From IMG/VR virus record IMGVR_UViG_3300042865_000182, positions 43,395 through 107,394 of that record: a stretch of 64,000 nucleotides of DNA. One strand, 5' to 3'. The notes below the pieces were generated by a model that was not told where the DNA came from, did no database searches, and saw nothing but the letters and a program-made list of their open reading frames with translations. This document shows, in pieces, positions 1 through 64,000 of this stretch. Origin of the DNA: a virus. The position numbers and the translations under genes were made by a program. How positions within the stretch are numbered: position 1 is the stretch's first letter; each line of letters opens with the position of its first letter.

Positions 1-2
1 AT

Positions 3-3000
3 GATCCATTTATAAAGTCTGTTGATACAAATAACAATGTATTAAATCAATCTGTACCCATTAACATAACAAGTTTTCATTCACCAGATACAAGCTTTAG
101 AACACCTTACTTATCAGCAATAGAGTTAAAAATCTATGGTCACTTATCTGGGTTAGCCCTGCAAAGATTTATTGAACCACAAGGTCATCCTAAGTTTAAA
201 TTAATGACTAATGATGCTTTATGGATTATTATTATAGCTGGTGTAATTGATGTATTACTTAGAACATCAGGTGAGAAAAAAATAAATTATCCACAAGGTA
301 GTTTTACTCAACAATTTCAATTACCTTTTGCAGGAGGTATATCCTCACCATTAGCTATTCCATTAAATGTAGTAGGTGCATCTGGAGCAGCTCTTGCAAA
401 TACTACATTCACAAGTTTATTTAATACATATGATGGTTTAGGTGGTTTTATTGTAGATGCTTTTGCTGGAGTAGATAATCTTGTTCCTTTGTTTAAAACA
501 CATGATGCTTCAATGCTTTCTGCTGGTGGAACATATAATCCAATTAATTATGAAAAGTCTTTAACTGCATTTTCACAATTACCAACATGGACACAAGTAT
601 TATTAAATGTTGTTGGTGGAGTTAGTCAAATTGCATTTTTCTTTTTAGAAGGAGCACTTGCAGCACAAGATTTATTATATGCAATTGGACCATATAGACA
701 ATATGCATTACAACTTATAGGTCATGGTCTATATGATACATTTAATCCATTCACTATAACAGATACTAAAAGATTTAAAATTGCAGATGCATCATACATT
801 TTTAAAAACATCTCATTTGAAATTGATGATTATAATGATACAATAACAGGTAATCCAACTCAAAAGTATACTATTAATAATTATAAAAGATCTCAGTTGT
901 TAATGTTAAGAACTGAGAGAGCAAATATACCAACCACCGATGGTCCTAAGTTACTAGTTACAGGTGGTGTTGGTTTGGATCAATCACTTGGTAGCTTAGG
1001 TATGTTTGATGACTGGTTAGGTCCTGATGGTCCTAAGATCAATGAAAAGAAAAAAAGTATTGAATTTGAAACAGGTATTGCAAGTCATTATGGTGCTATG
1101 AAAATAGATAATGATGATCAATATGGCCAGTTAAAAACAATTACAGAATTTCCAATAACACCATGTGAGCAAAAGTTTGATTACAATAGTTTGCCTACTA
1201 ATACATTTACAGTACAAATATCATTAGTTCCACCAATCTATCAAAGTGTTACGCAAAAAGTTATAACTCAAACTCCAGTAATATTTGGAGGAGATACATA
1301 TATAACAAGATTTACAGAAAAGAATCCAATGTTCTTTTTCTATAATTGGTTATATACAGAACCAAATGGCTATGAGTATAACTACTTTAATAACCAAATG
1401 ATTCCTGAACCTAGATTTTGGGCTAATAGTGAAAGGTATGATTTATCTCAATTACAAGTAACTAGTTTAGCTGCATGGGCTGCATTGTTTAATAACTCAA
1501 CTACAGGTACTGGATTTTTACCAAATGATTATTTTAATTTAGATAATGAAAATTATGTAAGAAATAATGATACTATTCCTGCAGGTTATCCTGGATTTAT
1601 ATATGCAAAGAATTCATATTTCTATTTATCAGCATCTGGAGTAAGAGACTTTTTTGTAGAGTCTGATGTTATCAATGACTTTAGAGAAGTTGGTACATTT
1701 GATTATGAAAAATGTTATAATCCATATAGATATACTGACTTAGAAACTATGTTCAGAATGGATAAGATAACTGCAACAGAGGGTAACTTTTATTTATATG
1801 ACTATTCATTAAGTATTACAAGATTAACAAACAGATATACATCATTTGGATTTTTACAAAATGTATATTATGATCCTGAGGTTGCTGAGTTATGTTATAC
1901 ATATTATCCTAATACAATTACTTATTCTTTACCAGTTTCACAAACATCTTCTACAGATAACTGGTTTATATTTTTACCACTAAATAGAAAAGATTTTGTT
2001 AGTCAAATTAGTGGAGTTAAAAACTTTGCTAAAACTGGAGCTTTTGTTACATTTAAAAATGATAGTCCAATAGTATTTCAAGGTGTAGATACACTTGAAA
2101 TGGATGGATCAGGAACTAAGGTTATAATTGGAGATGCTAGTTTATTTGCAAGAGAGCCTCAAAATCTTGTGGTAGCTGATAAACCATACATGTATGGATC
2201 TTCTCAAGGAAGGCTATCTGTTATATCTACACCTGCTGGACTTTATTATATATCTCAAGATCAGGGTAAAGTTTTTGCATATGGTGATGGACTTAAAGAA
2301 ATTTCCCAAGCTGGTATGAAATGGTGGTTTGATTATTTCTTACCTAGTAAGCTTCTTGAAGATTTCCCTGATTATCCATATGCTGATAATCCTGTAGCTG
2401 GTGTAGGAACACAGGCTGTGTTTGATAATTATAATTCTGTACTTTACTTTTGTAAAAAAGATTATAAATTAAAAGAATTTGGTCCAGATGGAGAACCTCT
2501 TGCAGGTAGGGTAGTTAATGTTAATACAAGTAAAGATAGTTATTTTAATTACTATCCTTATGTAAACGGTGTTATATCAGCAACACCACTTAAAGTTTCA
2601 CTTGGTGATTCTAGAATTTTTGAAGATGCTTCTTGGACAGTAAGTTATGATCCTAAATCTCAGTTCTGGATTTCATTCCATGACTGGCACCCGGATCTTG
2701 TTATGCCAACTAAAGATAGTTTTATAACTACTAAAAGAAATCAGTTTTACAAGCATGGTGCAAGTTGTAATGACTACTGTAATTTTTATGGAGTACAGTA
2801 CCCATTTGAAATTGAATTTCCAATTACAACCGGACAAAGTGTTACAACAGTAAAAAGTATTGAATATGTACTTGAATGCTATAGAAGAGAACAAAGATAT
2901 TGTACTGATCAATTTCATATATTAGATTATAACTTTGATAAATTAGTTATACACAATACAGAACAAATATCAGGGTATTTAAATCTTAATGTGTTCCCTA

Positions 3001-3410
3001 AGAATAATATAGCATTGTCTTTATTATATCCACAGCTAAATGTTAATAATAGTTCATTTGATATCTTGTTCTCTAAAGAAGAAAACAAGTATAGAATAAA
3101 TCAGTTCTGGGACATAACAAAAGACCGTGGAGAATTTCCTAATGGTTCAGGTTATCCACCACAAGGACCTCTTATTCCAGGTACTACAACTTTATTAGGA
3201 AACTATCCTGAAAATATGTTGTGGATCACTGAAGCTAATGGTTATAAAAAAGCTATTAATCCTCAAGCTGTAGATTATAATAAATCTCTTCTACAAAGAA
3301 AAAAATTCCGTCACATGGTTAACTTTATGTATCTTAGTAAAACTAATTCAAGAGACACTAATATGATACTCAAGTTATTCAATAGTAAAAATCAATATTC
3401 TTTAAGATAA
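3..3410 (+). CDS. 5'-truncated crAss-like tail stabilisation/muzzle-type structural protein
   Basis: Frame is open from position 3 (DPFIKSVD...FHSPDTSF...) into the listed 204..3410 ORF, so the gene starts before the window. Motifs FHSPD, FGGDTYITRF and WISFHDW are as recalled from crAss-like tail proteins. It lies upstream of the cargo/RNAP genes. Confidence 0.65.
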   Translation, partial: DPFIKSVDTNNNVLNQSVPINITSFHSPDTSFRTPYLSAIELKIYGHLSGLALQRFIEPQGHPKFKLMTNDALWIIIIAGVIDVLLRTSGEKKINYPQGSFTQQFQLPFAGGISSPLAIPLNVVGASGAALANTTFTSLFNTYDGLGGFIVDAFAGVDNLVPLFKTHDASMLSAGGTYNPINYEKSLTAFSQLPTWTQVLLNVVGGVSQIAFFFLEGALAAQDLLYAIGPYRQYALQLIGHGLYDTFNPFTITDTKRFKIADASYIFKNISFEIDDYNDTITGNPTQKYTINNYKRSQLLMLRTERANIPTTDGPKLLVTGGVGLDQSLGSLGMFDDWLGPDGPKINEKKKSIEFETGIASHYGAMKIDNDDQYGQLKTITEFPITPCEQKFDYNSLPTNTFTVQISLVPPIYQSVTQKVITQTPVIFGGDTYITRFTEKNPMFFFYNWLYTEPNGYEYNYFNNQMIPEPRFWANSERYDLSQLQVTSLAAWAALFNNSTTGTGFLPNDYFNLDNENYVRNNDTIPAGYPGFIYAKNSYFYLSASGVRDFFVESDVINDFREVGTFDYEKCYNPYRYTDLETMFRMDKITATEGNFYLYDYSLSITRLTNRYTSFGFLQNVYYDPEVAELCYTYYPNTITYSLPVSQTSSTDNWFIFLPLNRKDFVSQISGVKNFAKTGAFVTFKNDSPIVFQGVDTLEMDGSGTKVIIGDASLFAREPQNLVVADKPYMYGSSQGRLSVISTPAGLYYISQDQGKVFAYGDGLKEISQAGMKWWFDYFLPSKLLEDFPDYPYADNPVAGVGTQAVFDNYNSVLYFCKKDYKLKEFGPDGEPLAGRVVNVNTSKDSYFNYYPYVNGVISATPLKVSLGDSRIFEDASWTVSYDPKSQFWISFHDWHPDLVMPTKDSFITTKRNQFYKHGASCNDYCNFYGVQYPFEIEFPITTGQSVTTVKSIEYVLECYRREQRYCTDQFHILDYNFDKLVIHNTEQISGYLNLNVFPKNNIALSLLYPQLNVNNSSFDILFSKEENKYRINQFWDITKDRGEFPNGSGYPPQGPLIPGTTTLLGNYPENMLWITEANGYKKAINPQAVDYNKSLLQRKKFRHMVNFMYLSKTNSRDTNMILKLFNSKNQYSLR

Positions 3411-4927
3411 TGACTAATTTTAAAAAAGGTGGTCCATTACAGAATAGTAATATATTTGCTACCAATAGATTATTTGTAAAAAATCCACTGTTTAAAAAAA
3501 GAAAAAAGAAAAGAGCCCCTGGAGTTTATAATCCAACAGCTAAGTTTAGATATGATGAAGGAGGACCTATATCATTTGATTATGATGATACACTGAGCAC
3601 AGATAGAGGATTGGATATAGCCCAGAACATATCTAATAAGGATAAGTATATTATATCTGCTAGAGATACTGTTACACCCGAAATGATTGATAGAGCTTTG
3701 GCTGTTGGCATAAGCCCTGGTAAAATATTTGCTACCGGTTCAGATAAAGCTAAGATAGCTAAAGTAAAAGAACTAGGTGCTAAGCATGTTGATAATAAAT
3801 CTAGTGTAGTTAAAGCACTTGGTAAACAAGGACAACAATTTAAAAAAGGTGGTATCCCCAAAGATATCTCTATACCACAGTTAAATCAGTTTGTAGAAGG
3901 AGGTGCACCTGGTGACTTAGAAAAAATATTAAAAGACTTAGATGCAAAACTTGCTAATAATGAGATTACACAAAAACAATATGAGTATTTAAAAAACAAA
4001 GCAATTGACTATTATAATATCCAAAATAAATTAAATTTTGCAAAAAAACAATTAATAAGCAATGAAATATCTGGTGATAAATTTCAAGAAACATATGATG
4101 CATTAAAAAAAGACTATGGAGAAAAATACAATAAAGAGGGTATTACTTGTGGGGTAAATATGAAAAATTGTCCAAAAGATGAAGAACTTGAAAATTTATA
4201 TCCTACTATTACTCAACAAGTTGTAACTGAAACTCCTGTAGTTAGTAATGAAGTTCCTATTATTAATAATGAAATACCTGTAATTAGTAATGAAGTTTTA
4301 ACAGAACCAGAGACAGTTGAAACAGTAGAAGAAAAAATAAAAAGACCTGAATTAGAAGTACCAAGTATTGCTCCATACAATTTTCCAGGAGCAACACAAC
4401 ATACAAAAAAGAAAAAATATTTAGATTTTAGACTAAATCAAAGATATAATAAAACTTCACCAGTAGTAATTCAAGAAAAAATAGTAAGTAGAAAAGATGA
4501 TCCTTTATTAAGATTTATTAGTGGTTATGACAGAGAAAAAGGTACTCCTAAATTATATAAGTCACATAAAGATTGGAGTGAAAGATATCATGATGCTATA
4601 AGGCAAATTCAGGAAGATCCTGAAAATGCAGAAAATGTAAGGTTTCCAGGATTTCGTGGTTCACCTCTTGCAAGTTGGAAAGACTATAAAGCAAGAAGAG
4701 AATATAAAAAAGATTGGAAAGATTATATTCAAAATGAAGTGCCTCAAATTATAGAAAGAAATAAACAAGCATTAGAAGATTACCAAAATCAATTGCAACA
4801 ACAAAAAAATGGTGGATCAACAGATGATTATATAGAAGTAGATATACCAAAAGAACAAATACAATGGTACATAGACCAAGGATACAGAGTAGAGCCAGTA
4901 AGTAAACTTAAAAAGTTTATTGGTTAA
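3410..4927 (+). CDS. Putative internal virion cargo protein with embedded HAD-like phosphatase domain
   Basis: 505 aa, TAATG-coupled. HAD motifs ISFDYDDTLS (I), IISAR (II), K (III), HVDN (IV). Several xxGG tags. Confidence 0.55.
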   Translation: MTNFKKGGPLQNSNIFATNRLFVKNPLFKKRKKKRAPGVYNPTAKFRYDEGGPISFDYDDTLSTDRGLDIAQNISNKDKYIISARDTVTPEMIDRALAVGISPGKIFATGSDKAKIAKVKELGAKHVDNKSSVVKALGKQGQQFKKGGIPKDISIPQLNQFVEGGAPGDLEKILKDLDAKLANNEITQKQYEYLKNKAIDYYNIQNKLNFAKKQLISNEISGDKFQETYDALKKDYGEKYNKEGITCGVNMKNCPKDEELENLYPTITQQVVTETPVVSNEVPIINNEIPVISNEVLTEPETVETVEEKIKRPELEVPSIAPYNFPGATQHTKKKKYLDFRLNQRYNKTSPVVIQEKIVSRKDDPLLRFISGYDREKGTPKLYKSHKDWSERYHDAIRQIQEDPENAENVRFPGFRGSPLASWKDYKARREYKKDWKDYIQNEVPQIIERNKQALEDYQNQLQQQKNGGSTDDYIEVDIPKEQIQWYIDQGYRVEPVSKLKKFIG

Positions 4928-4947
4928 TTTAAAATTTAGTATATTTA
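4903..4947 (+). promoter_or_regulatory. Putative late promoter: palindrome TAAACTT-AAA-AAGTTTA, N20, TATATTTA
   Basis: Same architecture and spacing as 11076..11120. TAnnTTTA resembles the Bacteroidota -7 box TAnnTTTG. Confidence 0.5.
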
Positions 4948-4962
4948 ATTATAAGCAATAGC

Positions 4963-7900
4963 ATGAAAGTTAGAATATATAAAACACCGGACAGTAAAGG
5001 AAAGCTTGTAAAAGCCAAGAAAGGTATGTCTGTTAATATAAATGAGGAGATTAAAAGAAAGATTGCAGAAGGTAAAGAGCCTGAGATCATTATATATGAA
5101 TTAGCAGAATTTGGTTTATCAAGACCAGAAGCACAAAGAAAAGTAAATAGATATTATGATCTTCTTGGGGATGATGAGTATGCTGAAGATGAAGTAGTTG
5201 CACCTTATGATGATACAGTTGAAGATGAAGTAGTACAAACTCCAGAAGAAGATGAACCAGATAATGCTGCTATTTATGATTACTATGGTGGTGATAATCA
5301 AGGACTTGATGTAGTTAATGATGGTGCTGATGATGAAGATGAAGAAGATGATATGGCAAGATATGGTGGACAGTATGCAGAAGGTGGACAGTTTGCTCCA
5401 GGAAGTATTATACCTGAACCAAAGAAACCATATTTTATAGGAATGGATGCTGAACCTTATGATAATGCTTATGCCTTTGGTGGAAACACATATGGTTTTG
5501 GTGGACCTGGTGATGGTGATAAAAGACGTAGTTTTTATGATACAGCTGTAACTGACTACAAACAATGGTTAACCAATCCAGCAGCATGGCAAGAAGATCC
5601 TGAAATGTTGGCTCCTGATGGAAAAACATTAAATCTATGTTTAGATTGTATGGACATGGATTGGAATAATGAGCAAGATATAAGAGATGCCCATAGATTA
5701 ATTGAAGAAGGTTACTCAACTGGGACACATAGAAATCAAGAACTATTTGATGCAGGTCTAAAAAAATATGGTTTACAAACTCCTGTATGGTCATCTAAAA
5801 AACAAATTAGTGAAAATAAATTTGGTGGTTTAACCAAAAACCAATATGTTAATAAAAGAATCAAAGAACTTAGAAAAGCTGCACAAGGTGATGAAGTTCA
5901 AAATAATGAAACTAATATATCTCCAAGAGGCACAATAGATAGTCCTTCTGGATTCACTAGTCCAGAAAAAAACTTAGCTTCAATTATAAAGCAAACCGGT
6001 AATAATGCTTTGTTAAAACAACAAGCTGAAAATGAATATCAACAATATCAAAATTCAACTATGGGTCAAGATTTTAATGGTAAGTTTCTATTTGGTGGTA
6101 GAAACAGAAAAATAAAAAGAGCTAACAGAGCAATGTTTGGAACACCAATAGCACTACCAGGTGTAGACGTTAATTATGAATTTGGACCATTAGGTGGTTT
6201 AAGAAAAGCTGAAGCTAAATGGGATTTAGATGCTATTGGAGATTTGGCTAAATTTTTACCAGGAGCTGTTGGTATGTTTCCAGGTATGATGGGTGGATTT
6301 AATCCAGCTATGATGCAATATAAAAAAGTAAGTTATCCTGCACAGATTAGAAAAAAAGTTATTTCTGAAATTAATAAAGAAGCTTTAAATGATGTAGCTA
6401 AACAAAATCCTAATTCTGAAGCTGCTCAAAAAAGTAATAATCCTATACCAACTACAGTAGAATCTAGCACACAACTTAATCCAAAATCATATTTAAATTA
6501 TGGTACCGGTCCTGGATCTGGAATGGGTAGAATGCATTTGGATGATATGGATTTATATGAACAAGAACACGGTGGTTTTGTAAATACAGAAACAATGGAT
6601 CCAAATATGCTTGCTAAGTTTATTTATGGTGGTGATGAATATGCTTATGGTGGTGATGTGATACCAAAAGCTGCACCGGGTATGATGGTTGGTAATACAC
6701 AAAACCCATTAGCTTTACAGAATTATATTGCTAACCATTTAAAGTATCATAATTATGGACAGAGACAGAAACAAGCTGTTCAACAACCTAATACTACTCA
6801 GGGTGTAAATCCATTTATGCAATACATGCAAATGATGCAAGGTCAACAGGGTAATCCATATATGGGAAGTCAAATGATGTTTAATCCATATATGAATAAT
6901 GCTTTTGGTAATCAACAATTTTGGACAGGTAGACCACAAAGATTAGGTTTTGGTCTTACTAGAGACTTTAATTACACTAATGCTTTTTCTCCTGTTAATT
7001 GGCAAGTACCTGAAGGGACAAAAAAAATTACAGAAAAAGTTTATAAAGATAGAGGTAAATGGTATAATCCTTTTGATACAAAAAGAATTAGAGAATGGTA
7101 TGCAGATGGAACAGAAGGTGAAGCGAATGACTTGATAAACAAACAAGGATCTGGTACTAATATTAAAACAGATACTACACCAAAACAATCACAAGCTTCT
7201 AAATATGGATACAGTGATGAAGATTGGGCTAATTTAACATGGGATCAACAGACAGCTATAATGAATGCTGCAGATAGTTCTCCAGATAAAATGTCCACAA
7301 GAGCTGCTTCACAAATCCCTACTTCAGTGTCTGGATTAGCTCCTGAATCATTATCGGCAAGTGGTGTTAATCAATCTAAAAGTGCAACTGGAGTGGGTGC
7401 TAAATTATCTGGATCTGGCATATCATCAATATATGAACCAGAAGTAACAACTCCTAATTCATATGTATCATCACCAGCTACACAACAAACAACTACTCAA
7501 GGTAGTGGTAGCATGTATCCGGCTGGTCAAAGATCTACTTCTGGTATTTCATCTGTTTATGAACCAGAAGAAACTGTACCTAATTCATACACAGGCTCTT
7601 CACAAACTTCAAGCCGTCCTCAACAATATAACACATTATATCCGGCAGGTACAAGGTCAACTACTGGAATTGATTCAACATATGAAGTTGATGCTAATGT
7701 TTCTAATGCAAATACAGTATCTAAACCAGTTGCACCAGCAGCATCTGTTATTGCAAAACCAATGACAGATCCTAAGTATATACCAACAGCTGAAGATTTT
7801 CAATATGATTCAGAAGGAATACCTGCACCTAATACTAATGTTAATAGTAATCAGAACTATGATGAAAATTTCTTAGAAGAATTACCAATGGCATACGGTG

Positions 7901-8430
7901 GTTATATGGCTTATGGAGGTTATATACCTGAGTATATGGCTTATGGTGGATATATGCCAATGGCTAAATCAGGAATCACTGCAGGTAAACCAGAATTTGA
8001 AGACCCTAATCTTATTGGTAGAGTAGTAGAACAATCTGCATATACATTTAAACCTGGACAAATGGCAACAGACTTATTTAGCAGTCCATCTAGTTTAACA
8101 GGTTTAACTACTAATATATTAAATGCTAGAGATCAAGCTAAAAAAATGGATCAAGCTGCTCAAAGAAATAGAACATTTGATGCTGCAACTGCTAACACAG
8201 GTCAATCAGGATTTGGTTCTGCTGAAAGAAAAGGATCAGACTTAATGGCAAGCGGTACTTATACTCAATATGGAACTACACCTGGACAACAAGGCTATGA
8301 AGGTGGTCTATATGGTAAAAAAGGTGGCTCTATGAATACACAATATGCTAAAGGTAAAGTTTACAGTTTAACCATGGAACAAATAAAAGCTATTGAAGCT
8401 GCCGGAGGTAAAATAGAATATATAAAATAA
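4963..8430 (+). CDS. Low-complexity internal virion cargo protein (AYGG/KxGG-rich)
   Basis: 1155 aa with acidic, Gln/Met-rich and Ser/Thr-rich tracts and internal repeats. Located in the virion operon. Confidence 0.55.
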   Translation: MKVRIYKTPDSKGKLVKAKKGMSVNINEEIKRKIAEGKEPEIIIYELAEFGLSRPEAQRKVNRYYDLLGDDEYAEDEVVAPYDDTVEDEVVQTPEEDEPDNAAIYDYYGGDNQGLDVVNDGADDEDEEDDMARYGGQYAEGGQFAPGSIIPEPKKPYFIGMDAEPYDNAYAFGGNTYGFGGPGDGDKRRSFYDTAVTDYKQWLTNPAAWQEDPEMLAPDGKTLNLCLDCMDMDWNNEQDIRDAHRLIEEGYSTGTHRNQELFDAGLKKYGLQTPVWSSKKQISENKFGGLTKNQYVNKRIKELRKAAQGDEVQNNETNISPRGTIDSPSGFTSPEKNLASIIKQTGNNALLKQQAENEYQQYQNSTMGQDFNGKFLFGGRNRKIKRANRAMFGTPIALPGVDVNYEFGPLGGLRKAEAKWDLDAIGDLAKFLPGAVGMFPGMMGGFNPAMMQYKKVSYPAQIRKKVISEINKEALNDVAKQNPNSEAAQKSNNPIPTTVESSTQLNPKSYLNYGTGPGSGMGRMHLDDMDLYEQEHGGFVNTETMDPNMLAKFIYGGDEYAYGGDVIPKAAPGMMVGNTQNPLALQNYIANHLKYHNYGQRQKQAVQQPNTTQGVNPFMQYMQMMQGQQGNPYMGSQMMFNPYMNNAFGNQQFWTGRPQRLGFGLTRDFNYTNAFSPVNWQVPEGTKKITEKVYKDRGKWYNPFDTKRIREWYADGTEGEANDLINKQGSGTNIKTDTTPKQSQASKYGYSDEDWANLTWDQQTAIMNAADSSPDKMSTRAASQIPTSVSGLAPESLSASGVNQSKSATGVGAKLSGSGISSIYEPEVTTPNSYVSSPATQQTTTQGSGSMYPAGQRSTSGISSVYEPEETVPNSYTGSSQTSSRPQQYNTLYPAGTRSTTGIDSTYEVDANVSNANTVSKPVAPAASVIAKPMTDPKYIPTAEDFQYDSEGIPAPNTNVNSNQNYDENFLEELPMAYGGYMAYGGYIPEYMAYGGYMPMAKSGITAGKPEFEDPNLIGRVVEQSAYTFKPGQMATDLFSSPSSLTGLTTNILNARDQAKKMDQAAQRNRTFDAATANTGQSGFGSAERKGSDLMASGTYTQYGTTPGQQGYEGGLYGKKGGSMNTQYAKGKVYSLTMEQIKAIEAAGGKIEYIK
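7414..7700 (+). repeat. Three degenerate peptide repeats (YPAGxRST-SGISSxYEPExxxPNSY)
   Basis: SGISSIYEPEVTTPNSY; MYPAGQRSTSGISSVYEPEETVPNSY; LYPAGTRSTTGIDSTYEV. Confidence 0.8.
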
Positions 8431-8435
8431 TCAAC

Positions 8436-11075
8436 ATGAGATACAGAGTTAAAATAACAGAAGCTCCTGAATTATTCAAAGTAAAAATAACTCAGCCTCC
8501 AAAAGCAAAAACAGGTTATCAAATTGAGGGATCATTGGCTAATGATCTTTCTGCATTTGGTGGTGGTAATCTAAAACTTACAGAACCTAAAGCTGTAGCT
8601 ACTAAAACTATTACTAAGGTGCCTAGAGATCAAGCTAACTTAGAAGCTGAAGGTGGAGAAACTGTATTAACATTTGATCCATCTGGATATCCTTTATTTT
8701 ATGAAATAAAAGGTCCTAGACATAGTGCTAATGGTGTTCCATTAAATCTTCCGGATGATAGTTTTATATTTAGTGATACTAAAGAAATGATAATTAAGGA
8801 TCCTGTTATTCTTAAAATGTTTAATAAATCACCTAAAAAAGGATATACTCCAGCAGATTTATCTAAACAATTTTTATCATTAAATAAATATAGAATGACT
8901 ATGCAGGATCCTACTTCAGATAAAGTAGAGATAAAAACTGCAGAGTTAATGATAAAGAAAAGTATTATTAAACTAGGAGCATTAGCATTAGCTCAGGAAG
9001 CTAAGAAAGGATTCCCACAAGGTATTCCAGCTGTAGCTAAACAATATATGGAAGCTAATGGTATTACTGAACAAGATATACTACCAGATCAACCAGAACA
9101 AGAATCACCAGCACAAGCAGGTCAAGCTATTGATATGGGTCAGGCTATGGCAGAAGGAGCACCTCAACAAGCTATTGAAGCTAATGAACCTCCAATGATG
9201 CCAGATGGTTCTCCTGTTGCAATGCCTGAAGAACAAATGATGCAACAACAACCCCCAATGCAACCAGGTATGAAACATGGTGGAATGTTAAGACACGCTA
9301 ATAAAGGTTTACAAGTTGCATTAAATAAAATCACAGTTAGTGTAAAAAATGCTCTTGATCAAGGAAAAGAAATGGAAGATATCCTTCTTGAGCTTATACA
9401 AAGTAATGTAACCCCAGAAGATCTAATTACAGTATTGGGTAATCTTGCTATTCCAGAAATGAAGGCAAAAGAAATGGTTACAGATGCACTTAATACCTTA
9501 CAAGAACAAGCTGCTCAACAAAGACAAATGATGGCTCAGCAACAAGCAGCTCAAATGGGACAACAACCAGGAATGCAAGCTCCACAACAAGGACAACCTT
9601 CTCCAGAGCAAATGATGGCTATGGCTCAACAGATGCCACAAGAACAAATGCAACAAGCTCCTATGGCTATGTATGGAATGTCTATGGGTGGTTATAATAT
9701 GCCTTTCTATAACAATCCTAATGAAATGGCTTATGGTGGTTTTTTAAGAGAAGCAGGTAATGGTGAAATTGTAAAAGGTAAAAAAGGTGACGTATCTGCA
9801 ACAAAAAAAAGTAAAGCTGAATTTGAATCTTATAAAGGAACTCCAACTACTACAGCTAGTGGTAAAAAAGCTAAATACTTATTTGAATCTAACCCTGAAA
9901 GAGTTAGAAAAGATCAAGCGATAACTAATGCTGGAAATCCCGCAAACTTTAATAGAGGTGCTTGGGAAAAAACTTTATGTGATGAAATAAAAGGCGGATC
10001 AACAGTTGATGATATTTTAAAAAGACACTATAGCGGTCAAGAAGCTTATAGAGCGCAAGTACTAAGCATGTTTGCTGATTGTTTCAAAGAAGCTGAAGAA
10101 AAGTTTAAAGAAAGAGAAGAAGCAATTTACTTAGATGAAGAACCTGTTACAACAACTACTACTGAAGAAGAAGAATGTGTATGTACTGATCCTATGACAG
10201 GTCAAGAAACTGTATTTCCTAAAAATGCTGATGGTACTTGTACTCCATGTGAAGCATATCAAATGGAAGAAAGCCAAATGCAGATGCCTGGGCAAATGAA
10301 ACCAAGAGGATTACAGTATCTTCCTGAAGATAAGTTAAATCTTGGCATTGCCTTAGCTCAAAGATATGAAAATCTTCCTCCTATAATGGGTAAAGCTCCT
10401 GGTGTTAGAGAACAAGCTGAAAGAGTTGATTATATGGGTCAAGCTGAATTAGCAAAAGGTATGACACAAGGTACTATAAATGCAATTCAAAAAATGGCTG
10501 CTAATAATCCTGGCGGAGCTTTAGCTGCTATGTTTGCAGCACAAAGAGGATCTCAAGGAGACATAATTAACTTAGCATCTCAAACAAATGCACAGAATGC
10601 AGATAGAGCCACAGCTTTAAATAAAGCAAATACACAACATCAGTGGAATCAATTACTATTAGATAAAGATGCATCTGATATATATAACCAAAGACAAGCA
10701 ACTTGGGCAAGTAATAAAGCACAAGATTTTAGTAATTACTGGGCTAATGTAGGTGATAAATTTGCTAAGATGAAAGGTAATGCTAGAACACTTGCTGCTG
10801 TTAATGAAGCTCAAGGTATGAAATGGAATATTGATCCTATTACAGGTGAAGAGTATTATGTTAATGCAAATAATAAAGTTATTACACCAGAGAAACCTGC
10901 TGAAGATTTTGCAACAAAAATGGCAAGATTTAAAGCTATGGGTATTACTGATAATTCAGATGTATTAAGAGCAATGGATCTTGAAAGAAAAATGAATGTA
11001 ACTAAGTTTGGTGGTATAGCATATAAAAATGGAGGTTATGTTTATGCTGATATTTTATATCCATTTATACTGTGA
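8436..11075 (+). CDS. crAss-like internal virion protein (EAEGGE...GPRHSANGV...FIFSD domain)
   Basis: 879 aa. The N-terminal motif resembles the E.E.GE/GxxHxxGGV/FIFSD block of crAss-like structural proteins. Gln/Met-rich linker. Confidence 0.55.
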   Translation: MRYRVKITEAPELFKVKITQPPKAKTGYQIEGSLANDLSAFGGGNLKLTEPKAVATKTITKVPRDQANLEAEGGETVLTFDPSGYPLFYEIKGPRHSANGVPLNLPDDSFIFSDTKEMIIKDPVILKMFNKSPKKGYTPADLSKQFLSLNKYRMTMQDPTSDKVEIKTAELMIKKSIIKLGALALAQEAKKGFPQGIPAVAKQYMEANGITEQDILPDQPEQESPAQAGQAIDMGQAMAEGAPQQAIEANEPPMMPDGSPVAMPEEQMMQQQPPMQPGMKHGGMLRHANKGLQVALNKITVSVKNALDQGKEMEDILLELIQSNVTPEDLITVLGNLAIPEMKAKEMVTDALNTLQEQAAQQRQMMAQQQAAQMGQQPGMQAPQQGQPSPEQMMAMAQQMPQEQMQQAPMAMYGMSMGGYNMPFYNNPNEMAYGGFLREAGNGEIVKGKKGDVSATKKSKAEFESYKGTPTTTASGKKAKYLFESNPERVRKDQAITNAGNPANFNRGAWEKTLCDEIKGGSTVDDILKRHYSGQEAYRAQVLSMFADCFKEAEEKFKEREEAIYLDEEPVTTTTTEEEECVCTDPMTGQETVFPKNADGTCTPCEAYQMEESQMQMPGQMKPRGLQYLPEDKLNLGIALAQRYENLPPIMGKAPGVREQAERVDYMGQAELAKGMTQGTINAIQKMAANNPGGALAAMFAAQRGSQGDIINLASQTNAQNADRATALNKANTQHQWNQLLLDKDASDIYNQRQATWASNKAQDFSNYWANVGDKFAKMKGNARTLAAVNEAQGMKWNIDPITGEEYYVNANNKVITPEKPAEDFATKMARFKAMGITDNSDVLRAMDLERKMNVTKFGGIAYKNGGYVYADILYPFIL

Positions 11076-11120
11076 TAAACTTAACAGGTTTATTAAACTT
11101 ATAAAATTTTAATAGTTTTA
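11076..11120 (+). promoter_or_regulatory. Putative late promoter: palindrome TAAACTT-AAC-AGGTTTA, N20, TAGTTTTA
   Basis: Intergenic, 20 nt before the ATG at 11141. Identical spacing to the copy at 4903..4947. Confidence 0.5.
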
Positions 11121-11140
11121 CAATATAGAATTATAAACAT

Positions 11141-14100
11141 ATGGGTACCTATTTACAAGGAGTTCAATCTATAATACCATCTATTCAACCACATGATACT
11201 GGATTGAATATGGTTGCTAATTTATTGCAACTTAAGCAAAATCAATATGATTCAAATTATAAGCAGTTAAACAAAATGTATGGTCAGTTTTATTATGCTG
11301 ATCTTACAAGAGATGACAATATTAAAAGGAGAGATGCAACAGTTCAACAAATTGACTTAGACTTAAAAAGAATAGCAGGTTTAGATTTATCTTCTGAACA
11401 AAATGTGCAACAAGCTATGCAAGTATTTAAGCCTTTCTATGAAGATGGTGCTTTAATGAAAGATATGGCTTGGACAAAAAACTTTAATAATACATATGGT
11501 GCTGCAGAAGGTTTGCTTAAAAGTGATGATGAGAAAGCTAGAAAACAGTATTGGGATGATGGTATAAGAGAATTACAATATAGGAGAGAGGAATTTAAGA
11601 ATGCTACTCCCGAAGAAGCAATGGGTGCTGGTAATGTAGTTTATACTCCATATATAAATGTAGCTGAGAAAACTAGAGAGCTTGCAAAAAAAGCTGGTTT
11701 ATCATTTGAAAAAACTAGCATGAGTGCAGATGGTAAGTGGATACTTAAAAATAAAAATGGACAACTTCTTGTTGAACCCTTATCTAATTTATTTGAAGCT
11801 GAGTTAGGAAGAGATCCAGCAGTACAAGCTGTGTATAAAACACAGGCATATGTAAATCGTAAAGATTTTGCAAGAGGTGAAGCAGGTAAGTTTGGTGGAG
11901 AGAGAGAGGCTGAAATGGAATATTTAAGAGATGCCTATGGTAAAATGAAAAAAATTACAGAAAATAGACATGCTGATAAACAAGCCAATGCTAAAGTCTA
12001 TGATTCTCAAATTGCAGATATACAAAAACAAATAAAACAACGAGGGTCAGATCCTTTATTAGAAAGAGAACTTGAAAAATATCAAGAAGCAAAAAAAGTT
12101 AATGATGAGATATTAGGTAAATTAGATGAACAATTAAATCAATTTAACAATGCATACTCAAGCAGTGGTAACACAAGTACTGGTCAATTTCAAAATCCTT
12201 ATAAGGATATAAATCAACTTAGAAATGTAGTTGATGGCAACATGGCTAACATGTTAATGAATGAAGACTTAATGAATGCTGCTACAACTTTAGCATATAC
12301 AGATGCTAAAGAAGACTTTAAAGAAAATCCATATGCTGTATTAGATGTTAAGCATGCACATCAAATGTCTGAGATAAATGCAGCAGGTTCTTGGAGATAT
12401 CAAACTGAACAATTAAAAGCTCAAAGTAGATTACAAGCAATACAAGCCAAGGCTTATTATGATGAGTTTACTTATAGTGGAGAAAAGAAAGCTGCTAAAG
12501 CGTCATCTTCAAGCTCTTCTGGTAAAAGTTTATCATACCAAGATGTTGCAACAGCTAACTTAACTATAAAAAATCCTGATGCATCTGAAGAAGATAAAAA
12601 AGAAGCTAGAGAAACAATAATTAAATTTGAAAAACAAGAACAAAAAGAACAAGAAGGTTCATTTAAAACTAAAGACAGAGAAAGTGCAACTGTATTACCT
12701 GGTCAAAATACACTTGATTTAGCTACAAAAGGTGGTACTACTATGTTTGATGCACAAGGTAAACCTGCTATGGTAGCTTTAATCAACATGTATAAAAAAC
12801 AAATGGCTGCTGATTTAATGACAAAACAACAATTTGCACAAGCAATGGGTCTTAATTCTCATGTATTAAATGAAGGTCAATTAAAAAGTCCAGCATATCA
12901 AGGTAAAGGTGAGGGTGGATTACCATCATATACAGAAATGCATGAGTTAGCAACAAATCCAGATAAGTTATTAGAAAAGGTAAATTCTAAAAATGGCTTT
13001 GAGTATATCATGACTATGACTAATATGAAAAAAGCACCAACTGTTGTAACCAGCCCGACTAAAAAAATTGACCCTTATCTTGAAGCTGATGCAAAGAAAA
13101 GAGGTTATGCTATTTACACTAGAGATGCATCAGGTAAAACAAATCTTTATAAAGACTATAGTCCACAAAATAATGCATATTCAAGAAACCCAGAGTTTAA
13201 TTATTTAAACACTGTTATATCTAATGGTGCAAAATACATAAATACAAATCCAAAAAATACTCCAGTTCAAGAAGCACTTGATCAAGGACTTGGTCAAAAA
13301 CTTGTAAATGCAAATCTTATTACAGATAACATGCAGGATTACAAGAACTATAGAGATAAAAGTAAACAAGCTGTAATAGATCATATGTATGGCAAGCTTG
13401 AGAAAGATCCTGAAATGATTAAAAATTTTGGGACACCAATCTTTAAGAATGGTAAATATACAGGAACTGATATGAGTAGATTAAGAGAGGAGTTGGAAAA
13501 TATGTATACTTACTCTGGTAATCTTAATACTGACTATAAACCAAAAACTAACTATCAATTAGAAGCTGAAAGAGAAAGATATGTAAGAAATACACCTTTG
13601 TCAACAGGTAAAAGTGTATTAGGTGTTCCTGATTGGAGACGTACAATATATTCTCAAGATAAATTTGCTGCAGCAATTGAACAAGCAGGAGAAGATGCAG
13701 CTGGAGGTGGTAATTATTATAATTTAAAAGATATTGATAAAACAGAAAAAGATGTAAGTGAAGGGCTTTCTAGTAAATTTGCTACCGAATTTGCAAATAG
13801 TATAAGAGCTATTTACAAAGATGAAGCAATGACAAAAGAAGGTACAGCAATTGATGTAACTAGTAATATTCCTGTCCCAGGATTTAGACAAGTTTCTGAT
13901 GGATCTGGTGTGGGTATGTTAGGTTTATCCACAACAGTAAACTTAGCCGCAAACACAGATGGTACTCAAGCATTTTATCAATTTTTAAATAACTGGGATA
14001 ATCTTAAAAATAATCTTGATGGTTTAGAAAGTGTAATCAGCTTTAAAGGAACAACTGTAACTGGTTTTAATTCTGGTAAAGTTGATGAAGATAAAAAATT

Positions 14101-14764
14101 TGCTGATAGCACAACCGGTTTAGGTAAAAGAATACTTGATGAGTTTATTAAATGGACTTCAAATCATGGTACTGCTGCAGATAAATTTGACATGGATGCC
14201 CAAAGAGTTGCTGTACAAAATATGGATCTTGGATCTATGACATTAATGTTACCTGAAAAATTCTTAAAATCAATTCTTAAAGATGAAGAAAAAAATCCTG
14301 ATGGTTATTTAGGAGAAACAGATTATGAAAATCTTACTAAATATGGTTTGTCAGTTATTGCACCAAATTCTAAATTTGATAATATAATGCATAATTCTAT
14401 GACTACTCCTCTTGCTGCTCATGTTAATTACAGAGGTGATTATACATATGAACATCCAACAGGACTTGGGACTTATAGAATTAGAAAAGGTGGTGAAAAT
14501 GAACCTGAGTTCATTAGTGAACTTACATATAAAAGATATGATGGTTCTATAATTGGATCACCAATTACCAATTCAAGTGTAAATTTTGGTAGAAACTTAG
14601 AAGGAGACATGGATGATGCAATTGGTGAATTAAATGATTGGGCATCATTTGGTATAAAACAAGTAATGCAACAACAACAAAATATTCAAATGCAAACTCC
14701 AGCAAATGTAATTCAAAATCAACCAGCACAACAACAATCATTTAATTTTGGACAACCTGATTAA
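11141..14764 (+). CDS. Putative internal virion/ejection protein, coiled-coil N-terminal half
   Basis: 1207 aa with no cysteine seen. Immediately upstream of the three giant genes. Confidence 0.5.
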   Translation: MGTYLQGVQSIIPSIQPHDTGLNMVANLLQLKQNQYDSNYKQLNKMYGQFYYADLTRDDNIKRRDATVQQIDLDLKRIAGLDLSSEQNVQQAMQVFKPFYEDGALMKDMAWTKNFNNTYGAAEGLLKSDDEKARKQYWDDGIRELQYRREEFKNATPEEAMGAGNVVYTPYINVAEKTRELAKKAGLSFEKTSMSADGKWILKNKNGQLLVEPLSNLFEAELGRDPAVQAVYKTQAYVNRKDFARGEAGKFGGEREAEMEYLRDAYGKMKKITENRHADKQANAKVYDSQIADIQKQIKQRGSDPLLERELEKYQEAKKVNDEILGKLDEQLNQFNNAYSSSGNTSTGQFQNPYKDINQLRNVVDGNMANMLMNEDLMNAATTLAYTDAKEDFKENPYAVLDVKHAHQMSEINAAGSWRYQTEQLKAQSRLQAIQAKAYYDEFTYSGEKKAAKASSSSSSGKSLSYQDVATANLTIKNPDASEEDKKEARETIIKFEKQEQKEQEGSFKTKDRESATVLPGQNTLDLATKGGTTMFDAQGKPAMVALINMYKKQMAADLMTKQQFAQAMGLNSHVLNEGQLKSPAYQGKGEGGLPSYTEMHELATNPDKLLEKVNSKNGFEYIMTMTNMKKAPTVVTSPTKKIDPYLEADAKKRGYAIYTRDASGKTNLYKDYSPQNNAYSRNPEFNYLNTVISNGAKYINTNPKNTPVQEALDQGLGQKLVNANLITDNMQDYKNYRDKSKQAVIDHMYGKLEKDPEMIKNFGTPIFKNGKYTGTDMSRLREELENMYTYSGNLNTDYKPKTNYQLEAERERYVRNTPLSTGKSVLGVPDWRRTIYSQDKFAAAIEQAGEDAAGGGNYYNLKDIDKTEKDVSEGLSSKFATEFANSIRAIYKDEAMTKEGTAIDVTSNIPVPGFRQVSDGSGVGMLGLSTTVNLAANTDGTQAFYQFLNNWDNLKNNLDGLESVISFKGTTVTGFNSGKVDEDKKFADSTTGLGKRILDEFIKWTSNHGTAADKFDMDAQRVAVQNMDLGSMTLMLPEKFLKSILKDEEKNPDGYLGETDYENLTKYGLSVIAPNSKFDNIMHNSMTTPLAAHVNYRGDYTYEHPTGLGTYRIRKGGENEPEFISELTYKRYDGSIIGSPITNSSVNFGRNLEGDMDDAIGELNDWASFGIKQVMQQQQNIQMQTPANVIQNQPAQQQSFNFGQPD

Positions 14765-14772
14765 TAAAAGCT

Positions 14773-17700
14773 ATGCCAGAAAATATTCCTTTAAGTAATA
14801 GATTATTATCCTCAGCAGGTATTAATCCATATGAGCAACAACAAAGTAATAAAGTTGAACCACCTCCATTTTTACAAAATGATATTAGTAAACAACTAAA
14901 TGGAAATGTACAAAAACCATTAACAGATGAAGAATATGTAGCAGAACGTGGTATGAAATGGTTGGGTAGAAGTTTGGGCAGACAAGATAGAAATGCTCAA
15001 ATGACTCCTTATACATATAATGCAGGTGCAGGTAGTAATTCTTTTTATAAAACGTATCGTGCATTTGGTCAAAAAACATTTGATGAAGTTGGATTCAGTC
15101 CCTTTAAAAATAATGATGAAGCTTTTAATGCACAAACTAGTTTTTTAGATAGATTTTCAAGAACTATAGTACATGGTTTTGCACCATTATTTGCAAGAGG
15201 TTTTGTATCTGGTCCTAAGAGTATGGCAAGAATGCTACAAGGAGATTTTGGAGATGATCCTGAAGATGCAAGAAAATATGCTGAAGCAGCTGCAATAGCA
15301 CAAGATACTTCAGGAGGTGTTGGTGCTTTCTTTAATAATAGCCTAATGAATTTTGGTTATAGTGCAGCTATTATTACTGAAGCTATTGCAGAAGAACTTG
15401 CATTAAGTGCAATGGGTGGTATTGGTGGTGCAGCAAACTTGCCTAGATTTTTTGCTAAATTAGGTAAAGCTGCTAGTGGTGTTAAAGGATTTTCTACAGT
15501 AGTTGATACAGCTGCTGGTTTAGGTAAGTCTATTAAATCACTTACAAATGTAAATAAAGCTAGAGAGTTTTTTAATGCTGCTAAAATTGAAGCGGGTCTT
15601 GAAACAAGATTAGGAAAGTTTGCTAACTTTTTTAATCCAGCAGAAAACTTACTAGAAACAGGACTTGATATTGCAAAAAATACAAAACAACTAAAAGGTT
15701 GGCAAAGATTTAATAATGCAACATTTAAAACTGCAGGAGCATTATATAGAGATGTCCGTAATATAAATATGGCATTATCTGAGGCAAGGCTTGAAGGTGG
15801 CTTTGCAAGAAATGATACATTTGATCAATTGTTTAATGATTATAGAAGTAAACATAATGGTCAACTTCCATCTGAAGAGATGAGAAATGCAATGATGAAA
15901 GAAGCCAATGAAGCTTCTAAACATTCACTTCTTGCAAATACACTACTTATTTATGCTAGTAATAAAATTACATTTGGCAATGTAGTTAATCCTAAATCAG
16001 GATTGTCTAGAGTGATATCTAAAAGAGTTGCTGAAGTTCAAAAAATGGCTGGTAGAACTACAATAAGAGAATTTACCAAAAGAACATTAGCTAGTGGTAA
16101 AGAATTACTTACTCCAAAATTATCAACTGTAAAAGGTATTTGGGCTACAGCAAAAAAACAAGGTGTACAAAAAGCTGTTAAAGGTGTTATTGGTTACACT
16201 AAAGCTAACTTAATGGAAGGTGCACAAGAAGTGCTTCAAGAAGTTATTGCAGATACTGCTAAAAATTATCATTTACAAGCTTTCTATTCTCAACCTGTTG
16301 GTGAATATATGTATACTAAAGCTCAGCTTGATGCAATGAAAGAAAAAGGATTCTCAGGTATTTTAGGAGAAGCTTTTGAAAAACAACGGAGTTGGCAAGG
16401 ACTTGAAACATTTGCATCAGGTTTTGTAATGGGTGCATTTGCATCACCATTAAACAGAGCCTTACCGTTTGCTCAAGAAAAATATATGCAAATCTTTAAA
16501 AATGAACAGTATAAAGCAAATAAAGATATTATAGATAACTATGTAAATAGAATGACTAAATCTGTTAATGATACATTTGCTAAAAATCCTATTGAGTTTT
16601 ATAATTCTAGAATTTTTGGTTTAGGTACTCAAACTGAATTAGCAAATGTAATTGATGGAGGTGATGCAAAGAGTTCTAGAGATGGTAAAGATGAAGCCAC
16701 TATAAAAAGTATTACAGACTTAATTAAGATGGATAGTCTTAATATCTGGACAGATTACATGGAATCTTTAAAAGAATTAACTACTGAAGAGTATGCTGAA
16801 GCTGTTGGTATTTCTGTTGAAGAAGCACAAGGTCATACTGAAAAGTTAGATAAAGTAATTAATAGAGCTAAGGAGATAGAAAAAACATATAACCAATATA
16901 ACAAAAAGTTTCCTAATCCTATTGATCTAAATGACTATGAAAAAGGAACTAAGGAATATGAAAAAGCTGAAATCTATCATACAGCTTGGGAAGAAGGTAA
17001 AAAGAATGTAATTTTCTATCATGAGAATTATAAAGATACTTTAACAAGAATGCAAAGTATTTTTCAATCTATTGCAGAAGAAAAGTTACTTGGTAAGATA
17101 GACCCTAATAGAGTGCAAGCTTTATTTAAAGATGATAAATTAGCTGGTGAAATACAGATACTTGAGAGTGAGGTTGAAGGATTAAGAGGAATGACAGATC
17201 CTGTATCTAAAAGAAAATTTAAGGAAACAGAAAGAACACTGGGTGTTTTAAAAGAGTATCAACAAGATTATGAAAACTTTATGGATCATTTCTTTGAATC
17301 AGGTATGGTTGAAGAAGTAGATACAGAAGGTAAAGTTGTGAGAACTGAATTAGATAATCAAGTAATAAATAAATTAGAAAGCTCATTTAAGAGTTATATG
17401 AAAGCACTTGCTAAGCAAAGTGATGATATAATATTAGATGATAGTATAGATGATGCTTTTGAAAAACTTATTGACTATTATAAATTAGGAAGAGAAGCAA
17501 ATAAACTTTCTGATACAGTAAATATGTTAAATAATCCAGAAGGATTCATGGATCATATTGAGAAAACATATGATTGGATGTATGAGATGTGGAATAACAG
17601 AGAAGAATACATCCGAGACAACATAAATAAGCAGCTTGAAACACTTAAATTTAACCAGTTGTTAAATGACATGGCTGCAGTTGGTGTTTATGTTGACTTA

Positions 17701-20700
17701 AATGCATTTGCAGAATTTAAAAATACAGGAGTAATACCTACTGAATTTTTTGATAATGTTAATAAAAGAGTAATTAAAAAAGGTAGTCCACTATATGAAC
17801 AAGTAGCTAATAGATTTCAAGGTTTAGCAGTTATGCAACAAATACTTGAAGCTAATAAACCAACAAGTGAAAAACAAAAAGAAGAACTAGCTAGACTAGA
17901 TGCAGAAGAAGCTGCTGCAATTGCAAGATTACCTAAAGTTTCTACTAAATTAGTTGTAAGAAATATAGATAATAAAGAAGATTTTAGCTTAAGAGTTGTA
18001 AATGATCAATTATCTGAAGGTCAGAGTGTTGATGTTACTTATGAAGAAGATAGTGAACAAAAATCTGCTGTATTTTATAAAGATGCAAATGGTGTATTAA
18101 GATATGATAATGAGCAAGGTGAGCCTGTTGATCTTAAGTTAAGTGTTAAATTTAATAGTGGACAAATTTTTGAAATACAAAATAGGCCAACAGATGAAGA
18201 TGTTGCAGAAGTAAAAAAACAATATGATGCATTAAGAGCTGAGGCAGCAGAAAAGTTCATTGATGAAGGTATAAAACCATTTACAGCTGAAGATATAGCT
18301 GAGTTAGATGCAATAAATGCTGATACACCAGTAGAAGCAATGCCTGCTGATTTAAAACAACAACTTGTTGATGCTTATGATGATTACAGAGAAAGACCTG
18401 AGAATAAAAACATGTTTCCAGCATCTCTTACTGAAGAAGATTTACAAAATAAATTTGAAATATTTATTAAATCTGAACCAGAAGCATTAGAGATTATTGA
18501 GAAATATGTAAAAGATAAAAAGTTAGAAGCTGCAACAACACCAGCAGGAGAAGTAATAGTTCCTAAAATTACTCTTCCTAATGGAGAAGTTATATCTGCA
18601 GATGAGGCAACTGATGCTATATTAGATGCAACACTACAAAGATATAGAATGCTGATTGCTGAGTTAAGTTCAAAAGGAGATGAAATGACAGATGATGAAA
18701 GAAAGAACTTAGCTATCTATAAAAGCAAAGCCAACATACTTTCTGGATATATTGAAAACAAAAGGATTGGTGAGATGAGTCCTGAACTTAAAGCAGCCAA
18801 AGCTAAAATTGATTTGCTTTTAAAAGAACAAGATAAAATCAAGAAACTAAAAACAGGCTATGATGTAGAAGGAGAGATACTCAGAAGAGTAAGTAATGTA
18901 ATTGAAGTTCTTAAAGATAAGAAATATGAGTATCCAAGAATGCAGGATATCAGAGTTATCTTTAATATGACAATTGGAGCTGGTGGAACAGTATCTGACT
19001 TCATGACTCAATTAAAGAATGCCAAGCTTCCAGGATTTAGTGAAGATACATATGACGCACTTGAAGAAGATATAAAAGAGTTTATGACTCTTACCAGTAT
19101 AACTGATCAAGATGTACTTAAACTTCAACTTGAAGGACTAAAAGAAGATCTTAAAGTAGAAGAAGGTGAGTTTGGTAATCCGGAAAGAGCTCTTGAAATA
19201 AGAAATCAGATAGCTATTCTTGAGAAACAAGTTAAACAAGAAGCTCCTACCACTAATCAAGCTGACATAGAAGCTAAGAGAGCTGAAGGAACTAATGTTA
19301 GAGGTACTACTTATAAAGGAGAAACTACTGAAAAAGATGGATTAAAAGTTACTGAGTATTCTGAGTTTAGACCTGATGGAAAAAGAATTTCTAAAGGTGG
19401 TAGAATAATGTTACCTGCAGAATTTATAGAAGAGTATAATATAACTGATCAAGATTATTTAGATAGTCTTGAAGGAGCTGCAGAAATAAGAGTATATCAA
19501 GTAAGAGTAGGAAAAGATGGTAAATCAAGTATAAGCATACAAGGAACTTTTCCAGAAGGAAATGTAGAAATGGAAGTTGGGGGTAAAGAATCAATTGCAT
19601 CAACTACAACTCCTGTTGCTGATATAGAAAAAAGAACTACAAAAATAATATCTTCAGAAACTGTAGAAAAAGGAAATAAAAAAGGAGAAACAAGAACAGT
19701 AACACAAACTAATTCTGTAGAAGATTTACAGGGTACAACAGTAAGTGTGACAGAGTATGAAGCAAAAGTTGGAGATACTACAGTTACTCTAGGAGGTAGG
19801 AAAATGACTTTTAAAGAGTTTAAAGAAGAATTTCCACTAGATGAGGATTATGAAGAAATACTTGGAGATTGGCCAGATTTAAATGATGATACAATAATTA
19901 CAGTAAGAAAAGTAAAAAGAACTCCGAGTAGTTCAAGGTTTAAAACTGTTGTAACTATTGTTAGCCCTGTATTAGGGGATAAAATGGATGTAATAATTAA
20001 ACAAGATGATGCTAAATATGATGCAGAACTAGATGCTTTAGAAGGACCTGCTAATCAAGCTGAGATAAATGCTAAGAAAGCTGAGTTAAATAAATTAAAA
20101 GAAACTAAAGAAAACCTATCACATCCATATGATAAATTAACAACTGCTGCAGAAAAAGCAAACTGGATTGAGAAAAATACTAGAGTAGTTAGAAGTGCTT
20201 TTAAAACTGATGAAGAGTATATTAATTATTATGAAACTAATAGAAATAAATTTATTAATGCAATAGCTCAAGGAAAATCTAAAGTTGATGCAATGTTAGC
20301 AATAGATTCAATTAATGTTGAGTACTACAGTAATCCTAAAAATGAAAAAGCATTAAATGAAGATTATGCTAATGTGTTGCGCAGTTATGCTGTTCCGTTA
20401 GCTTTAACAAGTGAACAAAAAGCATATACTAGTACTGGTAAAATTGTTTCTTTATTAGATGGTGTTAATATTAAAATTGATGAATTAACTAAAGAAATAG
20501 CTGAATTAGAAAAAGCAACTACTGCACCTGCTGTTGAAGCTTCTGTAAGTTATGAAGATCTAGTAGCTAAATCAAGAAGTGAGGTTGGTGTTATTGGACC
20601 TAACTTGTCTTTTATATTCTTTGGTAATTTACAGAATGCTATTAAAAATGGTCAGGTAAGATCTAAAGAAGAATTAAATAAAATCATAGCTGACTGGAAT

Positions 20701-22191
20701 GATTCTGCTGGATACCAAGGTTATCCTAATGAGATGAGTGATGCTCAGTCTAATATGTTATTACAACTTTCTGCAGGATTACCGGATGTTACTCCAGCTG
20801 CAGTTAAAAAAGCTGAGCAAACTCCAGATACACTTTTACAAAATGTAGAAGGAGCAGTAACAGAAAGAACCTACAATGAAGAGACAGATGCGGGAACATA
20901 TATAGATGATTTATCTAAAGATTTCCTTGAAGGTAAAAAACCTAAGTTTGAACCAGAAAAAATAAGTGAAGAAGCTTATGAAAATCTGTTTGGTGAAAAT
21001 GGTTTATTTCAAATCATGAAACAGTGGATGGATACTAATAAGTTAATCATAGTTTCTAGAGGTCTTGTTGTTTATGATAAAGATGCAAATGTTGCCGGGG
21101 AGATTGACTACTTACTATCTGATGGTAAGAACTTCTATATAGTAGATTTAAAAACCGGTAAAAAAGATAAGTGGGATAAGTATAATGATCCAAAGAGTGA
21201 GTACTATGGTAGTAAGATATCCAACACATTGCAACAAGCTTCTTATGTAAACTTGTTATATAATATGATTGGTATCAAAGCTATTCCAAAAATATTACCG
21301 GTAGAATTAGAACTTAACAGAAGTAATGGTAAGATATTAAAAGCATCAAGACCAAGTTCTCCTAATGCTCTTAAAGTTGGTAAGATACTTATTGATTTAC
21401 CTATTTCTCCAGAAATACAAGCAAAAATAGATGAGTTGATTCCATTAAGATCCACTCCATCAATAAGCTCAGTGCCTCTTTCTCTAAGTGTATCTAACAT
21501 TGTAAATAAAGCTGAGGGAGAACAAGTAGAGCCTACTGATTATGAAGAAGGTAGTGATGTACCAACAGGAACTCCAACTGATGCTTCTGCAAAAGTTAAA
21601 GAGTATGAGGATAAAATAAACAAGGCTGAAGATACAGATAAGTTAGACTTTATTGAACTTCAACTTGGTATGAACTCAGTAGACATGACAGCTGATGATA
21701 TTTTCCAAGTGCAGCAAATGATAGAACAGAGAAGGAATATACTTCTTTCAGGGGGGAAAGTTGTAACGCAAGAAAAATCTTGGAGTACTGGAAACCAAGT
21801 TTATAGTGAAAGTACTATATTTGTAGACAAAGGTAAGAATAGAGGTGAAGTATTTTTGGAGCCGTTTGAAACAGCAATTATTAGTAGTATTGATCCAGTT
21901 AAAGGTACAGTCACAATAAAACCTTATGGTAAGAAAAATCAAAAGACAATTTCCATTGATATGTTAAATAAAATGTTTAAATTAAATAGTGACTTGTTTA
22001 CTGGAGAAGAAGCACCTGCAGCTGAACCAGCTGGTAAAGATCTTCAAAATTTATCTAAAGAGTCTACTGATGTTGTATCAACATTACTTAATGATACTAC
22101 AGAACAGGCTAGATTAGAAAGTGAAGTTTCAGATGAGAGTATTACAGTAGATAAGACAGTTGATGATTTGTTAGATGATTTAGAATGTTAA
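14773..22191 (+). CDS. Giant virion ejection protein 1 with PD-(D/E)XK nuclease domain and inserted domain cassettes
   Basis: 2472 aa. Gly/Ala hydrophobic segments in the N-terminal part. Nuclease motifs AGEIDYLL (~21094), YIVDLKTG (~21145) and QxxxY. First of the three giant genes typical of crAss-like phages. Confidence 0.7.
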   Translation: MPENIPLSNRLLSSAGINPYEQQQSNKVEPPPFLQNDISKQLNGNVQKPLTDEEYVAERGMKWLGRSLGRQDRNAQMTPYTYNAGAGSNSFYKTYRAFGQKTFDEVGFSPFKNNDEAFNAQTSFLDRFSRTIVHGFAPLFARGFVSGPKSMARMLQGDFGDDPEDARKYAEAAAIAQDTSGGVGAFFNNSLMNFGYSAAIITEAIAEELALSAMGGIGGAANLPRFFAKLGKAASGVKGFSTVVDTAAGLGKSIKSLTNVNKAREFFNAAKIEAGLETRLGKFANFFNPAENLLETGLDIAKNTKQLKGWQRFNNATFKTAGALYRDVRNINMALSEARLEGGFARNDTFDQLFNDYRSKHNGQLPSEEMRNAMMKEANEASKHSLLANTLLIYASNKITFGNVVNPKSGLSRVISKRVAEVQKMAGRTTIREFTKRTLASGKELLTPKLSTVKGIWATAKKQGVQKAVKGVIGYTKANLMEGAQEVLQEVIADTAKNYHLQAFYSQPVGEYMYTKAQLDAMKEKGFSGILGEAFEKQRSWQGLETFASGFVMGAFASPLNRALPFAQEKYMQIFKNEQYKANKDIIDNYVNRMTKSVNDTFAKNPIEFYNSRIFGLGTQTELANVIDGGDAKSSRDGKDEATIKSITDLIKMDSLNIWTDYMESLKELTTEEYAEAVGISVEEAQGHTEKLDKVINRAKEIEKTYNQYNKKFPNPIDLNDYEKGTKEYEKAEIYHTAWEEGKKNVIFYHENYKDTLTRMQSIFQSIAEEKLLGKIDPNRVQALFKDDKLAGEIQILESEVEGLRGMTDPVSKRKFKETERTLGVLKEYQQDYENFMDHFFESGMVEEVDTEGKVVRTELDNQVINKLESSFKSYMKALAKQSDDIILDDSIDDAFEKLIDYYKLGREANKLSDTVNMLNNPEGFMDHIEKTYDWMYEMWNNREEYIRDNINKQLETLKFNQLLNDMAAVGVYVDLNAFAEFKNTGVIPTEFFDNVNKRVIKKGSPLYEQVANRFQGLAVMQQILEANKPTSEKQKEELARLDAEEAAAIARLPKVSTKLVVRNIDNKEDFSLRVVNDQLSEGQSVDVTYEEDSEQKSAVFYKDANGVLRYDNEQGEPVDLKLSVKFNSGQIFEIQNRPTDEDVAEVKKQYDALRAEAAEKFIDEGIKPFTAEDIAELDAINADTPVEAMPADLKQQLVDAYDDYRERPENKNMFPASLTEEDLQNKFEIFIKSEPEALEIIEKYVKDKKLEAATTPAGEVIVPKITLPNGEVISADEATDAILDATLQRYRMLIAELSSKGDEMTDDERKNLAIYKSKANILSGYIENKRIGEMSPELKAAKAKIDLLLKEQDKIKKLKTGYDVEGEILRRVSNVIEVLKDKKYEYPRMQDIRVIFNMTIGAGGTVSDFMTQLKNAKLPGFSEDTYDALEEDIKEFMTLTSITDQDVLKLQLEGLKEDLKVEEGEFGNPERALEIRNQIAILEKQVKQEAPTTNQADIEAKRAEGTNVRGTTYKGETTEKDGLKVTEYSEFRPDGKRISKGGRIMLPAEFIEEYNITDQDYLDSLEGAAEIRVYQVRVGKDGKSSISIQGTFPEGNVEMEVGGKESIASTTTPVADIEKRTTKIISSETVEKGNKKGETRTVTQTNSVEDLQGTTVSVTEYEAKVGDTTVTLGGRKMTFKEFKEEFPLDEDYEEILGDWPDLNDDTIITVRKVKRTPSSSRFKTVVTIVSPVLGDKMDVIIKQDDAKYDAELDALEGPANQAEINAKKAELNKLKETKENLSHPYDKLTTAAEKANWIEKNTRVVRSAFKTDEEYINYYETNRNKFINAIAQGKSKVDAMLAIDSINVEYYSNPKNEKALNEDYANVLRSYAVPLALTSEQKAYTSTGKIVSLLDGVNIKIDELTKEIAELEKATTAPAVEASVSYEDLVAKSRSEVGVIGPNLSFIFFGNLQNAIKNGQVRSKEELNKIIADWNDSAGYQGYPNEMSDAQSNMLLQLSAGLPDVTPAAVKKAEQTPDTLLQNVEGAVTERTYNEETDAGTYIDDLSKDFLEGKKPKFEPEKISEEAYENLFGENGLFQIMKQWMDTNKLIIVSRGLVVYDKDANVAGEIDYLLSDGKNFYIVDLKTGKKDKWDKYNDPKSEYYGSKISNTLQQASYVNLLYNMIGIKAIPKILPVELELNRSNGKILKASRPSSPNALKVGKILIDLPISPEIQAKIDELIPLRSTPSISSVPLSLSVSNIVNKAEGEQVEPTDYEEGSDVPTGTPTDASAKVKEYEDKINKAEDTDKLDFIELQLGMNSVDMTADDIFQVQQMIEQRRNILLSGGKVVTQEKSWSTGNQVYSESTIFVDKGKNRGEVFLEPFETAIISSIDPVKGTVTIKPYGKKNQKTISIDMLNKMFKLNSDLFTGEEAPAAEPAGKDLQNLSKESTDVVSTLLNDTTEQARLESEVSDESITVDKTVDDLLDDLEC

Positions 22192-22195
22192 TACT

Positions 22196-25100
22196 ATGAA
22201 AATTACTTGTGCCTTAAGCCAGAGTCAATCTGAAAAATTATATAAAACCATATACAAATCTTTAACTGAAGCACTAAAAGCTGAAAAACCATTCAGTGCT
22301 CAAGAGTATATGGCTAATCTTTTTGACAAGATTGCAGATAAAAAAGATGAAGATACCGCAGTTAAATTCTTGCAACAAGTCCCATCTATCATAAGAACAA
22401 TAGCTGCCAAACCAGCTTTTGATAGCTTAGATATAAAGCTAGATCCTATCAAAGAGTTGAGTCTTAAGTTTAAAGATGAGACTGAAGGTTTTAATGAAGT
22501 ACAAAAGTATTTCAAACCACAAGTATCACAAAGAGCTAAGTTAGCTTTAATAAGAGCTAACCAGAATAATGCATTGCTTGCAGAACAAGTAGACCCACCA
22601 ACTGAAGTAAAAGATCCGGTGAGACTTAGACCTTTTAGTTCTAATGTGTCTACTATGCAGTTATTAATACCAATTAATCCTAAGGATAAAGACAAGCTTC
22701 TTAAAGAAGAAAATGACCCGGCTAAAAAAAGAATATTTTCTGCAATAGAGACAATCAAGAAAGAAGCTGTATTAAGTGACTCAACTGATGTATTATCACC
22801 TATATCTTTTCAAGGTAAGACATTAAAGTTAAAACCAATTCTATTAACAGAGTTAAGAGAAACACATGAGAATCAAATAGATAAAACTACTTTGTCTGAA
22901 GTTATAAGAGCTGGTGCTATTAAATCACAAGGAACAAATAAAGAAGGTGTTGAAGGATTAAACAGAATAGCACTTGTTATTACAGATGAAAGTGGTAACT
23001 ATCTATACTTCAATGAAGAAGGTGAAATGGTTACTGAAGAAGAAGGTGGTGGTATTGTATATCAATTTATGCGGGATGTAAGAACTGATAATGGTGTATA
23101 CAGATTAACCAATATGTATGGTTCTGAAACTAGTGTTAAGACCCCTGCAGATATTGCAGAACAAATGGGTATCACAGAAGAAGCAGCTAGAAAATTACAA
23201 CAAGAAGAGTTCAAAGACTTATATAAAGTTAAAGAAGCTACATTAAAAGGTAACGGCCCGTTGTTATATTTAACTGGTTTGACTCCAGGAGTAAAACAAA
23301 GTGCTACTCAAAAAAATATTACACTACAGAATTTAAGAAGTCTTCCTTTTGTAACTAATGCAACTTTTAAAACCATAACTCCAAAAATGATTTATGGCAC
23401 TAAAGAAATTGCAACAATTACATTAAATGGACAAGAGTATAATTTAGATAGACCTAACTTACCTATTGAGTTTGCTAATGGTGAAAGACAACCGAGCCAA
23501 TTAATTAGAAAAATTGCAGCAGCATTAGCAAATCCAAACATATCAAATCAAGAAAAATATGAGTATGTGTCACAATTTTTATCTGATAAAGCATCAGAAT
23601 ATACAAGAAGACACACACTAAGTTATGATGAAGCTACTGATACTTTAGTTTTTGGGTATAATGAGAAAACATATAAAGAGGGTAGTGGACAGAAATTATC
23701 TTTTATAAATGAAGAACTAACAGGTAAAGAAAGCATAATAGAAGATGTTCTACTTAATGCTGCTTCAGATGATAGAGGTAACATGTATAGTGCTAAAATG
23801 ACTTATAATGCAAAAGCACTAAATGATAACCGCTACCGGGATTATGACATGGAGACTAATACTATTAGTGATGAGTTTACTCCTTACATACCATTCTTAG
23901 AAACATTACCAAATTCAAAGGTAAAAATTAGTGAAGAGAATGCTCCAGAGTTTTATAACTCACATATAAACTTCAGCATACCAGATGAGTTTACAAAAGA
24001 AATAGAAGCAGATTTTAAAAATCCAGATCCTATTAATGTTTCAGAAACTCCAGTAGAACCTTTTGAAGACATACAAGCTAAAATAGCTGAAATAGAAACA
24101 TTAGAAAAAGAAAAACAAGAACTTTTAAAAACTCAAAAAACTTATAAAGATTTACTCAATCAAAAATGGCCAATATCAAAATACTTAAAAAAACCAGTAG
24201 ATGGTAAATTTGATGTAGTTTCTGCTACTACTACTTCAGATTTTAATTTTAAGTTTAAAGAATATGGAAAAGATTACTTTTTTGAGATTGCTTCTGCTGG
24301 CTTAAATGCTTTTGAATATAAAGTCATAAGTGATAAAATCTCACAAACTACAGCTTTAAGTAATATTGATGAGATTATAAAACCAGTAACTACTGAATTA
24401 AATAGTCCAAAAGATGGTGATAATATAGTAACCATTAAACCAGGTGTTTTAAAAAAAGAAGGTAATGAATATATTGTTGTAACACCTGCTGAAGTTTTAT
24501 ATGTAAAATCTGAAGAATTAAATGAGCCTGTTGAAAAGGTTGATACAACAGAAATAGATTCTAGAATTGCTAAAGCTAAACAAGAACTAGCTGCTTTAGA
24601 ACAACCTGTTGGTGATAAACAAGCTCAGATAGATGAGATAGAAAAAAGGAGAGAAAAAGCATTATTTACTCCTTGGGTATTACAAAAAAATACAACAGAT
24701 GTTGTTATATTAAATAAAAGAGAAAGAGGTAAACAGATTATTGATGCGGCAGTTAAGTCTGGTAATTCTAATCTTATTTTAAAATTAATTGACTTAACAT
24801 CAGAAGGTAGAAGTGCAGAAACAATCTCAAAGGAAACTGGTTTTAATGAAGATCAGGTAAGGGAAATAAGAGAATATTTAGGAGCTTTAACACCAGGAGG
24901 TTTTGGTATAAGTGGTGCAGAAACTGAAAATGAACAAGAAGATCTTGAAAGATTTAATGCTTGGAAACAAAGTATAAAAGAGATCAATGCTAAAGCTAAA
25001 GAAGAACTAGATGCTTTAGAGCAAGCTCCTGTAGAACAAAAATGGGAATGGCCTCCAATTACACAGGATGATTCAATAAACAATGCAACAGCACCAGATA

Positions 25101-28100
25101 ATACAACTGATCCTACTGATGACTTCAGTGATTTTATGTTTAGAAAAGGAGCAGATCTAAATGGAGTTACAGAAGAACAAATAAAAGCTGCTGAAGAATG
25201 GTGGAATAGCTCTCCACTGTCTAAATACTTAGATTTTAAAACTATGGTAAACATAGTTAACTCTGATGTATATGCTAGATTTATAGGTTATGCTTCTGTT
25301 CTTAATGGTAAATATGGTGGTATTGAAATAAGTAGAACTGGTAGTATGGTTGATGTTTACCATGAAGCATGGCATGCATTCTCCCAAATATTTTTGACTA
25401 AAGAACAAAGAGAAAAACTGTATAAAGAGATTGCTAAACAGCCGGGAACATTTACCTTACTAGACGGTACTACAGTAGCTTTTAAAGATGCAAATTATTT
25501 GCAACTAGAAGAGTATTTAGCAGAAGACTTTAGATCTTATGGTATTGATCAATCAACTAAAAAAGGTCAACCTACAAGAAACACTTTGTTTAGAAAAATA
25601 TTAAACTTTATTAGAGACTTATTCTCTTCAAGAAGCACTAAAGATAGATTGTTTAAAGAACTATACTTTGCAAAAAGTAATCCTAAGTTCTTAAAAAAAT
25701 ACTCTCCAAATATAGACACTACATCTTTTAAACAACTTAACAGAGGTGTAGTAAGTTTAACAGACCCAACTATAGATGCTCTTAATAGACAAGATGCTGA
25801 GCTTATAAGCAATAGTATTGATTCATATATATCTGAGATTATTGATGCTGCAGCAAATGCAAGAGGTAATAAAAGTGGTAGTATCTCTATGTTACTTGGA
25901 GATAAAAATAAACAAGCTTTCTATACAAGAGTAAGAAAAGACTTTGAAACTAAGTTAGCTAATGCAAGGACAAGTTATGAAGCAATTCAGAATGATCCAG
26001 AGAAAGCTATGGATGCTGCAAAACTGCTTAATAAAATAAGAATATTTCAAGCAGCTTTAGATAATTTTGGTGATGCAAAAGGCGGTCTTGTAAAATATCA
26101 TTTAGAAAATACTACATTTAATTTATTAAGACAAAAGTATATTGAAGTTGAAGAAGAAGTTGAAACTGAGACTCCGGTAGAAAACAATGTAGAAGATTCT
26201 ATTAGTCAAACTTCTACACCAGAAGAATCTCAACCTGAATCAGTAATAAAAGACAGTAAGATTGGTAAAAAGTCTTTACTTGATTTAGCTAGCAAAGAAA
26301 CAGTTTACATACTTAAGAGTTTGCATAAACTTGAAAATGGTAAACCTGTTTATAATGAGTTAGGTTATAAAGAACTTGCAAACTTTACTCAGTCTTGGAA
26401 TAATTTAATGCGTGCTGTTAATGGTGAAAAGAATCCAGAGAAAATTTATGAGAATATAAAACAAGCTGGTCTTGAGGTATATCCTGAATTTAAACAGTTA
26501 TTAAACAGCAAGTTACCAAAACCATCTGAAATTATTAAAGCAGATAATGTTAATGATAAAATTTCTCAAAATAAATTATTGACTAACTTCTGGCAAGATG
26601 TACAAAAAACAAGAGTTACATATTTGCAAACTACAATATTTGAGAATGGTATAGCTGAAGTTACTAAAGCTTCAATTGAAACTGCAAGTCTTGCAAATAA
26701 GTTTGAGGCTAAGTTTAAAGGAGATCTAACAAATGATTATGTTGTAAGATCAACTGAAAACAATATACCAATGCTTAACATGGATAAGATTGTTGAAGAC
26801 TTTGGTAAAGATGGTGTTTTAATAACTGATAAATCATTTCAGTTTGCAAGAGCTATAGGCTTATATCTTGATGATTTAAGAATGATCAAGAATGAACTTA
26901 AAAAAGACCAAAGATCAATCCAGGAGTATGGTCTTCCATATATTTATAAAACAATAAGTGATATAAATAAGGCAAGCAAAAAACAAAACTTAAGTTCAGA
27001 AGGTATAGAAGCTATCACAGCCTTTAGACTAAATCCTATAAGGGAACTAATGAAAGGTATTCCGGAATCTGTTCTTGGTAAAGAAGTTTCTCAAAAAAAT
27101 AAGATAGATAAAATACTAGGTTTACAAGCTAAGTATGGTGTTGACTCTTCAAACTTTGCAGTATTAAATGCAGAAAGAAATCTTGTGTTTGAGCATATTG
27201 AAGATCACTCAGTAAGTATGATTGTATTTGCTTTGAACAAAGCAACAAATATGAAAGAGTTGTGGACTGAGGGTAGTGAGTTTGAATACTTAAGCTATCT
27301 GAATCCTAAAATTAATTCATTTACTAATAGATCACAGACTATAAATTCTCTTTTTGATATTGCATCAGACATGGAAAAAAGAGTTGGCAGATCATTGCAG
27401 TTGTTTGTAAACTCTGGTACTCAGTTAGAAAATGGTGATGGAACTAACACAACTTCATTAGACGCTCATGGTAAGTTCTTGCAAGAGCTACACAGCATGC
27501 TTAAAGGTGGTGTACAAGAATTTATGAGACATGCCTCTAAGTCTTCATCATTTGGAGCTAGAGTAGAAGGTGGTGTTATAGGTGGTGTTGGTAAAGGTTC
27601 TGATACTAGACTTTGGGTTGACTTAGATAAGTTTGCATTAGGAACAGCAAACAACTATCTTACTAAAACTCATATGATACCTTATATAGCTGCAGAGCTA
27701 GAAAGAATCAATAAGTTTAAAAGTAATAAAGATCTGTTTAAAAAGTATGCTGGGTATAACAGACCTATGCCTGATGGTACTATGGCCGGTGAAAACTTTA
27801 CAGCATTTGATAATGTACTCACTAAAGAAACAAAGGATGAGATACTTGAGAAAGTAACTGATCCTAATATGAGATTAGAAGACTATCTTAAAACAGATCC
27901 TGAACTTGCAAAGAAAATAGCAAATGATGTAGATGCTTATTTTGAATTTCAAACAAATGATCTTTTAGACTTTTATGAGGAAGCTGAATACATGAGCCCA
28001 GATCTTTTAGAAAGATTAAGATTGTTTAATTTATCGGAAGATGAAGCTACCAAAGTATTAATGAAAGCTTATGCAGTAAATGCATGGGTGCATAATTTTG

Positions 28101-31100
28101 AAATGGGTAATTTATTTTATGGAGATTTGGTTCAGTATAATCATGAGAAAGAAGAACTTCATAAAAGAAATACAGGGTCAACTTCTGGCGGTTTAAAATT
28201 CAGAACAGATGCTGCTATAAAAGCACTACTTACTGATATAAATAGTAAGGTGTCATATGCTGCTACATTACCTGGTATGGAAACACTTACATACACTGGT
28301 AAATTTAATACTGCAATTCTTCAGGATATAGAAAGAAACTCTGTATATGTTAAGCAAATAGAAGAAGCTTTAAGAAAAGACTATGAAGAAAGATTTGCTA
28401 ACAGCAAAATGCCTAAAGATAAAATACAAGCAGAAATTGATAGAAGAGTTCAAAAAGAAGTTGCCAAGTATAAGGGAATGGAGGAAGGAGATGGACAAGG
28501 TTGGATTACTTTTGATGCATATAGGTCACTTAAAATGGCATCAGGTCAATGGAGTGATGTACAAGAAGAGCTTTTCAAAAAAGTAATAAATAATGAGCCT
28601 GTAAAAGCATCAGATATTGTAGAGATGTTTCCTGCATATAAGCTTCAAAACTATGGTCACTTAGCAGATACAGCTTTACCAGTAATGGCTATGCATAAAT
28701 TTGCATTAGCTCCTATGATACCAACAATGATAAAAGGATCTGACTTGGAAAATCTTCACATGCAAATGATGAAGAATAATATACAGTATGTTACATTCCA
28801 AACAGGTTCTAAAGTAGGTAGTGTTACTTCAGAAGTTAATAGTAAAGGTAAAGCAGTTGCTGATAAAATTTATGCAGATGAAGGACAAAAGTCTTTATTA
28901 AGCAGTATTAAGTTTACTCCTAATACTATATATCTTGAGTATCTTAAAGATGTAACTCAAGTTCCGACATCTTTCAAAGGTAAAACAGTATTTGCAACTC
29001 AGTTAAGAAAGCTTATTCTAAGCAACCTATATGACCGTGGAATTCTAGATAAACATTCAGGTCTAGTAAAAGACTATGAAAATACAGTAGATGAATATGG
29101 TAATCTACTAAAAATGGAGTTACTCAATGATATAGGCTATGAATATAAAGATGGCAAATACATTGGTAACTTTACTGAATTTTTAAAAGTTATACAAGCT
29201 GAATTAAATAGAAGGGATCTACCTGAACATCATGTTGAGTTTGTTAATGCAAATCCAGATAACTCATTAAAGACAGATTTATCCTTACATCTTAAATCAG
29301 ATGATATAGAAAAGATTCTTGTAGCTTTAATGGAGAAAAGACTTGTTAGACAAAAGATTAAAGGTGAAGCTTTAGTTCAAGTATCTAGTGCTATGACCAA
29401 TGGGTTATGGGACAATCAAGTTAAGTTTGATAAAGCAAATGAAGATGAGGTAAGAAAATTCATGGGTAGTAATAACTTACCTTTTTACAATCCTACAGCA
29501 GATGGTACATCAGCAATGAAAGTTGCTATTGCTTTACAAGGTGATTTTGTAAACTTATTAAATGCAAAACATAATGATGGTGAACCAATAGGTACAAGAG
29601 AGAGACTTAATGAGATGATTAAGGATGATAAATGGATGGCAGAAAATGGTAAATCTGTTAGTTTATCAGCTGTAAGGATTCCAGTACAAGGTCTTAACTC
29701 TATGGAGTACATGCAAGTGTGGGAGTTCCTAGATCCAGCAGCAGGTAATATTATCATACCTCCATCTGAGATTGTAGCTAAATCTGGAGCTGACTTTGAC
29801 GTTGATAAACTTACTACATTTATGCCAGCTATTTCTAAAGATGGTAAGTTTATAGAATCTGAGCTTGATAATGAAGCTATCAAAAGATTGATATCAGATA
29901 ATAAAGAAACTCCTGAAGGGAAAGCTATGATATCAAGAGTTATAAGTCAACAAAAAGCAGCTCTTGAGAATAAGCTAATCACAAGCATAAATAATATTCT
30001 TAGACTTCCAGAAAACTATGCGGCATTAGTAAGACCAAATGATACTTACTTACTTAAGGATGATGTAGCTGATGTACTTGAAGATAAAGTTACAGACTAC
30101 AACAGATTTAATAATTATCATGGTGAGCCTCAAAGACCGGGAGCAAAAGCAAAAAGATCTATAAGTCCAACAAGAACTTTAGAACCATTGTATAATTTAC
30201 ATAAGCATGATGCAAACATGATTGGTAAAGCTGTTCTTGGTCTTGTTGCTATTTATAATGCATTACATCCAATATATAATTCACTTGATGCTAAAATGCC
30301 AAAACAGTATTTAGATACTTATTATGATAAAGGTTTAGGTAAATATGTAGAAGGAAAGAATCCAATATCCTCAAGAATGTTTATGCCTCATAATAAAACT
30401 GCAGAAGGTAACATATCTTTATCTGATATTTATACTGCAGATGGTGTAGACTTAATTTCAGATTTATACTCTCAGTTGATTAATGGTGCTGTGGATGTTG
30501 AAAAAGATGCATGGATCTTCTTTATTCAAGGTAACATGGAGTTAGCTCCTATGCTTTTGACAATGTTTAAGGCCGGAGTTCCAAGAGAATATGCAATCAA
30601 GTTCTTATCACAACCAATGATTAGAGAATATGCTAAAGAGTTAAGACTACTTGGTGGCTCATATGCAGATCTTGTTGCAGATCCACTTGAGGATACTAAA
30701 ACAGGTAAAAATAAAAGAGCTGCAATCAGTGTATTAGAAAGATTTGGTGTTATAAATGCACCATCTTATCTAAAATCAGATCTTAAAACTCATATGGCAT
30801 TATCTGCACTTACAAAAAAATCTGGTGTTTTAAATGAAGAGGGTCAATTTGATGTGGCTTTATTAGATAAAATGTTAGAAGAAGATGTGAGTACTGATAC
30901 ATATAAAAATCAACAGCTTGCTGTATTTTTACATTTTCTTGAAATGCAGAATCAGTTCTCTGGCTTCCAAGATTTATTAAGACTTTCAAATCCAGACACT
31001 ACAACTTCTAAGACTACACAAGAGATATTACTAAGAAAGACTTTGCTTAATGATATAATGAAGAACTCTAAAGTAGATCCTTCACTAGTTTCAAAACTTA

Positions 31101-32443
31101 CAAATGAGTCTATTCTTGGGACATTTTATGATAATGAAATTATAACACAGTTGATAGAACCATTATTCCCACTAAAGAATAATCCAACTGTAACTAAAGC
31201 TATCATAACATTATTAACTAAGAAAGCTTCAGAAGTAAAAAATATATTTGGTTATGGGGATGACGGTAAAAGAATGTTTATTAGTCAATATAAAAATGGA
31301 TTAGTAAATTATCTTTTCCAGAATGCCATGTATAATTATACTAGGTCTGATAATAATTTATTAGATATTCCATCAGAGCTTATTGATAAATACTTTACTG
31401 GTGATGTCTTCTTCCAAAACTTAGATTACTCTTTTGCTGATGATATTCTTACTCTTATAGAACAGAACCCAAGCTTAAAAGAAAAATATAATATACTGTA
31501 TCAATTAGCTAAACCAGAATTAAAAGAGGGTCAACAGATACTTACATTGAATGACAATAAGCTTTTAAAGAGTGGTGCATTGGCTGAAAGCTATTATACT
31601 AACTTGAAAGAACTTGCGGATCCCAATGTTAAAAAATCATCTGATCCAGAAAAGAATCTTTACATAAGCAATATGTTCAAGCTGCTTCCATTGATGGCAA
31701 TATATCAGAATGGAGTAGGCTTTAGTAAGTATGGGTTTAATGAAGCATTACCATTTGATGACTTCTTAGCTATAATGCAACCAGTCTCTGCAGACTTTAT
31801 AGATAACAAGAATAAAAACACTGAGTTATTAAATGTATTCAATGGTATAAAAGAACCTAAGAATAGATTCTTCAGAAACTTTGTACAAATAAGACCAGAA
31901 GATGTAGTGATAAGAACTGAAGCTCCAATACAAACTCCAGGAAAAACAATAACTTATACACCAAAAGGACAGAAAACTCAGACTTATACAATCAGAGGAA
32001 ATCAAATCTTTAATAGTGCTGAGTTAGAAGTATTTAAAGGAGATAGTGTAGATAGAAACAAAATCTTTGCAAATCTTGCAGTATCTGAAGGCCGAGCAGT
32101 TGTTGTAGAGCACAACGGATCTAAATATGTGGTGAACAATAGAAATCAAATTATATCTGGAGACACTGGTAAAATGATGCAATGGCCAGAAAACAATGGT
32201 GATAGAGTTGCAATACTTAAAAAAGCTGAAGCTAAATTTAAACCAACTGAATTAGATGTTACAAGTGATACTGTTAAAGAAGCAGAAGAAACACCAACAC
32301 CTGCTGCATCTAACATAAATGCAAGAACTTTTGTATTAAATAGTACAGAATTCCAGTCTTGGATTAAGGGTGAATTATCAAAAAACCCTAACTTAGATGT
32401 CAATAAAGCATTAGATTATTATATTAAATGTAAAGGGTTATGA
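22196..32443 (+). CDS. Virion-packaged two-barrel DNA-dependent RNA polymerase with N-terminal zincin domain
   Basis: 3415 aa. Catalytic GADFDVDK (29792..29806) preceded by RIPVQG, plus DGQGWI and AVDVEKD blocks as in crAss-like/phi14:2 gp66-type RNAP. HEAWH (25361..25375) with downstream EEYLAE. Confidence 0.9.
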   Translation: MKITCALSQSQSEKLYKTIYKSLTEALKAEKPFSAQEYMANLFDKIADKKDEDTAVKFLQQVPSIIRTIAAKPAFDSLDIKLDPIKELSLKFKDETEGFNEVQKYFKPQVSQRAKLALIRANQNNALLAEQVDPPTEVKDPVRLRPFSSNVSTMQLLIPINPKDKDKLLKEENDPAKKRIFSAIETIKKEAVLSDSTDVLSPISFQGKTLKLKPILLTELRETHENQIDKTTLSEVIRAGAIKSQGTNKEGVEGLNRIALVITDESGNYLYFNEEGEMVTEEEGGGIVYQFMRDVRTDNGVYRLTNMYGSETSVKTPADIAEQMGITEEAARKLQQEEFKDLYKVKEATLKGNGPLLYLTGLTPGVKQSATQKNITLQNLRSLPFVTNATFKTITPKMIYGTKEIATITLNGQEYNLDRPNLPIEFANGERQPSQLIRKIAAALANPNISNQEKYEYVSQFLSDKASEYTRRHTLSYDEATDTLVFGYNEKTYKEGSGQKLSFINEELTGKESIIEDVLLNAASDDRGNMYSAKMTYNAKALNDNRYRDYDMETNTISDEFTPYIPFLETLPNSKVKISEENAPEFYNSHINFSIPDEFTKEIEADFKNPDPINVSETPVEPFEDIQAKIAEIETLEKEKQELLKTQKTYKDLLNQKWPISKYLKKPVDGKFDVVSATTTSDFNFKFKEYGKDYFFEIASAGLNAFEYKVISDKISQTTALSNIDEIIKPVTTELNSPKDGDNIVTIKPGVLKKEGNEYIVVTPAEVLYVKSEELNEPVEKVDTTEIDSRIAKAKQELAALEQPVGDKQAQIDEIEKRREKALFTPWVLQKNTTDVVILNKRERGKQIIDAAVKSGNSNLILKLIDLTSEGRSAETISKETGFNEDQVREIREYLGALTPGGFGISGAETENEQEDLERFNAWKQSIKEINAKAKEELDALEQAPVEQKWEWPPITQDDSINNATAPDNTTDPTDDFSDFMFRKGADLNGVTEEQIKAAEEWWNSSPLSKYLDFKTMVNIVNSDVYARFIGYASVLNGKYGGIEISRTGSMVDVYHEAWHAFSQIFLTKEQREKLYKEIAKQPGTFTLLDGTTVAFKDANYLQLEEYLAEDFRSYGIDQSTKKGQPTRNTLFRKILNFIRDLFSSRSTKDRLFKELYFAKSNPKFLKKYSPNIDTTSFKQLNRGVVSLTDPTIDALNRQDAELISNSIDSYISEIIDAAANARGNKSGSISMLLGDKNKQAFYTRVRKDFETKLANARTSYEAIQNDPEKAMDAAKLLNKIRIFQAALDNFGDAKGGLVKYHLENTTFNLLRQKYIEVEEEVETETPVENNVEDSISQTSTPEESQPESVIKDSKIGKKSLLDLASKETVYILKSLHKLENGKPVYNELGYKELANFTQSWNNLMRAVNGEKNPEKIYENIKQAGLEVYPEFKQLLNSKLPKPSEIIKADNVNDKISQNKLLTNFWQDVQKTRVTYLQTTIFENGIAEVTKASIETASLANKFEAKFKGDLTNDYVVRSTENNIPMLNMDKIVEDFGKDGVLITDKSFQFARAIGLYLDDLRMIKNELKKDQRSIQEYGLPYIYKTISDINKASKKQNLSSEGIEAITAFRLNPIRELMKGIPESVLGKEVSQKNKIDKILGLQAKYGVDSSNFAVLNAERNLVFEHIEDHSVSMIVFALNKATNMKELWTEGSEFEYLSYLNPKINSFTNRSQTINSLFDIASDMEKRVGRSLQLFVNSGTQLENGDGTNTTSLDAHGKFLQELHSMLKGGVQEFMRHASKSSSFGARVEGGVIGGVGKGSDTRLWVDLDKFALGTANNYLTKTHMIPYIAAELERINKFKSNKDLFKKYAGYNRPMPDGTMAGENFTAFDNVLTKETKDEILEKVTDPNMRLEDYLKTDPELAKKIANDVDAYFEFQTNDLLDFYEEAEYMSPDLLERLRLFNLSEDEATKVLMKAYAVNAWVHNFEMGNLFYGDLVQYNHEKEELHKRNTGSTSGGLKFRTDAAIKALLTDINSKVSYAATLPGMETLTYTGKFNTAILQDIERNSVYVKQIEEALRKDYEERFANSKMPKDKIQAEIDRRVQKEVAKYKGMEEGDGQGWITFDAYRSLKMASGQWSDVQEELFKKVINNEPVKASDIVEMFPAYKLQNYGHLADTALPVMAMHKFALAPMIPTMIKGSDLENLHMQMMKNNIQYVTFQTGSKVGSVTSEVNSKGKAVADKIYADEGQKSLLSSIKFTPNTIYLEYLKDVTQVPTSFKGKTVFATQLRKLILSNLYDRGILDKHSGLVKDYENTVDEYGNLLKMELLNDIGYEYKDGKYIGNFTEFLKVIQAELNRRDLPEHHVEFVNANPDNSLKTDLSLHLKSDDIEKILVALMEKRLVRQKIKGEALVQVSSAMTNGLWDNQVKFDKANEDEVRKFMGSNNLPFYNPTADGTSAMKVAIALQGDFVNLLNAKHNDGEPIGTRERLNEMIKDDKWMAENGKSVSLSAVRIPVQGLNSMEYMQVWEFLDPAAGNIIIPPSEIVAKSGADFDVDKLTTFMPAISKDGKFIESELDNEAIKRLISDNKETPEGKAMISRVISQQKAALENKLITSINNILRLPENYAALVRPNDTYLLKDDVADVLEDKVTDYNRFNNYHGEPQRPGAKAKRSISPTRTLEPLYNLHKHDANMIGKAVLGLVAIYNALHPIYNSLDAKMPKQYLDTYYDKGLGKYVEGKNPISSRMFMPHNKTAEGNISLSDIYTADGVDLISDLYSQLINGAVDVEKDAWIFFIQGNMELAPMLLTMFKAGVPREYAIKFLSQPMIREYAKELRLLGGSYADLVADPLEDTKTGKNKRAAISVLERFGVINAPSYLKSDLKTHMALSALTKKSGVLNEEGQFDVALLDKMLEEDVSTDTYKNQQLAVFLHFLEMQNQFSGFQDLLRLSNPDTTTSKTTQEILLRKTLLNDIMKNSKVDPSLVSKLTNESILGTFYDNEIITQLIEPLFPLKNNPTVTKAIITLLTKKASEVKNIFGYGDDGKRMFISQYKNGLVNYLFQNAMYNYTRSDNNLLDIPSELIDKYFTGDVFFQNLDYSFADDILTLIEQNPSLKEKYNILYQLAKPELKEGQQILTLNDNKLLKSGALAESYYTNLKELADPNVKKSSDPEKNLYISNMFKLLPLMAIYQNGVGFSKYGFNEALPFDDFLAIMQPVSADFIDNKNKNTELLNVFNGIKEPKNRFFRNFVQIRPEDVVIRTEAPIQTPGKTITYTPKGQKTQTYTIRGNQIFNSAELEVFKGDSVDRNKIFANLAVSEGRAVVVEHNGSKYVVNNRNQIISGDTGKMMQWPENNGDRVAILKKAEAKFKPTELDVTSDTVKEAEETPTPAASNINARTFVLNSTEFQSWIKGELSKNPNLDVNKALDYYIKCKGL

Positions 32444-35400
32444 GTAAGTGTTTAAATGTACGTGACAGAAATGTTGCTAGGCTTATTAAAGATTTTGGTG
32501 AAACTACAGTGTCTCAATTAGTTGAGTCATATTTTGGTGATGAAGTCCCAACTTATGATGAGTTTATAGCAAACAAAGATGTTAAAGAACAGCTTAATAT
32601 AATTCCTATATCTAAAGTAAAAAATGAAATTGGAACTAGTTTCTCAAAACAATTAAGCACTGACAGAATAATACAACTAAAACAAGCTATCTCAAAGGCT
32701 AACAATAAAAATTACAAAGCGGGTAATCCTGAAGTGTATATGCTTGTTAATTACCAAAGAGTTGGTGAAGCAGATTTATATACATGGGGTCTTAGAAAAG
32801 TTGCGGGAACTCTTGATGTGGAAGCTAAGATAGAAAGAGCTAAAGCAATGGTAAGAGAAAGCATTACTCCTGTTAGTGATCTAGAGAAAATGATAGAAAA
32901 TGATCAGCATTTTCTACCGGAAGAAGACTTTGAAATAGGTGATGAGCAATTAGAGAATGAGAGACAAGCATTAGAGATATTAAAACAAGATGCTGAAAGA
33001 GCTGGGCTTGACTATGATGACAGATATCTTTATGAAGAAAGAGATGAGATGGTTACACCTCAACCTGTTTCCGGAATCTTTGACAGACTAAAAGACAAGT
33101 TACAACAACTTTACCCTGCTATTACACTTGATATAAGTAACAACCCAGTATGGGAAAAAGGAACACAGATATTAAACCAGCAAGAGTATAATAATGAAGT
33201 TGCTTTTAGAATTAAAACTGTAGACTTACTTACCTCAAGAAAAGCTGATGAAGTATTTGCAAAAGGTCTTAAGAATAAATGGCCTTTGGATAAAATGCTT
33301 ACTGAGCTTCAGGTACCTAAACAACAGAAACAACTTATAGATAGTGTACTAAAAGACATGCCTTACTTTGAAGGTATACCTTTTAATGCTCAAATAGCTT
33401 ATGCTATTGCTGATACTTATACTTATACTCTTGAGATTAATACTGCTACAGAAGATAAAAGACAATGGGGAGATTATTTTGATAATGATCAACCTTTTGA
33501 TAATGAAAGGTTTATTTTAAATGATTCAAGATACTCAGTTAATTATGATGAAAATACTTTTTATGGTTATTTAAAAGATGGTTTAGAAATTACTAAAGAA
33601 GAATTTGATAATGCTCAAAAAGAAGCATTTGTAAAATATAAAGCTAATGAAAACACAATTAGACCAACTTCATATTATGATAACCTAACAGTTCCTGGTG
33701 GTACTAACTATACAGAGAATGAAATAGCAACACCTGGTATAACCCCAAACATTAAAGGACATGCTCAGTTTGCTACAAAAAATGGTATAGGTTGGTTTAG
33801 AAGTGATAATAAAGTAGATGGAACTTCTTTAGGACTAACATCTGCTCAATTAGCTAATATGCCAGAAGAAGACATTGCTAAGTTTACTGATAATACTAAA
33901 ACCCGCAGAATACTAGAAGTACAATCTGATTTATTCCAGAAAGGTAGAGATAGAGAAGATTTAACTAATCAAGAATTTCCAGATGATAATGACTATGAAT
34001 ATGCTTATGCAGAAAGTTTTGAGGAAGCAGAAGAACTTGAAGCAGAAGGTTGGGAAAAATTTGGGTCTACAGAAGATGGTGGTATACAATATATAAGACT
34101 TAAATCAGATGCTGTTTTAAAAAATAAAAAAGAAAGACAAACCTCATCAAATCAATTTCTACAACTCTTAAACAAAGACAACAACTGGGTAAACTTCTTT
34201 GTTAAATCTATCATACAAGATAGTGCTAAGAAAGGTTATGAGAAAGTATTGTTTCCTAAAGGTGATACAGCTAGTAAAGTTGAAGGGCATGAAACTTTAG
34301 AAAATTATAAGAGAGAAAAGCTAAAAAGGATTGAATTTTTAGAAGATAATAAAGAAATATTAAGTAATACTAAACCTTACAAGATAGGAGATTATTTTGA
34401 TAGAGATGTTGAAAATTTACCAGAAAATGAAAGAGTTAACTATAATAAAGTAGAAACTCAAGAAGAAGTAGATTTACTAAATGAAGAACTATCTACAGAA
34501 GGTATAGATAATGAAATTAATCAACTTAAAAAAGAACTTGCAGATATTGAAGGTCCTCAAGGATTTGGTGCTTTAAGACCTATCTATAACTTTTATGAAA
34601 ATACTGTATCTAATGTTCTTAAAAAACAAGGTTATACTCCGGAAGTAATTACTGATGAGTATGGTAATCAGTGGAATCAAGTTACTGTAAATCAAGTAAG
34701 AGACTTACAAAATATATTACTCCAAAGAAATGAGGCTGACAGAATTATAGGACAAGCTAATATAAAAGCTATGTCTGTACTTCTTGATGCAGTAAATCAA
34801 AAAGAAGATACACTTCCTCATGAATATGCTCATCACTATATTGCATGGTTTAGAAATACTCCATTAGTGCAAGAAGCTATAAGCAAATGGGGTAGTGAGG
34901 AAGCTTTAGTACAATCTATTGGAGAACAAGCTGTTGCTCAAAAAGGTGAAGCTTGGGGCTGGTGGAAAAAGTTTACAGAATGGGTAATGAGTTTATTTGA
35001 TAACTTATCTACCAAAGATAAACAAGAACTAACTAATATACTTACTGATGCATTCTTACAGGGTGTAGATTTACAGACCGGTAAAATTGGTATATCTGCA
35101 GAAAGAAGCCGTGAGCTAGCTGCACAAGCATCTGGTATTTTTAATCAGACCATAGAAGGTTCATTTGATGAACAGATACAAAATATACCAGGAGAATATA
35201 GCCAGCAAGCTATAGATACTGAGTTAGATAGAAGAATTGAGTCTCAGAGACAAATGGATACAGAAGAAGCTTCTGTTGATGATACCTTGAACCAACTTGA
35301 TCCAGATAATCAAAAAACAATTTTAACAGCTACAGCATTTGCTGAAAAATTAGCTGATGCAATTGGAGCAGATTATAAATTTGTATCTGAAGCAGAGGCT

Positions 35401-38400
35401 GAAGCTATTCTTGCTAATTCACCAACACCATATGGCGGTCAATCTGGATTTTATCATGCTAATACAGTTTACTTAGTAAAAGGTAGATTGTCTTTGGATA
35501 CTGTACTTCATGAGTTTGCACATCCATTAGTTAAAGGCATACTAAAAGATAACCCTAAGTTATTTAATAACTTATATGCCGCACTTGCAAGTACACCAGA
35601 AGGTCAAGACATAATTGAAAGAGTAAGACAAGAGTATCCAAATCTTGAAGAGGGTAGTGATAGATTTAAAGAAGAAGCTATAGTAACTTCATTAGAGATA
35701 AAAGCTGCTTCTAAAGTAAATGACAATTCTCCATTTGGTAAATTCATTAAAAACTTAATGTTTGCTATTAAAAAAGTACTGAGAAACATGTTCAGTACTA
35801 AGAATGGTAATGCTATAAACTTAAATAAGTTAAGTGAGAAAACTACACTTAACCAGTTAGCTGAGATGTTAGCTAATCCAGAGTTTAAGGTTATGAATAT
35901 GGAGCTTATACCTTCAGACATTGCAGAATTTAAAAATGAAATTACTGCAAAAATTGAAGAGCTTAAGAATGTCCCTAAAGATAAACTACAGGAAACAATA
36001 GATAGAATATATACAGATACATTAAACCAGCTTAATACACTTAAGCAAGCTCCATTTAAAGTAAAGCAAGAGTTACTTAGTGCAAAAGGTACTAAGATAT
36101 TAGCTTACATCAGAGAGGAGTTGGAAAAATATCAAACTGTAAATGTAAGACCTCAGGATGTAGATCCTGAAAATGTAATCAATGCTATTGCTGACTATGA
36201 GACAGAAATGAGATTAAGATCATTAGCTCTCATCAATTCACTCAATGAACTTAAAGTATTTACAGATAGTATTAAAAACATACTTGATGATCTTAAGAAT
36301 TCTAAAGACAAGAATACCAATGCTAATATATCTAAAGTAGTATATTACAAAGGATTCTTAAAGAGTCAATTGAGAATGCTTGAGGATTTAAAAGATATAC
36401 CTGATCTAGATAGAGATGGGGAATTTTTTAGAAAGATAAATTCTATTGGTGACAGTATCCGGGATGCTGAGAAAAAAATCTATGATATAGAATTTAATTT
36501 TATCAGTGAGTTTTTTAATAATGAAACAGACTTAATGGCTAGTGCTGTTGAAAATACTTTTAGAGATAGAGTTACTTTACTATTAAAGGCTGAAGGGATT
36601 GAGGAGTCAGAGATTGAAAAGTTTATTGAAAAAGTAGTTAATAATCCTGATGGTACAGAAATGACTGTTAAAGACATTGAGTTACCAATATCTTCTAGAA
36701 GAGCTAAATATATTGTAGATGCTGCTAAAGAGTATTATTTTAAAAGACTTGGTAGACAACAGATTGAAGAATATCTGAGAGGAGAAAGAGGAGATTTAGG
36801 ATTTTTCACTGCTTGGATAACACCATATTCAAACATGGATGATCCTATCACAGGTGGATTTGTAAAGTTCATTAAAGAAAAAATGAATGATGCAATGATG
36901 AGAAGTCAGAACCAAGCTAATGATATAACTTTAAAACTATTACCATTACTTAATGCTGTTGGATATAATCCAGCTAGAACTAATCAATTAGGAGACATGT
37001 TGTTGTTTACTGATAAAGTAGGTTTTACAAATAATAATGGTGTTTATGAAGAGAAAGATGTGCTTACTTTTATAAACAAGTTCAAAAATTATAGGGCTGA
37101 TAGGGCAAGATTACAGAATGATTTTGATTTAGCTAAGTCTAAAAAAGATCAAGTTAAAATGAAAGAAGCTTATGATGCACTTGAAGCTTTTGATGAGAAA
37201 TACATGCATAGAAAGTTCACTAAGGAATACTATGATATACAAAAGATTTGGAAAACAGGAGCTGTTGTAAAAAATCCATTTACCGGGGAAGAAGTAACTG
37301 TAGGTGCAAAAGTGGCATTTGATTCTTTCTTAGAAAGACAGGAGTTATTAAATAAAATGAATACTCTTAAGAATGTTCACTTCTTAGAACTTGAAGACTT
37401 GTATGAGCTTGGGGATTCAGAAGAACAAACAAAGCTTGAGTACAATAGATTGTTTGATATTTATAATCTAGATGGTAAACCAAAAACTGGTGAAGAGCTT
37501 GAAAGAGTTTTGCTTAGAAAAAAACACAGAGAGTTATCAAGAAACATGTATGACTACTCTCCGGATACAGACAGGTTGCAAAAAGACTTAGATAACTTTC
37601 ATCAAAAACTTTTAGCTAGAAATATCAACCCTGAAGATGCTCCAGCTGAAGGAGAAACAATGAATAAGTATCAGAAAGAGATGGATAGATTCTTTAGAAA
37701 GAATTTAAAAACAGCATATACTTCTGATTACTATAAATCTAGACAACAAATCTTTGAGGATATAAGAAAGATAACTGAGAAAGCTGGAGTAAAATCTAAA
37801 GTAGCATTAGAGTTATCTGAATTATATAAAGAGAGATATAGACTTGCAAATTCTACTGCAGATGCTAATGGGCAGCCAAATGGGCTAAACTTTACAGCAA
37901 ATCAAATTGATTTACTTAGAGATATAGAAAATAAGATAGTTGCATTAGAGGAAAGCTATAACAAAAAAACAGGTCTGACAAAAGAGGAGACAGCAAGACT
38001 GCAATCTTATATGAATAAGGTTGCTATAAAGGTTGCATTAACACCAGAAGAGAACCAAGACTTCATGACTCTGTATAAAACCAAAAATGAAATGGGTCTT
38101 ACAGAGCTTGAGATGCAAACACTAAATAGTAAATTTGCTGAGTTAGCTGCATTGAGTGTTAAAGAACCTACTGACTATTATATTGAAGCATTTAATTATG
38201 CATTAAGAAATACTGGTCTTCCTGAGATTACAGTAGAAAATGCAGATACTTGGATTAATTCTGATTACTTAACCCAGGCATTAGCAAAAGATAAAGACTT
38301 TGCTCAATGGTACACAAGAAATCATGTTGAAAAACAGATTTATGTGAAAGGTGAAGGTATGGCTAATAAAAACTTTAGACTGAATGTTTGGACAATAACC

Positions 38401-40764
38401 AAACCATCTAATGAAAACTCATATCAAACAACCACATTGATGAATCCAGTAACAGGAGAGTATCAAAAGTATATGGGTGTTCCTGCTGGAAAATATGGTA
38501 AGAGTGTGATTAAAAATGAGTTCTTAACAATACCAAGAGGGGCTAACTGGGATCAGTATGTAGGTAAATATATTGATAACAGAGGAAACTTTTTACCACG
38601 GGAATATAAACCTGGAGATAGAAATACAGCATATGATAACAAGTATATAAATGAAAAGTATATTGAGTTAGAACGATCAAACAGTGCTGAGTTTCAACTA
38701 CTTAAGACTATATCTGAAGAGTTTATTAAACTGCAAGAAGGTAAAGCTGTAAACAGTAGACTTTATCTTGATTTACCTAGATTTAGAAAAAGAAGTAATC
38801 TTGAGTTTGTACAGTCAGGTGAAACTAAAGAAAACATAATTGAAAAAATTGGTGGGTTTAAAGGTTTATGGAAAACATGGTTTGGTAAAGCTCCAGATGA
38901 TGTTGAGTATGGATTTAACTTTGATGCTGGTAGCACTCTTGTATCAACAGATTTAGAAGGGAATCCTATAACTAAAATACCAGTAAGAGGTACATATAAC
39001 TTAGATTCTAAAATGGTATCTAAAGATGTATTAAGAAGTATGTATGAGTATTTACTTTCTCTAAATGAGCAACAAATACTTATGGAAAATGAACCTGTGG
39101 CAGATGCATTACTGAGTGTACTTACAAATAATCCAATTAAAGATCTTGAAAAATTAAATAAAGGTGAATTTAAACTTACAGGTAAAAGAAAGTATACTCC
39201 AAAAGATGAGAATAGAAGACAGCAAGCCGTTAAGTATCTAATTGATAAAGTATTTTATGGGAAAAGTACTTCTTCTTTTGAAGAAGAAAATCCTAGAACA
39301 GCAAAAATCTTCCAAGGAATGTTTAGAAGATCATCAAGAGCATTCATTGCTTTTGATCCACAGTCTGCTATTAAAAACCGTTGGGGACAACTATATCAAA
39401 ATTCTATTCTTGCTGCAGGAGGTAGATTTGTTACACCAGTTTCATTAGCAAAAGGTAAATTAAAAGCAAAACAATCTGCTACTTATTGGGTGTTTAAAGA
39501 TGTATATGAAAAAGGTATTAAAACACCTGATATTCAGTTAGTTGAAAGATTTGACCCTGCTCTAAGAACGCATGAGGAATTTGGTAAATCATCATCAAGA
39601 TCTGTATTTAAGGATCTTTCAGATATGACATATGCATTTGACTTTAGAAGGACTATGGAACTTGAAGCTTCTATGGAGTTATTCTGGGGTGTGATGTATA
39701 ATAAATATGTAGATCAAAATGGTGAGTCTATTCCATATGCAGAAGCTTGGACATCAGATGAGGATGGAAAGTTGATACTTAAAGAAGGTATTGATCCTAA
39801 TTATTCATTTGATGAAGTATTTCATTCATTTAAGTTAGGTGAAACTTTAGAAAGTATAGCTAAAAAATATAATATATCTGTTGAAGCTCTTAAATATAGA
39901 TCTGGTATTGAATCTGTCTCAAATTTAATACCAGGAGAAGAAATAAGAGTGGGTGATGCTTCAGAGTTTAAAAGAATGAAGTTAATGCTACAAGGTGTAA
40001 ATAAAAAAGTAACTGGTTCACTAGATAAATTTGATACACCACAAGCAGAAAAGTATCTATTATATAGAGCATTCACATTCTATAAAAGATTTGCTACAGG
40101 AATGTTCCTTGATAAATATCAAATGGATACAACAGCTGGAAATAAAGGAGGTTATGTCTATAACTGGGATACGCAAACACTTGAAAAAGGATATTATATT
40201 CAAGCATTTCAAGCTATTTATAAGTTAATAAAAAGTATTGGTAGAGATTGGGCTATTCTTACTCCTCAAGAAAAAGTTGCAATGACAAGAGTGCTGGCAG
40301 AGGGTGTGTTATTATTCTTACTTGGAATGATAGTAGGTTCTTGGTGGTTTGATTGGGATCCAGAAGATTCAGATAGGTATAAACAAATGAAAAGAGATAA
40401 TGCAACTTGGTCAGGTTATTTTGGCAATCATTTAATGTACTTATTAATTACTACAAAATCTGAAAATGAGGCATTTTTACCTTTAATAGGTATTAAAGAT
40501 CAAATGTCATACTTTGGAACTACAACTATTGCAACCGCAAATACAATAGATATGTATATTAAAATTATGTTTGATTTGTGGAACATAGCTACAGATAATC
40601 CTGATGCTATATATTCTAAACAAGATCAAGGCCCATATTTCTGGCAGAAAAAAGGAAGGTATAAACTATGGAATCATATTGGTAGCATGTATGGTATTAA
40701 AGGTAAAAATAAAGATGCTATGTGGGCAGTTAAGAAATTTGAACAATATGAAGCAACTAAATAA
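32440..40764 (+). CDS. Giant virion ejection protein 3: two zincin HExxH domains, EVQSD domain, LysM, C-terminal TM segment
   Basis: 2774 aa. HEYAH (34819), HEFAH (35509), RILEVQSDLFQ (33916), LysM-like FHSFKLGETLESIAKKYNISVEAL...LIPGEEIRV (39820..39951), hydrophobic VLAEGVLLFLLGMIVGSWWF. Confidence 0.7.
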   Translation: MSKCLNVRDRNVARLIKDFGETTVSQLVESYFGDEVPTYDEFIANKDVKEQLNIIPISKVKNEIGTSFSKQLSTDRIIQLKQAISKANNKNYKAGNPEVYMLVNYQRVGEADLYTWGLRKVAGTLDVEAKIERAKAMVRESITPVSDLEKMIENDQHFLPEEDFEIGDEQLENERQALEILKQDAERAGLDYDDRYLYEERDEMVTPQPVSGIFDRLKDKLQQLYPAITLDISNNPVWEKGTQILNQQEYNNEVAFRIKTVDLLTSRKADEVFAKGLKNKWPLDKMLTELQVPKQQKQLIDSVLKDMPYFEGIPFNAQIAYAIADTYTYTLEINTATEDKRQWGDYFDNDQPFDNERFILNDSRYSVNYDENTFYGYLKDGLEITKEEFDNAQKEAFVKYKANENTIRPTSYYDNLTVPGGTNYTENEIATPGITPNIKGHAQFATKNGIGWFRSDNKVDGTSLGLTSAQLANMPEEDIAKFTDNTKTRRILEVQSDLFQKGRDREDLTNQEFPDDNDYEYAYAESFEEAEELEAEGWEKFGSTEDGGIQYIRLKSDAVLKNKKERQTSSNQFLQLLNKDNNWVNFFVKSIIQDSAKKGYEKVLFPKGDTASKVEGHETLENYKREKLKRIEFLEDNKEILSNTKPYKIGDYFDRDVENLPENERVNYNKVETQEEVDLLNEELSTEGIDNEINQLKKELADIEGPQGFGALRPIYNFYENTVSNVLKKQGYTPEVITDEYGNQWNQVTVNQVRDLQNILLQRNEADRIIGQANIKAMSVLLDAVNQKEDTLPHEYAHHYIAWFRNTPLVQEAISKWGSEEALVQSIGEQAVAQKGEAWGWWKKFTEWVMSLFDNLSTKDKQELTNILTDAFLQGVDLQTGKIGISAERSRELAAQASGIFNQTIEGSFDEQIQNIPGEYSQQAIDTELDRRIESQRQMDTEEASVDDTLNQLDPDNQKTILTATAFAEKLADAIGADYKFVSEAEAEAILANSPTPYGGQSGFYHANTVYLVKGRLSLDTVLHEFAHPLVKGILKDNPKLFNNLYAALASTPEGQDIIERVRQEYPNLEEGSDRFKEEAIVTSLEIKAASKVNDNSPFGKFIKNLMFAIKKVLRNMFSTKNGNAINLNKLSEKTTLNQLAEMLANPEFKVMNMELIPSDIAEFKNEITAKIEELKNVPKDKLQETIDRIYTDTLNQLNTLKQAPFKVKQELLSAKGTKILAYIREELEKYQTVNVRPQDVDPENVINAIADYETEMRLRSLALINSLNELKVFTDSIKNILDDLKNSKDKNTNANISKVVYYKGFLKSQLRMLEDLKDIPDLDRDGEFFRKINSIGDSIRDAEKKIYDIEFNFISEFFNNETDLMASAVENTFRDRVTLLLKAEGIEESEIEKFIEKVVNNPDGTEMTVKDIELPISSRRAKYIVDAAKEYYFKRLGRQQIEEYLRGERGDLGFFTAWITPYSNMDDPITGGFVKFIKEKMNDAMMRSQNQANDITLKLLPLLNAVGYNPARTNQLGDMLLFTDKVGFTNNNGVYEEKDVLTFINKFKNYRADRARLQNDFDLAKSKKDQVKMKEAYDALEAFDEKYMHRKFTKEYYDIQKIWKTGAVVKNPFTGEEVTVGAKVAFDSFLERQELLNKMNTLKNVHFLELEDLYELGDSEEQTKLEYNRLFDIYNLDGKPKTGEELERVLLRKKHRELSRNMYDYSPDTDRLQKDLDNFHQKLLARNINPEDAPAEGETMNKYQKEMDRFFRKNLKTAYTSDYYKSRQQIFEDIRKITEKAGVKSKVALELSELYKERYRLANSTADANGQPNGLNFTANQIDLLRDIENKIVALEESYNKKTGLTKEETARLQSYMNKVAIKVALTPEENQDFMTLYKTKNEMGLTELEMQTLNSKFAELAALSVKEPTDYYIEAFNYALRNTGLPEITVENADTWINSDYLTQALAKDKDFAQWYTRNHVEKQIYVKGEGMANKNFRLNVWTITKPSNENSYQTTTLMNPVTGEYQKYMGVPAGKYGKSVIKNEFLTIPRGANWDQYVGKYIDNRGNFLPREYKPGDRNTAYDNKYINEKYIELERSNSAEFQLLKTISEEFIKLQEGKAVNSRLYLDLPRFRKRSNLEFVQSGETKENIIEKIGGFKGLWKTWFGKAPDDVEYGFNFDAGSTLVSTDLEGNPITKIPVRGTYNLDSKMVSKDVLRSMYEYLLSLNEQQILMENEPVADALLSVLTNNPIKDLEKLNKGEFKLTGKRKYTPKDENRRQQAVKYLIDKVFYGKSTSSFEEENPRTAKIFQGMFRRSSRAFIAFDPQSAIKNRWGQLYQNSILAAGGRFVTPVSLAKGKLKAKQSATYWVFKDVYEKGIKTPDIQLVERFDPALRTHEEFGKSSSRSVFKDLSDMTYAFDFRRTMELEASMELFWGVMYNKYVDQNGESIPYAEAWTSDEDGKLILKEGIDPNYSFDEVFHSFKLGETLESIAKKYNISVEALKYRSGIESVSNLIPGEEIRVGDASEFKRMKLMLQGVNKKVTGSLDKFDTPQAEKYLLYRAFTFYKRFATGMFLDKYQMDTTAGNKGGYVYNWDTQTLEKGYYIQAFQAIYKLIKSIGRDWAILTPQEKVAMTRVLAEGVLLFLLGMIVGSWWFDWDPEDSDRYKQMKRDNATWSGYFGNHLMYLLITTKSENEAFLPLIGIKDQMSYFGTTTIATANTIDMYIKIMFDLWNIATDNPDAIYSKQDQGPYFWQKKGRYKLWNHIGSMYGIKGKNKDAMWAVKKFEQYEATK

Positions 40765-40771
40765 ATAAACA

Positions 40772-40912
40772 ATGGCAAAGGCAACAACAACTACAACAAA
40801 AGTATACAGCAAGCCTAAAGTCTCAAGACCTGGTGTTCATGCAAAAACCAAATCATCTAAGTCTAAGAATAGCAAGCTGTATAAGAAAGGTTATCGGTCA
40901 CAGGGCAGATAA
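40772..40912 (+). CDS. Small, highly basic 46-aa protein (possible DNA-condensing core protein)
   Basis: Manually translated: MAKATTTTTKVYSKPKVSRPGVHAKTKSSKSKNSKLYKKGYRSQGR. No acidic residues. Last gene of the + operon. Confidence 0.7.
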   Translation: MAKATTTTTKVYSKPKVSRPGVHAKTKSSKSKNSKLYKKGYRSQGR

Positions 40913-40941
40913 AAAAAAAGGGAGAACCCGAAGGCTCTCCC
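40911..40941 (-). terminator. Intrinsic terminator at the convergence of the two gene blocks
   Basis: Minus strand GGGAGAGCC-TTCG-GGTTCTCCC followed by T9 (cUUCGg loop). May also act on the + strand. Confidence 0.85.
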
Positions 40942-40943
40942 AT

Positions 40944-41114
40944 TTATTCTTCTTCACAACAGTCACAGTCTTCTGACTCTAGTTGTCCGTACTCATTATC
41001 AAACCAATCTCTAGCATCCTTTTTGTTAGGTTCATCTATATCTCCTGAAGCCATTGCTTCTGCTCCAGCCATATAGGCTTCAATCATTGCTTTCCTGAAT
41101 GTTATTGGATGCAT
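40944..41114 (-). CDS. Hypothetical 56-aa acidic protein ending CDCCEEE
   Basis: Manually translated: MHPITFRKAMIEAYMAGAEAMASGDIDEPNKKDARDWFDNEYGQLESEDCDCCEEE. Fills the gap between the MazG-like gene and the terminator. Confidence 0.65.
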   Translation of the reverse strand: MHPITFRKAMIEAYMAGAEAMASGDIDEPNKKDARDWFDNEYGQLESEDCDCCEEE

Positions 41115-41115
41115 G

Positions 41116-41502
41116 TTAATCTACTTTAATAAACTTACTTAAATCTGGTCTGAAGTATCCAGGACCTTTTAATATCTTATTATCCTCTCTAAGTATAGGT
41201 TTTCCATCCTCACCTAGTTTACTCATATTACTAGCATGTATTTCATCAAATACTTCTTCTATAATATTCTGCATACCATGTTTAAGAATAGTTCCACATA
41301 AGATATATAACTGGTCTCCCAAAGCATCTGCTATTTCTACTAATGAGTTTTTGTCACATGCATCAAGGTATTCATCATTTTCTTCAGCCATTAGTTTATG
41401 TCTTAGTACTACTTCATCTGGTCCTAAATTTTGTGACCATGTTCCATTTTCTTGTCCAAAAGCTTCATGAAACTTTTTTACTTTAGTTAATTGTTTTTCC
41501 AT
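41116..41502 (-). CDS. MazG-like all-alpha NTP pyrophosphohydrolase (DR2231/dUTPase-like)
   Basis: VKKFHEAFG, EENDEY, EIADALGDQLY, EIHASNMSK and KILKGPGYFRPDL motifs. Confidence 0.85.
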   Translation of the reverse strand: MEKQLTKVKKFHEAFGQENGTWSQNLGPDEVVLRHKLMAEENDEYLDACDKNSLVEIADALGDQLYILCGTILKHGMQNIIEEVFDEIHASNMSKLGEDGKPILREDNKILKGPGYFRPDLSKFIKVD

Positions 41503-41513
41503 ATTGTAAAGTT

Positions 41514-41544
41514 AAAAAAAAAGGGGACACATTTCTGCATCCCC
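41514..41544 (-). terminator. Intrinsic terminator
   Basis: GGGGATGCA-GAAA-TGTGTCCCC followed by T9. Confidence 0.8.
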
Positions 41545-41583
41545 TGGATTGTATTAACCTGTTTTATTATGATTACAGGATTT

Positions 41584-42819
41584 TTAGAAAAAGTCTGGGG
41601 TGTTATCCTTTTCTTCTTCAGTTTCATTAAAGTCAAGATCAAAATCATCTTTTAGTGCAAATTCATCATCAAAGTTTGCAGTAACCACAGGTGCTTCAAA
41701 AGTATTACCTGCTGGGTCAGTATAGTTAACTACACCTTCTGCTTCAAATTGAATATGATCTTCTTCAGTTGGCTCAAGACTTAATACATCTTCCTTAGCT
41801 TCAGTAATATCTAGGATGATTTCTTCTGACTGGTGCAAAACCTCTTCAGTTTCTACCTCTTCTTGCACCACTTGATTATCAGACTCTTGCATTTTTTCAA
41901 GAACTTCTTCAATTGGTAAATTTCTCACACCTTCAGCACTTACAGCAATACCAGATACACCAAAAATAAGTTCATCTTTTAAAGCTTGTTCTGTAACTTC
42001 AGCAATCTGATCTAGAATATTAGTTTGATTTGGATCTTCATATAAAGGATCTACAACTGGTGCACTTAAATTAATAGGTGGTGCACTTACAGATTGAGGT
42101 GGTGCACTAAAATCACAAATTGTCCCTATAAAGTAATGCAAAATTCTTTGGTCTTCCATCCATGTCTTAGGATGTGATGACTGTAATGCATTAGTTACAA
42201 AGTTATAGAAGGCCCATAAACTATCAGTATTCTTAAATACTTGTTGTGGTCTCTTCATTTGATCTCTGATCATACTAGCCTGCTCAGTAGTAAGAATCTC
42301 ATACTCAGCAAATAGTACACCCAAAAGCTGAGACTGTTTTCTCTTATTCAAGCTTACTACTTCCATAGCAACTTTATCAGAACATAGCTGATTATAATAC
42401 ATATATGCATTAGTGATATAGTCATCAATAGTGGCTTTTGTCTCCGTATCTGCAGTACCTGTGTGTTTTCTAACCCAGCTACCAACTTCTCCAGACATCA
42501 TAACAGATCCACTATTGTTTATATAAGCTCCTACTACACATTTAAACTTTACTTGTTTATTATAACTGTTTGTCCATGCAAACATCATTGACAACTCAGG
42601 GTCATTGTTGAAATTCAACTTATAAATTCCTTGAGCTATTTGTCCATCAGCAGTACATCTGTACTCCTCATCTACAATACCAAACCCTGCATTAGCAAGG
42701 GCTTGATAAGCATAATCAATAACAAACTGGTGACTAATCACTGTATAAGTAGTACCATGATTTGGTAATGGTACACTTATTAAGTTTGCTTTTGTTGTGT
42801 GTTGTATTTTCTTTGGCAT
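41584..42819 (-). CDS. DUF932-like protein with long acidic C-terminal tail
   Basis: YTVISH, NSYNK, RKHTG and SLWAFYNFVT pattern. The last ~170 aa are strongly acidic. Confidence 0.55.
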   Translation of the reverse strand: MPKKIQHTTKANLISVPLPNHGTTYTVISHQFVIDYAYQALANAGFGIVDEEYRCTADGQIAQGIYKLNFNNDPELSMMFAWTNSYNKQVKFKCVVGAYINNSGSVMMSGEVGSWVRKHTGTADTETKATIDDYITNAYMYYNQLCSDKVAMEVVSLNKRKQSQLLGVLFAEYEILTTEQASMIRDQMKRPQQVFKNTDSLWAFYNFVTNALQSSHPKTWMEDQRILHYFIGTICDFSAPPQSVSAPPINLSAPVVDPLYEDPNQTNILDQIAEVTEQALKDELIFGVSGIAVSAEGVRNLPIEEVLEKMQESDNQVVQEEVETEEVLHQSEEIILDITEAKEDVLSLEPTEEDHIQFEAEGVVNYTDPAGNTFEAPVVTANFDDEFALKDDFDLDFNETEEEKDNTPDFF

Positions 42820-44733
42820 TTAAAATAAACTTAATTGATTTACATTTGGTTCTAAACCTTCTATTTCTTTCTTAATATTCTCAAGATAATATTTGTAATT
42901 AATCTCATACTCATCAAAGTCCATATCATCTATGTGGTTGATATAAATTTGCTGGAGCCATTTGCCGGCCTCAATATTTATCTCCCTACCATCAGAGTTA
43001 TTAATCTTCATGATCTTAGATCCCGTATTACATACATAATATCTTAGAGTGTGTTGTAGTTCTTTTTCCCTATACACACCATTTACAATAGATCTTTCTA
43101 CATATTTCCAATCACCCTTAATCTTCTTGCCTCCACAGTAATCAAAGATATTTCTGTTGGACTTGAGATAATCCTCAGGCTGGATACCTTCTACAAAATA
43201 TGCATGCAAAGTTTTAGGTATAACTAAAAAACTTTTATTCTTGTGCAGAGCCAAGTCAGCATACTCAAATCTACCTTTGCATTTAGACTTACCATCTTCA
43301 GTAACAGCAATGTAATTATTTACATCACCTAGTACTAGTTTACTATATGTATCATGTTCTAGTTGTAGACTAGTCATCTTCTCCCATATCTTGCAAATCT
43401 CCATATACTTGTCCATCTGGTCCCTTGGAATCATAGTTTCCAAACCATCTGTATTTTGCATTAGTGGAATTGCACCCGGGATACCTTCACAAATCATCTC
43501 ATACAACATAGTAAGACTAAGCTGACCATTAATAGTAATCTTCATAGTAAACTCAGGATCATACAGGAAACTGTTCTCATCATTGCTGAGACCATAAGTT
43601 GAATTTAAAATAATCTTATATACATAGTTCTTTGGGTCCTTTTTGGGTATAACCTTTCTCTCATCAAAGAACCATTCATACTGAGTACAAAACTCTTCTT
43701 GTGGTAAATGTGCCGGAGCCCATCTATTTCTAATAGCTAGATTAGGGTAAAAACTTGTAACATCTGAAGTCATGATAACCATGTCTTCTGTTGCATTATA
43801 TACCCTACTTGCTCTAGCACCATGAATACCACCAAGACCATAGTCTGTTTTAACTCCCTTATACTGTACAGAATACTTAAATCCACCTTTTGTTTCACCA
43901 GTGTGGATAACCACATCCTGGAACTTTTTAAGGAGATGTTGAAATGTTGCTGTCTCAAAGCTTATATAAGGTAGTATGATATCTTTTACAACAATCTGCT
44001 CCCTCTTAGTTCTCATCTGACGGAGATCATACTTCTTGATACCAGTTTGTTTACTAAGGAAATGTAGAAACAACTCTTTAGCTATCCTTGGTTCAGAGGC
44101 TGAGAATAAATCAATACCATATTCTTCAGTAAGTGCTCTTCTTAACTCAATCTGACCCTTACTCAAACTCATGATTTGCTTAGTAGACCGGACATCATTA
44201 ATACAATAACCTACAATAGATGCTATTTGACCTTCTGTAACTTCAGTATAGTGTGGAATAGGCATATCTTTTATGTTCTTCCAATCCATTGTATACTGAA
44301 TCCACTTCAGGCTTGATCTTTTAGCTGGGTTATCCCAGTGATTAAGCTTAAATACATCTATCTGTCTGATATGTAAGTCTCTAGAACCAAATTCAGCAAA
44401 CTCACCACCATTACTTCTTTGAATAGTAGCTTGTGCTTTCTGATAAATAAACCTAGCAATAGTCTCACCATCTTGTTCCAGTAACTGTTCTTTATTCCGG
44501 AGAATATGTTCAGTAATCTGACTGTCAAAAGCAAGACCATTAAAGCTAACATGCCATTCTTCAAGAGTTATATTTCTCTCAAGGAATGTTACCAGTTCTA
44601 GTATATCATTTTTTGATTTATGACAGATAAAAACTTCTCTGTGCTCAGACTTTACATCCTCAAAGACTCCCAAAAAACAATTGGATAAAGTCTCCCAGTC
44701 CATGACCCAGTGGGTCCTATTTATATTTCCCAT
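42820..44733 (-). CDS. polB: Family B DNA polymerase (crAss-like)
   Basis: ExoI DWET, ExoII FNGLAFD, ExoIII YCINDV; polymerase motifs DVTSFYPN, KIILNSTYG, NTDG. Confidence 0.92.
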   Translation of the reverse strand: MGNINRTHWVMDWETLSNCFLGVFEDVKSEHREVFICHKSKNDILELVTFLERNITLEEWHVSFNGLAFDSQITEHILRNKEQLLEQDGETIARFIYQKAQATIQRSNGGEFAEFGSRDLHIRQIDVFKLNHWDNPAKRSSLKWIQYTMDWKNIKDMPIPHYTEVTEGQIASIVGYCINDVRSTKQIMSLSKGQIELRRALTEEYGIDLFSASEPRIAKELFLHFLSKQTGIKKYDLRQMRTKREQIVVKDIILPYISFETATFQHLLKKFQDVVIHTGETKGGFKYSVQYKGVKTDYGLGGIHGARASRVYNATEDMVIMTSDVTSFYPNLAIRNRWAPAHLPQEEFCTQYEWFFDERKVIPKKDPKNYVYKIILNSTYGLSNDENSFLYDPEFTMKITINGQLSLTMLYEMICEGIPGAIPLMQNTDGLETMIPRDQMDKYMEICKIWEKMTSLQLEHDTYSKLVLGDVNNYIAVTEDGKSKCKGRFEYADLALHKNKSFLVIPKTLHAYFVEGIQPEDYLKSNRNIFDYCGGKKIKGDWKYVERSIVNGVYREKELQHTLRYYVCNTGSKIMKINNSDGREINIEAGKWLQQIYINHIDDMDFDEYEINYKYYLENIKKEIEGLEPNVNQLSLF

Positions 44734-44772
44734 ATCTTAGTTCAGTTAAGCTGTTCCCCCGTTTAATTAAAT

Positions 44773-44802
44773 AAAAAAGAGGGTGTTTGGTACCCACCCT
44801 CT
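44773..44802 (-). terminator. Intrinsic terminator
   Basis: AGAGGGTG...CACCCTCT stem followed by a T tract. Confidence 0.7.
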
Positions 44803-44823
44803 CTTTAAACTAATTGAAAATGT

Positions 44824-45180
44824 TTATGCAGGCTCCAACAACATAAACTTCTTATAGTCAAACTTCTTAGCATTAACTGCAAATAGTTTGATAACTTCAT
44901 CTATTGCATCCTTGTCTTCTACATAAAACTCTTGAAACACTTCAATCTTGTGTCTCTCTTGTTTCATACCTTTTGTACCAGCTACCGGTTGACCATAGTC
45001 ATCTACTTTTGGTAACATATGTAATGACACTTTTCTAATCTTAGAAATCACTACAAATACCTTAGTATCTGGGTCCATGATACACTCCACATAAGGACAA
45101 GACTCAGTAATAGGAATCATTCTGAAAGTTTGCTTGTCATTCCATGTGGATTGTACAAGCATCATTGTGTTTTCACTCAT
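44824..45180 (-). CDS. Hypothetical protein
   Basis: 118-aa ORF with an A-rich leader in the replication block. Confidence 0.7.
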   Translation of the reverse strand: MSENTMMLVQSTWNDKQTFRMIPITESCPYVECIMDPDTKVFVVISKIRKVSLHMLPKVDDYGQPVAGTKGMKQERHKIEVFQEFYVEDKDAIDEVIKLFAVNAKKFDYKKFMLLEPA

Positions 45181-45200
45181 TTTTTTGTTGGTTTAATTTT

Positions 45201-45770
45201 TTACAAATTTACTGTTTTTTCTATATTTTCCAAGTTTGCAACTTCCAATACTAAATTTTCCTTGTCTAAGTTTGGTTTATCACATAACTCACCTACTTCT
45301 TTTAGTAGTTCAACATTCACACTTAGCAAATTTGCATATGTTTCAAAATGTTTTTCAGGAAATAAATAGCTAGCAACATATGTATAGTTACCAGACTTTG
45401 AATCAAAGAAGTTTAATATTTTACGCTTTATATCATAATTTAACTTACTGTATCTTCCATATACTAAATGGAACCAGTTATATTCTAAATCAGAAAAATC
45501 AAATGTGAATATACTTTTATCACCAGCTGCTATATAATCACAAAGTCTAGAGTGTTTAAGTAAAACATTCTTTTCAAAGTTAATATACTCAACATCAGTG
45601 CGGGTGTGATAAACACATATTAGTTTCATATCCTCAGGAGTAATAGTATTATTCCAACCCAAATAGGTTTCTTCTGGAACAACACTTGTGCCCCTTTTAA
45701 TGTCCAAGAGCGGATACAAAAATATCTTGGACTTCTGAAAGTACTTCTTATAAAGCGCATTAATAACCAT
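45201..45770 (-). CDS. Hypothetical protein
   Basis: 189-aa ORF tightly packed after the exonuclease. Confidence 0.7.
   Translation of the reverse strand: MVINALYKKYFQKSKIFLYPLLDIKRGTSVVPEETYLGWNNTITPEDMKLICVYHTRTDVEYINFEKNVLLKHSRLCDYIAAGDKSIFTFDFSDLEYNWFHLVYGRYSKLNYDIKRKILNFFDSKSGNYTYVASYLFPEKHFETYANLLSVNVELLKEVGELCDKPNLDKENLVLEVANLENIEKTVNL
45204..45233 (-). promoter_or_regulatory. Bacteroidota-type sigma70 promoter TTG-N19-TAAATTTG
   Basis: Minus strand TTG (45233-45231), 19 nt, TAAATTTG (45211-45204), 23 nt upstream of the ATG at 45180. Fits the TTG-N19-TAnnTTTG consensus. Confidence 0.5.
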
Positions 45771-45775
45771 AAGTT

Positions 45776-46789
45776 CTACAATTTAATATTACCAACTGCA
45801 AGATCAAATGGTAAGTCATATCTCTTCTGTGTATAATGCCACTGGGCTATTTGTATAACAGATTTGAAATCACCCTTCCACTTGGTCATTGTTTCTGCAG
45901 AGACTTGGAAAGGATAAACTAAATTGTATTTGTCAATCACAATAAAGGTTACTTGCACCTGCCAATCTCTAGCATCTGGTTTGTCTTTCAAGAACTTATC
46001 TGAAGCTAGAATAGTATAGATAACAGCTTGTATCCAATACTTATAGTACTCAACAGCTTCCGGGAAATCCTGAATTGACTTGCCAGTAGTTTTGAGGTCA
46101 TTGATGAATATCACCTTTGCCTCAGTATCAACTACAACATTGTCAAGAATTCCGTGAAAACCAAAAGGTAATTTGTCATGATCAACCCTAATAGGCAACT
46201 CATTATAGGTCTCAATGTGTGCGTCTTCCTCAGTTATATCTAGTGCTAATAAAGATCTTATGTCTTTATTACTCTTTAGTATCTCTACCTGTGCTCTGCA
46301 GCCATCCAAAGTAGGTTGATCAACTATTGATTTGTCTAGACTGTTCTTAAGGAATTCAAAATACTCTTTGTGGTCATCAGTAAGAATCTTGTCAAGTCTT
46401 TGCTGATCTGTTTTAAGATTTTGATAAAGATTTGCTGTGAGTAGCTGTGTGAGTATATCTTGTGAGTAGTCTTCCAAAATTAATGAATTATTTCCATATC
46501 CAAGATGTACTCTAAAAATATTATCAATAATTTTCTTTGGGTTATCACTGGGTAGTTTCCCAGGCATACTAATAAATTTATCATCATATGCTTCTGGCTC
46601 AAAGAGTAAACAGTGTAGGACGCTCCCTCCTACAAGGTGAGCATCCTTACTGTCTTCCCGCTGGTTGAGCACATAATGATTGTAAAACATAGCAGGTGAA
46701 TAAAGTAGCTTATTCAACCCACTATAGCTAAAATAAAATTTCTTCTGATAGAATTTTTCTATTTCATCAGAACCATTCAAAGTCATCAT
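45776..46789 (-). CDS. PD-(D/E)XK exonuclease (RecE/ExoVIII-like)
   Basis: FSYSGL, GSVLHCLL, E...GILDNV...INDLKTT, YKYWIQAVIY. Confidence 0.8.
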   Translation of the reverse strand: MMTLNGSDEIEKFYQKKFYFSYSGLNKLLYSPAMFYNHYVLNQREDSKDAHLVGGSVLHCLLFEPEAYDDKFISMPGKLPSDNPKKIIDNIFRVHLGYGNNSLILEDYSQDILTQLLTANLYQNLKTDQQRLDKILTDDHKEYFEFLKNSLDKSIVDQPTLDGCRAQVEILKSNKDIRSLLALDITEEDAHIETYNELPIRVDHDKLPFGFHGILDNVVVDTEAKVIFINDLKTTGKSIQDFPEAVEYYKYWIQAVIYTILASDKFLKDKPDARDWQVQVTFIVIDKYNLVYPFQVSAETMTKWKGDFKSVIQIAQWHYTQKRYDLPFDLAVGNIKL

Positions 46790-48107
46790 CTTTAGTTTGT
46801 GTTGTTTGATTATTATCTGTCTCTTCTTCAGGTTCCGGGCTTTCCTCTTCTAACTCTATTAACTCTGACTTGAGTTCATTTCTAACAATATTAGTAAATG
46901 CATCTTCTATGTCTTCATCAGTAAGTTCTTCTTCCTGTGCAGCATCATTGCACACATGAGTTGGTCCCACTAAATCATCAAGGTTTCCATGTAGTTCAGG
47001 AAAAGTTTCTAATTCCTCTTCTGGAGTATTAACAACTTCTGGTTGATAATCTTCAAGCACCTTGTAATTATAATTAGTATTTAATAAAGCTAGTGTGTCT
47101 TCATTAACAGTAATTGTTTTTACTCTGAAGTACTGATTATTACCACCTCTTTCTATTTCAGTGTAGTATCTAGACATTAAAATATTAAGCATATCTACAG
47201 TAAGCACACCTTTATTAGTTAAGCTATGCATGATATCATTCATATTAGTGCTCATACTACTTTCTTTGTCAAGATAACTTAGTAAACCCTTGAAATTCAC
47301 ATGTTTTTTTGTAGGAGAATTATACATAGTACTACTAAACTCCTTGAATAATATCTCTAAATACAAGAGACTTTCTTTATAGTTTGAGTTTGCCATAATC
47401 TCCATAGCTAAGATATGATTATCTGAATCTGAACTCTTAAACATATCAGCTATTTGGTCATACATAGCTGCATCAATAGTTACAGCATCTTCACCATTTA
47501 CATGTACTAGTAAAGCATCCTCACTCCATATCTCTTTATCTATCATATTTTTAAAGTCCTCTTCATGGTCTGAATCAACACTATAAACATAAATGTTATC
47601 AGTATCCTCACATAGGCTAGTATCTTTCATTGCCTCATAAAGTGGGTGATCTGAATCACAGTTCCATCTGAGTAAACTAATTAAGTTTTTCTGAAGAATA
47701 ATGTGTTCTAAATCATAAAACTCAAAAGCTTGTTTAACTTTTTCCATGTAATATTCATCTACATGGTCTTTTACAAGCTCCATAAAATCAAGAAAGTCCT
47801 TTGTTTTAGCAATGTATTCATATGACCTGTTTACCATTCTTGGATAGGATGAATTACCACCAAATATATGTGTAGCATCTTCTATATTTCTTACATTTCT
47901 TACACCATGTTTTAAAGCCATGTCTTTCAACTTTATTCTTGGAATGTTAACACCCGGCAAGAAATAAAATTTATCTCCCTTTGTAGGAGTGTAATCTTCA
48001 TTTTTATAATTAAACACAGGCTCTTTTATACTAGCTACTTTTGTATCTATATAAACCATAACATCATTACCTGAAAAGTCAATGTTTACTTTTAAATATA
48101 ATTTCAT
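46767..48107 (-). CDS. Hypothetical protein (possible N-terminal BRCT-like domain; SxDxDN motif; acidic tail)
   Basis: 446 aa. FYFLPG...VRNIEDATHIF resembles BRCT. Contains MFKSSDSDNHILAMEIM. Confidence 0.5.
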   Translation of the reverse strand: MKLYLKVNIDFSGNDVMVYIDTKVASIKEPVFNYKNEDYTPTKGDKFYFLPGVNIPRIKLKDMALKHGVRNVRNIEDATHIFGGNSSYPRMVNRSYEYIAKTKDFLDFMELVKDHVDEYYMEKVKQAFEFYDLEHIILQKNLISLLRWNCDSDHPLYEAMKDTSLCEDTDNIYVYSVDSDHEEDFKNMIDKEIWSEDALLVHVNGEDAVTIDAAMYDQIADMFKSSDSDNHILAMEIMANSNYKESLLYLEILFKEFSSTMYNSPTKKHVNFKGLLSYLDKESSMSTNMNDIMHSLTNKGVLTVDMLNILMSRYYTEIERGGNNQYFRVKTITVNEDTLALLNTNYNYKVLEDYQPEVVNTPEEELETFPELHGNLDDLVGPTHVCNDAAQEEELTDEDIEDAFTNIVRNELKSELIELEEESPEPEEETDNNQTTQTKDDDFEWF

Positions 48108-48118
48108 AATTAAATATT

Positions 48119-48143
48119 AAAAAGGGGAGAATCACCTCCCCTT
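48119..48143 (-). terminator. Intrinsic terminator
   Basis: AAGGGGAG-GTGATT-CTCCCC followed by a T tract, after the AAA+ gene. Confidence 0.7.
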
Positions 48144-48200
48144 ATGTTTGTTTTAATTTATTTTATGCTCCTTTTGGTGGGGAACAGCTTGATGTTTGCT

Positions 48201-49388
48201 TTACTTGACAGCCATCTTCACCACGTCCTGATTCATCATGAGCTGACTGAATCGGACTTTGTTACCATTAACAATCTCTTTGACCATATAATATCTAAGA
48301 TCATCAGTGAATGCTTCACAGTCTGTAGTAAGTTTAGCTATCCTGTCAATAATTGGTTTACTGATTGAACCTTTGTCAGCTAAAGCAAGTGAATAGTTAA
48401 TCACCCTAGTTGCAATAACACTAGAGATATCAGCACGGAACTCATCATCCTTACCAACTGCATTAGTAAGAGAGTTCATAACATACTGCTCATCTTTAGT
48501 CAAGATATCTTCAGGACTGATTATTCTATCTAGTTTGTTATTGATGAACATAGTAAACATAGAACTAAAGTCCACACCAACAGAACCTTCACCAATCATT
48601 TGAATTAAAGGCAAGTTATCCTCAAACTTAGGTATAGAACTGATAGAGTCAAAGAACTTAGTAATAATCCTAGCATTTACATCTTTAGTAACTACTTCTG
48701 GATGCATCAGCATGAAGTTGATTGCACGACCATCTACTCCATCTTTTTCTGCCCATTGAGCCCATACATCAACATCAAATTTAAAATCAACAGAAATATA
48801 TCTAGTCTTTTGAGCTAAATCCTGACTAGTCACCATATACTCACCATCATCTGGATTCTGAGATAATACAATTGTCCAATTCTTAGGTAACTTCCAAGAA
48901 ATATACTCTTGTCTATCTAATAATTCCATACAAGCTTGGGTAAATCTAGTATCTGCCCGGTTAAAATCATCAACTAATAAAATACCACCCTCACCTTTGC
49001 CTTGAATCCATTCAGGAGCAGCATAAGCCATTCTTTTACCAACAATCTTATATCCCTTTTTTATTGCAGAATCAATTTGTTGTTCAACAATCCAAGTAGT
49101 TTTACCTTCTGCATTTGCAATTTGAAATTCTTTCACTGGAAAACCAACAATATCTCCAATTTCTTCAACCTGAGCAAGATTAATTTTAACTAATTGTAAA
49201 CCAAGCTCCTGAGCTAGTTCAATTATACTAGAAGTCTTACCAGTACCAGCTTCACCAGTTACACTAACAGCTACAGGTACTTTACCTTTGCCTTGGATAA
49301 ATTTATTATTTTTAATAATGTGAGTTAAAAACTCTTTCAACTCTCTAGAATTTAGTTGCACATTTGCATTTTGCATTTTCTTTGACAT
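48201..49388 (-). CDS. MoxR-like AAA+ ATPase
   Basis: Walker A GEAGTGKTS, Walker B LLVDDFNRA, LPKNWTIVLSQNP; adjacent to a vWA gene. Confidence 0.85.
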   Translation of the reverse strand: MSKKMQNANVQLNSRELKEFLTHIIKNNKFIQGKGKVPVAVSVTGEAGTGKTSSIIELAQELGLQLVKINLAQVEEIGDIVGFPVKEFQIANAEGKTTWIVEQQIDSAIKKGYKIVGKRMAYAAPEWIQGKGEGGILLVDDFNRADTRFTQACMELLDRQEYISWKLPKNWTIVLSQNPDDGEYMVTSQDLAQKTRYISVDFKFDVDVWAQWAEKDGVDGRAINFMLMHPEVVTKDVNARIITKFFDSISSIPKFEDNLPLIQMIGEGSVGVDFSSMFTMFINNKLDRIISPEDILTKDEQYVMNSLTNAVGKDDEFRADISSVIATRVINYSLALADKGSISKPIIDRIAKLTTDCEAFTDDLRYYMVKEIVNGNKVRFSQLMMNQDVVKMAVK

Positions 49389-49400
49389 AATTTTGTTTTT

Positions 49401-50585
49401 TTAAAGTTCAAGTTTTATCACCTTACCAGGAAGGTTTCTATTCATATATGATCTTTCTGACAAAACCCAAAGAGTATTACCTCTAGGTTTTACATCTACA
49501 GTACATTCACCATCAGTAAAATATACCAAGCTAGTGTACTTTTTCATGTTTGCATTAAAATATTCTATAACAGGGTTAAATTCCGTGCCCCCACGGCCTT
49601 GTACAGTCATCTCAAATTTACCCTTATAAGATTCTATAGATCTTATTACAGTATCACACTGTATAATAGTTATCTCTACACCATTTTTATAAATATGATA
49701 TATCTCATTCATAAATTCTTGTAACTCATCATCACTAACAGATCCAGATGTATCTATAGCAAGTAACATGTGTTGTCTCATCTTTACTTTAAGACCAGGA
49801 CTATCAGGAAACTTTCTGTTTTCTTTTCTCCGGATTTTCTTAGTAAATACCTTAGTACTTACACCAGTAAATCTCCGGATAAACCCTTTCCAGTCAAATT
49901 TAGGAGGTACTATTTCTTCTACAATAATTACCCCCTCAATCTCTCCAGGAACAGTACCTCTTTTCTTTTCAGTTTGTTCCTTAGCATCACCAAGAACCTT
50001 TTGTAATTGTTTATCAATTAACTTCTGTTCTGCCTCAGTCATGTCTTCAAACTCTTCCCAGGTAGCATGTTCATCAAGTTCACCATTTGCCATAGCATCT
50101 AGTAACTCATCCATAGGTTCATTACCACAAGTACCATTCTTTTCTTTCTCATCTTGAAGATCTTTCAGTTTGTCATAATAATATCTACAACCAGCTTTTC
50201 TATCAAGATTAAGATCAGCATAATTATCTATATCAATACCACCTTCAGGTAGCCATTCCTTAGATATATACTGATTGATTTCCATATCCATTGCAACATT
50301 TGCAAGTTTCTTATCACTAAACTTAAAGAAAGTAGTAAGATGTCCAAATGCAATATGTAGCAATTCATGTTTAAGTAAACCAAGTCTGTGGTTATCACTA
50401 AGAGATTCCCAGAACTCAGGATTAACAGTAAGCTGATAATTAATATTATTCTTGCTTACACCTGCAGTTGGAACTCTTCTAGCATCCCAGACTTTGTTTA
50501 GAGCAATAAGAAAGAACCCATAAAAGGGCTCTTTCAGCATTAACTCTTTTGCAATTTTACTAAGACTTTGTTGTCTGTCCATCAT
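49401..50585 (-). CDS. DUF2201-type zincin metallopeptidase + vWA domain protein
   Basis: PTAGV, LKHELLH (HExxH); MIDAS AIDTSGS, GRGGTEF, YFTDG. Confidence 0.85.
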   Translation of the reverse strand: MMDRQQSLSKIAKELMLKEPFYGFFLIALNKVWDARRVPTAGVSKNNINYQLTVNPEFWESLSDNHRLGLLKHELLHIAFGHLTTFFKFSDKKLANVAMDMEINQYISKEWLPEGGIDIDNYADLNLDRKAGCRYYYDKLKDLQDEKEKNGTCGNEPMDELLDAMANGELDEHATWEEFEDMTEAEQKLIDKQLQKVLGDAKEQTEKKRGTVPGEIEGVIIVEEIVPPKFDWKGFIRRFTGVSTKVFTKKIRRKENRKFPDSPGLKVKMRQHMLLAIDTSGSVSDDELQEFMNEIYHIYKNGVEITIIQCDTVIRSIESYKGKFEMTVQGRGGTEFNPVIEYFNANMKKYTSLVYFTDGECTVDVKPRGNTLWVLSERSYMNRNLPGKVIKLEL

Positions 50586-50979
50586 CTCTAAATTTAATAT
50601 CTATTTCAAATTTGTCTGTAGGATAACCAATGGACTCTAACATCCTTGACATATCTCTAATAAAGAATTCCATAAATAGCTCAACCGAAGCTTTAGAACC
50701 TTTGTGTTTTGTAATCAGACTTAAAGTCTTAGGACTACTAAGTGGTACTTCACTTACAAATGTATTTTGGAGTCTCATTGCTATTTTATTACAATTTGCT
50801 AACCAATTATCCATAGCATGTCCACCATACTTATAGAGAACTAATAGTTCTCCTATATACTTCTCAAAATCAACATTCTTTAGAGACTCAAATGCTATAA
50901 GATGGTTATCTGCATCCTCAGATTGCAACATCATAAGCAAGTTTCTTGTCTCTTCTTTACTAAAAATCATCTTTGCCAT
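50560..50979 (-). CDS. Hypothetical protein with SxDxDN motif
   Basis: 139 aa; LLMMLQSEDADNHLIAFE. Confidence 0.65.
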   Translation of the reverse strand: MAKMIFSKEETRNLLMMLQSEDADNHLIAFESLKNVDFEKYIGELLVLYKYGGHAMDNWLANCNKIAMRLQNTFVSEVPLSSPKTLSLITKHKGSKASVELFMEFFIRDMSRMLESIGYPTDKFEIDIKFRDDGQTTKS

Positions 50980-51152
50980 CAGTCTTCTTTTTTATCATTT
51001 GTAATTTCTGCATATTTAACAACAGCTTTTCTTAAAACAGCAATTAATTCCTCTTTATTTGGTCTAGTAACTGATCCAACTACTCCTATTGAATATGCTA
51101 CTTCTATTGCATCTAAATGTTCTTTAAGAGTAAATACTTTTGGCTCTTTCAT
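50979..51152 (-). CDS. Hypothetical 57-aa protein
   Basis: Manually translated MKEPKVFTLKEHLDAIEVAY...NDKKED. TGATG-coupled at both ends. Confidence 0.65.
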   Translation of the reverse strand: MKEPKVFTLKEHLDAIEVAYSIGVVGSVTRPNKEELIAVLRKAVVKYAEITNDKKED

Positions 51153-51499
51153 CAGTCTTCAATTTTTAAAGTTTTTATTGCCCATTTTTCAGGCTTACCA
51201 GACTCAATCATAGTAACCCATTCTTTTGCACTTGGAATATATCCATTGCAGTCTTCTTTTACATGTTGTTCTGCAACATATCTTGTATATACAGTCTTGC
51301 CATCTGAGTTAATAAAACTTTTTCCAAACACTCTTTCACACTCAAATATACCTTCTGAATGATGTCTAAACATTCTGTGCATACTATGACCTACCCAAGC
51401 CTTAGTTTCATCTAGCCACTCATGAATAGCTTGATAATCAGATACTTGACCTTTCCATTTTCTAACAGATGTTTTACAATGTTCTAAAGGATGTGCCAT
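51152..51499 (-). CDS. DUF6915-like His-rich protein
   Basis: HPLEH, IHEWLDETK, HRMFRHHSEGIFECE, AEQHVKEDC, IPSAKEW. Confidence 0.7.
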   Translation of the reverse strand: MAHPLEHCKTSVRKWKGQVSDYQAIHEWLDETKAWVGHSMHRMFRHHSEGIFECERVFGKSFINSDGKTVYTRYVAEQHVKEDCNGYIPSAKEWVTMIESGKPEKWAIKTLKIED

Positions 51500-51684
51500 T
51501 ACTTCTTTTTTAAGTGTTCCATAACTCTTTCCCAGTAAGTTCTGTTTTTCATTAGACCATCTCTAAATGGTGCCAATGCATGGGTTGCTGCTGCAGATTT
51601 TAATGCTTCTTCTTTAGCTTTTTCAACACCATGTAGTTTTACTGCATAATCATATAACTCTTTAGCTTTATCTTTTTCTGTCAT
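51499..51684 (-). CDS. Hypothetical protein
   Basis: 61 aa, translationally coupled; MTEKDKAKEL...YWERV small phage-type protein. Confidence 0.6.
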   Translation of the reverse strand: MTEKDKAKELYDYAVKLHGVEKAKEEALKSAAATHALAPFRDGLMKNRTYWERVMEHLKKK

Positions 51685-52088
51685 TCTTCTTCTGCTTTAT
51701 CTAGAATACTACCATCGTGAAAATAACTCTCATGGTCAGTAATTCTAATATTATTATTAATAATATATTTACCTGAAGGAACACAGATACATAAATCTCC
51801 CCAACCACCTTCATTATTCCACCAATCTTCTATATCATCAAGAAGTTTGTTTTCTGCAAATGTTTCAAGCTCCATAAAAAGATCATGATCAATATTTAAT
51901 AACTTTGAATCATCTTCCCAATCTTCTATATTATCATTTACATCTTCTGGAGTTTCACAAGGTTTTTTTGTATAACCTATCCATTCTATGGCACCGGAGT
52001 CTCCTCCACCATCATATTTTACTTTAACACCTGTAATACCAAAATCAGCCAACCTAAATAGGAGGCTTGTTAATTCTACTTCTGTCAT
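51681..52088 (-). CDS. DUF6878-like acidic protein
   Basis: VKYDGGGDSGAIE and DWWNNEGGWG motifs. Confidence 0.65.
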   Translation of the reverse strand: MTEVELTSLLFRLADFGITGVKVKYDGGGDSGAIEWIGYTKKPCETPEDVNDNIEDWEDDSKLLNIDHDLFMELETFAENKLLDDIEDWWNNEGGWGDLCICVPSGKYIINNNIRITDHESYFHDGSILDKAEEE

Positions 52089-52095
52089 AATTATT

Positions 52096-52521
52096 TTATT
52101 TTATCTTAAAGAAGCGGCCCAGTATATTACCATTCAAATACTCATCTTTTTCAAGAACCTCTCTCAAAAACTGATACTTAGTTTCAAAATATGTGAGTTC
52201 CATCTTGGAAAAACATATCTTGACCATATACCTTTTGATTGGTACACCAGCTTTGTGAGCTTCTTTAAGAACTGTATTACTACTATAGTAATTCTGATAA
52301 CTAGCCTTAGAAACAGTCTCATATTTCTTGTTTCTTTTATCTGTCATCTGAGCAACAGCTCTTTTACCAAACTTCTTTTTTGTAGTAGAATAAAAATTCT
52401 TCTTACCTACATACCTTACAGACTTACCATCAATAATGGCTTCCATCTCATACACAAATCCTACAGCTCCTTCAGGAATCATACTGTTAGTAAAGTCTTT
52501 ACCTTGATATATCCAACTCAT
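52096..52521 (-). CDS. GIY-YIG-like nuclease
   Basis: GFVY...YVGKK, YYSS, E..YQF, YLNGNI. Start placed at the ATGA-coupled ATG at 52521 (MSWIYQG). Confidence 0.7.
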   Translation of the reverse strand: MSWIYQGKDFTNSMIPEGAVGFVYEMEAIIDGKSVRYVGKKNFYSTTKKKFGKRAVAQMTDKRNKKYETVSKASYQNYYSSNTVLKEAHKAGVPIKRYMVKICFSKMELTYFETKYQFLREVLEKDEYLNGNILGRFFKIK

Positions 52522-52673
52522 TTGTGTCTGTATCTTTTCATGTCCCAATCTGCTACAGTGTTTACCATAGTAGCTAATATATTTGTTGCTTCTTGCATAG
52601 ATCTTGCTTCAAAACTTAATCTAGCTTTTGTTATTCTATGTCTAAAAACATAATCATACATTGGATTTTTCAT
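52518..52673 (-). CDS. Hypothetical 51-aa protein
   Basis: Manually translated MKNPMYDYVFRHRITKARLSFEARSMQEA...RYRHK. ATGA overlaps on both sides. Confidence 0.6.
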   Translation of the reverse strand: MKNPMYDYVFRHRITKARLSFEARSMQEATNILATMVNTVADWDMKRYRHK

Positions 52674-53653
52674 AATGCTTGTTTTAATAGTGGAAATAAT
52701 ACTTCTCTTACTTTATCTATACCATGTACCTTAACTGAGTCAGAAAGATCTTTCTCCAAAGGTAACACTATATAGCTAAATCCATACATCTGAGCATATC
52801 TTTGAGCAGCTTTAATACCCGGCCCATCATTGTCAAATAAGACAACAATCTTCTGGTACTTCAGCTTTAGTTCTCCAATAGCTCTTTCTCCAATCATAGT
52901 ATTCTCACTGTCCGGAGCAATAGCCTCAATATTACTAATACCTAGTTTATTGAATGCCATAAGATCCTTTAGTGAAGATGTGATAATAAGATACTTGCAA
53001 TCATACTTCAACTGATCTGTGCCCTGAATATAGTTCTCCACTTTGATAAACTTCTTCTGTGTACTCTTGGGCATGTAGATTTTATACAAGCTACCATCAT
53101 TTCTAAAATAACCATAGGTATGGGACTTTCTAAATGTATGTGAAGTTATATTACCATCCTGTTCAGTTTTGCTCATAGTAAAGAAAGCTAGAGGAACTAC
53201 ATTATATCTATCAAGCATTCCAGACCCAATCTTAAAACCTATCCAATAAGTCTGATCAAAATTATTCCAGTGTCTCATTTCATAATCTACTACCTTATAC
53301 TTATCATGAAACATAACAGCTTCTGGTGTATATTCAGTATTATTTTCAAGATACTTTTGATAGTCAAGAAGTATTTTGTTTGTAGCTTGTCCTCTTGTGG
53401 ACATGTTAAATAAATACTTTACCAACTCAATACTATCTCCCTGATAACCAGATGAAAAGTCCTTGAATTTATAGAATCCAGAGACCACATCAAAATAAAC
53501 AAACATGGATGGAACTTTATCCTTGGCATTAAATGCAGATAGCATTTTTACATCTTGACCTGTTAGCTTTTCCTTCAGGTTAAGATAATATTCAAAGACC
53601 CATTCCCTGGGGACTTGTTGTAAATCAGTAATTAAATTCTTTGTTGAAATCAT
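52670..53653 (-). CDS. dnaG: DnaG-like TOPRIM primase
   Basis: LIITSSLKD, APDSE, LFDNDGPG, KDLSD; N-terminal FKDFSSG..GD block. Confidence 0.8.
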   Translation of the reverse strand: MISTKNLITDLQQVPREWVFEYYLNLKEKLTGQDVKMLSAFNAKDKVPSMFVYFDVVSGFYKFKDFSSGYQGDSIELVKYLFNMSTRGQATNKILLDYQKYLENNTEYTPEAVMFHDKYKVVDYEMRHWNNFDQTYWIGFKIGSGMLDRYNVVPLAFFTMSKTEQDGNITSHTFRKSHTYGYFRNDGSLYKIYMPKSTQKKFIKVENYIQGTDQLKYDCKYLIITSSLKDLMAFNKLGISNIEAIAPDSENTMIGERAIGELKLKYQKIVVLFDNDGPGIKAAQRYAQMYGFSYIVLPLEKDLSDSVKVHGIDKVREVLFPLLKQAL

Positions 53654-53665
53654 ACTACCTAGTTT

Positions 53666-53700
53666 AAAAATTAAGGGGGAAGCTATTTCTAACTCCCCCT
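53666..53700 (-). terminator. Intrinsic terminator/hairpin
   Basis: AGGGGGAGTTA-GAAA-TAGCTTCCCCCT followed by TAATTTTT. Confidence 0.65.
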
Positions 53701-53708
53701 ATAACTTA

Positions 53709-54392
53709 TTAGTCTAGGCTGAAGTCAGAAGATGTTTTAGTAGGAGTTGTGAAATCATCATCATCTCCAAAGCTTTTTACTTCTTTTGTCTCTAATTTTT
53801 TCAAATGTTTGGATTCATCAAAAGTAATAACTTTTCCTTCCTCTACTCCACCATAAGCATACTTTTTATTTTCTCCTTTTGGCAACCACATATCATAGTT
53901 TGTATAACCTGTCTTACCTTCATATTCTCTACCAGCAATACAGAACTCAAGAAACTTATCTTTGATAGGTGCAGTAGCATTAAATGCCTCTACAAAATCT
54001 TCAATAGTATCATGCTTACCATCTTGTTCAGTAAACCACTCATTGATTCCTGCAGTTTTACATAAACCTTGTAGAAAAATCAAGATAGATCTATCTCTCT
54101 GAATCTTAATACCTGTTTTAGTTTCACCATCTGCATATGCATACTGGCTAGCTTTAACTTTACCAATTTGACCAGCATATCTACCTTTGCTTTCATCATC
54201 TTTATCAAGCATAAAGCCCTCAAAACCATCAATAGGTTGTGTTTCCACATGCAAAAGCAAGTGTTTTGCACCATCAATGAATTTAAAATCCTCCAGCTCC
54301 ACATAATTAATCTTTAACACATGATTTCCCGGAGAAATTGTTTTAGGTAGTCCATTACCACCAGTTCCTAAGTCAGTTGTACTTAATCCCAT
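53709..54392 (-). CDS. Putative single-stranded DNA-binding protein
   Basis: 227 aa, between Sak4-like ATPase and primase. Acidic/aromatic C-tail (DDDDF...DFSLD). Confidence 0.5.
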   Translation of the reverse strand: MGLSTTDLGTGGNGLPKTISPGNHVLKINYVELEDFKFIDGAKHLLLHVETQPIDGFEGFMLDKDDESKGRYAGQIGKVKASQYAYADGETKTGIKIQRDRSILIFLQGLCKTAGINEWFTEQDGKHDTIEDFVEAFNATAPIKDKFLEFCIAGREYEGKTGYTNYDMWLPKGENKKYAYGGVEEGKVITFDESKHLKKLETKEVKSFGDDDDFTTPTKTSSDFSLD

Positions 54393-54414
54393 TGTTTTTT
54401 ATTTTTATTTGTTA

Positions 54415-54576
54415 TTATACATAAATTTTATCCCAGTGAAACTCTAATTCACCCTTTTCATTCATCTCAGTTACTACTATCTCTTCATTACGGAGATGTT
54501 CTGGTCTTGCACCACAAGTAACTTCTTCATTAGTCTTAAAGCTCAGAATAGTTTTGTTACCCTTACGGTACATGTA
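54415..54576 (-). CDS. Sak4/AAA_24-like ATPase, exon 2
   Basis: Splicing joins ...ANADAIG to YMYRKGNK..., giving a 240-aa protein in frame. Confidence 0.85.
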   Translation of the reverse strand, partial: YMYRKGNKTILSFKTNEEVTCGARPEHLRNEEIVVTEMNEKGELEFHWDKIYV

Positions 54577-55392
54577 CATTATCTTCAAATTAATTTGCAA
54601 AATTAACCCCGTTTATTAAACTGCTTAACATTTCTGCTAAGATGAGACTATATCTTCTTCCTTGTTAGGAAGGCTTCCTTTTCCACTACCATTAGCTTGC
54701 AGTGTACTCCCCTTTGGGATAGTCGTTGAACCTTTTATAAATAAGTTTTCATATACTTGCTTTATCCAAAGGACCCATTCATCATATGAATAGTTCTTTT
54801 TAGCAAAATTACATTTTTGACAGCAAGGAACACAATTATTTAGCATATAACCAATATTATTGTCCTTTCTATCTATACCATTATATACAAACTCAGATGT
54901 ATCTTTAAATTTTCTTTTATGTCCTTTAAATGTATTTGCTGGAACAGCATTACAATAATGACAGTTTTGAACTACAAGTTCTTTAAATTCATCTAAATTA
55001 ATATCAAAAGTATAATTTCTAAGTAAAGCTTGCTTTTGGTAATTCATGTAAACTTGATAAAACATTGCTGTAAAAAGAGGTTTAGAACTTCTTTCAACTA
55101 TTTGTTCAATATTATAACAACCACAAGATTTACTTGCCCCAGATTTAACTGAATAACCAGTAACTTTTTTAATATTTCCACAATCACATTGGCAAATATA
55201 TCTTTTTGTAGATTTTTCCCAATGAAGCACTGTCCATCTATTAATTTTTGTTCCTGGTTCTAAACTTAATTTACTCATATTTACTTATTTATAACTTGGC
55301 TGCTGATTGTCTTCACCTTTCAGTGGTCAGAGTTCCCAGCAATTAAAAAGCTTTTTCAATCTATATTACTATAGAAAGTGGCTACTAATTTA
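54577..55392 (-). mobile_element. Group I self-splicing intron (IA2-like) carrying an HNH homing endonuclease
   Basis: 5' exon ends in U, intron ends in G. P AATTGCTGGGAA (55344-55333), Q AATCAGCAGC (55308-55299), R GTTCAACGACTA (54731-54720), S AAGATATAGTCT (54656-54645). P1 UGGU/UA pairs with UAGCCA. Confidence 0.92.
54637..55278 (-). CDS. Intron-encoded HNH homing endonuclease
   Basis: CQCDCG...SKSCGC N-domain; CHYC...GIDRKDN...NCVPCCQKCN. The C-terminus reads through the R and S elements. Confidence 0.85.
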   Translation of the reverse strand: MSKLSLEPGTKINRWTVLHWEKSTKRYICQCDCGNIKKVTGYSVKSGASKSCGCYNIEQIVERSSKPLFTAMFYQVYMNYQKQALLRNYTFDINLDEFKELVVQNCHYCNAVPANTFKGHKRKFKDTSEFVYNGIDRKDNNIGYMLNNCVPCCQKCNFAKKNYSYDEWVLWIKQVYENLFIKGSTTIPKGSTLQANGSGKGSLPNKEEDIVSS

Positions 55393-55953
55393 ACCAATAG
55401 CATCAGCATTAGCACAAATCAAAGACTTTATTTTACCAGTTAAGTCTATGTTAGCAGACATAACCATCTCACCCTTATCATCAACTACCTTGTCTTTAAT
55501 ATGACCAGATAAAATAATGTGGGGAGCTAAGGTATCAATAAAATCTAAAACTTGGAAGAATGCTTGACGGATATATAAATAACCAGCACCATTTGGTAGT
55601 GTAGTTACATTGTCTCCATCATAGTTCTTTCCCATCGGTGTCTGACGGTAAAGTTTTATTGCAAGAGGTTGTATCATATCCTCTAATGCAGTTACAGTAT
55701 CTACAGTAACATACTTATAAGGATTATCAGCTGCCTTGATAGCTTTACCAGCATCAAGCAACTCTTGCAAAGTATTAACTTTAATCTTTAGAGCTTCAAC
55801 ATAATCAGAACCACTCTCCAAATCTAGGATTAAATTGTCATCAAGACCAGCATATGCTGTTGTCTTACCAGTCTTAGGCTTGGAATAAATAATCATTCTC
55901 TTTGGATTCTGTCTTTCAGCCTTTACTTTTTTAGTTGGGAGTACTATACTCAT
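55393..55953 (-). CDS. Sak4/AAA_24-like ATPase, exon 1
   Basis: YSKPKTGKTT Walker A, LDLESG, VTVDTVT Walker B, ILSGH. Confidence 0.85.
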
Positions 55954-56606
55954 AATTCACTTTTTGTTTGTTTAATCAGCTCATTTAACCAAGGTCTAGC
56001 ACTAACAGGCTTTATCAGCATGATAGCTGCAAGATCTCTAATAGTAATTTCTGACAATGGCGCATCTGCAATCTCTTCATTAAGAAGAATCTCTCCCTTA
56101 TTAGAAGGAAACTCCTCTTCAAAATCAGGAAATAATGACAAGCTTTTCTGTAACTTAGGTAAAGAATCTTCTTTCTTAGCTTCCTCCTTTCTCTTCTCAT
56201 AAAGAGCATAAGTTATCTCAGTACCATCTTTAAGAACTGCAACTAACTCAGATGTAGGAACAGTATAAAGTTTAAAAGGCTCACCTTTAAAGTTTGTACC
56301 TTCTTTTGTTTCATACTCCTCACCATAGAATGGATTAGCTTTGTACTTAAATAACTGTCTGTCCTCATTAAAAGGTGTTACATCTGTTACAGTACCTTTG
56401 TCATCAGTAACATTGTCATAGAATTCAATATAGATATCCTCACCTTTGCTGATCTCAGATTCAAATAACTGCACTTGTCTACCAAATTTACCTTTCTGGA
56501 AAAAGGCTGTTTTAATTATAAAAAACGGATCTGCAAGACCCAGCTTTTTAAAAGTCTCAATGTGTTCTACAAAGAACTCTTTTTCTCTTTCTTTTCTTAT
56601 ATTCAT
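55950..56606 (-). CDS. Hypothetical replication-module protein
   Basis: 218 aa, ATGA-coupled to the Sak4-like gene. Confidence 0.7.
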   Translation of the reverse strand: MNIRKEREKEFFVEHIETFKKLGLADPFFIIKTAFFQKGKFGRQVQLFESEISKGEDIYIEFYDNVTDDKGTVTDVTPFNEDRQLFKYKANPFYGEEYETKEGTNFKGEPFKLYTVPTSELVAVLKDGTEITYALYEKRKEEAKKEDSLPKLQKSLSLFPDFEEEFPSNKGEILLNEEIADAPLSEITIRDLAAIMLIKPVSARPWLNELIKQTKSEL

Positions 56607-56615
56607 ACTTAAAAT

Positions 56616-57641
56616 TTACTGTGTTGATACTTTTTTAGTTGCACATGCTGGAGTAGGTATCTCTACTATTCTCATCTGCTCTCTGTCAAGTTTAAAGAAA
56701 CTTATCCTTGTGGTACCATTTCTTGATTTCAAAAAGTGAAAGACTAAAATATCCTCATCATTTATGATATATCTGTCTGGACCATACTGTCTTATTTTTC
56801 TCAGAGAGGGTTTGTTTATACCCAGCACAACATCTGCATGTTGCAATAATGCATCTGACCCATAAATATCTGAGTCTAATACATAATTACCATAATCACC
56901 ATCAAGGGCTCTCTTGGGATCATCTATATTTCTATTTAACTGGCTGAGGACTACAAAAGCTACTGGATACTTTTTCTTTAACATGGTGAGTGCTTCACCT
57001 AAAGCTCCTAACATTTCAAATTTATCTTTTTGTCCCTTACCATTTTTAAATAAAGCTGAGTGATCTATTGCAACAAGCATATTAGTGTACTCCCTTTTCT
57101 GATTACCATCTGCATCCACAGTTAACTTAGAATGCTTTTGCATTTGGTAATGTATAGTAGCACACATTTCATCTACAGTACAAGCATCATAGACTACATC
57201 TATTATATCCTTGTGAGCTGTATTATCATAATAGTCTTGACATTTTGCATAAAGAGCCTTATCAATCTTCTTACCCTTACTCATCAGGGTGTTGTAATCA
57301 GCACCTGTATTCAGACTAAATTTTCTTATACCACTGGTCTCATCAACCATTTCCATCTGAAACTTTAATATACGGAATCTTTGATCTCTGTTCATCTCAA
57401 TAATGTCACTGATCAGCTGTTCCATAAATAAAGTCTTTCCGGTACCAGGTCTAGCACCAACTACGGTGATAGTTCTCCATTCTAATCCATCACAAAAGGC
57501 ATCATTAAATTTGGGCCAGGCACTTCTTAAAGATTTTATATCTCCCCGGCTCCTAGCTGCCATCTTAGCTAATGCTTTATACAAAGCATCTCTTTCACTT
57601 ACAGGTTGTAGTGGCTGTGCACCATTAAATAATTCTGCCAT
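56616..57641 (-). CDS. dnaB: DnaB-like SF4 replicative helicase (motor domain only)
   Basis: GARPGTGKT, FQMEM, IDH, LSQLNR, SDALLQHADVV, KSRNG. Confidence 0.9.
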   Translation of the reverse strand: MAELFNGAQPLQPVSERDALYKALAKMAARSRGDIKSLRSAWPKFNDAFCDGLEWRTITVVGARPGTGKTLFMEQLISDIIEMNRDQRFRILKFQMEMVDETSGIRKFSLNTGADYNTLMSKGKKIDKALYAKCQDYYDNTAHKDIIDVVYDACTVDEMCATIHYQMQKHSKLTVDADGNQKREYTNMLVAIDHSALFKNGKGQKDKFEMLGALGEALTMLKKKYPVAFVVLSQLNRNIDDPKRALDGDYGNYVLDSDIYGSDALLQHADVVLGINKPSLRKIRQYGPDRYIINDEDILVFHFLKSRNGTTRISFFKLDREQMRIVEIPTPACATKKVSTQ

Positions 57642-57645
57642 ATGT

Positions 57646-57822
57646 TTATGTATTAGTTAAATGTTTGTTCTTAGCATAGTTATAGAAACTATGTACAACT
57701 GCCATGATTACTTCAATTATCAAATACTGCCATATATTCACATCTACAATAAATGTATCTATAACAGTAAAGCAAAATAAAGACCCCACCACAGCAATCA
57801 TAGTCAGTTTTAGATTTGTCAT
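57646..57822 (-). CDS. Small membrane protein, 58 aa, two hydrophobic segments
   Basis: Manually translated MTNLKLTMIAVVGSLFCFTVIDTFIVDVNIWQYLIIEVIMAVVHSFY...; ATGA-coupled. Confidence 0.6.
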   Translation of the reverse strand: MTNLKLTMIAVVGSLFCFTVIDTFIVDVNIWQYLIIEVIMAVVHSFYNYAKNKHLTNT

Positions 57823-58406
57823 ACTACTTTCTCACTAAAATATACTTGTTCTTCATCATCACCACTTCTAATTATCTCACAGTATGTTGCTAAATCAGAT
57901 TCAAAAGACTTATCTATGTTTTGCTTTCTTATGAAATACTGTGCAGTTCTCATAAACTCATATCTTCTTATGCTAAATTCATCTACATACTTTTCTGTGG
58001 CCTTAAATATCTCCTCCCAATCATAATCATAAGTCTCAAAGAACCATCTAAATGGTGCTTCAAGATTCTTAGCATTAACCCTGGCATATTTACCAGATGA
58101 GAGTTTCTTATTAGGAAATATTTCTACATATTTCTCTATATTTCTTACAAAGTCTTGCCCCATTAAATCTTGTGAAGTTTTCTTCTTGGTTCTCTTAAAG
58201 TAACCATTAATTTCTTCCATAAAGATAAGACTTTTACTTGTTAATTCCAAGTTTTCTGTTAGCCAATGATCCGTTTGCAGTCTCTTGCATTCTAATTCTT
58301 TGTTGACAGATTTATGGGGAACAATTTTCTCTCTTATACAATGTAAAACATAGTAAGTATTGGGTGTTAATCCTTCCTGAATTAACCTTGTAAATATATC
58401 TGTCAT
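57819..58406 (-). CDS. Hypothetical protein, possibly replication initiator/helicase loader
   Basis: 195 aa directly upstream of DnaB. Function inferred from position only. Confidence 0.4.
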   Translation of the reverse strand: MTDIFTRLIQEGLTPNTYYVLHCIREKIVPHKSVNKELECKRLQTDHWLTENLELTSKSLIFMEEINGYFKRTKKKTSQDLMGQDFVRNIEKYVEIFPNKKLSSGKYARVNAKNLEAPFRWFFETYDYDWEEIFKATEKYVDEFSIRRYEFMRTAQYFIRKQNIDKSFESDLATYCEIIRSGDDEEQVYFSEKVV

Positions 58407-58407
58407 A

Positions 58408-59106
58408 TCACCATGTTATTATATTACCTGTTGTGTTAGTTACAATAGAAGAGATCTTATTAAATACATTATCTGAATCCCATTTAGATCCGTTGTAAGC
58501 TGCACTTGCCGGATGCTTTACCATAAACTTATACTCTGTACTTGTAGTAAGCTCAGACCATTCTTCAGCTTTCTTACCCATGTACACATAAATAAGTCCA
58601 GGGTTGTAGCTATTAAGCCAGTCTAGCAGATAAGCAGTAAACTTTCTCCATATATCATAGTGACTACCTATTTTATCTACTTCAACTGTAAGAGCTGTAT
58701 TAAGCATAAGTATACCCTGATTAGACCATCTACTAAGATCTACATCTTCACTCACTGTATGACCATTATAAACTGTCCTGTTTACTTCCTCAAGAATAAA
58801 TCTAATGCTAGGCTGTGCCTTACCTGTATTACTACAACTAAATGATATTCCATCGGCTACACCAAGTTGTGCGTAAGGATCTTGTCCGATAAATACAACT
58901 TGTAACTTATCATAAGGACATTCTTCAAATGCTCTGAATACTTGTTTAAGTGGTGGGGTAAATCTTTTACCTTCCTGACTTAGTGTGTATAACCTAGTAA
59001 TTATATCATCAAAGTCACTACTAAATATAAAAGATTTAAAAACTCTACCCCAACCACTTGGCTCAAGTTTGTTAAACATTTTTTGTTTAATTTCTTCTAG
59101 TTCCAT
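58408..59106 (-). CDS. ung: Family 1 uracil-DNA glycosylase
   Basis: VFRAF, IGQDPY, ADGISFS, QGILMLNTALTV, SH, HPAS. Confidence 0.92.
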   Translation of the reverse strand: MELEEIKQKMFNKLEPSGWGRVFKSFIFSSDFDDIITRLYTLSQEGKRFTPPLKQVFRAFEECPYDKLQVVFIGQDPYAQLGVADGISFSCSNTGKAQPSIRFILEEVNRTVYNGHTVSEDVDLSRWSNQGILMLNTALTVEVDKIGSHYDIWRKFTAYLLDWLNSYNPGLIYVYMGKKAEEWSELTTSTEYKFMVKHPASAAYNGSKWDSDNVFNKISSIVTNTTGNIITW

Positions 59107-59138
59107 TTTTTTTCTATTTTTGTTTAAAATTAAAGATT

Positions 59139-59447
59139 ATGCCAGTAACAGTAAGAGAGATTAAGAATGATGCAATTATAGATATCAAAATCAATAAAAA
59201 CTTTTATTTAATGCTTAAAGCTACAATGATGTACATTTTCAAGCAAGAAGCTGATACAACAAAGTATGAAGCATTAATTAAAAAGATCATGTCTTCAGAA
59301 TCTGAAAATGAACCCCATACTGAACATGAAGCTGCATTTAAAACTATGATATTACTTTTAGCTGAAATTGAAAGACAAGCTTCTATAAATAATCTGTTTG
59401 ACACAAAAGAAATTCCACTTGAAGGTGAAGAAACTACCCAAGATTAA
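59139..59447 (+). CDS. Hypothetical protein; lone + strand gene in the - strand block
   Basis: 102 aa filling the gap between ung and 59434. TATTTTTG (TAnnTTTG) at 59115..59122 upstream. Confidence 0.65.
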   Translation: MPVTVREIKNDAIIDIKINKNFYLMLKATMMYIFKQEADTTKYEALIKKIMSSESENEPHTEHEAAFKTMILLLAEIERQASINNLFDTKEIPLEGEETTQD

Positions 59448-59796
59448 GGTTAAACTGTTCTCTTCCTATTTGTATACAAGCTTCAATAGCTAACATCAAA
59501 TCATCTTTACCACAATCTGCAAAGGATTTGCCCCCTAGACCAGATGCTTCTTTTACCGCATCTTTCATTTCATCAAAAGTATATCCGGATTCTTTTGCCA
59601 GTTCTCTAATACAAGCATGAACTTTTGCAAGTTGTGCTTTACTATGATCTGCATTTGCAAGATCTACATACATTTCTACTATCTGACCCTCTTCTAACTT
59701 GCTAATGAATATATCATAAGCCAATTTATCTTGAGGAGTAGCATAAGTTAATTTACCATCTTTCTTTACTAATTTTCCACTAAACATGCTTAACAA
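59434..59796 (-). CDS. Hypothetical protein (weak NinB/Orf-like pattern)
   Basis: QLAKVHACIRELAKESGYTFDEMK. Confidence 0.45.
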   Translation of the reverse strand: MLSMFSGKLVKKDGKLTYATPQDKLAYDIFISKLEEGQIVEMYVDLANADHSKAQLAKVHACIRELAKESGYTFDEMKDAVKEASGLGGKSFADCGKDDLMLAIEACIQIGREQFNLNLG

Positions 59797-60041
59797 GTTA
59801 TATTATTCATTATTTCCAAAAACTGATCATAATGATCCCTGGTATTAATGTTTATAGAAGGGAGCTCAAAACATCTCAATATCCAGTCATTATTTTTAGT
59901 ATCTACACTATCTGAACTGTGTAATACTAATCCACTACACATTTCTTTTTGGTAGTAGTAGTAATCATATCCATTTTGGCTTTCATCATCTGTAATCTCT
60001 ACTCTTTCAAAGCCAAGATCTACTAATTCTTTTTCTGTCAT
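59790..60041 (-). CDS. Hypothetical protein
   Basis: 83 aa, MTEKELVDLGF-type small phage protein. Confidence 0.65.
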   Translation of the reverse strand: MTEKELVDLGFERVEITDDESQNGYDYYYYQKEMCSGLVLHSSDSVDTKNNDWILRCFELPSININTRDHYDQFLEIMNNITC

Positions 60042-60045
60042 ATGC

Positions 60046-60273
60046 TTAATTTAATCCACGGCTGCAATTTATCATTGCATTTACTTTTTCTTTCTCCAGC
60101 CAAGCTAGAAATTTAAATAATCTTTTCATTACTCTAAGTTTTTATAAATAATACTAATGAGGATTGTATAAATACAATTAGTCATTCCAGTTATTATGGT
60201 CTTCATCTCTCATTGAATAAATTATAAAACCAGCAATTGCTAGTACAATCAGACCTCCTATCCAAAGTTCCAT
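60046..60273 (-). CDS. Three coupled micro-ORFs: 60178..60273 (31 aa, TM), 60129..60185 (18 aa), 60046..60129 (27 aa)
   Basis: Manual translation. They tile the gap with TAATG or short overlaps. Confidence 0.45.
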
Positions 60274-60455
60274 TATTTCTTAGTTTTAGGTGAATACTTT
60301 TTCTCAAACTTCTCCCAGCCTTTTTTATCAAACTGAGTAATCATAAGATCCATCATGATCTCATCTGTATGCTCTGCACACATTCCTATGCCCTTGATGT
60401 CTAGATCAGGACTATATCTTTTGGTAGCTGGAGCTCCACATTTAATACATGTCAT
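60273..60455 (-). CDS. Small putative zinc-finger protein
   Basis: CIKC...CAEH. Confidence 0.6.
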   Translation of the reverse strand: MTCIKCGAPATKRYSPDLDIKGIGMCAEHTDEIMMDLMITQFDKKGWEKFEKKYSPKTKK

Positions 60456-60856
60456 AACTTATTATATAAAAATGTTTCAGGACTAATTATATCTGTAGTA
60501 TAATTAATATCCTTATACTTTTCATTGTCAAGGGTCCATAATCCCATTTCTTTTATTCTTTTATCTCTTAAAGTAATTATAGAATATGCAGTAAGATAAG
60601 CATTGTCATCATCTGAACTTAGGAACATTCCCAAGAGATTCTGTTTCTCATCTTCTGTAATATATCCTGTCTTTACTAATAAGTTTAACTCAGATAGAAA
60701 AATAAATGGTCTAAAACTCCCTTTCTTAGTACCATGTGTGTACATATACCATAAGTACCCCATGTTACTATCTTCTACTTTACATACCATATGATGTTCA
60801 TGGCATATATTTTCAATAAGACTTGTAATCTTTTGGTCTTTAAAATATCTTATCAT
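60452..60856 (-). CDS. Hypothetical protein with SxDxDN motif
   Basis: 134 aa; LLGMFLSSDDDNAYLTA. Confidence 0.65.
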   Translation of the reverse strand: MIRYFKDQKITSLIENICHEHHMVCKVEDSNMGYLWYMYTHGTKKGSFRPFIFLSELNLLVKTGYITEDEKQNLLGMFLSSDDDNAYLTAYSIITLRDKRIKEMGLWTLDNEKYKDINYTTDIISPETFLYNKL

Positions 60857-61134
60857 GATCTTATAAATTTAAATATTGCTTTTAGTTTATTGTGTTCATC
60901 TATCAACCATTCTGGAGTAAATGTTTCAGCATGTTCTATAATTTGAACTCTTGTGTTAAGAGCTACATCATGGGTAAAATTTACTATCCAAACATTACTA
61001 AAATAAAGTTTAAATTCAACACTTACATTCATTTTAATAGTAATATAGCTATATTGATGATGATTATTGATAGATCTATGAAATCCATACTTCACAAGCT
61101 CTTTGCCTATTAGTTCTGTATCTCTAAGTGTCAT
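60853..61134 (-). CDS. Hypothetical protein
   Basis: 93 aa, ATGA-coupled. Confidence 0.6.
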   Translation of the reverse strand: MTLRDTELIGKELVKYGFHRSINNHHQYSYITIKMNVSVEFKLYFSNVWIVNFTHDVALNTRVQIIEHAETFTPEWLIDEHNKLKAIFKFIRS

Positions 61135-61139
61135 ACATA

Positions 61140-61574
61140 CTATTCTGATTTACTTTCTACAATTTCTATTAACTTTTCAAGACAAACAAGTTCTGCTTCT
61201 TCGTAGTTATCATATTCTTTGAGACTAAGTATAACTTCATGAGTCTTTGATAAAGGATCTTTTTTATATTCACACGTGTATCTATAATAACAAATACTAT
61301 CTGCTGTATACATTCTTTCTATCCAAGAACATAAACCATGCTTCTCTCTAAACCATCTAAATGCTTGTTGCCAAACAGGGATAGGCAATGACTCAACACT
61401 GCTATCAATAGTGCAAGCGGGATATCCGCAATGCACATTAGGTAATTGACATCCTCCGGGTTGTGCTTGGTTTTCACAAATCTTTTTAACTGCCTCGTAT
61501 CTAAAGCATGGTTCATCAAATCCAAGTTGCTTCATTCTTAAACTTAAATTATAAGGCACAAATTCTTTTTCCAT
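61140..61574 (-). CDS. Array gene: MEKEFVPY...QQAFRWFREK...YEEAE-type phage protein, 144 aa
   Basis: Start reassigned to the ATG in the junction repeat; ends SKSE. Confidence 0.75.
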   Translation of the reverse strand: MEKEFVPYNLSLRMKQLGFDEPCFRYEAVKKICENQAQPGGCQLPNVHCGYPACTIDSSVESLPIPVWQQAFRWFREKHGLCSWIERMYTADSICYYRYTCEYKKDPLSKTHEVILSLKEYDNYEEAELVCLEKLIEIVESKSE

Positions 61575-61575
61575 T

Positions 61576-61752
61576 CTATTCTGATTTAAAACAATCATAA
61601 CAAATTACTGGAAATCCTGCAGGACTCTCATCCTTTGGCATATACATCTTTTTACCTGTTGCTTGGACATATACTTCTTCTTTTGGTGCTAAGTATACAC
61701 CACATTCAGCACAGTATTCTCCATTAATCATTTTATCTGCTATTTCTCCCAT
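61576..61752 (-). CDS. Array gene: 58-aa zinc-ribbon protein
   Basis: MGEIADKMINGEYCAECG...GFPVICYDCFKSE. Confidence 0.7.
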   Translation of the reverse strand: MGEIADKMINGEYCAECGVYLAPKEEVYVQATGKKMYMPKDESPAGFPVICYDCFKSE

Positions 61753-61753
61753 T

Positions 61754-61930
61754 CTATTCTGATTTAAGGGTTTCACCAATCTTTAATAGTTTATCTTCTA
61801 TTACTTTAAGTATGCTTAAATATTCCTTTGCTTTTTGATAATTTTTTTGATGAATATTATATTTTTCATCAAAATAATTTCTTAAAAGTATTAGTTCTTG
61901 TATTGAATATTCTACTGCTGTCTGTTCCAT
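61754..61930 (-). CDS. Array gene: 58-aa MEQTAVE...TLKSE protein
   Basis: Manually translated; bounded by junction repeats; missing from the ORF track. Confidence 0.7.
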   Translation of the reverse strand: MEQTAVEYSIQELILLRNYFDEKYNIHQKNYQKAKEYLSILKVIEDKLLKIGETLKSE

Positions 61931-61931
61931 A

Positions 61932-62153
61932 CTATTCCATTGTTAGGTTACTATCAGATAAAATCTCCCGGATCTTATCCCTTAACTTTTCATAAGCCTC
62001 TCCTACTTCAGAAGGAAGTTGTTCATTATACTTAACTTCATTTCTAAGATGCTGATCTATTTCCCATATAGCAGCTCTATACTTCCACCCATCTAATGCT
62101 ACCTGAGCATCAGATGCAGCATCTTCATCTGTAAATTCAATTATTACTTTCAT
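61932..62153 (-). CDS. Array gene: 73-aa hypothetical protein
   Basis: Starts at the repeat ATG; ends GAA TAG T ATG. Confidence 0.7.
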   Translation of the reverse strand: MKVIIEFTDEDAASDAQVALDGWKYRAAIWEIDQHLRNEVKYNEQLPSEVGEAYEKLRDKIREILSDSNLTME

Positions 62154-62154
62154 T

Positions 62155-62478
62155 CTATTCTGATTTAAAGTTATTTCTATAATTATTTACTTTATCTTTA
62201 ATTTTGTCTTTATATGGTTTTGAATTGAGCCAAATTGGATTACTATCTTTTATAGGTTTTTTATATTTTTTTCCTTTTTCATATGCATTTTTTATCTGCT
62301 CTTTCTCCATTTCTAATAGTTCTGTATCAATTCTATTGAGTATGTTATCAATAGTAAGGTTAACTACTGCTTGACAAGCCTCTCTTGTCCTTAAATCTTT
62401 AATTTCTTCAAGTGCTTCATTACAAGTACTTACTGCAATTAATAAATCACTTTTTAATTCTTGCACTGCTGTTTTCAT
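62155..62478 (-). CDS. Array gene: 107-aa MKTAV...MEKEQI...FKSE protein
   Basis: Start reassigned to the repeat ATG at 62478. Confidence 0.75.
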   Translation of the reverse strand: MKTAVQELKSDLLIAVSTCNEALEEIKDLRTREACQAVVNLTIDNILNRIDTELLEMEKEQIKNAYEKGKKYKKPIKDSNPIWLNSKPYKDKIKDKVNNYRNNFKSE

Positions 62479-62479
62479 T

Positions 62480-62701
62480 CTATTCTGATTTAAAGGTTTC
62501 GTTGTAGTATAAATCTCCATGTAAAAAATCTTTGCCACAATATTTTTCTGCTGCTTCAAAGGCTTGCATTATCTGCTCTTTCTCCATTTCTTTGGCTTGT
62601 TCAATTTTATCTTTAAAATCAATATCAATATTTTTGTAGCCTAAATGTTTTTTTCTACTTGATTTTAACTCATTTACAAACCATTCTACTGCTGTTTTCA
62701 T
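62480..62701 (-). CDS. Array gene: 73-aa MKTAVEW...MEKEQI...TFKSE protein
   Basis: Bounded by two 34-bp identical repeats. Confidence 0.75.
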   Translation of the reverse strand: MKTAVEWFVNELKSSRKKHLGYKNIDIDFKDKIEQAKEMEKEQIMQAFEAAEKYCGKDFLHGDLYYNETFKSE

Positions 62702-62712
62702 TCTATTCTGAT

Positions 62713-62970
62713 TTAAAGGTTATCAAATTGTTCTTGTAACTGATCTAACTCAACAGTTACCAACTCTATTTCTTTTTCAATAGCTTCTCTCATTAAATCC
62801 ATATTCTTAAAATATAATTCCAATGGACTATTAGAAATACCAACATAAACTTCTAAGTGTACTCTACTTAAACCACAACCTTTAGCATGCTGTAACTTTC
62901 TTCTGTACTCATAAAGTTTATCATATTGATCTTTTAAGTTTTTAGCTAAATTAAATACATCATTCTTCAT
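62713..62970 (-). CDS. Hypothetical 85-aa coiled-coil protein
   Basis: Start reassigned to the ATG at 62970 (TAG-T-ATG junction). Confidence 0.6.
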   Translation of the reverse strand: MKNDVFNLAKNLKDQYDKLYEYRRKLQHAKGCGLSRVHLEVYVGISNSPLELYFKNMDLMREAIEKEIELVTVELDQLQEQFDNL

Positions 62971-62971
62971 A

Positions 62972-63052
62972 CTATTTTCTTTTACCAATTTGATAACCCA
63001 CATAGAACCATAAAACAAATCCTATGTGTGATATGATTAATATCCAAGTCAT
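62972..63052 (-). CDS. 26-aa single-TM peptide
   Basis: MTWILIISHIGFVLWFYVGYQIGKRK, flanked by AAATAGTATG junctions. Confidence 0.55.
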   Translation of the reverse strand: MTWILIISHIGFVLWFYVGYQIGKRK

Positions 63053-63053
63053 A

Positions 63054-63248
63054 CTATTTCTTTTTTTTCTGTTCTAAATAATCAATAATAAAACCAATAG
63101 CAACAATAATATTCATACCAAAAGAAGCTATTATTTCTTGAATATCCTCATAGACAGTAGACATCAAATGTACATGACCAACCATCCAGAATGGTATGGA
63201 CAAGTTTTGGCTTATCCATACCACTAGATATTTTAGAAAATGTAACAT
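63054..63248 (-). CDS. Small membrane protein
   Basis: 64 aa, two hydrophobic segments, basic tail. Confidence 0.6.
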   Translation of the reverse strand: MLHFLKYLVVWISQNLSIPFWMVGHVHLMSTVYEDIQEIIASFGMNIIVAIGFIIDYLEQKKKK

Positions 63249-63700
63249 TACTTGCTCATGAACTCATATGCAGCTTTACTGCTAGTCATCTTGAAGCTAT
63301 AAATCTCTGTTTTACAGTAGCTCTCATTTATCCTGATTCTTACTGTACTAGCTGCTTTAAATGCTTCTAAAAACAAAGGATCCTCTGCCAGGTCCCAACT
63401 AATGTAAATTACATCAGAGGAGCCCCCTTTATAACCTTCTACTGAGAATTTTTTATCTACCCCATTTACTACAAATACTACATCTACTGTAGGAGCGTCA
63501 TCACAATAGTATCCCCCACTTACTGAAAATGTTACCATTGTATCTAATTGAAATAGATACAAGTTAGCCCCATTATTTTCTGGAGTATATGCAACTTTGT
63601 ATGGTTCATCAAAACCATTATCACTTAACTTGTAAGTCCATTGAGCACTAACACATCCTGTAATTAGCATTGCTCCTAATAAATTAATCACCTTCTTCAT
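63248..63700 (-). CDS. Exported/periplasmic protein with signal peptide
   Basis: MKKVINLLGAMLITGCVSA-QW, followed by a beta-rich mature domain. Confidence 0.6.
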   Translation of the reverse strand: MKKVINLLGAMLITGCVSAQWTYKLSDNGFDEPYKVAYTPENNGANLYLFQLDTMVTFSVSGGYYCDDAPTVDVVFVVNGVDKKFSVEGYKGGSSDVIYISWDLAEDPLFLEAFKAASTVRIRINESYCKTEIYSFKMTSSKAAYEFMSK

Positions 63701-63954
63701 TGTTTTCTCTTTTTTTGGTTGTTTTCTCTGAGGGATTCTTCAAAGATTTGTCCGGCCTGTTGTACCTTTTCAATCTCTCTTGAATTTTCAAGTTCTCTAA
63801 ATTGTAGTCTAGTTTCCTGCTGGTGTCTCTCATACTCTTCCCAATTATACATTTCTAATTCTTTCATTTTGATAACATCTGCTACTGTCATGCCTTCAGG
63901 TATACCACCATTGGCTTCCATAATTTCAATACAAAGTTCTTTCATTCTTCCCAT
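63697..63954 (-). CDS. Hypothetical protein
   Basis: 85 aa, ATGA-coupled. Confidence 0.55.
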   Translation of the reverse strand: MGRMKELCIEIMEANGGIPEGMTVADVIKMKELEMYNWEEYERHQQETRLQFRELENSREIEKVQQAGQIFEESLRENNQKKRKQ

Positions 63955-64000
63955 AATTTCAAAGCTTTAGTTATTAATTCTTTTGCTGCAACATCTCTTC

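Follow-up and report, generated by a model that had tools for sequence, protein, structure and literature searches.

Among the members of the order Crassvirales are the human gut's most abundant phages. Structural papers on them raise, as an open question, how such a particle loads, orders and delivers megadaltons of protein, among them the polymerase with which infection starts. The locus analysed here, part of a window of 64,000 nucleotides (the whole stretch of viral DNA under study), raises this question in a particular form: three consecutive giant genes encode 8661 aa with four cysteines, all of them placed at the termini where one protein is followed by the next. A sequence-only reading had suggested that these cysteines link the three proteins into a chain that can be released by reduction, through either disulfides or a shared metal site. 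From the evidence below we put the probability of a disulfide-linked head-to-tail cargo chain, p1-S-S-p2-S-S-p3, opened by reduction, at roughly 0.65.

Cysteine placement in the window

The three proteins (p1, p2 and p3), the protein encoded just upstream (pU) and the features discussed below are all encoded on the plus strand (window coordinates):

11141..14764, +, pU, 1207 aa, Cys-free, just upstream of p1
14773..22191, +, p1, 2472 aa, first member of the series, sole Cys is the last residue
22042..22188, +, C-terminal tail of p1, residues 2424-2472, predicted docking partner of the N-terminal domain of p2
22186..22188, +, TGT codon of p1 Cys2472
22196..32443, +, p2, 3415 aa, virion-type two-barrel RNA polymerase, its two Cys being residues 5 and 3412
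22196..22576, +, N-terminal region of p2, predicted receptor for the p1 tail
22208..22210, +, TGT codon of p2 Cys5
29792..29806, +, DFDVD catalytic motif of the RNA polymerase, p2 residues 2533-2537
32429..32431, +, TGT codon of p2 Cys3412 (-4, fourth from the end)
32440..40764, +, p3, 2774 aa, third and last of the set, Cys at residue 4 only
32449..32451, +, TGT codon of p3 Cys4

The cysteine pattern of p1, p2 and p3 is confirmed. A computational count of the window translations returned the four cysteines, each at exactly the position first reported, and pU, which had merely appeared to be Cys-free, contains none. Cysteines are strongly suppressed in this block: the 21 other open reading frames (ORFs) of the window contain 82 cysteines in 8658 aa (0.95%), and against that background, four or fewer in the 9868 aa of pU, p1, p2 and p3 have a probability of 6e-35. 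If the four were placed uniformly, all of them would come to lie within five residues of an inner terminus with a probability of 3e-11. TGT or TGC trinucleotides number 657 in this DNA when every frame is counted, but only 4 of them are in frame. The genes themselves abut, with a 4-nt gap between p1 and p2 and an ATGA overlap between p2 and p3, and all four Cys codons are TGT, as might be expected if these codons were a by-product of nucleotide signals at tight gene junctions and had no role at the protein level.

Conservation and pairing across Crassvirales

The terminal-Cys pattern recurs in about 120 homologues of each protein, down to 24-45% identity. Nearly all homologues of p2 (~120, 45-99% identity) have exactly two cysteines, at residues 3-6 and at -1 to -4, the C-terminal one being kept although the C-terminal contexts differ. 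Those of p3, to about 24% identity, have a single Cys at residue 3-6, and those of p1, to 28% identity, a single Cys at -1 to -6. In the corresponding alignments the columns of p2 C5 and C3412 (alignment A1) and of p1 C2472 (alignment A2, with 47 invariant columns in all) are invariant, and in alignment A3, which comprises 42 sequences of the p2 N-terminal part down to 16% identity, just two columns are invariant, that of C5 and one other. Around the invariant Cys all neighbouring residues are variable, and the motif classes co-vary across junctions: for example, a terminus ending in ILKxIC is always followed by one with CPIKT, whether the module is free or fused to p2.

Eighty related loci, obtained with alignment A1 as query, show the gene order pU-p1-p2-p3 as well; a single p3 fragment as query gave only 3 loci. 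At the gene junctions of 74 distinct loci, Cys occurs on both sides in 133 cases, on neither side in 65 and on one side in 1, the lone one-sided case being an artefact of the start-codon call (Fisher p = 3e-52, for loci that are related and not independent). The pairing that the sequence-only reading had proposed to look for in other giant-gene sets is thus kept. The Cys lies at -1 to -10 in the upstream partner and at 3 to 6 in the downstream partner, and it is never present at the outer ends of the series. The pU homologues, which precede p1 in nearly all related loci, are Cys-free too in the loci examined, placing pU outside the Cys-tipped series. The Cys rule holds across the phage order.

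These comparisons reduce an origin in nucleotide signals to a practically negligible likelihood. Among the junction codons of the 74 loci TGC is also used (26, next to 240 TGT), intergenic distances (-11 to +36 nt) and Cys positions both vary, and the pU/p1 junctions, which are equally tight, are Cys-free in 65 of 65 cases. In crAss001 and cr85_1, moreover, the p1 homologue is encoded on the opposite strand, away from the RNA polymerase gene, and the Cys pattern is kept, which rules out a gene-junction artefact.

The pattern also follows the splitting and fusion of genes. In some loci extra proteins are encoded between p2 and p3 (242 aa in L015, 252 aa in L016, 261 aa in L018, 655 aa in L023, 307 aa in L053, 574 aa in L082, and two of 762 and 300 aa in L060), and in each of these the only cysteines are one at either end. 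The last 115-160 aa of these extra proteins are matched by the extreme C-terminus of p2 in L013, L057 and L068, where p2 is undivided and lacks Cys at the corresponding internal point. Where p1 and p2 are fused (for example in cr1_1, cr4_1, cr118_1, cr10_1, cr108_1, P0228 and P0237), both junction cysteines are gone and the p2-C/p3-N pair is retained; the fusion proteins of P0228 and P0237 have a single Cys each, the last residue. Fusions of p2 and p3 (cr271_1, cr11_1) retain only the p1-C/p2-N pair, the cr271_1 fusion having 15 cysteines. Gene fusions had been named beforehand as informative cases, and they behave as pairing predicts: a fused junction loses both cysteines and the unfused one keeps its pair.

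The 1-2-1 count of cysteines would by itself fit equally well topologies in which the terminal cysteines bond other components, such as the portal, the capsid interior or a scaffold, or in which the middle members cyclise and p1 pairs with p3. We regard such topologies as very unlikely, given that a p1+p2 fusion loses exactly the p1-C and p2-N cysteines and a p2+p3 fusion does the reverse, that the outer ends never carry Cys, that the p1 tail is predicted to lie on the p2 N-terminus (see below) and that neighbouring motif classes co-vary. Since the rule is order-wide and follows splits and fusions, p1, p2 and p3 are probably tied head to tail.

Probable virion cargo and the predicted p1-p2 interface

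The window set belongs to the virion RNA polymerase cargo block of Crassvirales, in which a DFDxD polymerase is flanked by gp47- and gp49-like giants. Protein p2 has the DFDxD motif and is related to gp66 of phage phi14:2 (PDB 6VR4); an 800-aa piece of it matches 6VR4_A in phmmer (E = 6.9e-14), and its catalytic region has tblastn matches to 76 Crassvirales records at ~22% identity. The flanking proteins are weakly similar to crAss001 gp47 (p1, E = 3e-7) and gp49 (p3, E = 4e-4). Two HExxH motifs in p3 (residues 794 and 1024) are consistent with the zincin-like domain reported for phi14:2 gp65, and p3 further contains a LysM domain at residues 2465-2504 and, at 2618-2637, a hydrophobic helix, while residues 2029-2139 of p1 form an exonuclease-like (phrog_298) stretch. 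Apart from this stretch and the LysM domain, PHROGs and Pfam searches with the four proteins gave almost nothing. Neither junction region had blastn matches in the phage collection, the first 1000 aa of p2 had no tblastn matches there, and the full-length A1 profile matched no PDB sequence at E <= 0.01.

The terminal-Cys pattern of the window is identical in two cultured phages, crAss001 (gp47/gp50/gp49) and phi14:2 (g067-g066-g065, g066 being gp66). In phi14:2 the Cys positions of g067, g066 and g065 are -1, 3 and -2, and 3, respectively, and all three are annotated as virion proteins from MS/MS. The window proteins are ~22% identical to these counterparts and much longer, with extra modules. 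The crAss001 proteins gp47, gp49 and gp50, likewise known from virions through mass spectrometry, are capsid cargo that needs partial unfolding to exit (PMC10172136), and by homology p1, p2 and p3 are presumably packaged and ejected cargo of a crAss-like phage. In the full-text literature searched we found no description of terminal cysteines in crAss-like cargo proteins; the papers on phi14:2 and crAss001 cargo mention neither these cysteines nor a covalent link.

Co-folding of p2 residues 1-330 with p1 residues 2333-2472, the p1 tail being given as a single sequence, predicted an interface, with an ipSAE of 0.68 (runs 0.66, 0.75 and 0.68) compared with 0.00 for the best of 3 controls, partner pLDDT of at least 68 and at least 56% of contacts common to the runs. 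The score mark applied is reached by 58/80 solved complexes and 2/110 mismatched pairs, a calibration that is only roughly valid here because a custom alignment was used. Recall of a known structure is unlikely, as PDB sequence searches found no solved complex of the p1 and p2 families. The predicted interface comprises p1 residues 2424-2472, a tail that terminates in the conserved motif D-L-L-D-D-L-E-C, and p2 residues 1, 3-18, 20-25 and others. Residues 1-8 of p2, including Cys5, are modelled as a flexible tip, followed by a helical domain (9-127) mostly with pLDDT >90. In this model of the p1 C-terminus with the p2 N-terminus, a co-fold suggested from the outset, both Cys5 and Cys2472 lie inside the predicted interface; the pair itself is absent from the lowest-error contacts listed.

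Proposed disulfide linkage and release of the cargo

A comparable link is known from cyanopodophage A4 (Anabaena phage A-4L), in whose virion cryo-EM resolved a disulfide between gp27 Cys1715 and gp26 Cys5; the bond secures gp27 by its C-terminal helix, which is inserted into a cleft in gp26 (PNAS 2025, PMC12002296). Each of the two proteins contains just one Cys in the A-4L record, at -3 in the 1717-aa gp27 and at residue 5 in the 1114-aa gp26. The likeness extends to adjacent giant ejection proteins, to a lone Cys near the C-terminus of the upstream protein and near residue 5 of the downstream one, and to a docking geometry of the C-terminal helix like that predicted here for p1 and p2. In contrast to the one link of A4, which joins two proteins of a T7-like pre-ejectosome and does not involve an RNA polymerase, there would be two links in this phage and up to four in its relatives (L060), and the crAss-like pattern is conserved order-wide and changes in step with the splitting and fusion of genes. 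Comparison of A4 gp26 and gp27 with p1, p2 and p3 by blastp gave nothing below E 0.01, the A3 profile found nothing relevant among PDB sequences, and the model of the p2 N-terminus had no relevant Foldseek match in pdb (best E = 0.31) and only generic helical bundles in VIA-align wide (Z at most 6.4); the A4 precedent is therefore best taken as an analogy rather than a homology.

Taken together, conservation, gene splits and fusions, the docking model and the A4 precedent strongly support that the terminal cysteines act in pairs (p1-C/p2-N and p2-C/p3-N), and this part of the sequence-only reading stands. Such paired termini might also dock non-covalently, the thiols sharing a metal ion or just packing with no disulfide between them: the extensive helical interface that is predicted could hold without a covalent bond, and the particle is assembled in a reducing cytoplasm. 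This seems to us rather improbable. One Cys per side provides two ligands only, and the shared metal site that had been offered as an alternative is without support because neither conserved His nor extra Cys occurs near the termini; a Cys that is invariant amid variable neighbours would be unusual for a packing residue, and in the solved A4 case the bond is a disulfide. Disulfide bonds are the most likely tie between the proteins.

In the chain that we propose, selection would have left a cysteine only at those termini where two members adjoin and cleared all others. Each protein would dock with its C-terminal tail on the N-terminal region of its successor, bringing two lone thiols together, and an interchain disulfide would form in the particle. 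This would produce one linear pseudo-polyprotein, collinear from N to C and about 8.7 thousand residues long, whose disulfides may hold or order the cargo. With links 1-10 residues from the chain ends, the joint could be thin enough to pass, partly unfolded, through the narrow tail channel, and with no other Cys present no wrong disulfide could form in the particle or periplasm. The reducing cytoplasm would then open the links and free the three proteins.

Some observations speak against this chain. Gut lineages tolerate a few internal cysteines, with 5-7 per about 4500 aa in Suoliviridae and 15 in the cr271_1 fusion. The cysteines also need not become oxidised inside the capsid, since phage particles assemble in the reducing cytoplasm and the habitat of gut crAss-like phages is anoxic. 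Among ten other window ORFs, none had a Pfam match to a thiol oxidase, thioredoxin or Dsb-like protein. Structural disulfides are present in crAss001 particles (PMC10172136); in purified crAss001 these could have arisen after aerobic purification.

The same terminal disulfides could instead staple a compact pre-ejectosome within the capsid, with no thread, ejection order or redox switch. The A4 authors describe their disulfide as a local stabiliser of a mortise-and-tenon pentameric pre-ejectosome and state no general rule, chain or redox release (PMC12002296), and sequence data are silent on ejection order. We consider a staple unlikely: it could sit anywhere, whereas every lineage has the cysteines close to the chain ends, and a link that gene fusion can replace by a peptide bond fits a linear chain. 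A more elaborate form of the chain can be entertained tentatively, in which the terminal disulfides would act as a redox-gated ejection thread that sets 1:1:1 loading and exit order, survives the periplasm and is cut in the cytoplasm by a thioredoxin-type activity of the host, thereby activating a self-inhibited RNA polymerase, with fused and split genes as interchangeable evolutionary states of a single machine throughout Crassvirales. AB-type toxins, such as diphtheria toxin A-B, offer a parallel, as one disulfide tethers their cargo to the translocating chain during unfolded passage through the membrane and is reduced in the cytosol, releasing the cargo; these are unrelated proteins, their chains are cleaved from one precursor, and head-to-tail geometry and a virion are absent.

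Virion RNA polymerases of the N4 type lack Cys, as the sequence-only reading had stated for coliphage N4, and the published rationale is their passage through the oxidising periplasm (PMC11445570). In N4 the polymerase is one chain built like beads on a string, and it has to unfold in order to leave the particle (PMC13434306). The ejection operon of Schitoviridae (N4 gp50-52, DEV gp71-73) resembles the present locus in encoding a giant virion RNA polymerase and co-ejected partners that are almost Cys-free. It differs in that terminal cysteines are absent too and that three functional parts form one polypeptide of about 3500 aa; the N4 polymerase is T7-like, whereas p2 is of the two-barrel type and the window functions are spread over three genes. 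In the crAss-like phages the products of separate genes would be linked once translated, and the chain would be a covalent counterpart of both the crAss-like gene fusions and the single-chain N4 polymerase.

If true, this model would explain why cargo genes fuse or split freely in evolution, tie the three crAss-like proteins to the N4 polymerase and generalise the single disulfide of A4. It would also provide an annotation rule, the Cys pattern marking the first and last cargo members in metagenomic crAss-like genomes.

Cysteine content of the RNA polymerase cargo genes

Translation and counting gave the following cysteine (Cys) layout for the run of large genes on the plus strand:

11141-14764, plus strand: upstream protein pU, 1207 aa, no Cys
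14773-22191, plus strand: p1, 2472 aa, lone Cys as last residue (TGT, 22186-22188)
22196-32443, plus strand: p2, virion RNA polymerase (RNAP), 3415 aa, Cys at residue 5 (22208-22210) and residue 3412, fourth from the end (32429-32431)
32440-40764, plus strand: p3, 2774 aa, lone Cys at residue 4 (32449-32451)

All gene and Cys codon coordinates of the sequence-only reading were right, and its impression that pU lacks Cys was borne out by a count of zero. At the background frequency of 0.95% (82 Cys in 8658 aa from the 21 other ORFs of the window), the chance of finding at most four Cys in 9868 aa is 6e-35, and uniform placement would put all four no more than five residues from an inner terminus with P = 3e-11. 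Two small minus-strand ORFs without a Pfam match, at 54637-55278 (213 aa, 11 Cys including CxCxC and CxxC spacings) and 61140-61598 (152 aa, 9 Cys), are in sharp contrast to the Cys-free cargo genes. The two proteins 5' of pU (4963-8430 and 8436-11075) are Met-rich (43 of 1155 and 52 of 879 residues, the latter 5.9%) and returned nothing in a Pfam search; the former has a CxxC at residues 226/229.

The catalytic region of p2, with a DFDVD motif at residues 2533-2537, matches the virion RNA polymerase structure solved for the crAss-like phage phi14:2 (6VR4_A, E = 7e-14), and tblastn with p2 matched 76 Crassvirales records at ~22% identity, crAss001 and phi14:2 among them. Weak matches link p1 to crAss001 gp47 and p3 to gp49, and p3 carries a LysM domain, two HExxH motifs and a hydrophobic helix. 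On these sequence matches, the region is the RNA polymerase cargo block of a crAss-like phage, homologues of which have been detected in virions by mass spectrometry (crAss001: PMC10172136).

The N-terminal third of p2 (22196-25500) is variable and in relatives bears differing Pfam domains (PF13532 2OG-Fe(II) oxygenase, PF08719 DUF1768/NADAR, PF18760 ART-PolyVal, PF13671, PF25176), and the p2 relatives concerned are still Cys-free except at their termini. An HExxH motif beside the RNAP motifs (HEAWH, 25361-25375, p2 residues 1056-1060) is invariant in 22 p2 homologues and may be a zincin-like site within the polymerase protein. A ~680-aa module with the first HExxH of p3 (33082-35139, p3 residues ~215-900) shifts between members of the series: it lies within the p2 of locus L021, the p1+p2 fusions P0228, P0237 and P0238, the p1-type P0216 and the middle-type P0227, and many p3-type proteins have it close to their N-terminus. 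In all host proteins examined, it is the protein's place in the series, and not the module, that the terminal Cys track. In the uncultured phage cr108_1 (L086), ~290 nt at 21824-22115 break the RNAP gene exactly within the catalytic motif (first ORF ending ...AKAGSD, second starting LYDIDK), which may be an intron-like insertion in the active site.

Conservation and pairing of the terminal cysteines

Database searches returned ~120 homologues per protein. Among the p2 homologues (2500-4300 aa, 45-99% identity), a count of exactly two Cys is nearly universal, one at residue 3-6 and the other at -1 to -4 (counted from the C-terminus), despite C-terminal contexts that fall into quite different motif classes. 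A single Cys is found at residue 3-6 in p3 homologues down to ~24% identity and at -1 to -6 in p1 homologues down to 28%; exceptions are mostly apparent truncated gene calls or proteins with one additional internal Cys. Invariant alignment columns include C5 and C3412 of p2 and C2472 of p1, and C5 is one of two such columns among 42 p2 N-terminal domains reaching down to 16% identity.

An alignment-based scan of viral contigs yielded 80 loci with 10-kb flanks (74 distinct), in which adjacent same-strand ORF pairs were classed by Cys within the last 10 and first 10 residues. In the distinct loci, Cys occurred on both sides of 133 junctions and on neither side of 65, and the lone one-sided junction (L035) is an upstream-ATG artefact (Fisher p = 3e-52, which overstates independence since the loci are related). 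The sequence-only reading, which proposed paired terminal Cys, is strongly supported in relatives as regards both conservation and pairing. Motif classes are coupled as well, ...ILKxIC always being followed by ...CPIKT, whether the module is a free protein or part of p2.

Gene splits, fusions and inverted order

Changes of gene architecture are the informative cases for pairing. Loci L015, L016, L018, L023, L053 and L082 have a single additional protein between p2 and p3, and L060 has two; in all eight, one Cys is at residue 3, another falls at -1 to -3, and there are no others. In six of these eight extras (all except the 762-aa protein of L060 and the 574-aa protein of L082), the final 115-160 aa show homology to the C-terminal end of the undivided p2 of L013, L057 and L068, which lacks Cys at the matching internal point, indicating that a gene split was accompanied by a new Cys pair. 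The C-terminal 47 aa of the 762-aa protein match the extreme C-terminus of the undivided p2 of L053.

Fusions, which the sequence-only reading had named among the cases to tabulate, show the reverse. The p1+p2 fusions of phages cr1_1, cr4_1, cr118_1 and cr10_1 (Suoliviridae) and cr108_1, together with the metagenomic proteins P0228, P0237 and P0238, lack Cys at the N-terminus and fusion point and keep both the C-terminal Cys and the N-terminal Cys of the following protein; in P0228 (4449 aa) and P0237 (4725 aa), the sole Cys is the last residue. The p2+p3 fusions cr271_1 and cr11_1 (Intestiviridae) lack the C-terminal Cys and keep Cys3, partnered by a p1 Cys at -2. Cyclisation, or bonding of the Cys to other particle proteins, is disfavoured relative to neighbour-to-neighbour pairing because each fusion type loses exactly the two facing Cys; the C-terminal motif class also co-varies with the N-terminal class of the next protein.

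In crAss001 and cr85_1, the p1 homologue lies on the opposite strand, away from the RNAP gene, yet the Cys pattern is retained (gp47 at -3; gp50 at 5, one internal and -9; gp49 at 5). An artefact of gene junctions is ruled out by this arrangement, by the use of both Cys codons (240 TGT, 26 TGC), by junction spacings from -11 to +36 nt and by the equally tight pU/p1 junction, which never carries Cys. In the crass cargo series, facing terminal Cys are conserved and paired at the protein level, and a peptide bond can take their place.

Some breaks in these genes gain no Cys pair: in L058 (2791-9998), a 1613-aa ORF of its own matches the N-terminal part of p1 (residues 3-1036) and precedes a 789-aa ORF that ends in Cys, with Cys on neither side of their junction, and in L076 (3476-9996) p1 is merely short (1306 aa, matching residues 79-975). 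These may be sequencing frameshifts or an untethered part. In the uncultured phage cr4_1 (L090), structural and cargo genes at 2826-29874 each have 7-38 in-frame stops under table 11, indicating stop codon reassignment; the terminal-Cys rule is upheld there.

Predicted docking and a possible interchain disulfide

In the model of the N-terminal 330 aa of p2, residues 1-8, with Cys5, form a flexible tip, and residues 9-127 a helical domain predicted with confidence (mostly pLDDT >90). Co-folded with the last 140 aa of p1, this segment scored an ipSAE of 0.68 (runs 0.66, 0.75, 0.68), the best of three controls scoring 0.00, with partner pLDDT of at least 68 and at least 56% of contacts common to the runs; 58 of 80 solved complexes attain this mark, as do 2 of 110 mismatched pairs, a rough benchmark only, since a custom alignment was used. 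The confidently predicted interface joins p2 residues 1, 3-18, 20-25 and others to p1 residues 2424-2472 and hence includes both Cys. As a prediction whose output covers the interface but not the S-S distance, it is compatible with the p1-p2 part of the end-to-end contacts envisaged by the sequence-only reading.

A precedent comes from the cyanopodophage A4: by cryo-EM of its virion, the C-terminal helix of gp27 is reported to be inserted in gp26 and held by a Cys1715-Cys5 disulfide (PMC12002296). In the Anabaena phage A-4L record, gp27 (1717 aa) has its lone Cys at -3 and gp26 (1114 aa) at residue 5, so that A4 and crass cargo alike have lone facing Cys near the C-terminus and near residue 5, although sequence and fold comparison found no similarity between them. 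By analogy, A4 shows that a terminal-Cys arrangement of this type occurs in nature and yields a disulfide in an actual virion; homology is not implied.

We consider it probable (about 0.65) that successive members dock tail to head and that each Cys pair then forms an interchain disulfide in the particle, which would make the linked members a linear pseudo-polyprotein. Particle assembly in the reducing cytoplasm and the anoxic habitats of gut crass phages are the main caveats to a disulfide. We infer that such a thread would fix loading stoichiometry or ejection order and be released by reduction in the cytoplasm.

In N4-like phages, the ejection operon is Cys-suppressed, which has been attributed to passage through the oxidising periplasm (PMC11445570). 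The crAss001 atlas describes structural disulfides in the tail and portal vertex, gp47, gp49 and gp50 as capsid cargo requiring partial unfolding, and an ejection order probably set by packing and mutual interactions, and does not mention terminal Cys (PMC10172136). The phi14:2 paper reports fusion of the three proteins in some phages and makes no mention of Cys, and a 2026 N4 paper raises the question of how the three crass proteins map to the NTD, core and CTD of the single-chain N4 vRNAP (PMC13434306). Cys-free ejection proteins and one terminal disulfide, in A4, were already known; new, and not found in the literature searched, are the proposed chain of several links around the virion RNA polymerase, conservation of the Cys pattern in at least Steigviridae, Suoliviridae, Intestiviridae and this environmental lineage, and the strictness with which the pattern follows gene splits and fusions.

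Follow-up and report, generated by a model that had tools for sequence, protein, structure and literature searches.

Polyvalent proteins of phages, among them virion RNA polymerases of the N4 type fused to effector domains, were described by Iyer, Burroughs, Anand, de Souza and Aravind in 2017 (PMC5512222). They are likewise giant, are co-delivered with the DNA and carry variable enzymatic and DNA-binding domains, and recombinational variability was raised for them by analogy with polymorphic toxins. CrAss-type polymerases, linkers and coiled coils lie outside the scope of that work, and it has no account of the opener/closer hairpin modelled here, of its fixation at the level of DNA, of defined hot spots or of exchange among three carrier genes. 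A second described system is the virion polymerase block of crAss-like phages, formed by gp65, gp66 and gp67 in phi14:2 and by gp47, gp49 and gp50 in crAss001, and the same block of three genes is found here. In those two phages the virion contains the three proteins, which are believed to be partly unfolded during ejection (PMC10172136; bioRxiv 10.1101/2020.03.07.982082); packaging and ejection of the giant proteins of the present phage are presumed from this literature, not from the phage itself. The gp66 protein of phi14:2 has 2180 amino acids, against 3415 in the present phage, and these papers on phi14:2 and crAss001 describe no cassette hot spots or joints, unlike what is seen here.

Short conserved in-frame motifs that flank variable segments are found in the 'His-box' recombination of T-even tail fibres, at the VENN motif of CdiA and as the demarcation motifs of Rhs proteins, where they are thought to supply homology for the swapping of segments. 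In those systems a receptor-binding or C-terminal toxin tip is swapped within one gene family, whereas at the present locus paired left and right motifs, which apparently form a stalk, bound internal, tandem cassettes in three unrelated carrier genes. A limited search of the literature returned no description of opener/closer joints, of hot spots in crAss-like phages or of cross-gene exchange. The polyvalent theme is known; the helical joint and the cross-gene exchange are added here.

The giant gene block and its polymerase

The window, a stretch of 64,000 nucleotides (positions 43,395 to 107,394 of IMG/VR record IMGVR_UViG_3300042865_000182), belongs to a crAss-like phage whose genome has 107,394 bp and 33% GC. 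Three giant open reading frames abut one another at positions 14773-40764, the arrangement of three adjacent giant genes that characterizes the gp66 family. These are protein 1 (P0002, 14773-22191, 2472 aa), the polymerase gene (P0001, 22196-32443, plus strand, 3415 aa) and protein 3 (P0003, 32440-40764, 2774 aa). By its homology and motifs the 3415-residue product is assigned as a gp66-type virion RNA polymerase. In tblastn it aligns along about 715 aa with g066 of Cellulophaga phage phi14:2 (NC_021806, annotated 'Catalytic RNA polymerase subunit'), with 22% of residues identical (E=3e-15), and also with many Crassvirales polymerases. It carries DFDVD at residue 2533 (nt 29792), which fits the catalytic motif DFDxD with I or V at position 4 (bioRxiv 10.1101/2020.03.07.982082). 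A phmmer search of the whole protein against PDB sequences gave nothing at an E-value of 1e-3 or better, and Pfam and PHROGs returned no family for the polymerase or for the two modules described below.

Like polyvalent proteins, the polymerase is a large multidomain protein, and diverse effector-type domains are combined in its relatives. Domains of the ART-PolyVal, NADAR, AlkB-like and AAA_33/Zeta-like types were found in them, with matches to PF13532, PF08719, PF13671/PF06414 and PF18760 and to helicase, RNase H and HD domains; in one rescanned protein PF18760 scored just below its cut-off (28.6 vs 31.2 bits). Polyvalent proteins are associated with zincin-like metallopeptidase domains; here HExxH motifs lie in the polymerase (residue 1056, nt 25361) and at two places in protein 3, but no peptidase profile of Pfam matched the giants. 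The relatives were recovered from lakes and sediments and from ocean samples of TARA.

Cassettes present, absent or replaced at hot spots

Residues 619-948 of the polymerase are bracketed by a TPVEP linker (24047-24061) and an APVEQ linker (25025-25039), which form the left and right edges of a region hereafter called hot spot 1; these linkers lie on the plus strand, as do the helices, cores, hot spots and array located below. The HExxH motif of the polymerase lies shortly downstream. An earlier note on this DNA had distinguished two modules in the region, and their peptides, DIQAKIAEIE...IAKAKQELAALEQ and QIDEIEKRRE...INAKAKEELDALEQ, are present as it quoted them, together with both flanks. 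Comparison with other phages gave a general layout of such cassettes: an opener (consensus DIEAKKADIERRR), a core, a closer (consensus INAKYDAELAALE), and then G or Q and a Pro/Thr-rich linker. The unit has a median length of 145 aa, and the cores are unrelated to one another and span about 70-170 aa. The AELAALE sequence of the closer is an ideal amphipathic heptad, and the same heptad is used in designed helix-loop-helix peptides.

The structures of both modules were predicted with AlphaFold2. In module 1 (mean pLDDT 83) a predicted opener helix (model residues 2-27, with a pLDDT of 89-95 over the block; polymerase residues 620-645, 24053-24130) leads into a beta-rich core (residues 646-784, 24131-24547), followed by a closer helix (model residues 167-184, 24548-24604) with the closer motif AKAKQELAALEQ at 24569-24604. 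Among near-identical relatives protein homology ends at residues 633-642, and the opener is conserved along with the module in P0124, P0127 and P0129. In module 2 (pLDDT 81) a predicted opener helix beginning AQIDEIEKRRE... (model residues 5-23; residues 805-823, 24608-24664) is followed by a core of four short helices (24701-24880) and by a closer helix (model residues 111-143; residues 911-943, 24926-25024) that ends in INAKAKEELDALEQ. A helix-turn-helix-like stretch had been proposed within module 2. The last two helices of the predicted core, AETISKETGFNEDQVREIREYLG (24815-24880), do provide two short helices there; the proposed resemblance is weakly supported, with the best MarR-type matches, at Z values of 5.6-6.8, falling within what is noise for helical models. 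The highest VIA score for module 2 was 6.8 (1s3j_B, rmsd 5.5, 106 residues aligned), and the other MarR-type entries, at 5.6-5.9, were interspersed with unrelated hairpins. Neither model was matched in the PDB by Foldseek at an E-value of 0.001 or better.

VIA matched both models mostly to contiguous hairpins of two helices, the alignments covering the first helix and the last, with rmsd values of 1.0-3 A. All 50 of the top 50 matches to module 1 were hairpins of this kind, aligned over model residues 1 to about 190; they were aligned at 50-65 residues and included fragments of SMC coiled coils and hinges, the dynein stalk and designed hairpins. For the core of module 1 no fold match was obtained past the stalk, hairpins being the only matches across VIA. 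These alignment ranges, obtained with models built on shallow alignments of 8 and 5 rows, suggest that the opener and closer run antiparallel to each other in a coiled-coil stalk that carries the core at its tip. An 'empty' allele would then be a bare hairpin.

The two modules are independent of each other. The 330-aa block was searched with phmmer against 1.84 billion representatives, and each of the ten matches was to one module only. When the modules were searched separately by phmmer and with HMMs, as the earlier note had proposed, they were found in different proteins and never together elsewhere: module 1 in P0004, P0124, P0125 and P0127-P0130, module 2 in P0035, P0067, P0123 and P0126. 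Apart from the polymerases P0004 and P0035, the carriers share nothing detectable with P0001 beyond the module. A search for a viral locus of P0124 found none, and searches of GenBank phages with the gene (megablast) and with the block (tblastn) returned nothing for hot spot 1.

Cassettes are also shared between genes and between positions. Module 2 occurs at 83% identity in the polymerase P0035, which is 37-49% identical overall, and at 84% identity in P0067, which is a homolog of protein 1 (its identity to P0002 is 28% across 985 aa and 26% across 491 aa) that carries it at a mid-protein hot spot. Module 1 occurs in P0127, a member of a protein-1-type family encoded upstream of a polymerase-like open reading frame in a distant crAss lineage; one of the neighbouring cassettes in P0127 recurs at 88% identity in L055, where the scaffold is otherwise dissimilar. 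The hot-spot-1 payload of L013 is 58-68% identical to payloads at a second polymerase hot spot in ten other polymerases, and a polymerase cassette of L058 is 61% identical to a cassette in the protein-1 homolog L075_849. The modules are thus not fixed to one gene and position, the outcome that would have spoken against the earlier proposal of a pool of payload domains exchangeable between the ejected giants; the proposal is supported by this sharing and by the synonymous fixation of the joints described below.

With residues 450-1150 of the polymerase as the query, 189 homologs were recovered. Relatives that are 96-99% identical on both sides do not share the whole 619-948 block. P0004 retains module 1 and has a different second payload of 204 aa, P0005 has a single unrelated payload of 100 aa, P0006 and P0007 have just 23-28 residues between opener and closer, as in a hairpin remnant, and P0009 and L001 have 9 residues at this site. 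Across 150 polymerase homologs the insert at hot spot 1 ranges from 0 to 456 aa. Hot spot 2, close to the C-terminus of the polymerase (residues 3241-3249, 31916-31942), is empty in this phage, and its insert in relatives ranges from 0 to 1092 aa. In the 96-99% identical relatives it holds an AlkB-like oxygenase (P0004), a NADAR domain (P0005), an AAA_33/Zeta-like kinase (P0007) or an uncharacterized segment of 95 aa (P0006). The payloads of the closest relatives at hot spot 2 are bounded by TQPT linkers, and the canonical closer is absent from hot-spot-2 payloads and from the second cassette of P0004, Pro/Thr/Gln linkers being found instead. Because the contents of both hot spots differ, five near-identical phages carry five different payload sets. 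The scans of the collection appear to leave out very near records.

Protein 1 carries an array of cassettes at residues ~1495-1921 (19255-20535), with a canonical opener ADIEAKRA from 19255, an internal closer DAKYDAELDALEGP at 20005-20052 and a final closer EIAELEK at 20494. L001 and L002 have protein-1 homologs that lack the array, although their flanks are 75-85% identical, and in L003 and L058 it is replaced by other cassettes. Its GC3 is 8.9%, compared with 13-19% in the rest of the gene, and the GC3 of the whole of module 1 (24050-24613) is 7.4%, compared with 18-19% in the rest of the polymerase gene (P=1e-5). The low GC3 of both segments fits a foreign origin. In protein 3 a degenerate closer-like motif, EINQLKKELADIEGPQ (KKELADIEGP), was found on the plus strand at 34513-34560, within a block (residues ~216-878 of P0003) that in other phages is found at the C-terminus of the polymerase.

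Fixation of the joints at the DNA level

The starting observation was one of DNA identity between cassette ends, and it was reproduced on re-reading the sequence: the closers at 24568-24604 and 24988-25024 match at 34 of 37 nt, 420 bp apart, and AGAACTAGATGCTTTAGA is present exactly at 20025-20042 in protein 1 and at 25003-25020 in the polymerase. A third copy with one mismatch lies at 24583-24600. Shuffled sequences are expected to give 0.01 matches, and none of 100 shuffles reached 3, so this identity is not due to chance. The pattern [AEKQ]EL.[AK]L[EK] was looked for in all open reading frames of at least 50 aa of the 107-kb genome and is confined to the giants, with two occurrences each in the polymerase and protein 1. 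Codons were identical at 9/10 positions (expected 5.1, P=0.01), 8/8 (P=0.002) and 7/8 (P=0.03) in the three pairwise comparisons among the three closers, which are not mutually independent and for which the codon usage of this genome, with some 4-5 identities expected, served as the baseline.

Identity of synonymous sites was then found to extend to other phages. In 19 non-identical closers from loci chosen by polymerase homology only, whose scaffolds are in part as little as about 30% identical, CTA encodes the first Leu in 16 of the 19 (background 11%, P=2e-13), the Ala before it by GCA in 13/14, the next Ala by GCT in 12/12 and the second Leu by TTA in 17/19; these statistics count the closers as independent, and recent shared ancestry is possible. 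Openers, in a sample partly made up of loci picked via the closer 21-mer, have ATA in 18/18 and in 18/20 cases at two positions (background 37%) and GCT in 21/21. The exact 21-mer GCAGAACTAGCTGCTTTAGAA, which encodes AELAALE and has a probability of about 0.4% for that peptide under the codon usage, was found in 114 IMG/VR contigs. Among the copies listed, 80/80 are in frame as AELAALE in long open reading frames, where they follow many unrelated payloads; they lie in 28 homologs of the polymerase, 25 of protein 1 and 1 of protein 3. Non-canonical copies in low-GC giants are 1-2 nt off, the closers of the present phage are 1-3 positions off the canonical 21-mer, and both of its polymerase openers are non-canonical. 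The motif follows the composition of the genome in phages that are very rich in AT, where CTA drifts to TTA. In a degenerate scan for DAELAALE, the high-GC matches among those listed were unrelated short open reading frames.

The synonymous sites of closers and openers are thereby fixed far beyond codon bias, and an explanation of the DNA identity by amino-acid constraint plus codon bias, which the earlier note had named as the outcome that would count against it, fails. DNA homology between the window and L058, a 71-82% identical relative and the only one against which breakpoints were mapped, breaks off and resumes at 19284 and 20493 in protein 1 and at 24040 and 24983 in the polymerase, that is, at openers and closers. 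The closer of protein 1 matches the polymerase closer of L058 at 32/33 nt, against this background of 71-82%. Hitch-hiking with one payload cannot explain the fixation of the joints, because the neighbouring payloads are unrelated. Either the joints are homogenised by continuing recombination within them or the DNA word is itself under selection; the data fit concerted evolution and direct selection on the joint DNA alike.

Probable recombination at the joints and its alternatives

The explanation favoured here is that residues 619-948 are one of several hot spots, spread over the three giant proteins, for exchangeable, optional cassettes, and that the stalk joints allow these to be swapped in frame; we consider this probable. 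Pairing of the opener and closer helices would bring both ends of a cassette together and make each cassette structurally self-contained, and with its ends adjacent a cassette could be inserted at a linker in whatever protein serves as host. The DNA of the helices, near letter-identical across very different phages, may in addition offer short stretches of homology in frame. Phages that infect the same cell, or different genes within one phage, could then recombine there, with gain, loss or replacement of cassettes, and crossovers at the joints would leave the reading frame unbroken. Recombination at the joints is the likely mechanism, as judged from the sequence comparisons, and homologous recombination over ~36-40 nt of in-frame identity is the route that we infer. 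Delivery of the payloads into the host, and a role for them in host takeover or counter-defence, are presumed.

A stronger version of this explanation would make the opener/closer pair a dedicated, evolved device for in-frame recombination, a 'protein-level integron' by which any payload could be placed into any of the three injected giants across the phage order, with words of ~40 nt acting both as crossover sites and as stalk codons, possibly together with a cognate nuclease or recombinase. This version is put forward tentatively and is on balance doubtful.

Alternatively, the closer (..AELAALE, then G/Q and a Pro/Thr linker) could be mainly a proteolytic site, at which a zincin-type peptidase or a maturation protease frees the payloads in the capsid or after injection. 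The motif is kept as a peptide in all three giants; the polymerase has an HExxH motif shortly downstream of hot spot 1, and protein 3 has two. A-x-E cleavage motifs occur for other phage proteases. Autoproteolytic release has been proposed for polyvalent proteins (Iyer et al. 2017, PMC5512222), and cleavage of crAss giant proteins was raised by Drobysheva et al. (bioRxiv 10.1101/2020.03.07.982082). Cleavage would account for the conservation of the peptide but not for the fixation of synonymous sites; moreover, the models place the motif in a long paired helix, a poor protease substrate, and Pfam detects no peptidase family in the giants. As the main function of the closer, cleavage is thus unlikely, although it is compatible with recombination at the joints and could act alongside it.

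The fixation at synonymous sites might instead reflect a dedicated site-specific system (a nuclease, a recombinase or a homing element) that reads the fixed DNA word and moves cassettes in the manner of an integron. In favour of such a system stand the extreme degree of the fixation, in which a single 21-mer recurs across 114 contigs and in three gene families and a rare codon is included, and the paired left and right motifs that flank each cassette. Near-identity over ~36-39 nt is, however, already sufficient for phage recombinases, the motif drifts from CTA to TTA in very AT-rich phages, and hot spot 2 uses other joints (TQPT), so that a system of this kind is improbable. A role in translation or at the RNA level, such as pausing on rare codons where domains meet as an aid to folding, would be unrelated to recombination; it draws on the rarity of the fixed Leu codon CTA (11%) and on the location of the motif at a domain boundary. 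The other fixed positions, however, are choices between two common codons (GCA/GCT, ATA/ATT), for which pausing gives no explanation, and the homology breakpoints coincide with the motifs, which makes such a role very unlikely. Both of these explanations are less likely than homologous recombination.

That a coiled-coil linker was merely duplicated in tandem within this one phage, with amino-acid constraint and AT-biased codons behind the similarity, could draw on the strong codon bias of a 33% GC genome and on the ideal amphipathic heptad, but it is dismissed as extremely improbable, given that the module cores are unrelated to one another, that near-identical relatives lack the modules or have others in their place, that the modules recur in other genes at 83-84% identity, and that a codon choice of ~0.4% probability recurs in 114 contigs. 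Duplication of whole modules in tandem was rejected separately, since blastp among the three giants showed no paralogy at the level of modules. Chance, codon bias and simple duplication are refuted by the differences among relatives in the block, the cross-gene occurrence of module 2, the codon fixation and the 21-mer in 114 contigs.

Exchange of cassettes by recombination at the joints, the probable explanation, bears on the biology of the Crassvirales, a group that is common in waters and to which the most abundant human gut phages belong, and for which little is known of the cargo of the injected giants or of its turnover. Strain-level relatives differ mainly by plug-in domains at a few defined sites, and the joints of these domains are conserved as DNA. 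The 21-mer and the opener word together provide a sequence handle with which the payload repertoire could be harvested from metagenomes. The joints would also represent a natural design for placing folded domains in a carrier protein that unfolds and refolds during ejection, and they offer a testable mechanism for the fast turnover of what are probably tools of host takeover or counter-defence.

Cassettes at polymerase hot spot 1 and an apparent fusion protein

At hot spot 1, the N-terminal insertion site of the virion RNA polymerase, the related locus L058 carries a cassette (cassette B, L058:9200-9600) containing a DGNHR-type motif, HFQDGNHRANLL, that is reminiscent of ParB/sulfiredoxin-like nucleases. 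Module 2, one of the two cassettes at this site in the present phage, also occurs in a homologous protein of 4620 amino acids, P0126. The N-terminal part of P0126 resembles protein 1 (23% over 791 aa) and appears to be fused to short regions resembling the polymerase, with module 2 lying between the two.

Joints and additional domains

Payloads at hot spot 2, the C-terminal site of the polymerase (window 31916-31942), are flanked on both sides by Pro/Thr/Gln linkers of the TQPT type instead of helices (relatives P0004-P0007 and P0030). Two opener-like stretches were observed in protein 1, NQADIEAKRAE (window 19253-19286) and NQAEINAKKAE (window 20051-20084), with 30 of 34 nucleotides identical. 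A short way downstream of the protein-1 cassette hot spot is a match to the PHROG exonuclease phrog_298 (E=1e-6; window 20857-21189, P0002 residues 2029-2139), and protein 3 contains a LysM domain (E=2e-5; window 39832-39951, P0003 residues 2465-2504). HExxH motifs are found in the polymerase (HEAWH, window 25361, P0001 residue 1056) and in protein 3 (HEYAH, window 34819, residue 794; HEFAH, window 35509, residue 1024). These are possibly zincin-type metallopeptidase sites, like those of phi14:2 gp65 and of polyvalent proteins, but neither the polymerase nor protein 3 matched a peptidase profile.

A large block of protein 3

A block of approximately 660 amino acids in protein 3 (window 33085-35073, P0003 residues about 216-878) is held, at 41-53% identity, by the polymerase C-terminal hot spot of L004, P0028, P0031, L059, L076, and L077. 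L004 and L005 lack this block in their versions of protein 3, and in the L001 version a different segment, similar in length, takes its place. Exchange between neighbouring giant genes thus extends to large blocks too.

Follow-up and report, generated by a model that had tools for sequence, protein, structure and literature searches.

Genes and joints of the array

An array of small genes, all on the minus strand, in one orientation and with tight junctions, lies in the window, the 64,000-nt stretch of viral DNA analyzed here (positions 43,395 to 107,394 of IMG/VR record IMGVR_UViG_3300042865_000182). The variable stretch is bounded by conserved backbone genes, upstream by a 64-aa gene (cluster 30, 63054–63248) and downstream by a 93-aa gene (cluster 27, 60853–61134). 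AATAG(A/T)ATG is found at nine successive minus-strand junctions, with the ATGs at 63052, 62970, 62701, 62478, 62153, 61930, 61752, 61574, and 61138. This reading agrees with the preliminary description of the DNA, which had noted nine consecutive AA-TAG-W-ATG junctions with the ATG one base past the stop. On the minus strand of the whole 107,394-bp genome, AATAGWATG occurs nine times, and 9/9 are inside one 1.9-kb stretch. The exact 19-mer TTTAAATCAGAATAGAATG is present at 61572–61590, 62151–62169, 62476–62494, and 62699–62717, and near copies carry one mismatch at 61750–61768 and three at 61136–61154; the four exact copies and the single-mismatch copy had been counted in the same way before. 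The six 19-mer-like matches compare with 0.21 expected, and six or more were reached in 0 of 100 shuffles. The full element is a 23-mer, AACCTTTAAATCAGAATAGAATG, composed of the 3′ end of a gene family and the ATG of the next gene. Two of its frames contain a stop, and the third begins at its ATG.

The short joint AATAGTATG lies at 63050–63058 between the 64-aa and 26-aa genes, at 62968–62976 between the 26-aa and 85-aa genes, and at 61928–61936 between a 73-aa and a 58-aa gene. At the first copy of the long joint (the 23-mer at 62699–62721), the upstream 85-aa cassette gene (cluster 146, 62713–62970) ends at a TAA within TTTAAA (frame 2), confirming the earlier remark that this gene stops in another frame. 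The ATG at 62701 opens the first AVEWL-family gene, a canonical 73-aa member (62480–62701, MKTAVEWF..EQAKEMEKEQI..YYNETFKSE) of a family that natively carries the motif; the protein has no Pfam or PHROG match. It ends in ETFKSE at the second copy, an exact 23-mer (62476–62498), whose ATG at 62478 opens the second AVEWL-family gene, a divergent 107-aa paralogue (62155–62478, MKTAVQEL..EMEKEQI..NNFKSE). The two identical 34-bp stretches reported earlier, 62465–62498 and 62688–62721, are indeed the same and comprise the motif and the conserved MKTAV start of these two paralogous genes.

The third copy (exact 19-mer, 62151–62169) follows NNFKSE and provides the ATG at 62153 for a 73-aa cassette gene (cluster 8, 61932–62153), which recurs in 24 loci, behind a wide range of upstream neighbors and at varied genome positions. 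The 58-aa cassette gene behind it (61754–61930, MEQTAVEY..ETLKSE) ends in ETLKSE at the fourth copy (61750–61768, one mismatch, beginning CTTAAATC), and the ATG at 61752 opens a 58-aa Cys-rich cassette gene (cluster 159, 61576–61752). This gene ends in DCFKSE at the fifth copy (exact 19-mer, 61572–61590), where the ATG at 61574 opens a 144-aa cassette gene (cluster 76, 61140–61574) matching phrog_25117 of unknown function. The sixth copy is degenerate, with three mismatches (61132–61154); ESKSE is followed by TAG TATGT ATG, and it is from the second ATG (61134) that the next gene really starts. The C-termini of five proteins, ETFKSE, NNFKSE, ETLKSE, DCFKSE, and ESKSE, thereby carry the KSE end that had been described. 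The TATG-TATG duplication noted at the last copy is real: TATGTATG precedes the gene at 60853–61134, and the same form is found in the relatives L070 and L010; in L037 and L055, TATG occurs once.

Pfam gave no match for the ten array proteins, the PHROG matches of the array proteins are only to families of unknown function, and the AVEWL protein was matched in the ESM Atlas by hypothetical viral clusters only. The genome (CheckV completeness 90%) is that of a crAss-like phage with a giant virion RNA polymerase related to phi14:2 gp66: the 3415-aa ORF at 22196–32443 has a DFDVD motif at residue 2533, and its residues 2000–2999 match PDB 6VR4 (E = 3.9e-17). Known phages share no more than 37% identity with its DNA polymerase, and none of 50,697 phage records was matched by the array in blastn. 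TAG is the rarest stop in the long ORFs of the genome (11/83) and is used at 9/9 joints. Recoding or suppression of TAG was rejected on the basis of those 11 TAG-terminated long ORFs, the giant ORFs intact under table 11, and the lack of tRNA genes in the genome.

Origin and conservation of the motif

The proteins on the two sides of the motif differ in diversity: 96 of 121 upstream proteins read in the KSE frame belong to one family, while the downstream proteins fall into 65 clusters. The carrier family, with the consensus MKTAVEWL..EQAKEMEKEQ..YYNETFKSE, consists of abundant, small, unannotated phage proteins. Sampling of this AVEWL family through its N-terminus with a degenerate DNA pattern revealed ETFK as the conserved peptide and SE-TAG-A-ATG as one among several tails. 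Judging from these results, the motif is the native 3′ end of the AVEWL family plus the ATG of the next gene, and the joint would have arisen as the 3′ end of such a gene (MKTAVEWL..YYNETFKSE) together with the start codon that followed it. Some motif-tailed genes could instead stem from illegitimate deletions that fused them in frame with an AVEWL gene downstream, and not from homologous exchange.

Copies with up to five mismatches to the 23-mer number 250 on the gene strand and 0 on the opposite strand. In 155 copies the upstream ORF ends with KSE*; in 41 it ends at the TAA, and in 34 it has stopped before reaching the motif. The mismatch profile is alike in all three groups. The preliminary description had raised the question of whether the junction is held at the DNA or the peptide level. 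Conservation regardless of the KSE frame points to a motif conserved as DNA, independently of that reading frame, and not at the peptide level. Positions −14 to −11, −8, −6, and −3 are essentially invariant (0–1 changes in 250 copies), whereas positions −2 and −1 are changed in 58 and 45 of 250 copies, respectively.

This profile should be compared with the start regions of Bacteroidota genes. The motif has A residues at −1, −3, −5, −6, −8, −11, −12, and −13. A at −3, −6, −12, and −13 was experimentally found to raise translation in Flavobacterium johnsoniae (Baez et al. 2019, PMC6847099), and the motif resembles these SD-less start regions also in the lack of SD and the low structure; unlike the motif, however, ordinary start regions do not keep the same letters from gene to gene. 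SD-like 4-mers are seen at only 2/83 starts of the genome, and the genome starts have the same T/A-run profile upstream as the motif. The ssDNA folds of five joints have energies of −1.0 to −3.7 kcal/mol (z −0.6 to +1.0 relative to shuffles), that is, the joints are unstructured. An ORF of at least 25 codons runs from the motif ATG in 223/250 copies. By sequence and low structure, the motif is a predicted Bacteroidota-type SD-less start region, with an expected effect on translation. The first job of the joint would be in expression: an incoming ORF would be ended in either of two frames, by the TAG after KSE or by the TAA of TTTAAA, and an ATG would be offered in the third frame within an unstructured A-rich SD-less region of this type. 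Because stop, stop, and start are combined in an A-rich region, any gene placed behind the joint in an early operon that is probably promoter-less would be translated. Separately, −1 frameshifting at T_TTA_AAT was considered and rejected, since no upstream ORF could use this heptamer, whose phase matches that of the downstream gene alone.

The same data raise the possibility that the motif is purely an expression signal, either a coupling or start region or a shared operator through which a translational repressor or a nuclease targets early mRNAs, with selection at the RNA level. The position-specific conservation fits the known Bacteroidota determinants, and the motif keeps a fixed spacing to the ATG and is always on the gene strand. 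On the other hand, the motif scores 3.6 by the start-site matrix of the genome itself, against a median of 3.9. It is thus only an average start region, and a function in translation initiation leaves the retention of C−9, T−10, and G−7 without explanation. Moreover, the AVEWL family is equally well served by many other tails and joints.

A signal in transcription was also considered, namely that the motif is a phage promoter, possibly for the virion RNA polymerase, or an RNA-processing site giving each small early gene an mRNA with a short leader. An element of about 20 nt is conserved directly before many early genes, a gp66-like virion RNA polymerase is encoded by the phage, and early promoters of crAss-like phages are uncharacterized. 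However, the 23-mer contains neither a −35/−10 pair nor the Bacteroidota TAnnTTTG, so that no host-type or sigma-70-like signal is seen in it; it overlaps coding sequence, leaving a leader of 0–1 nt, and its most variable positions adjoin the ATG and are not in a spacer. The early transcripts of phi14:2 have no common upstream motif, and the motif is also carried by phages of about 30 kb (see below) in whose fetched loci no such polymerase is encoded. A role as promoter or processing site is, accordingly, distinctly improbable. Promoter-like sites were not enriched in the scan (16 found, 28 expected), a promoter-like 14-mer from upstream in the genome is absent from the array, and the two terminator-like sites in the 59–64-kb region are not at joints.

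Spread of the motif and rearrangements among relatives

The exact 19-mer is present in at least 119 IMG/VR contigs with at least 171 copies. Only nine matches were found in 596 Gb of prokaryote genomes, which ruled out an element of host genomes; two of the nine are in proper context, both in Bacteroidota MAGs. Among the matches listed, the carriers represent two unrelated phage backbones, the 107-kb crAss-like type (73 loci) and an Erf/NinG type of about 30 kb (20 loci) with a lambdoid-like Erf/exo/NinG early region. Both lineages probably infect freshwater Bacteroidota. At 178 motif junctions, 60 upstream clusters are joined with 78 downstream clusters. The sharing of exact nucleotides between two unrelated backbones and behind unrelated upstream genes, in three frames, speaks against a mere expression signal.

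In about 20 relatives, the backbone is conserved, yet the gene set between clusters 30 and 27 is different in each. Gain, loss, and reordering of units at the repeat, as previously proposed, are borne out: the content and order of genes differ between relatives, and the indels, replacements, and translocations end within the motif. The clearest case is the comparison with L040, in which the window has a 548-bp two-gene indel whose right end is the third joint copy. The L040 junction consists of the window's left flank of copy 1, the motif, and the window's right flank of copy 3, so that a single copy links cluster 146 straight to the 73-aa gene of cluster 8. The two sides have identities of 80.6% and 95.5%. 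In L070, 98.7% identity to the window starts from the first base of the 19-mer at the fifth copy. Orthologues of the cluster 159 protein in L019 and L116 have the tail KDCHDE*, are located elsewhere in the backbone, and have the motif on neither side.

Of the homologous comparisons, 86% (n = 333) and 78% (n = 88) show a synteny break at motif junctions, as against 34% and 43% at other tight junctions within 3 kb, all of these counts being pseudo-replicated because the compared loci are related. As 34–43% of the other junctions also break, the motif is enriched at breakpoints and not unique to them, and the region as a whole is plastic. In a test of neighbors at the cluster level, the values are 0.18 versus 0.36 without the big AVEWL cluster (cluster 0) and 0.34 versus 0.36 with it. 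The breakage at other junctions and the equivocal outcome with cluster 0 included are what a pure expression signal would give if breaks coincided with the motif only because gene borders are the sole viable breakpoints and AVEWL is a common neighbor. However, in the indel cases the motif is covered by the alignments of both flanks, and the step from 80.6% to 95.5% identity falls across one copy. A motif that serves expression alone is therefore rather unlikely in our estimation.

The end products suggest that recombination has taken place at the motif. Copies of the same 19–45 bp stand at many places within a genome and in different phage lineages, and would on that account provide short homology. 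The second job of the joint would then be in evolution, where recombination at the motif would delete, insert, replace, or relocate whole small genes with expression kept. Of the enzymes previously named for such recombination, a Sak4-like ssDNA-annealing ATPase (AAA_24, phrog_124; 55390–55953, minus strand) and a PD-(D/E)XK exonuclease (phrog_412, PF12705; 45776–46789, minus strand) are present as a candidate recombinase and recombination exonuclease, but SSB was not found among the scanned ORFs. Single-strand annealing by the phage Sak4 and exonuclease would be a plausible route here, and Erf, exonuclease, SSB, and NinG/Rap would be the corresponding enzymes in the other lineage.

The array had been likened to an integron, and the same-orientation, probably promoter-less small genes kept apart by a repeat do recall attC-bounded cassettes. 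That likening did not hold. No tyrosine or serine recombinase (PF00589, PF00239) was matched in the whole 107-kb genome (about 90% complete), with positive controls, which extends the earlier observation that an integrase is lacking; nor was an attC-like hairpin or imperfect inverted repeat detected at the five folded joints. The repeat is instead coding sequence, the 3′ end of one gene family joined to a normal SD-less start. Without integrase and hairpin, the motif is not integron-like, and a site-specific recombinase acting on an attC-like repeat is scarcely conceivable.

Mosaicism could also be imitated by metagenome assembly across repeats. L082, a 7.2-kb contig that belongs to the other backbone, may be chimeric: its last 719 nt show 100% identity to the genome containing the window, and the identity starts inside an AVEWL gene. 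The relatives, however, come from many samples and have flanks of 70–95% identity, and are therefore distinct genomes and not mis-joins of one. The same architectures recur in independent contigs such as L019 and L116, and a repeat of 19–45 bp is short relative to the usual assembler k-mers. An assembly artefact as the general cause is thus very improbable.

Taken as a whole, the motif is probably a portable stop/start joint of AVEWL origin, with jobs both in expression and as recombination homology. More tentatively, the 23-mer might be a universal adaptor (stop, stop, start) that gives unrelated Bacteroidota phages one shared pool of small early genes, allowing a recombinase-independent cassette exchange at the translation level, its spread maybe helped by a selfish or domesticated AVEWL unit; we regard this wider role as possible, though clearly less likely than not.

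Relation to known systems and meaning

The joint can be described as a homology "linker," and its closest known system is the promoter-early stem-loops (PeSLs) of T4-type phages. PeSLs (Arbiol et al. 2010, PMC2839356; Comeau et al. 2014, PMC4122927) are intergenic elements with a sigma-70-like promoter and a terminator stem-loop, repeated between the small non-essential ORFans of a hyperplastic early region. As with PeSLs, the joint flanks small ORFan genes in a hyperplastic region, indels and replacements end in the repeat, and the element would also serve gene expression. Contrarily, the joint has no promoter, terminator, or stable structure; it overlaps stop and start, would act in translation, if at all, and belongs to the coding region of one gene family.

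Linker or boundary sequences at gene borders were reportedly described in mosaic lambdoid phages and mycobacteriophages by Susskind and Botstein in 1978, Clark et al. in 2001, and Pedulla et al. in 2003. Like the joint, these are short conserved stretches at gene borders, and they have been proposed to guide homologous exchange of modules among phages that are otherwise unrelated; one of the two motif lineages has a lambdoid-like early region. What sets the joint apart is that one defined 23-mer recurs in hundreds of copies, closing two frames and opening the third, and that crAss-like and small siphovirus-like lineages have it in common.

These features bear on a long-standing dispute over phage mosaicism, in which homologous exchange at short "linkers" is set against random illegitimate joins followed by selection. 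As one 23-nt joint is present in hundreds of copies, three frame contexts, and two lineages, with indels, replacements, and exchanged tails as clear end products, the linker model becomes directly testable. The joint would also illustrate how expression can survive shuffling in hosts that do without SD sequences. Finally, the large unannotated family of small proteins and its neighbors stand out as a reservoir from which crAss-like phages could exchange early accessory genes.

The phage and its junction array

The genome is a single IMG/VR virus record of 107,394 bp (32.8% GC, CheckV completeness ~90%), the last 64 kb of which form the window. The plus strand carries giant ORFs, including one for a 3415-aa protein (window 22196–32443, +) with DFDVD at residue 2533, which has no match in the PHROG search and resembles gp66, the virion RNA polymerase of phi14:2, a crAss-like phage (PDB 6VR4, E = 3.9e-17). 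This match indicates that the phage is crAss-like; it is a divergent member, probably with a freshwater Bacteroidota host. The minus strand encodes a family A DNA polymerase, a primase, a DnaB-like helicase, a Sak4-like AAA_24 ATPase, and a PD-(D/E)XK exonuclease. The replication block also contains a MazG-like nucleotide pyrophosphohydrolase (41116–41502, −) and an ORF (52096–52548, −) with a match to phrog_447 ("NAD synthetase") and a weaker one to a homing-endonuclease family. Directly after the Sak4-like gene lies an HNH/endonuclease VII-like gene (54637–55278, −), a singleton cluster, which may have inserted as a free-standing homing endonuclease; at this site, relatives carry either cluster 101 or others.

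Upstream of the replication and recombination genes, a series of small, closely packed genes extends over the contig ends. A Shine-Dalgarno (SD) sequence is found at 2 of the 83 gene starts of the genome, and the start profile (T at −15, an A-run at −14 to −10, and A at −3/−4) is the SD-less, A-rich pattern of Bacteroidota. In a region outside the window (genome coordinates 1–5100, minus strand), which lies upstream of the array once the contig ends are crossed, the genes are not abutted but spaced by 47–260 nt. Most of them have TTAAA or TTTAAA ~10–16 nt before the ATG, as in TTAAACTATATATT-ATG, and a look-alike, AATCAGAATAG-ATG, lies inside an ORF at ~4919.

The preliminary description reported nine consecutive AATAG(A/T)ATG junctions, and all nine are present on the minus strand, where every AATAGWATG of the genome is confined to the 1.9-kb array. 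The four exact 19-mers and the copy with one mismatch are accompanied by a three-mismatch copy, giving six matches in total against 0.21 expected by chance. The 34-bp identity between two junctions, the five KSE protein ends, the first copy out of frame with its upstream gene, and the TATGTATG duplication at the last copy are as described, and the array of stop/start joints is real. The label "integron-like" is not retained, since profile searches find no integrase or resolvase in the genome, folding finds no hairpin at the joints, and the repeat is coding. TAG recoding is also rejected, as the genome has no tRNA genes.

Spread of the motif in two phage lineages

At least 119 IMG/VR contigs carry the exact 19-mer, in at least 171 copies, and unselected flanking positions extend it to AACCTTTAAATCAGAATAGAATG. 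With up to five mismatches, 250 copies lie on the gene strand of the listed loci and none on the opposite strand; an ORF starts at the motif's own ATG after 223 of them. A host-genome element is rejected: of 185,579 species genomes, only two give a match in the proper context, one being a Chitinophagaceae MAG and the other a Bacteroidota MAG.

A different backbone is found in 73 loci, with an Erf-like annealing protein, an exonuclease, SSB, a DnaD-like loader, a helicase, NinG/Rap, a ParB-methyltransferase, and a portal protein. The contigs of this Erf/NinG-type lineage are ~30–35 kb. The 23-mer, the AVEWL family (small phage proteins natively carrying the motif at the gene 3′ end), and some cassette families are common to both lineages. 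The motif might instead be a promoter or RNA-processing site, but this role is disfavored on two grounds: phages without a crAss-type polymerase in their fetched loci carry the motif as well, and the early transcripts of phi14:2 showed no common motif.

All the evidence comes from metagenome contigs and from the end products of putative recombination. In one contig, L082 (7.2 kb, Erf/portal-type backbone), the terminal 719 nt (6523–7242, motif orientation) are 100% identical to the crAss-like genome (window 62102–62599 region), beginning inside an AVEWL gene. L082 may be an assembly chimera formed at the block that is conserved in the AVEWL family, or the two lineages may have exchanged DNA very recently.

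Gene shuffling and the origin of the joint

ORFs were called and clustered in the 119 loci and this genome. Approximately 20 loci share the backbone of this phage (cluster order ..62-26-79-30-[variable]-27-22-..-32-33-46-47-60-DnaB-61-Sak4), and the variable part differs between every pair of them. In L040, cluster 146 is joined to cluster 8 via one motif copy, whereas in the window these clusters are separated by two AVEWL genes (548 bp) with a motif copy at either border; the three-way alignment changes partner inside the motif, and identity is 80.6% to the left of it and 95.5% to the right. L070 is 91.5% identical to the window up to the end of the gene at 63054–63248, then has five genes unrelated to those of the window; identity resumes at 98.7% exactly where the 19-mer begins, at 61590. 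The Cys-rich 58-aa gene (61576–61752) takes another position in L019 and L116, where it has no motif on either side and the protein ends in ..KDCHDE* versus ..YDCFKSE* in the window, a tail replacement. The 73-aa gene (61932–62153) has many different upstream neighbors and also lies downstream of cluster 22 in L046. Between this gene and backbone gene 27, L037 (342–411) and L055 (937–1006, both in motif orientation) have a 21-codon micro-ORF (MKTILEFLVLLIVSCVY..) bordered by TAG-CT-ATG and TAG-T-ATG joints, and cassettes can thus be very small.

For alignments of ≥80% identity and ≥150 nt, with the AVEWL family left out, 86% of homologous comparisons (n = 333) break at motif junctions on the downstream side and 78% (n = 88) on the upstream side. 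The corresponding figures for tight junctions without the motif, up to 3 kb away, are 34% and 43%; the counts are not independent because the loci are related. The broken alignments mostly contain the motif, starting at −20 to −24 and ending at +3 to +15. A coarser neighbor test is significant only with the AVEWL cluster left out. The shuffling proposed in the preliminary description is thus supported by comparison of relatives, in which indel, replacement, and relocation have their ends at the joint.

The joint derives from the tail of the abundant AVEWL family, to which 96 of the 121 upstream proteins reading through KSE belong. These proteins (60–85 aa) share three constant blocks, MKTAVEWL, EQAKEMEKEQI, and YYNETFKSE, have no Pfam or PHROG model, and resemble only viral "hypothetical" proteins. 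Resampling with a degenerate pattern for the N-terminus, which does not depend on the 3′ end, gives 115 distinct members, with tails of TFKSE (39), TFKQQEQ with an ATGA overlap (11), and many others. ETFK is therefore conserved as peptide, and SE-TAG-A-ATG is only one of several joints that have succeeded. Another frozen joint, with the sequence TTTAAACAACAAGAACAATGA (..ETFKQQEQ*, the next ATG overlapping TGA), is found at the 3′ ends of AVEWL-family genes in L098, L015, L023, and other loci; its DNA is identical in 11 of 11 distinct genes with the ETFKQQEQ tail, and the phenomenon is therefore not confined to one sequence. In L026, an AVEWL gene for 72 aa has TCAGAATAGAATAGAATG at its 3′ end, where the AATAG unit of the joint is duplicated in tandem. 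A direct repeat, AGAAT-AGAAT, is present in the motif itself and may favor slippage.

Conservation and proposed function of the joint

The upstream ORF reads ..KSE* in 155 of the 250 copies, stops at the TAA inside TTTAAA in 41, and stops before the motif in 34. All three groups share one mismatch profile, and conservation is not at the peptide level. Positions −14 to −11, −8, −6, and −3 (relative to the A of the ATG) are changed in 0–1 copies, while −2, −1, and the two 5′-edge C vary in 58, 45, 31, and 42, respectively. The invariant A's include −3, −6, −12, and −13, all four positions at which A raises translation in Flavobacterium johnsoniae, as found by ribosome profiling and reporters (PMC6847099). 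The joints are unstructured by folding. On a matrix from this genome's gene starts, the motif scores 3.6 against a median of 3.9 for real starts and lies in the top 2.6% of all ATGs; it is therefore competent as a start region, but of ordinary rather than exceptional quality. Read directly, the motif also has an adaptor property of its own, with stops in two frames and an ATG in the third.

Both lineages encode single-strand-annealing recombination systems. Such systems tolerate short, diverged homology, and those of the phages may act on the motif. The promoter-early stem-loop (PeSL) of T4-type phages includes a promoter and a terminator in its strict form (PMC2839356), whereas the joint has neither, and a PeSL in the strict sense is rejected. 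Neither the motif nor the AVEWL signature peptides occur in the papers of the searchable literature. Judging from sequence comparison, the best description of the joint is that of a homology linker, which would double as an SD-less stop/start adaptor.
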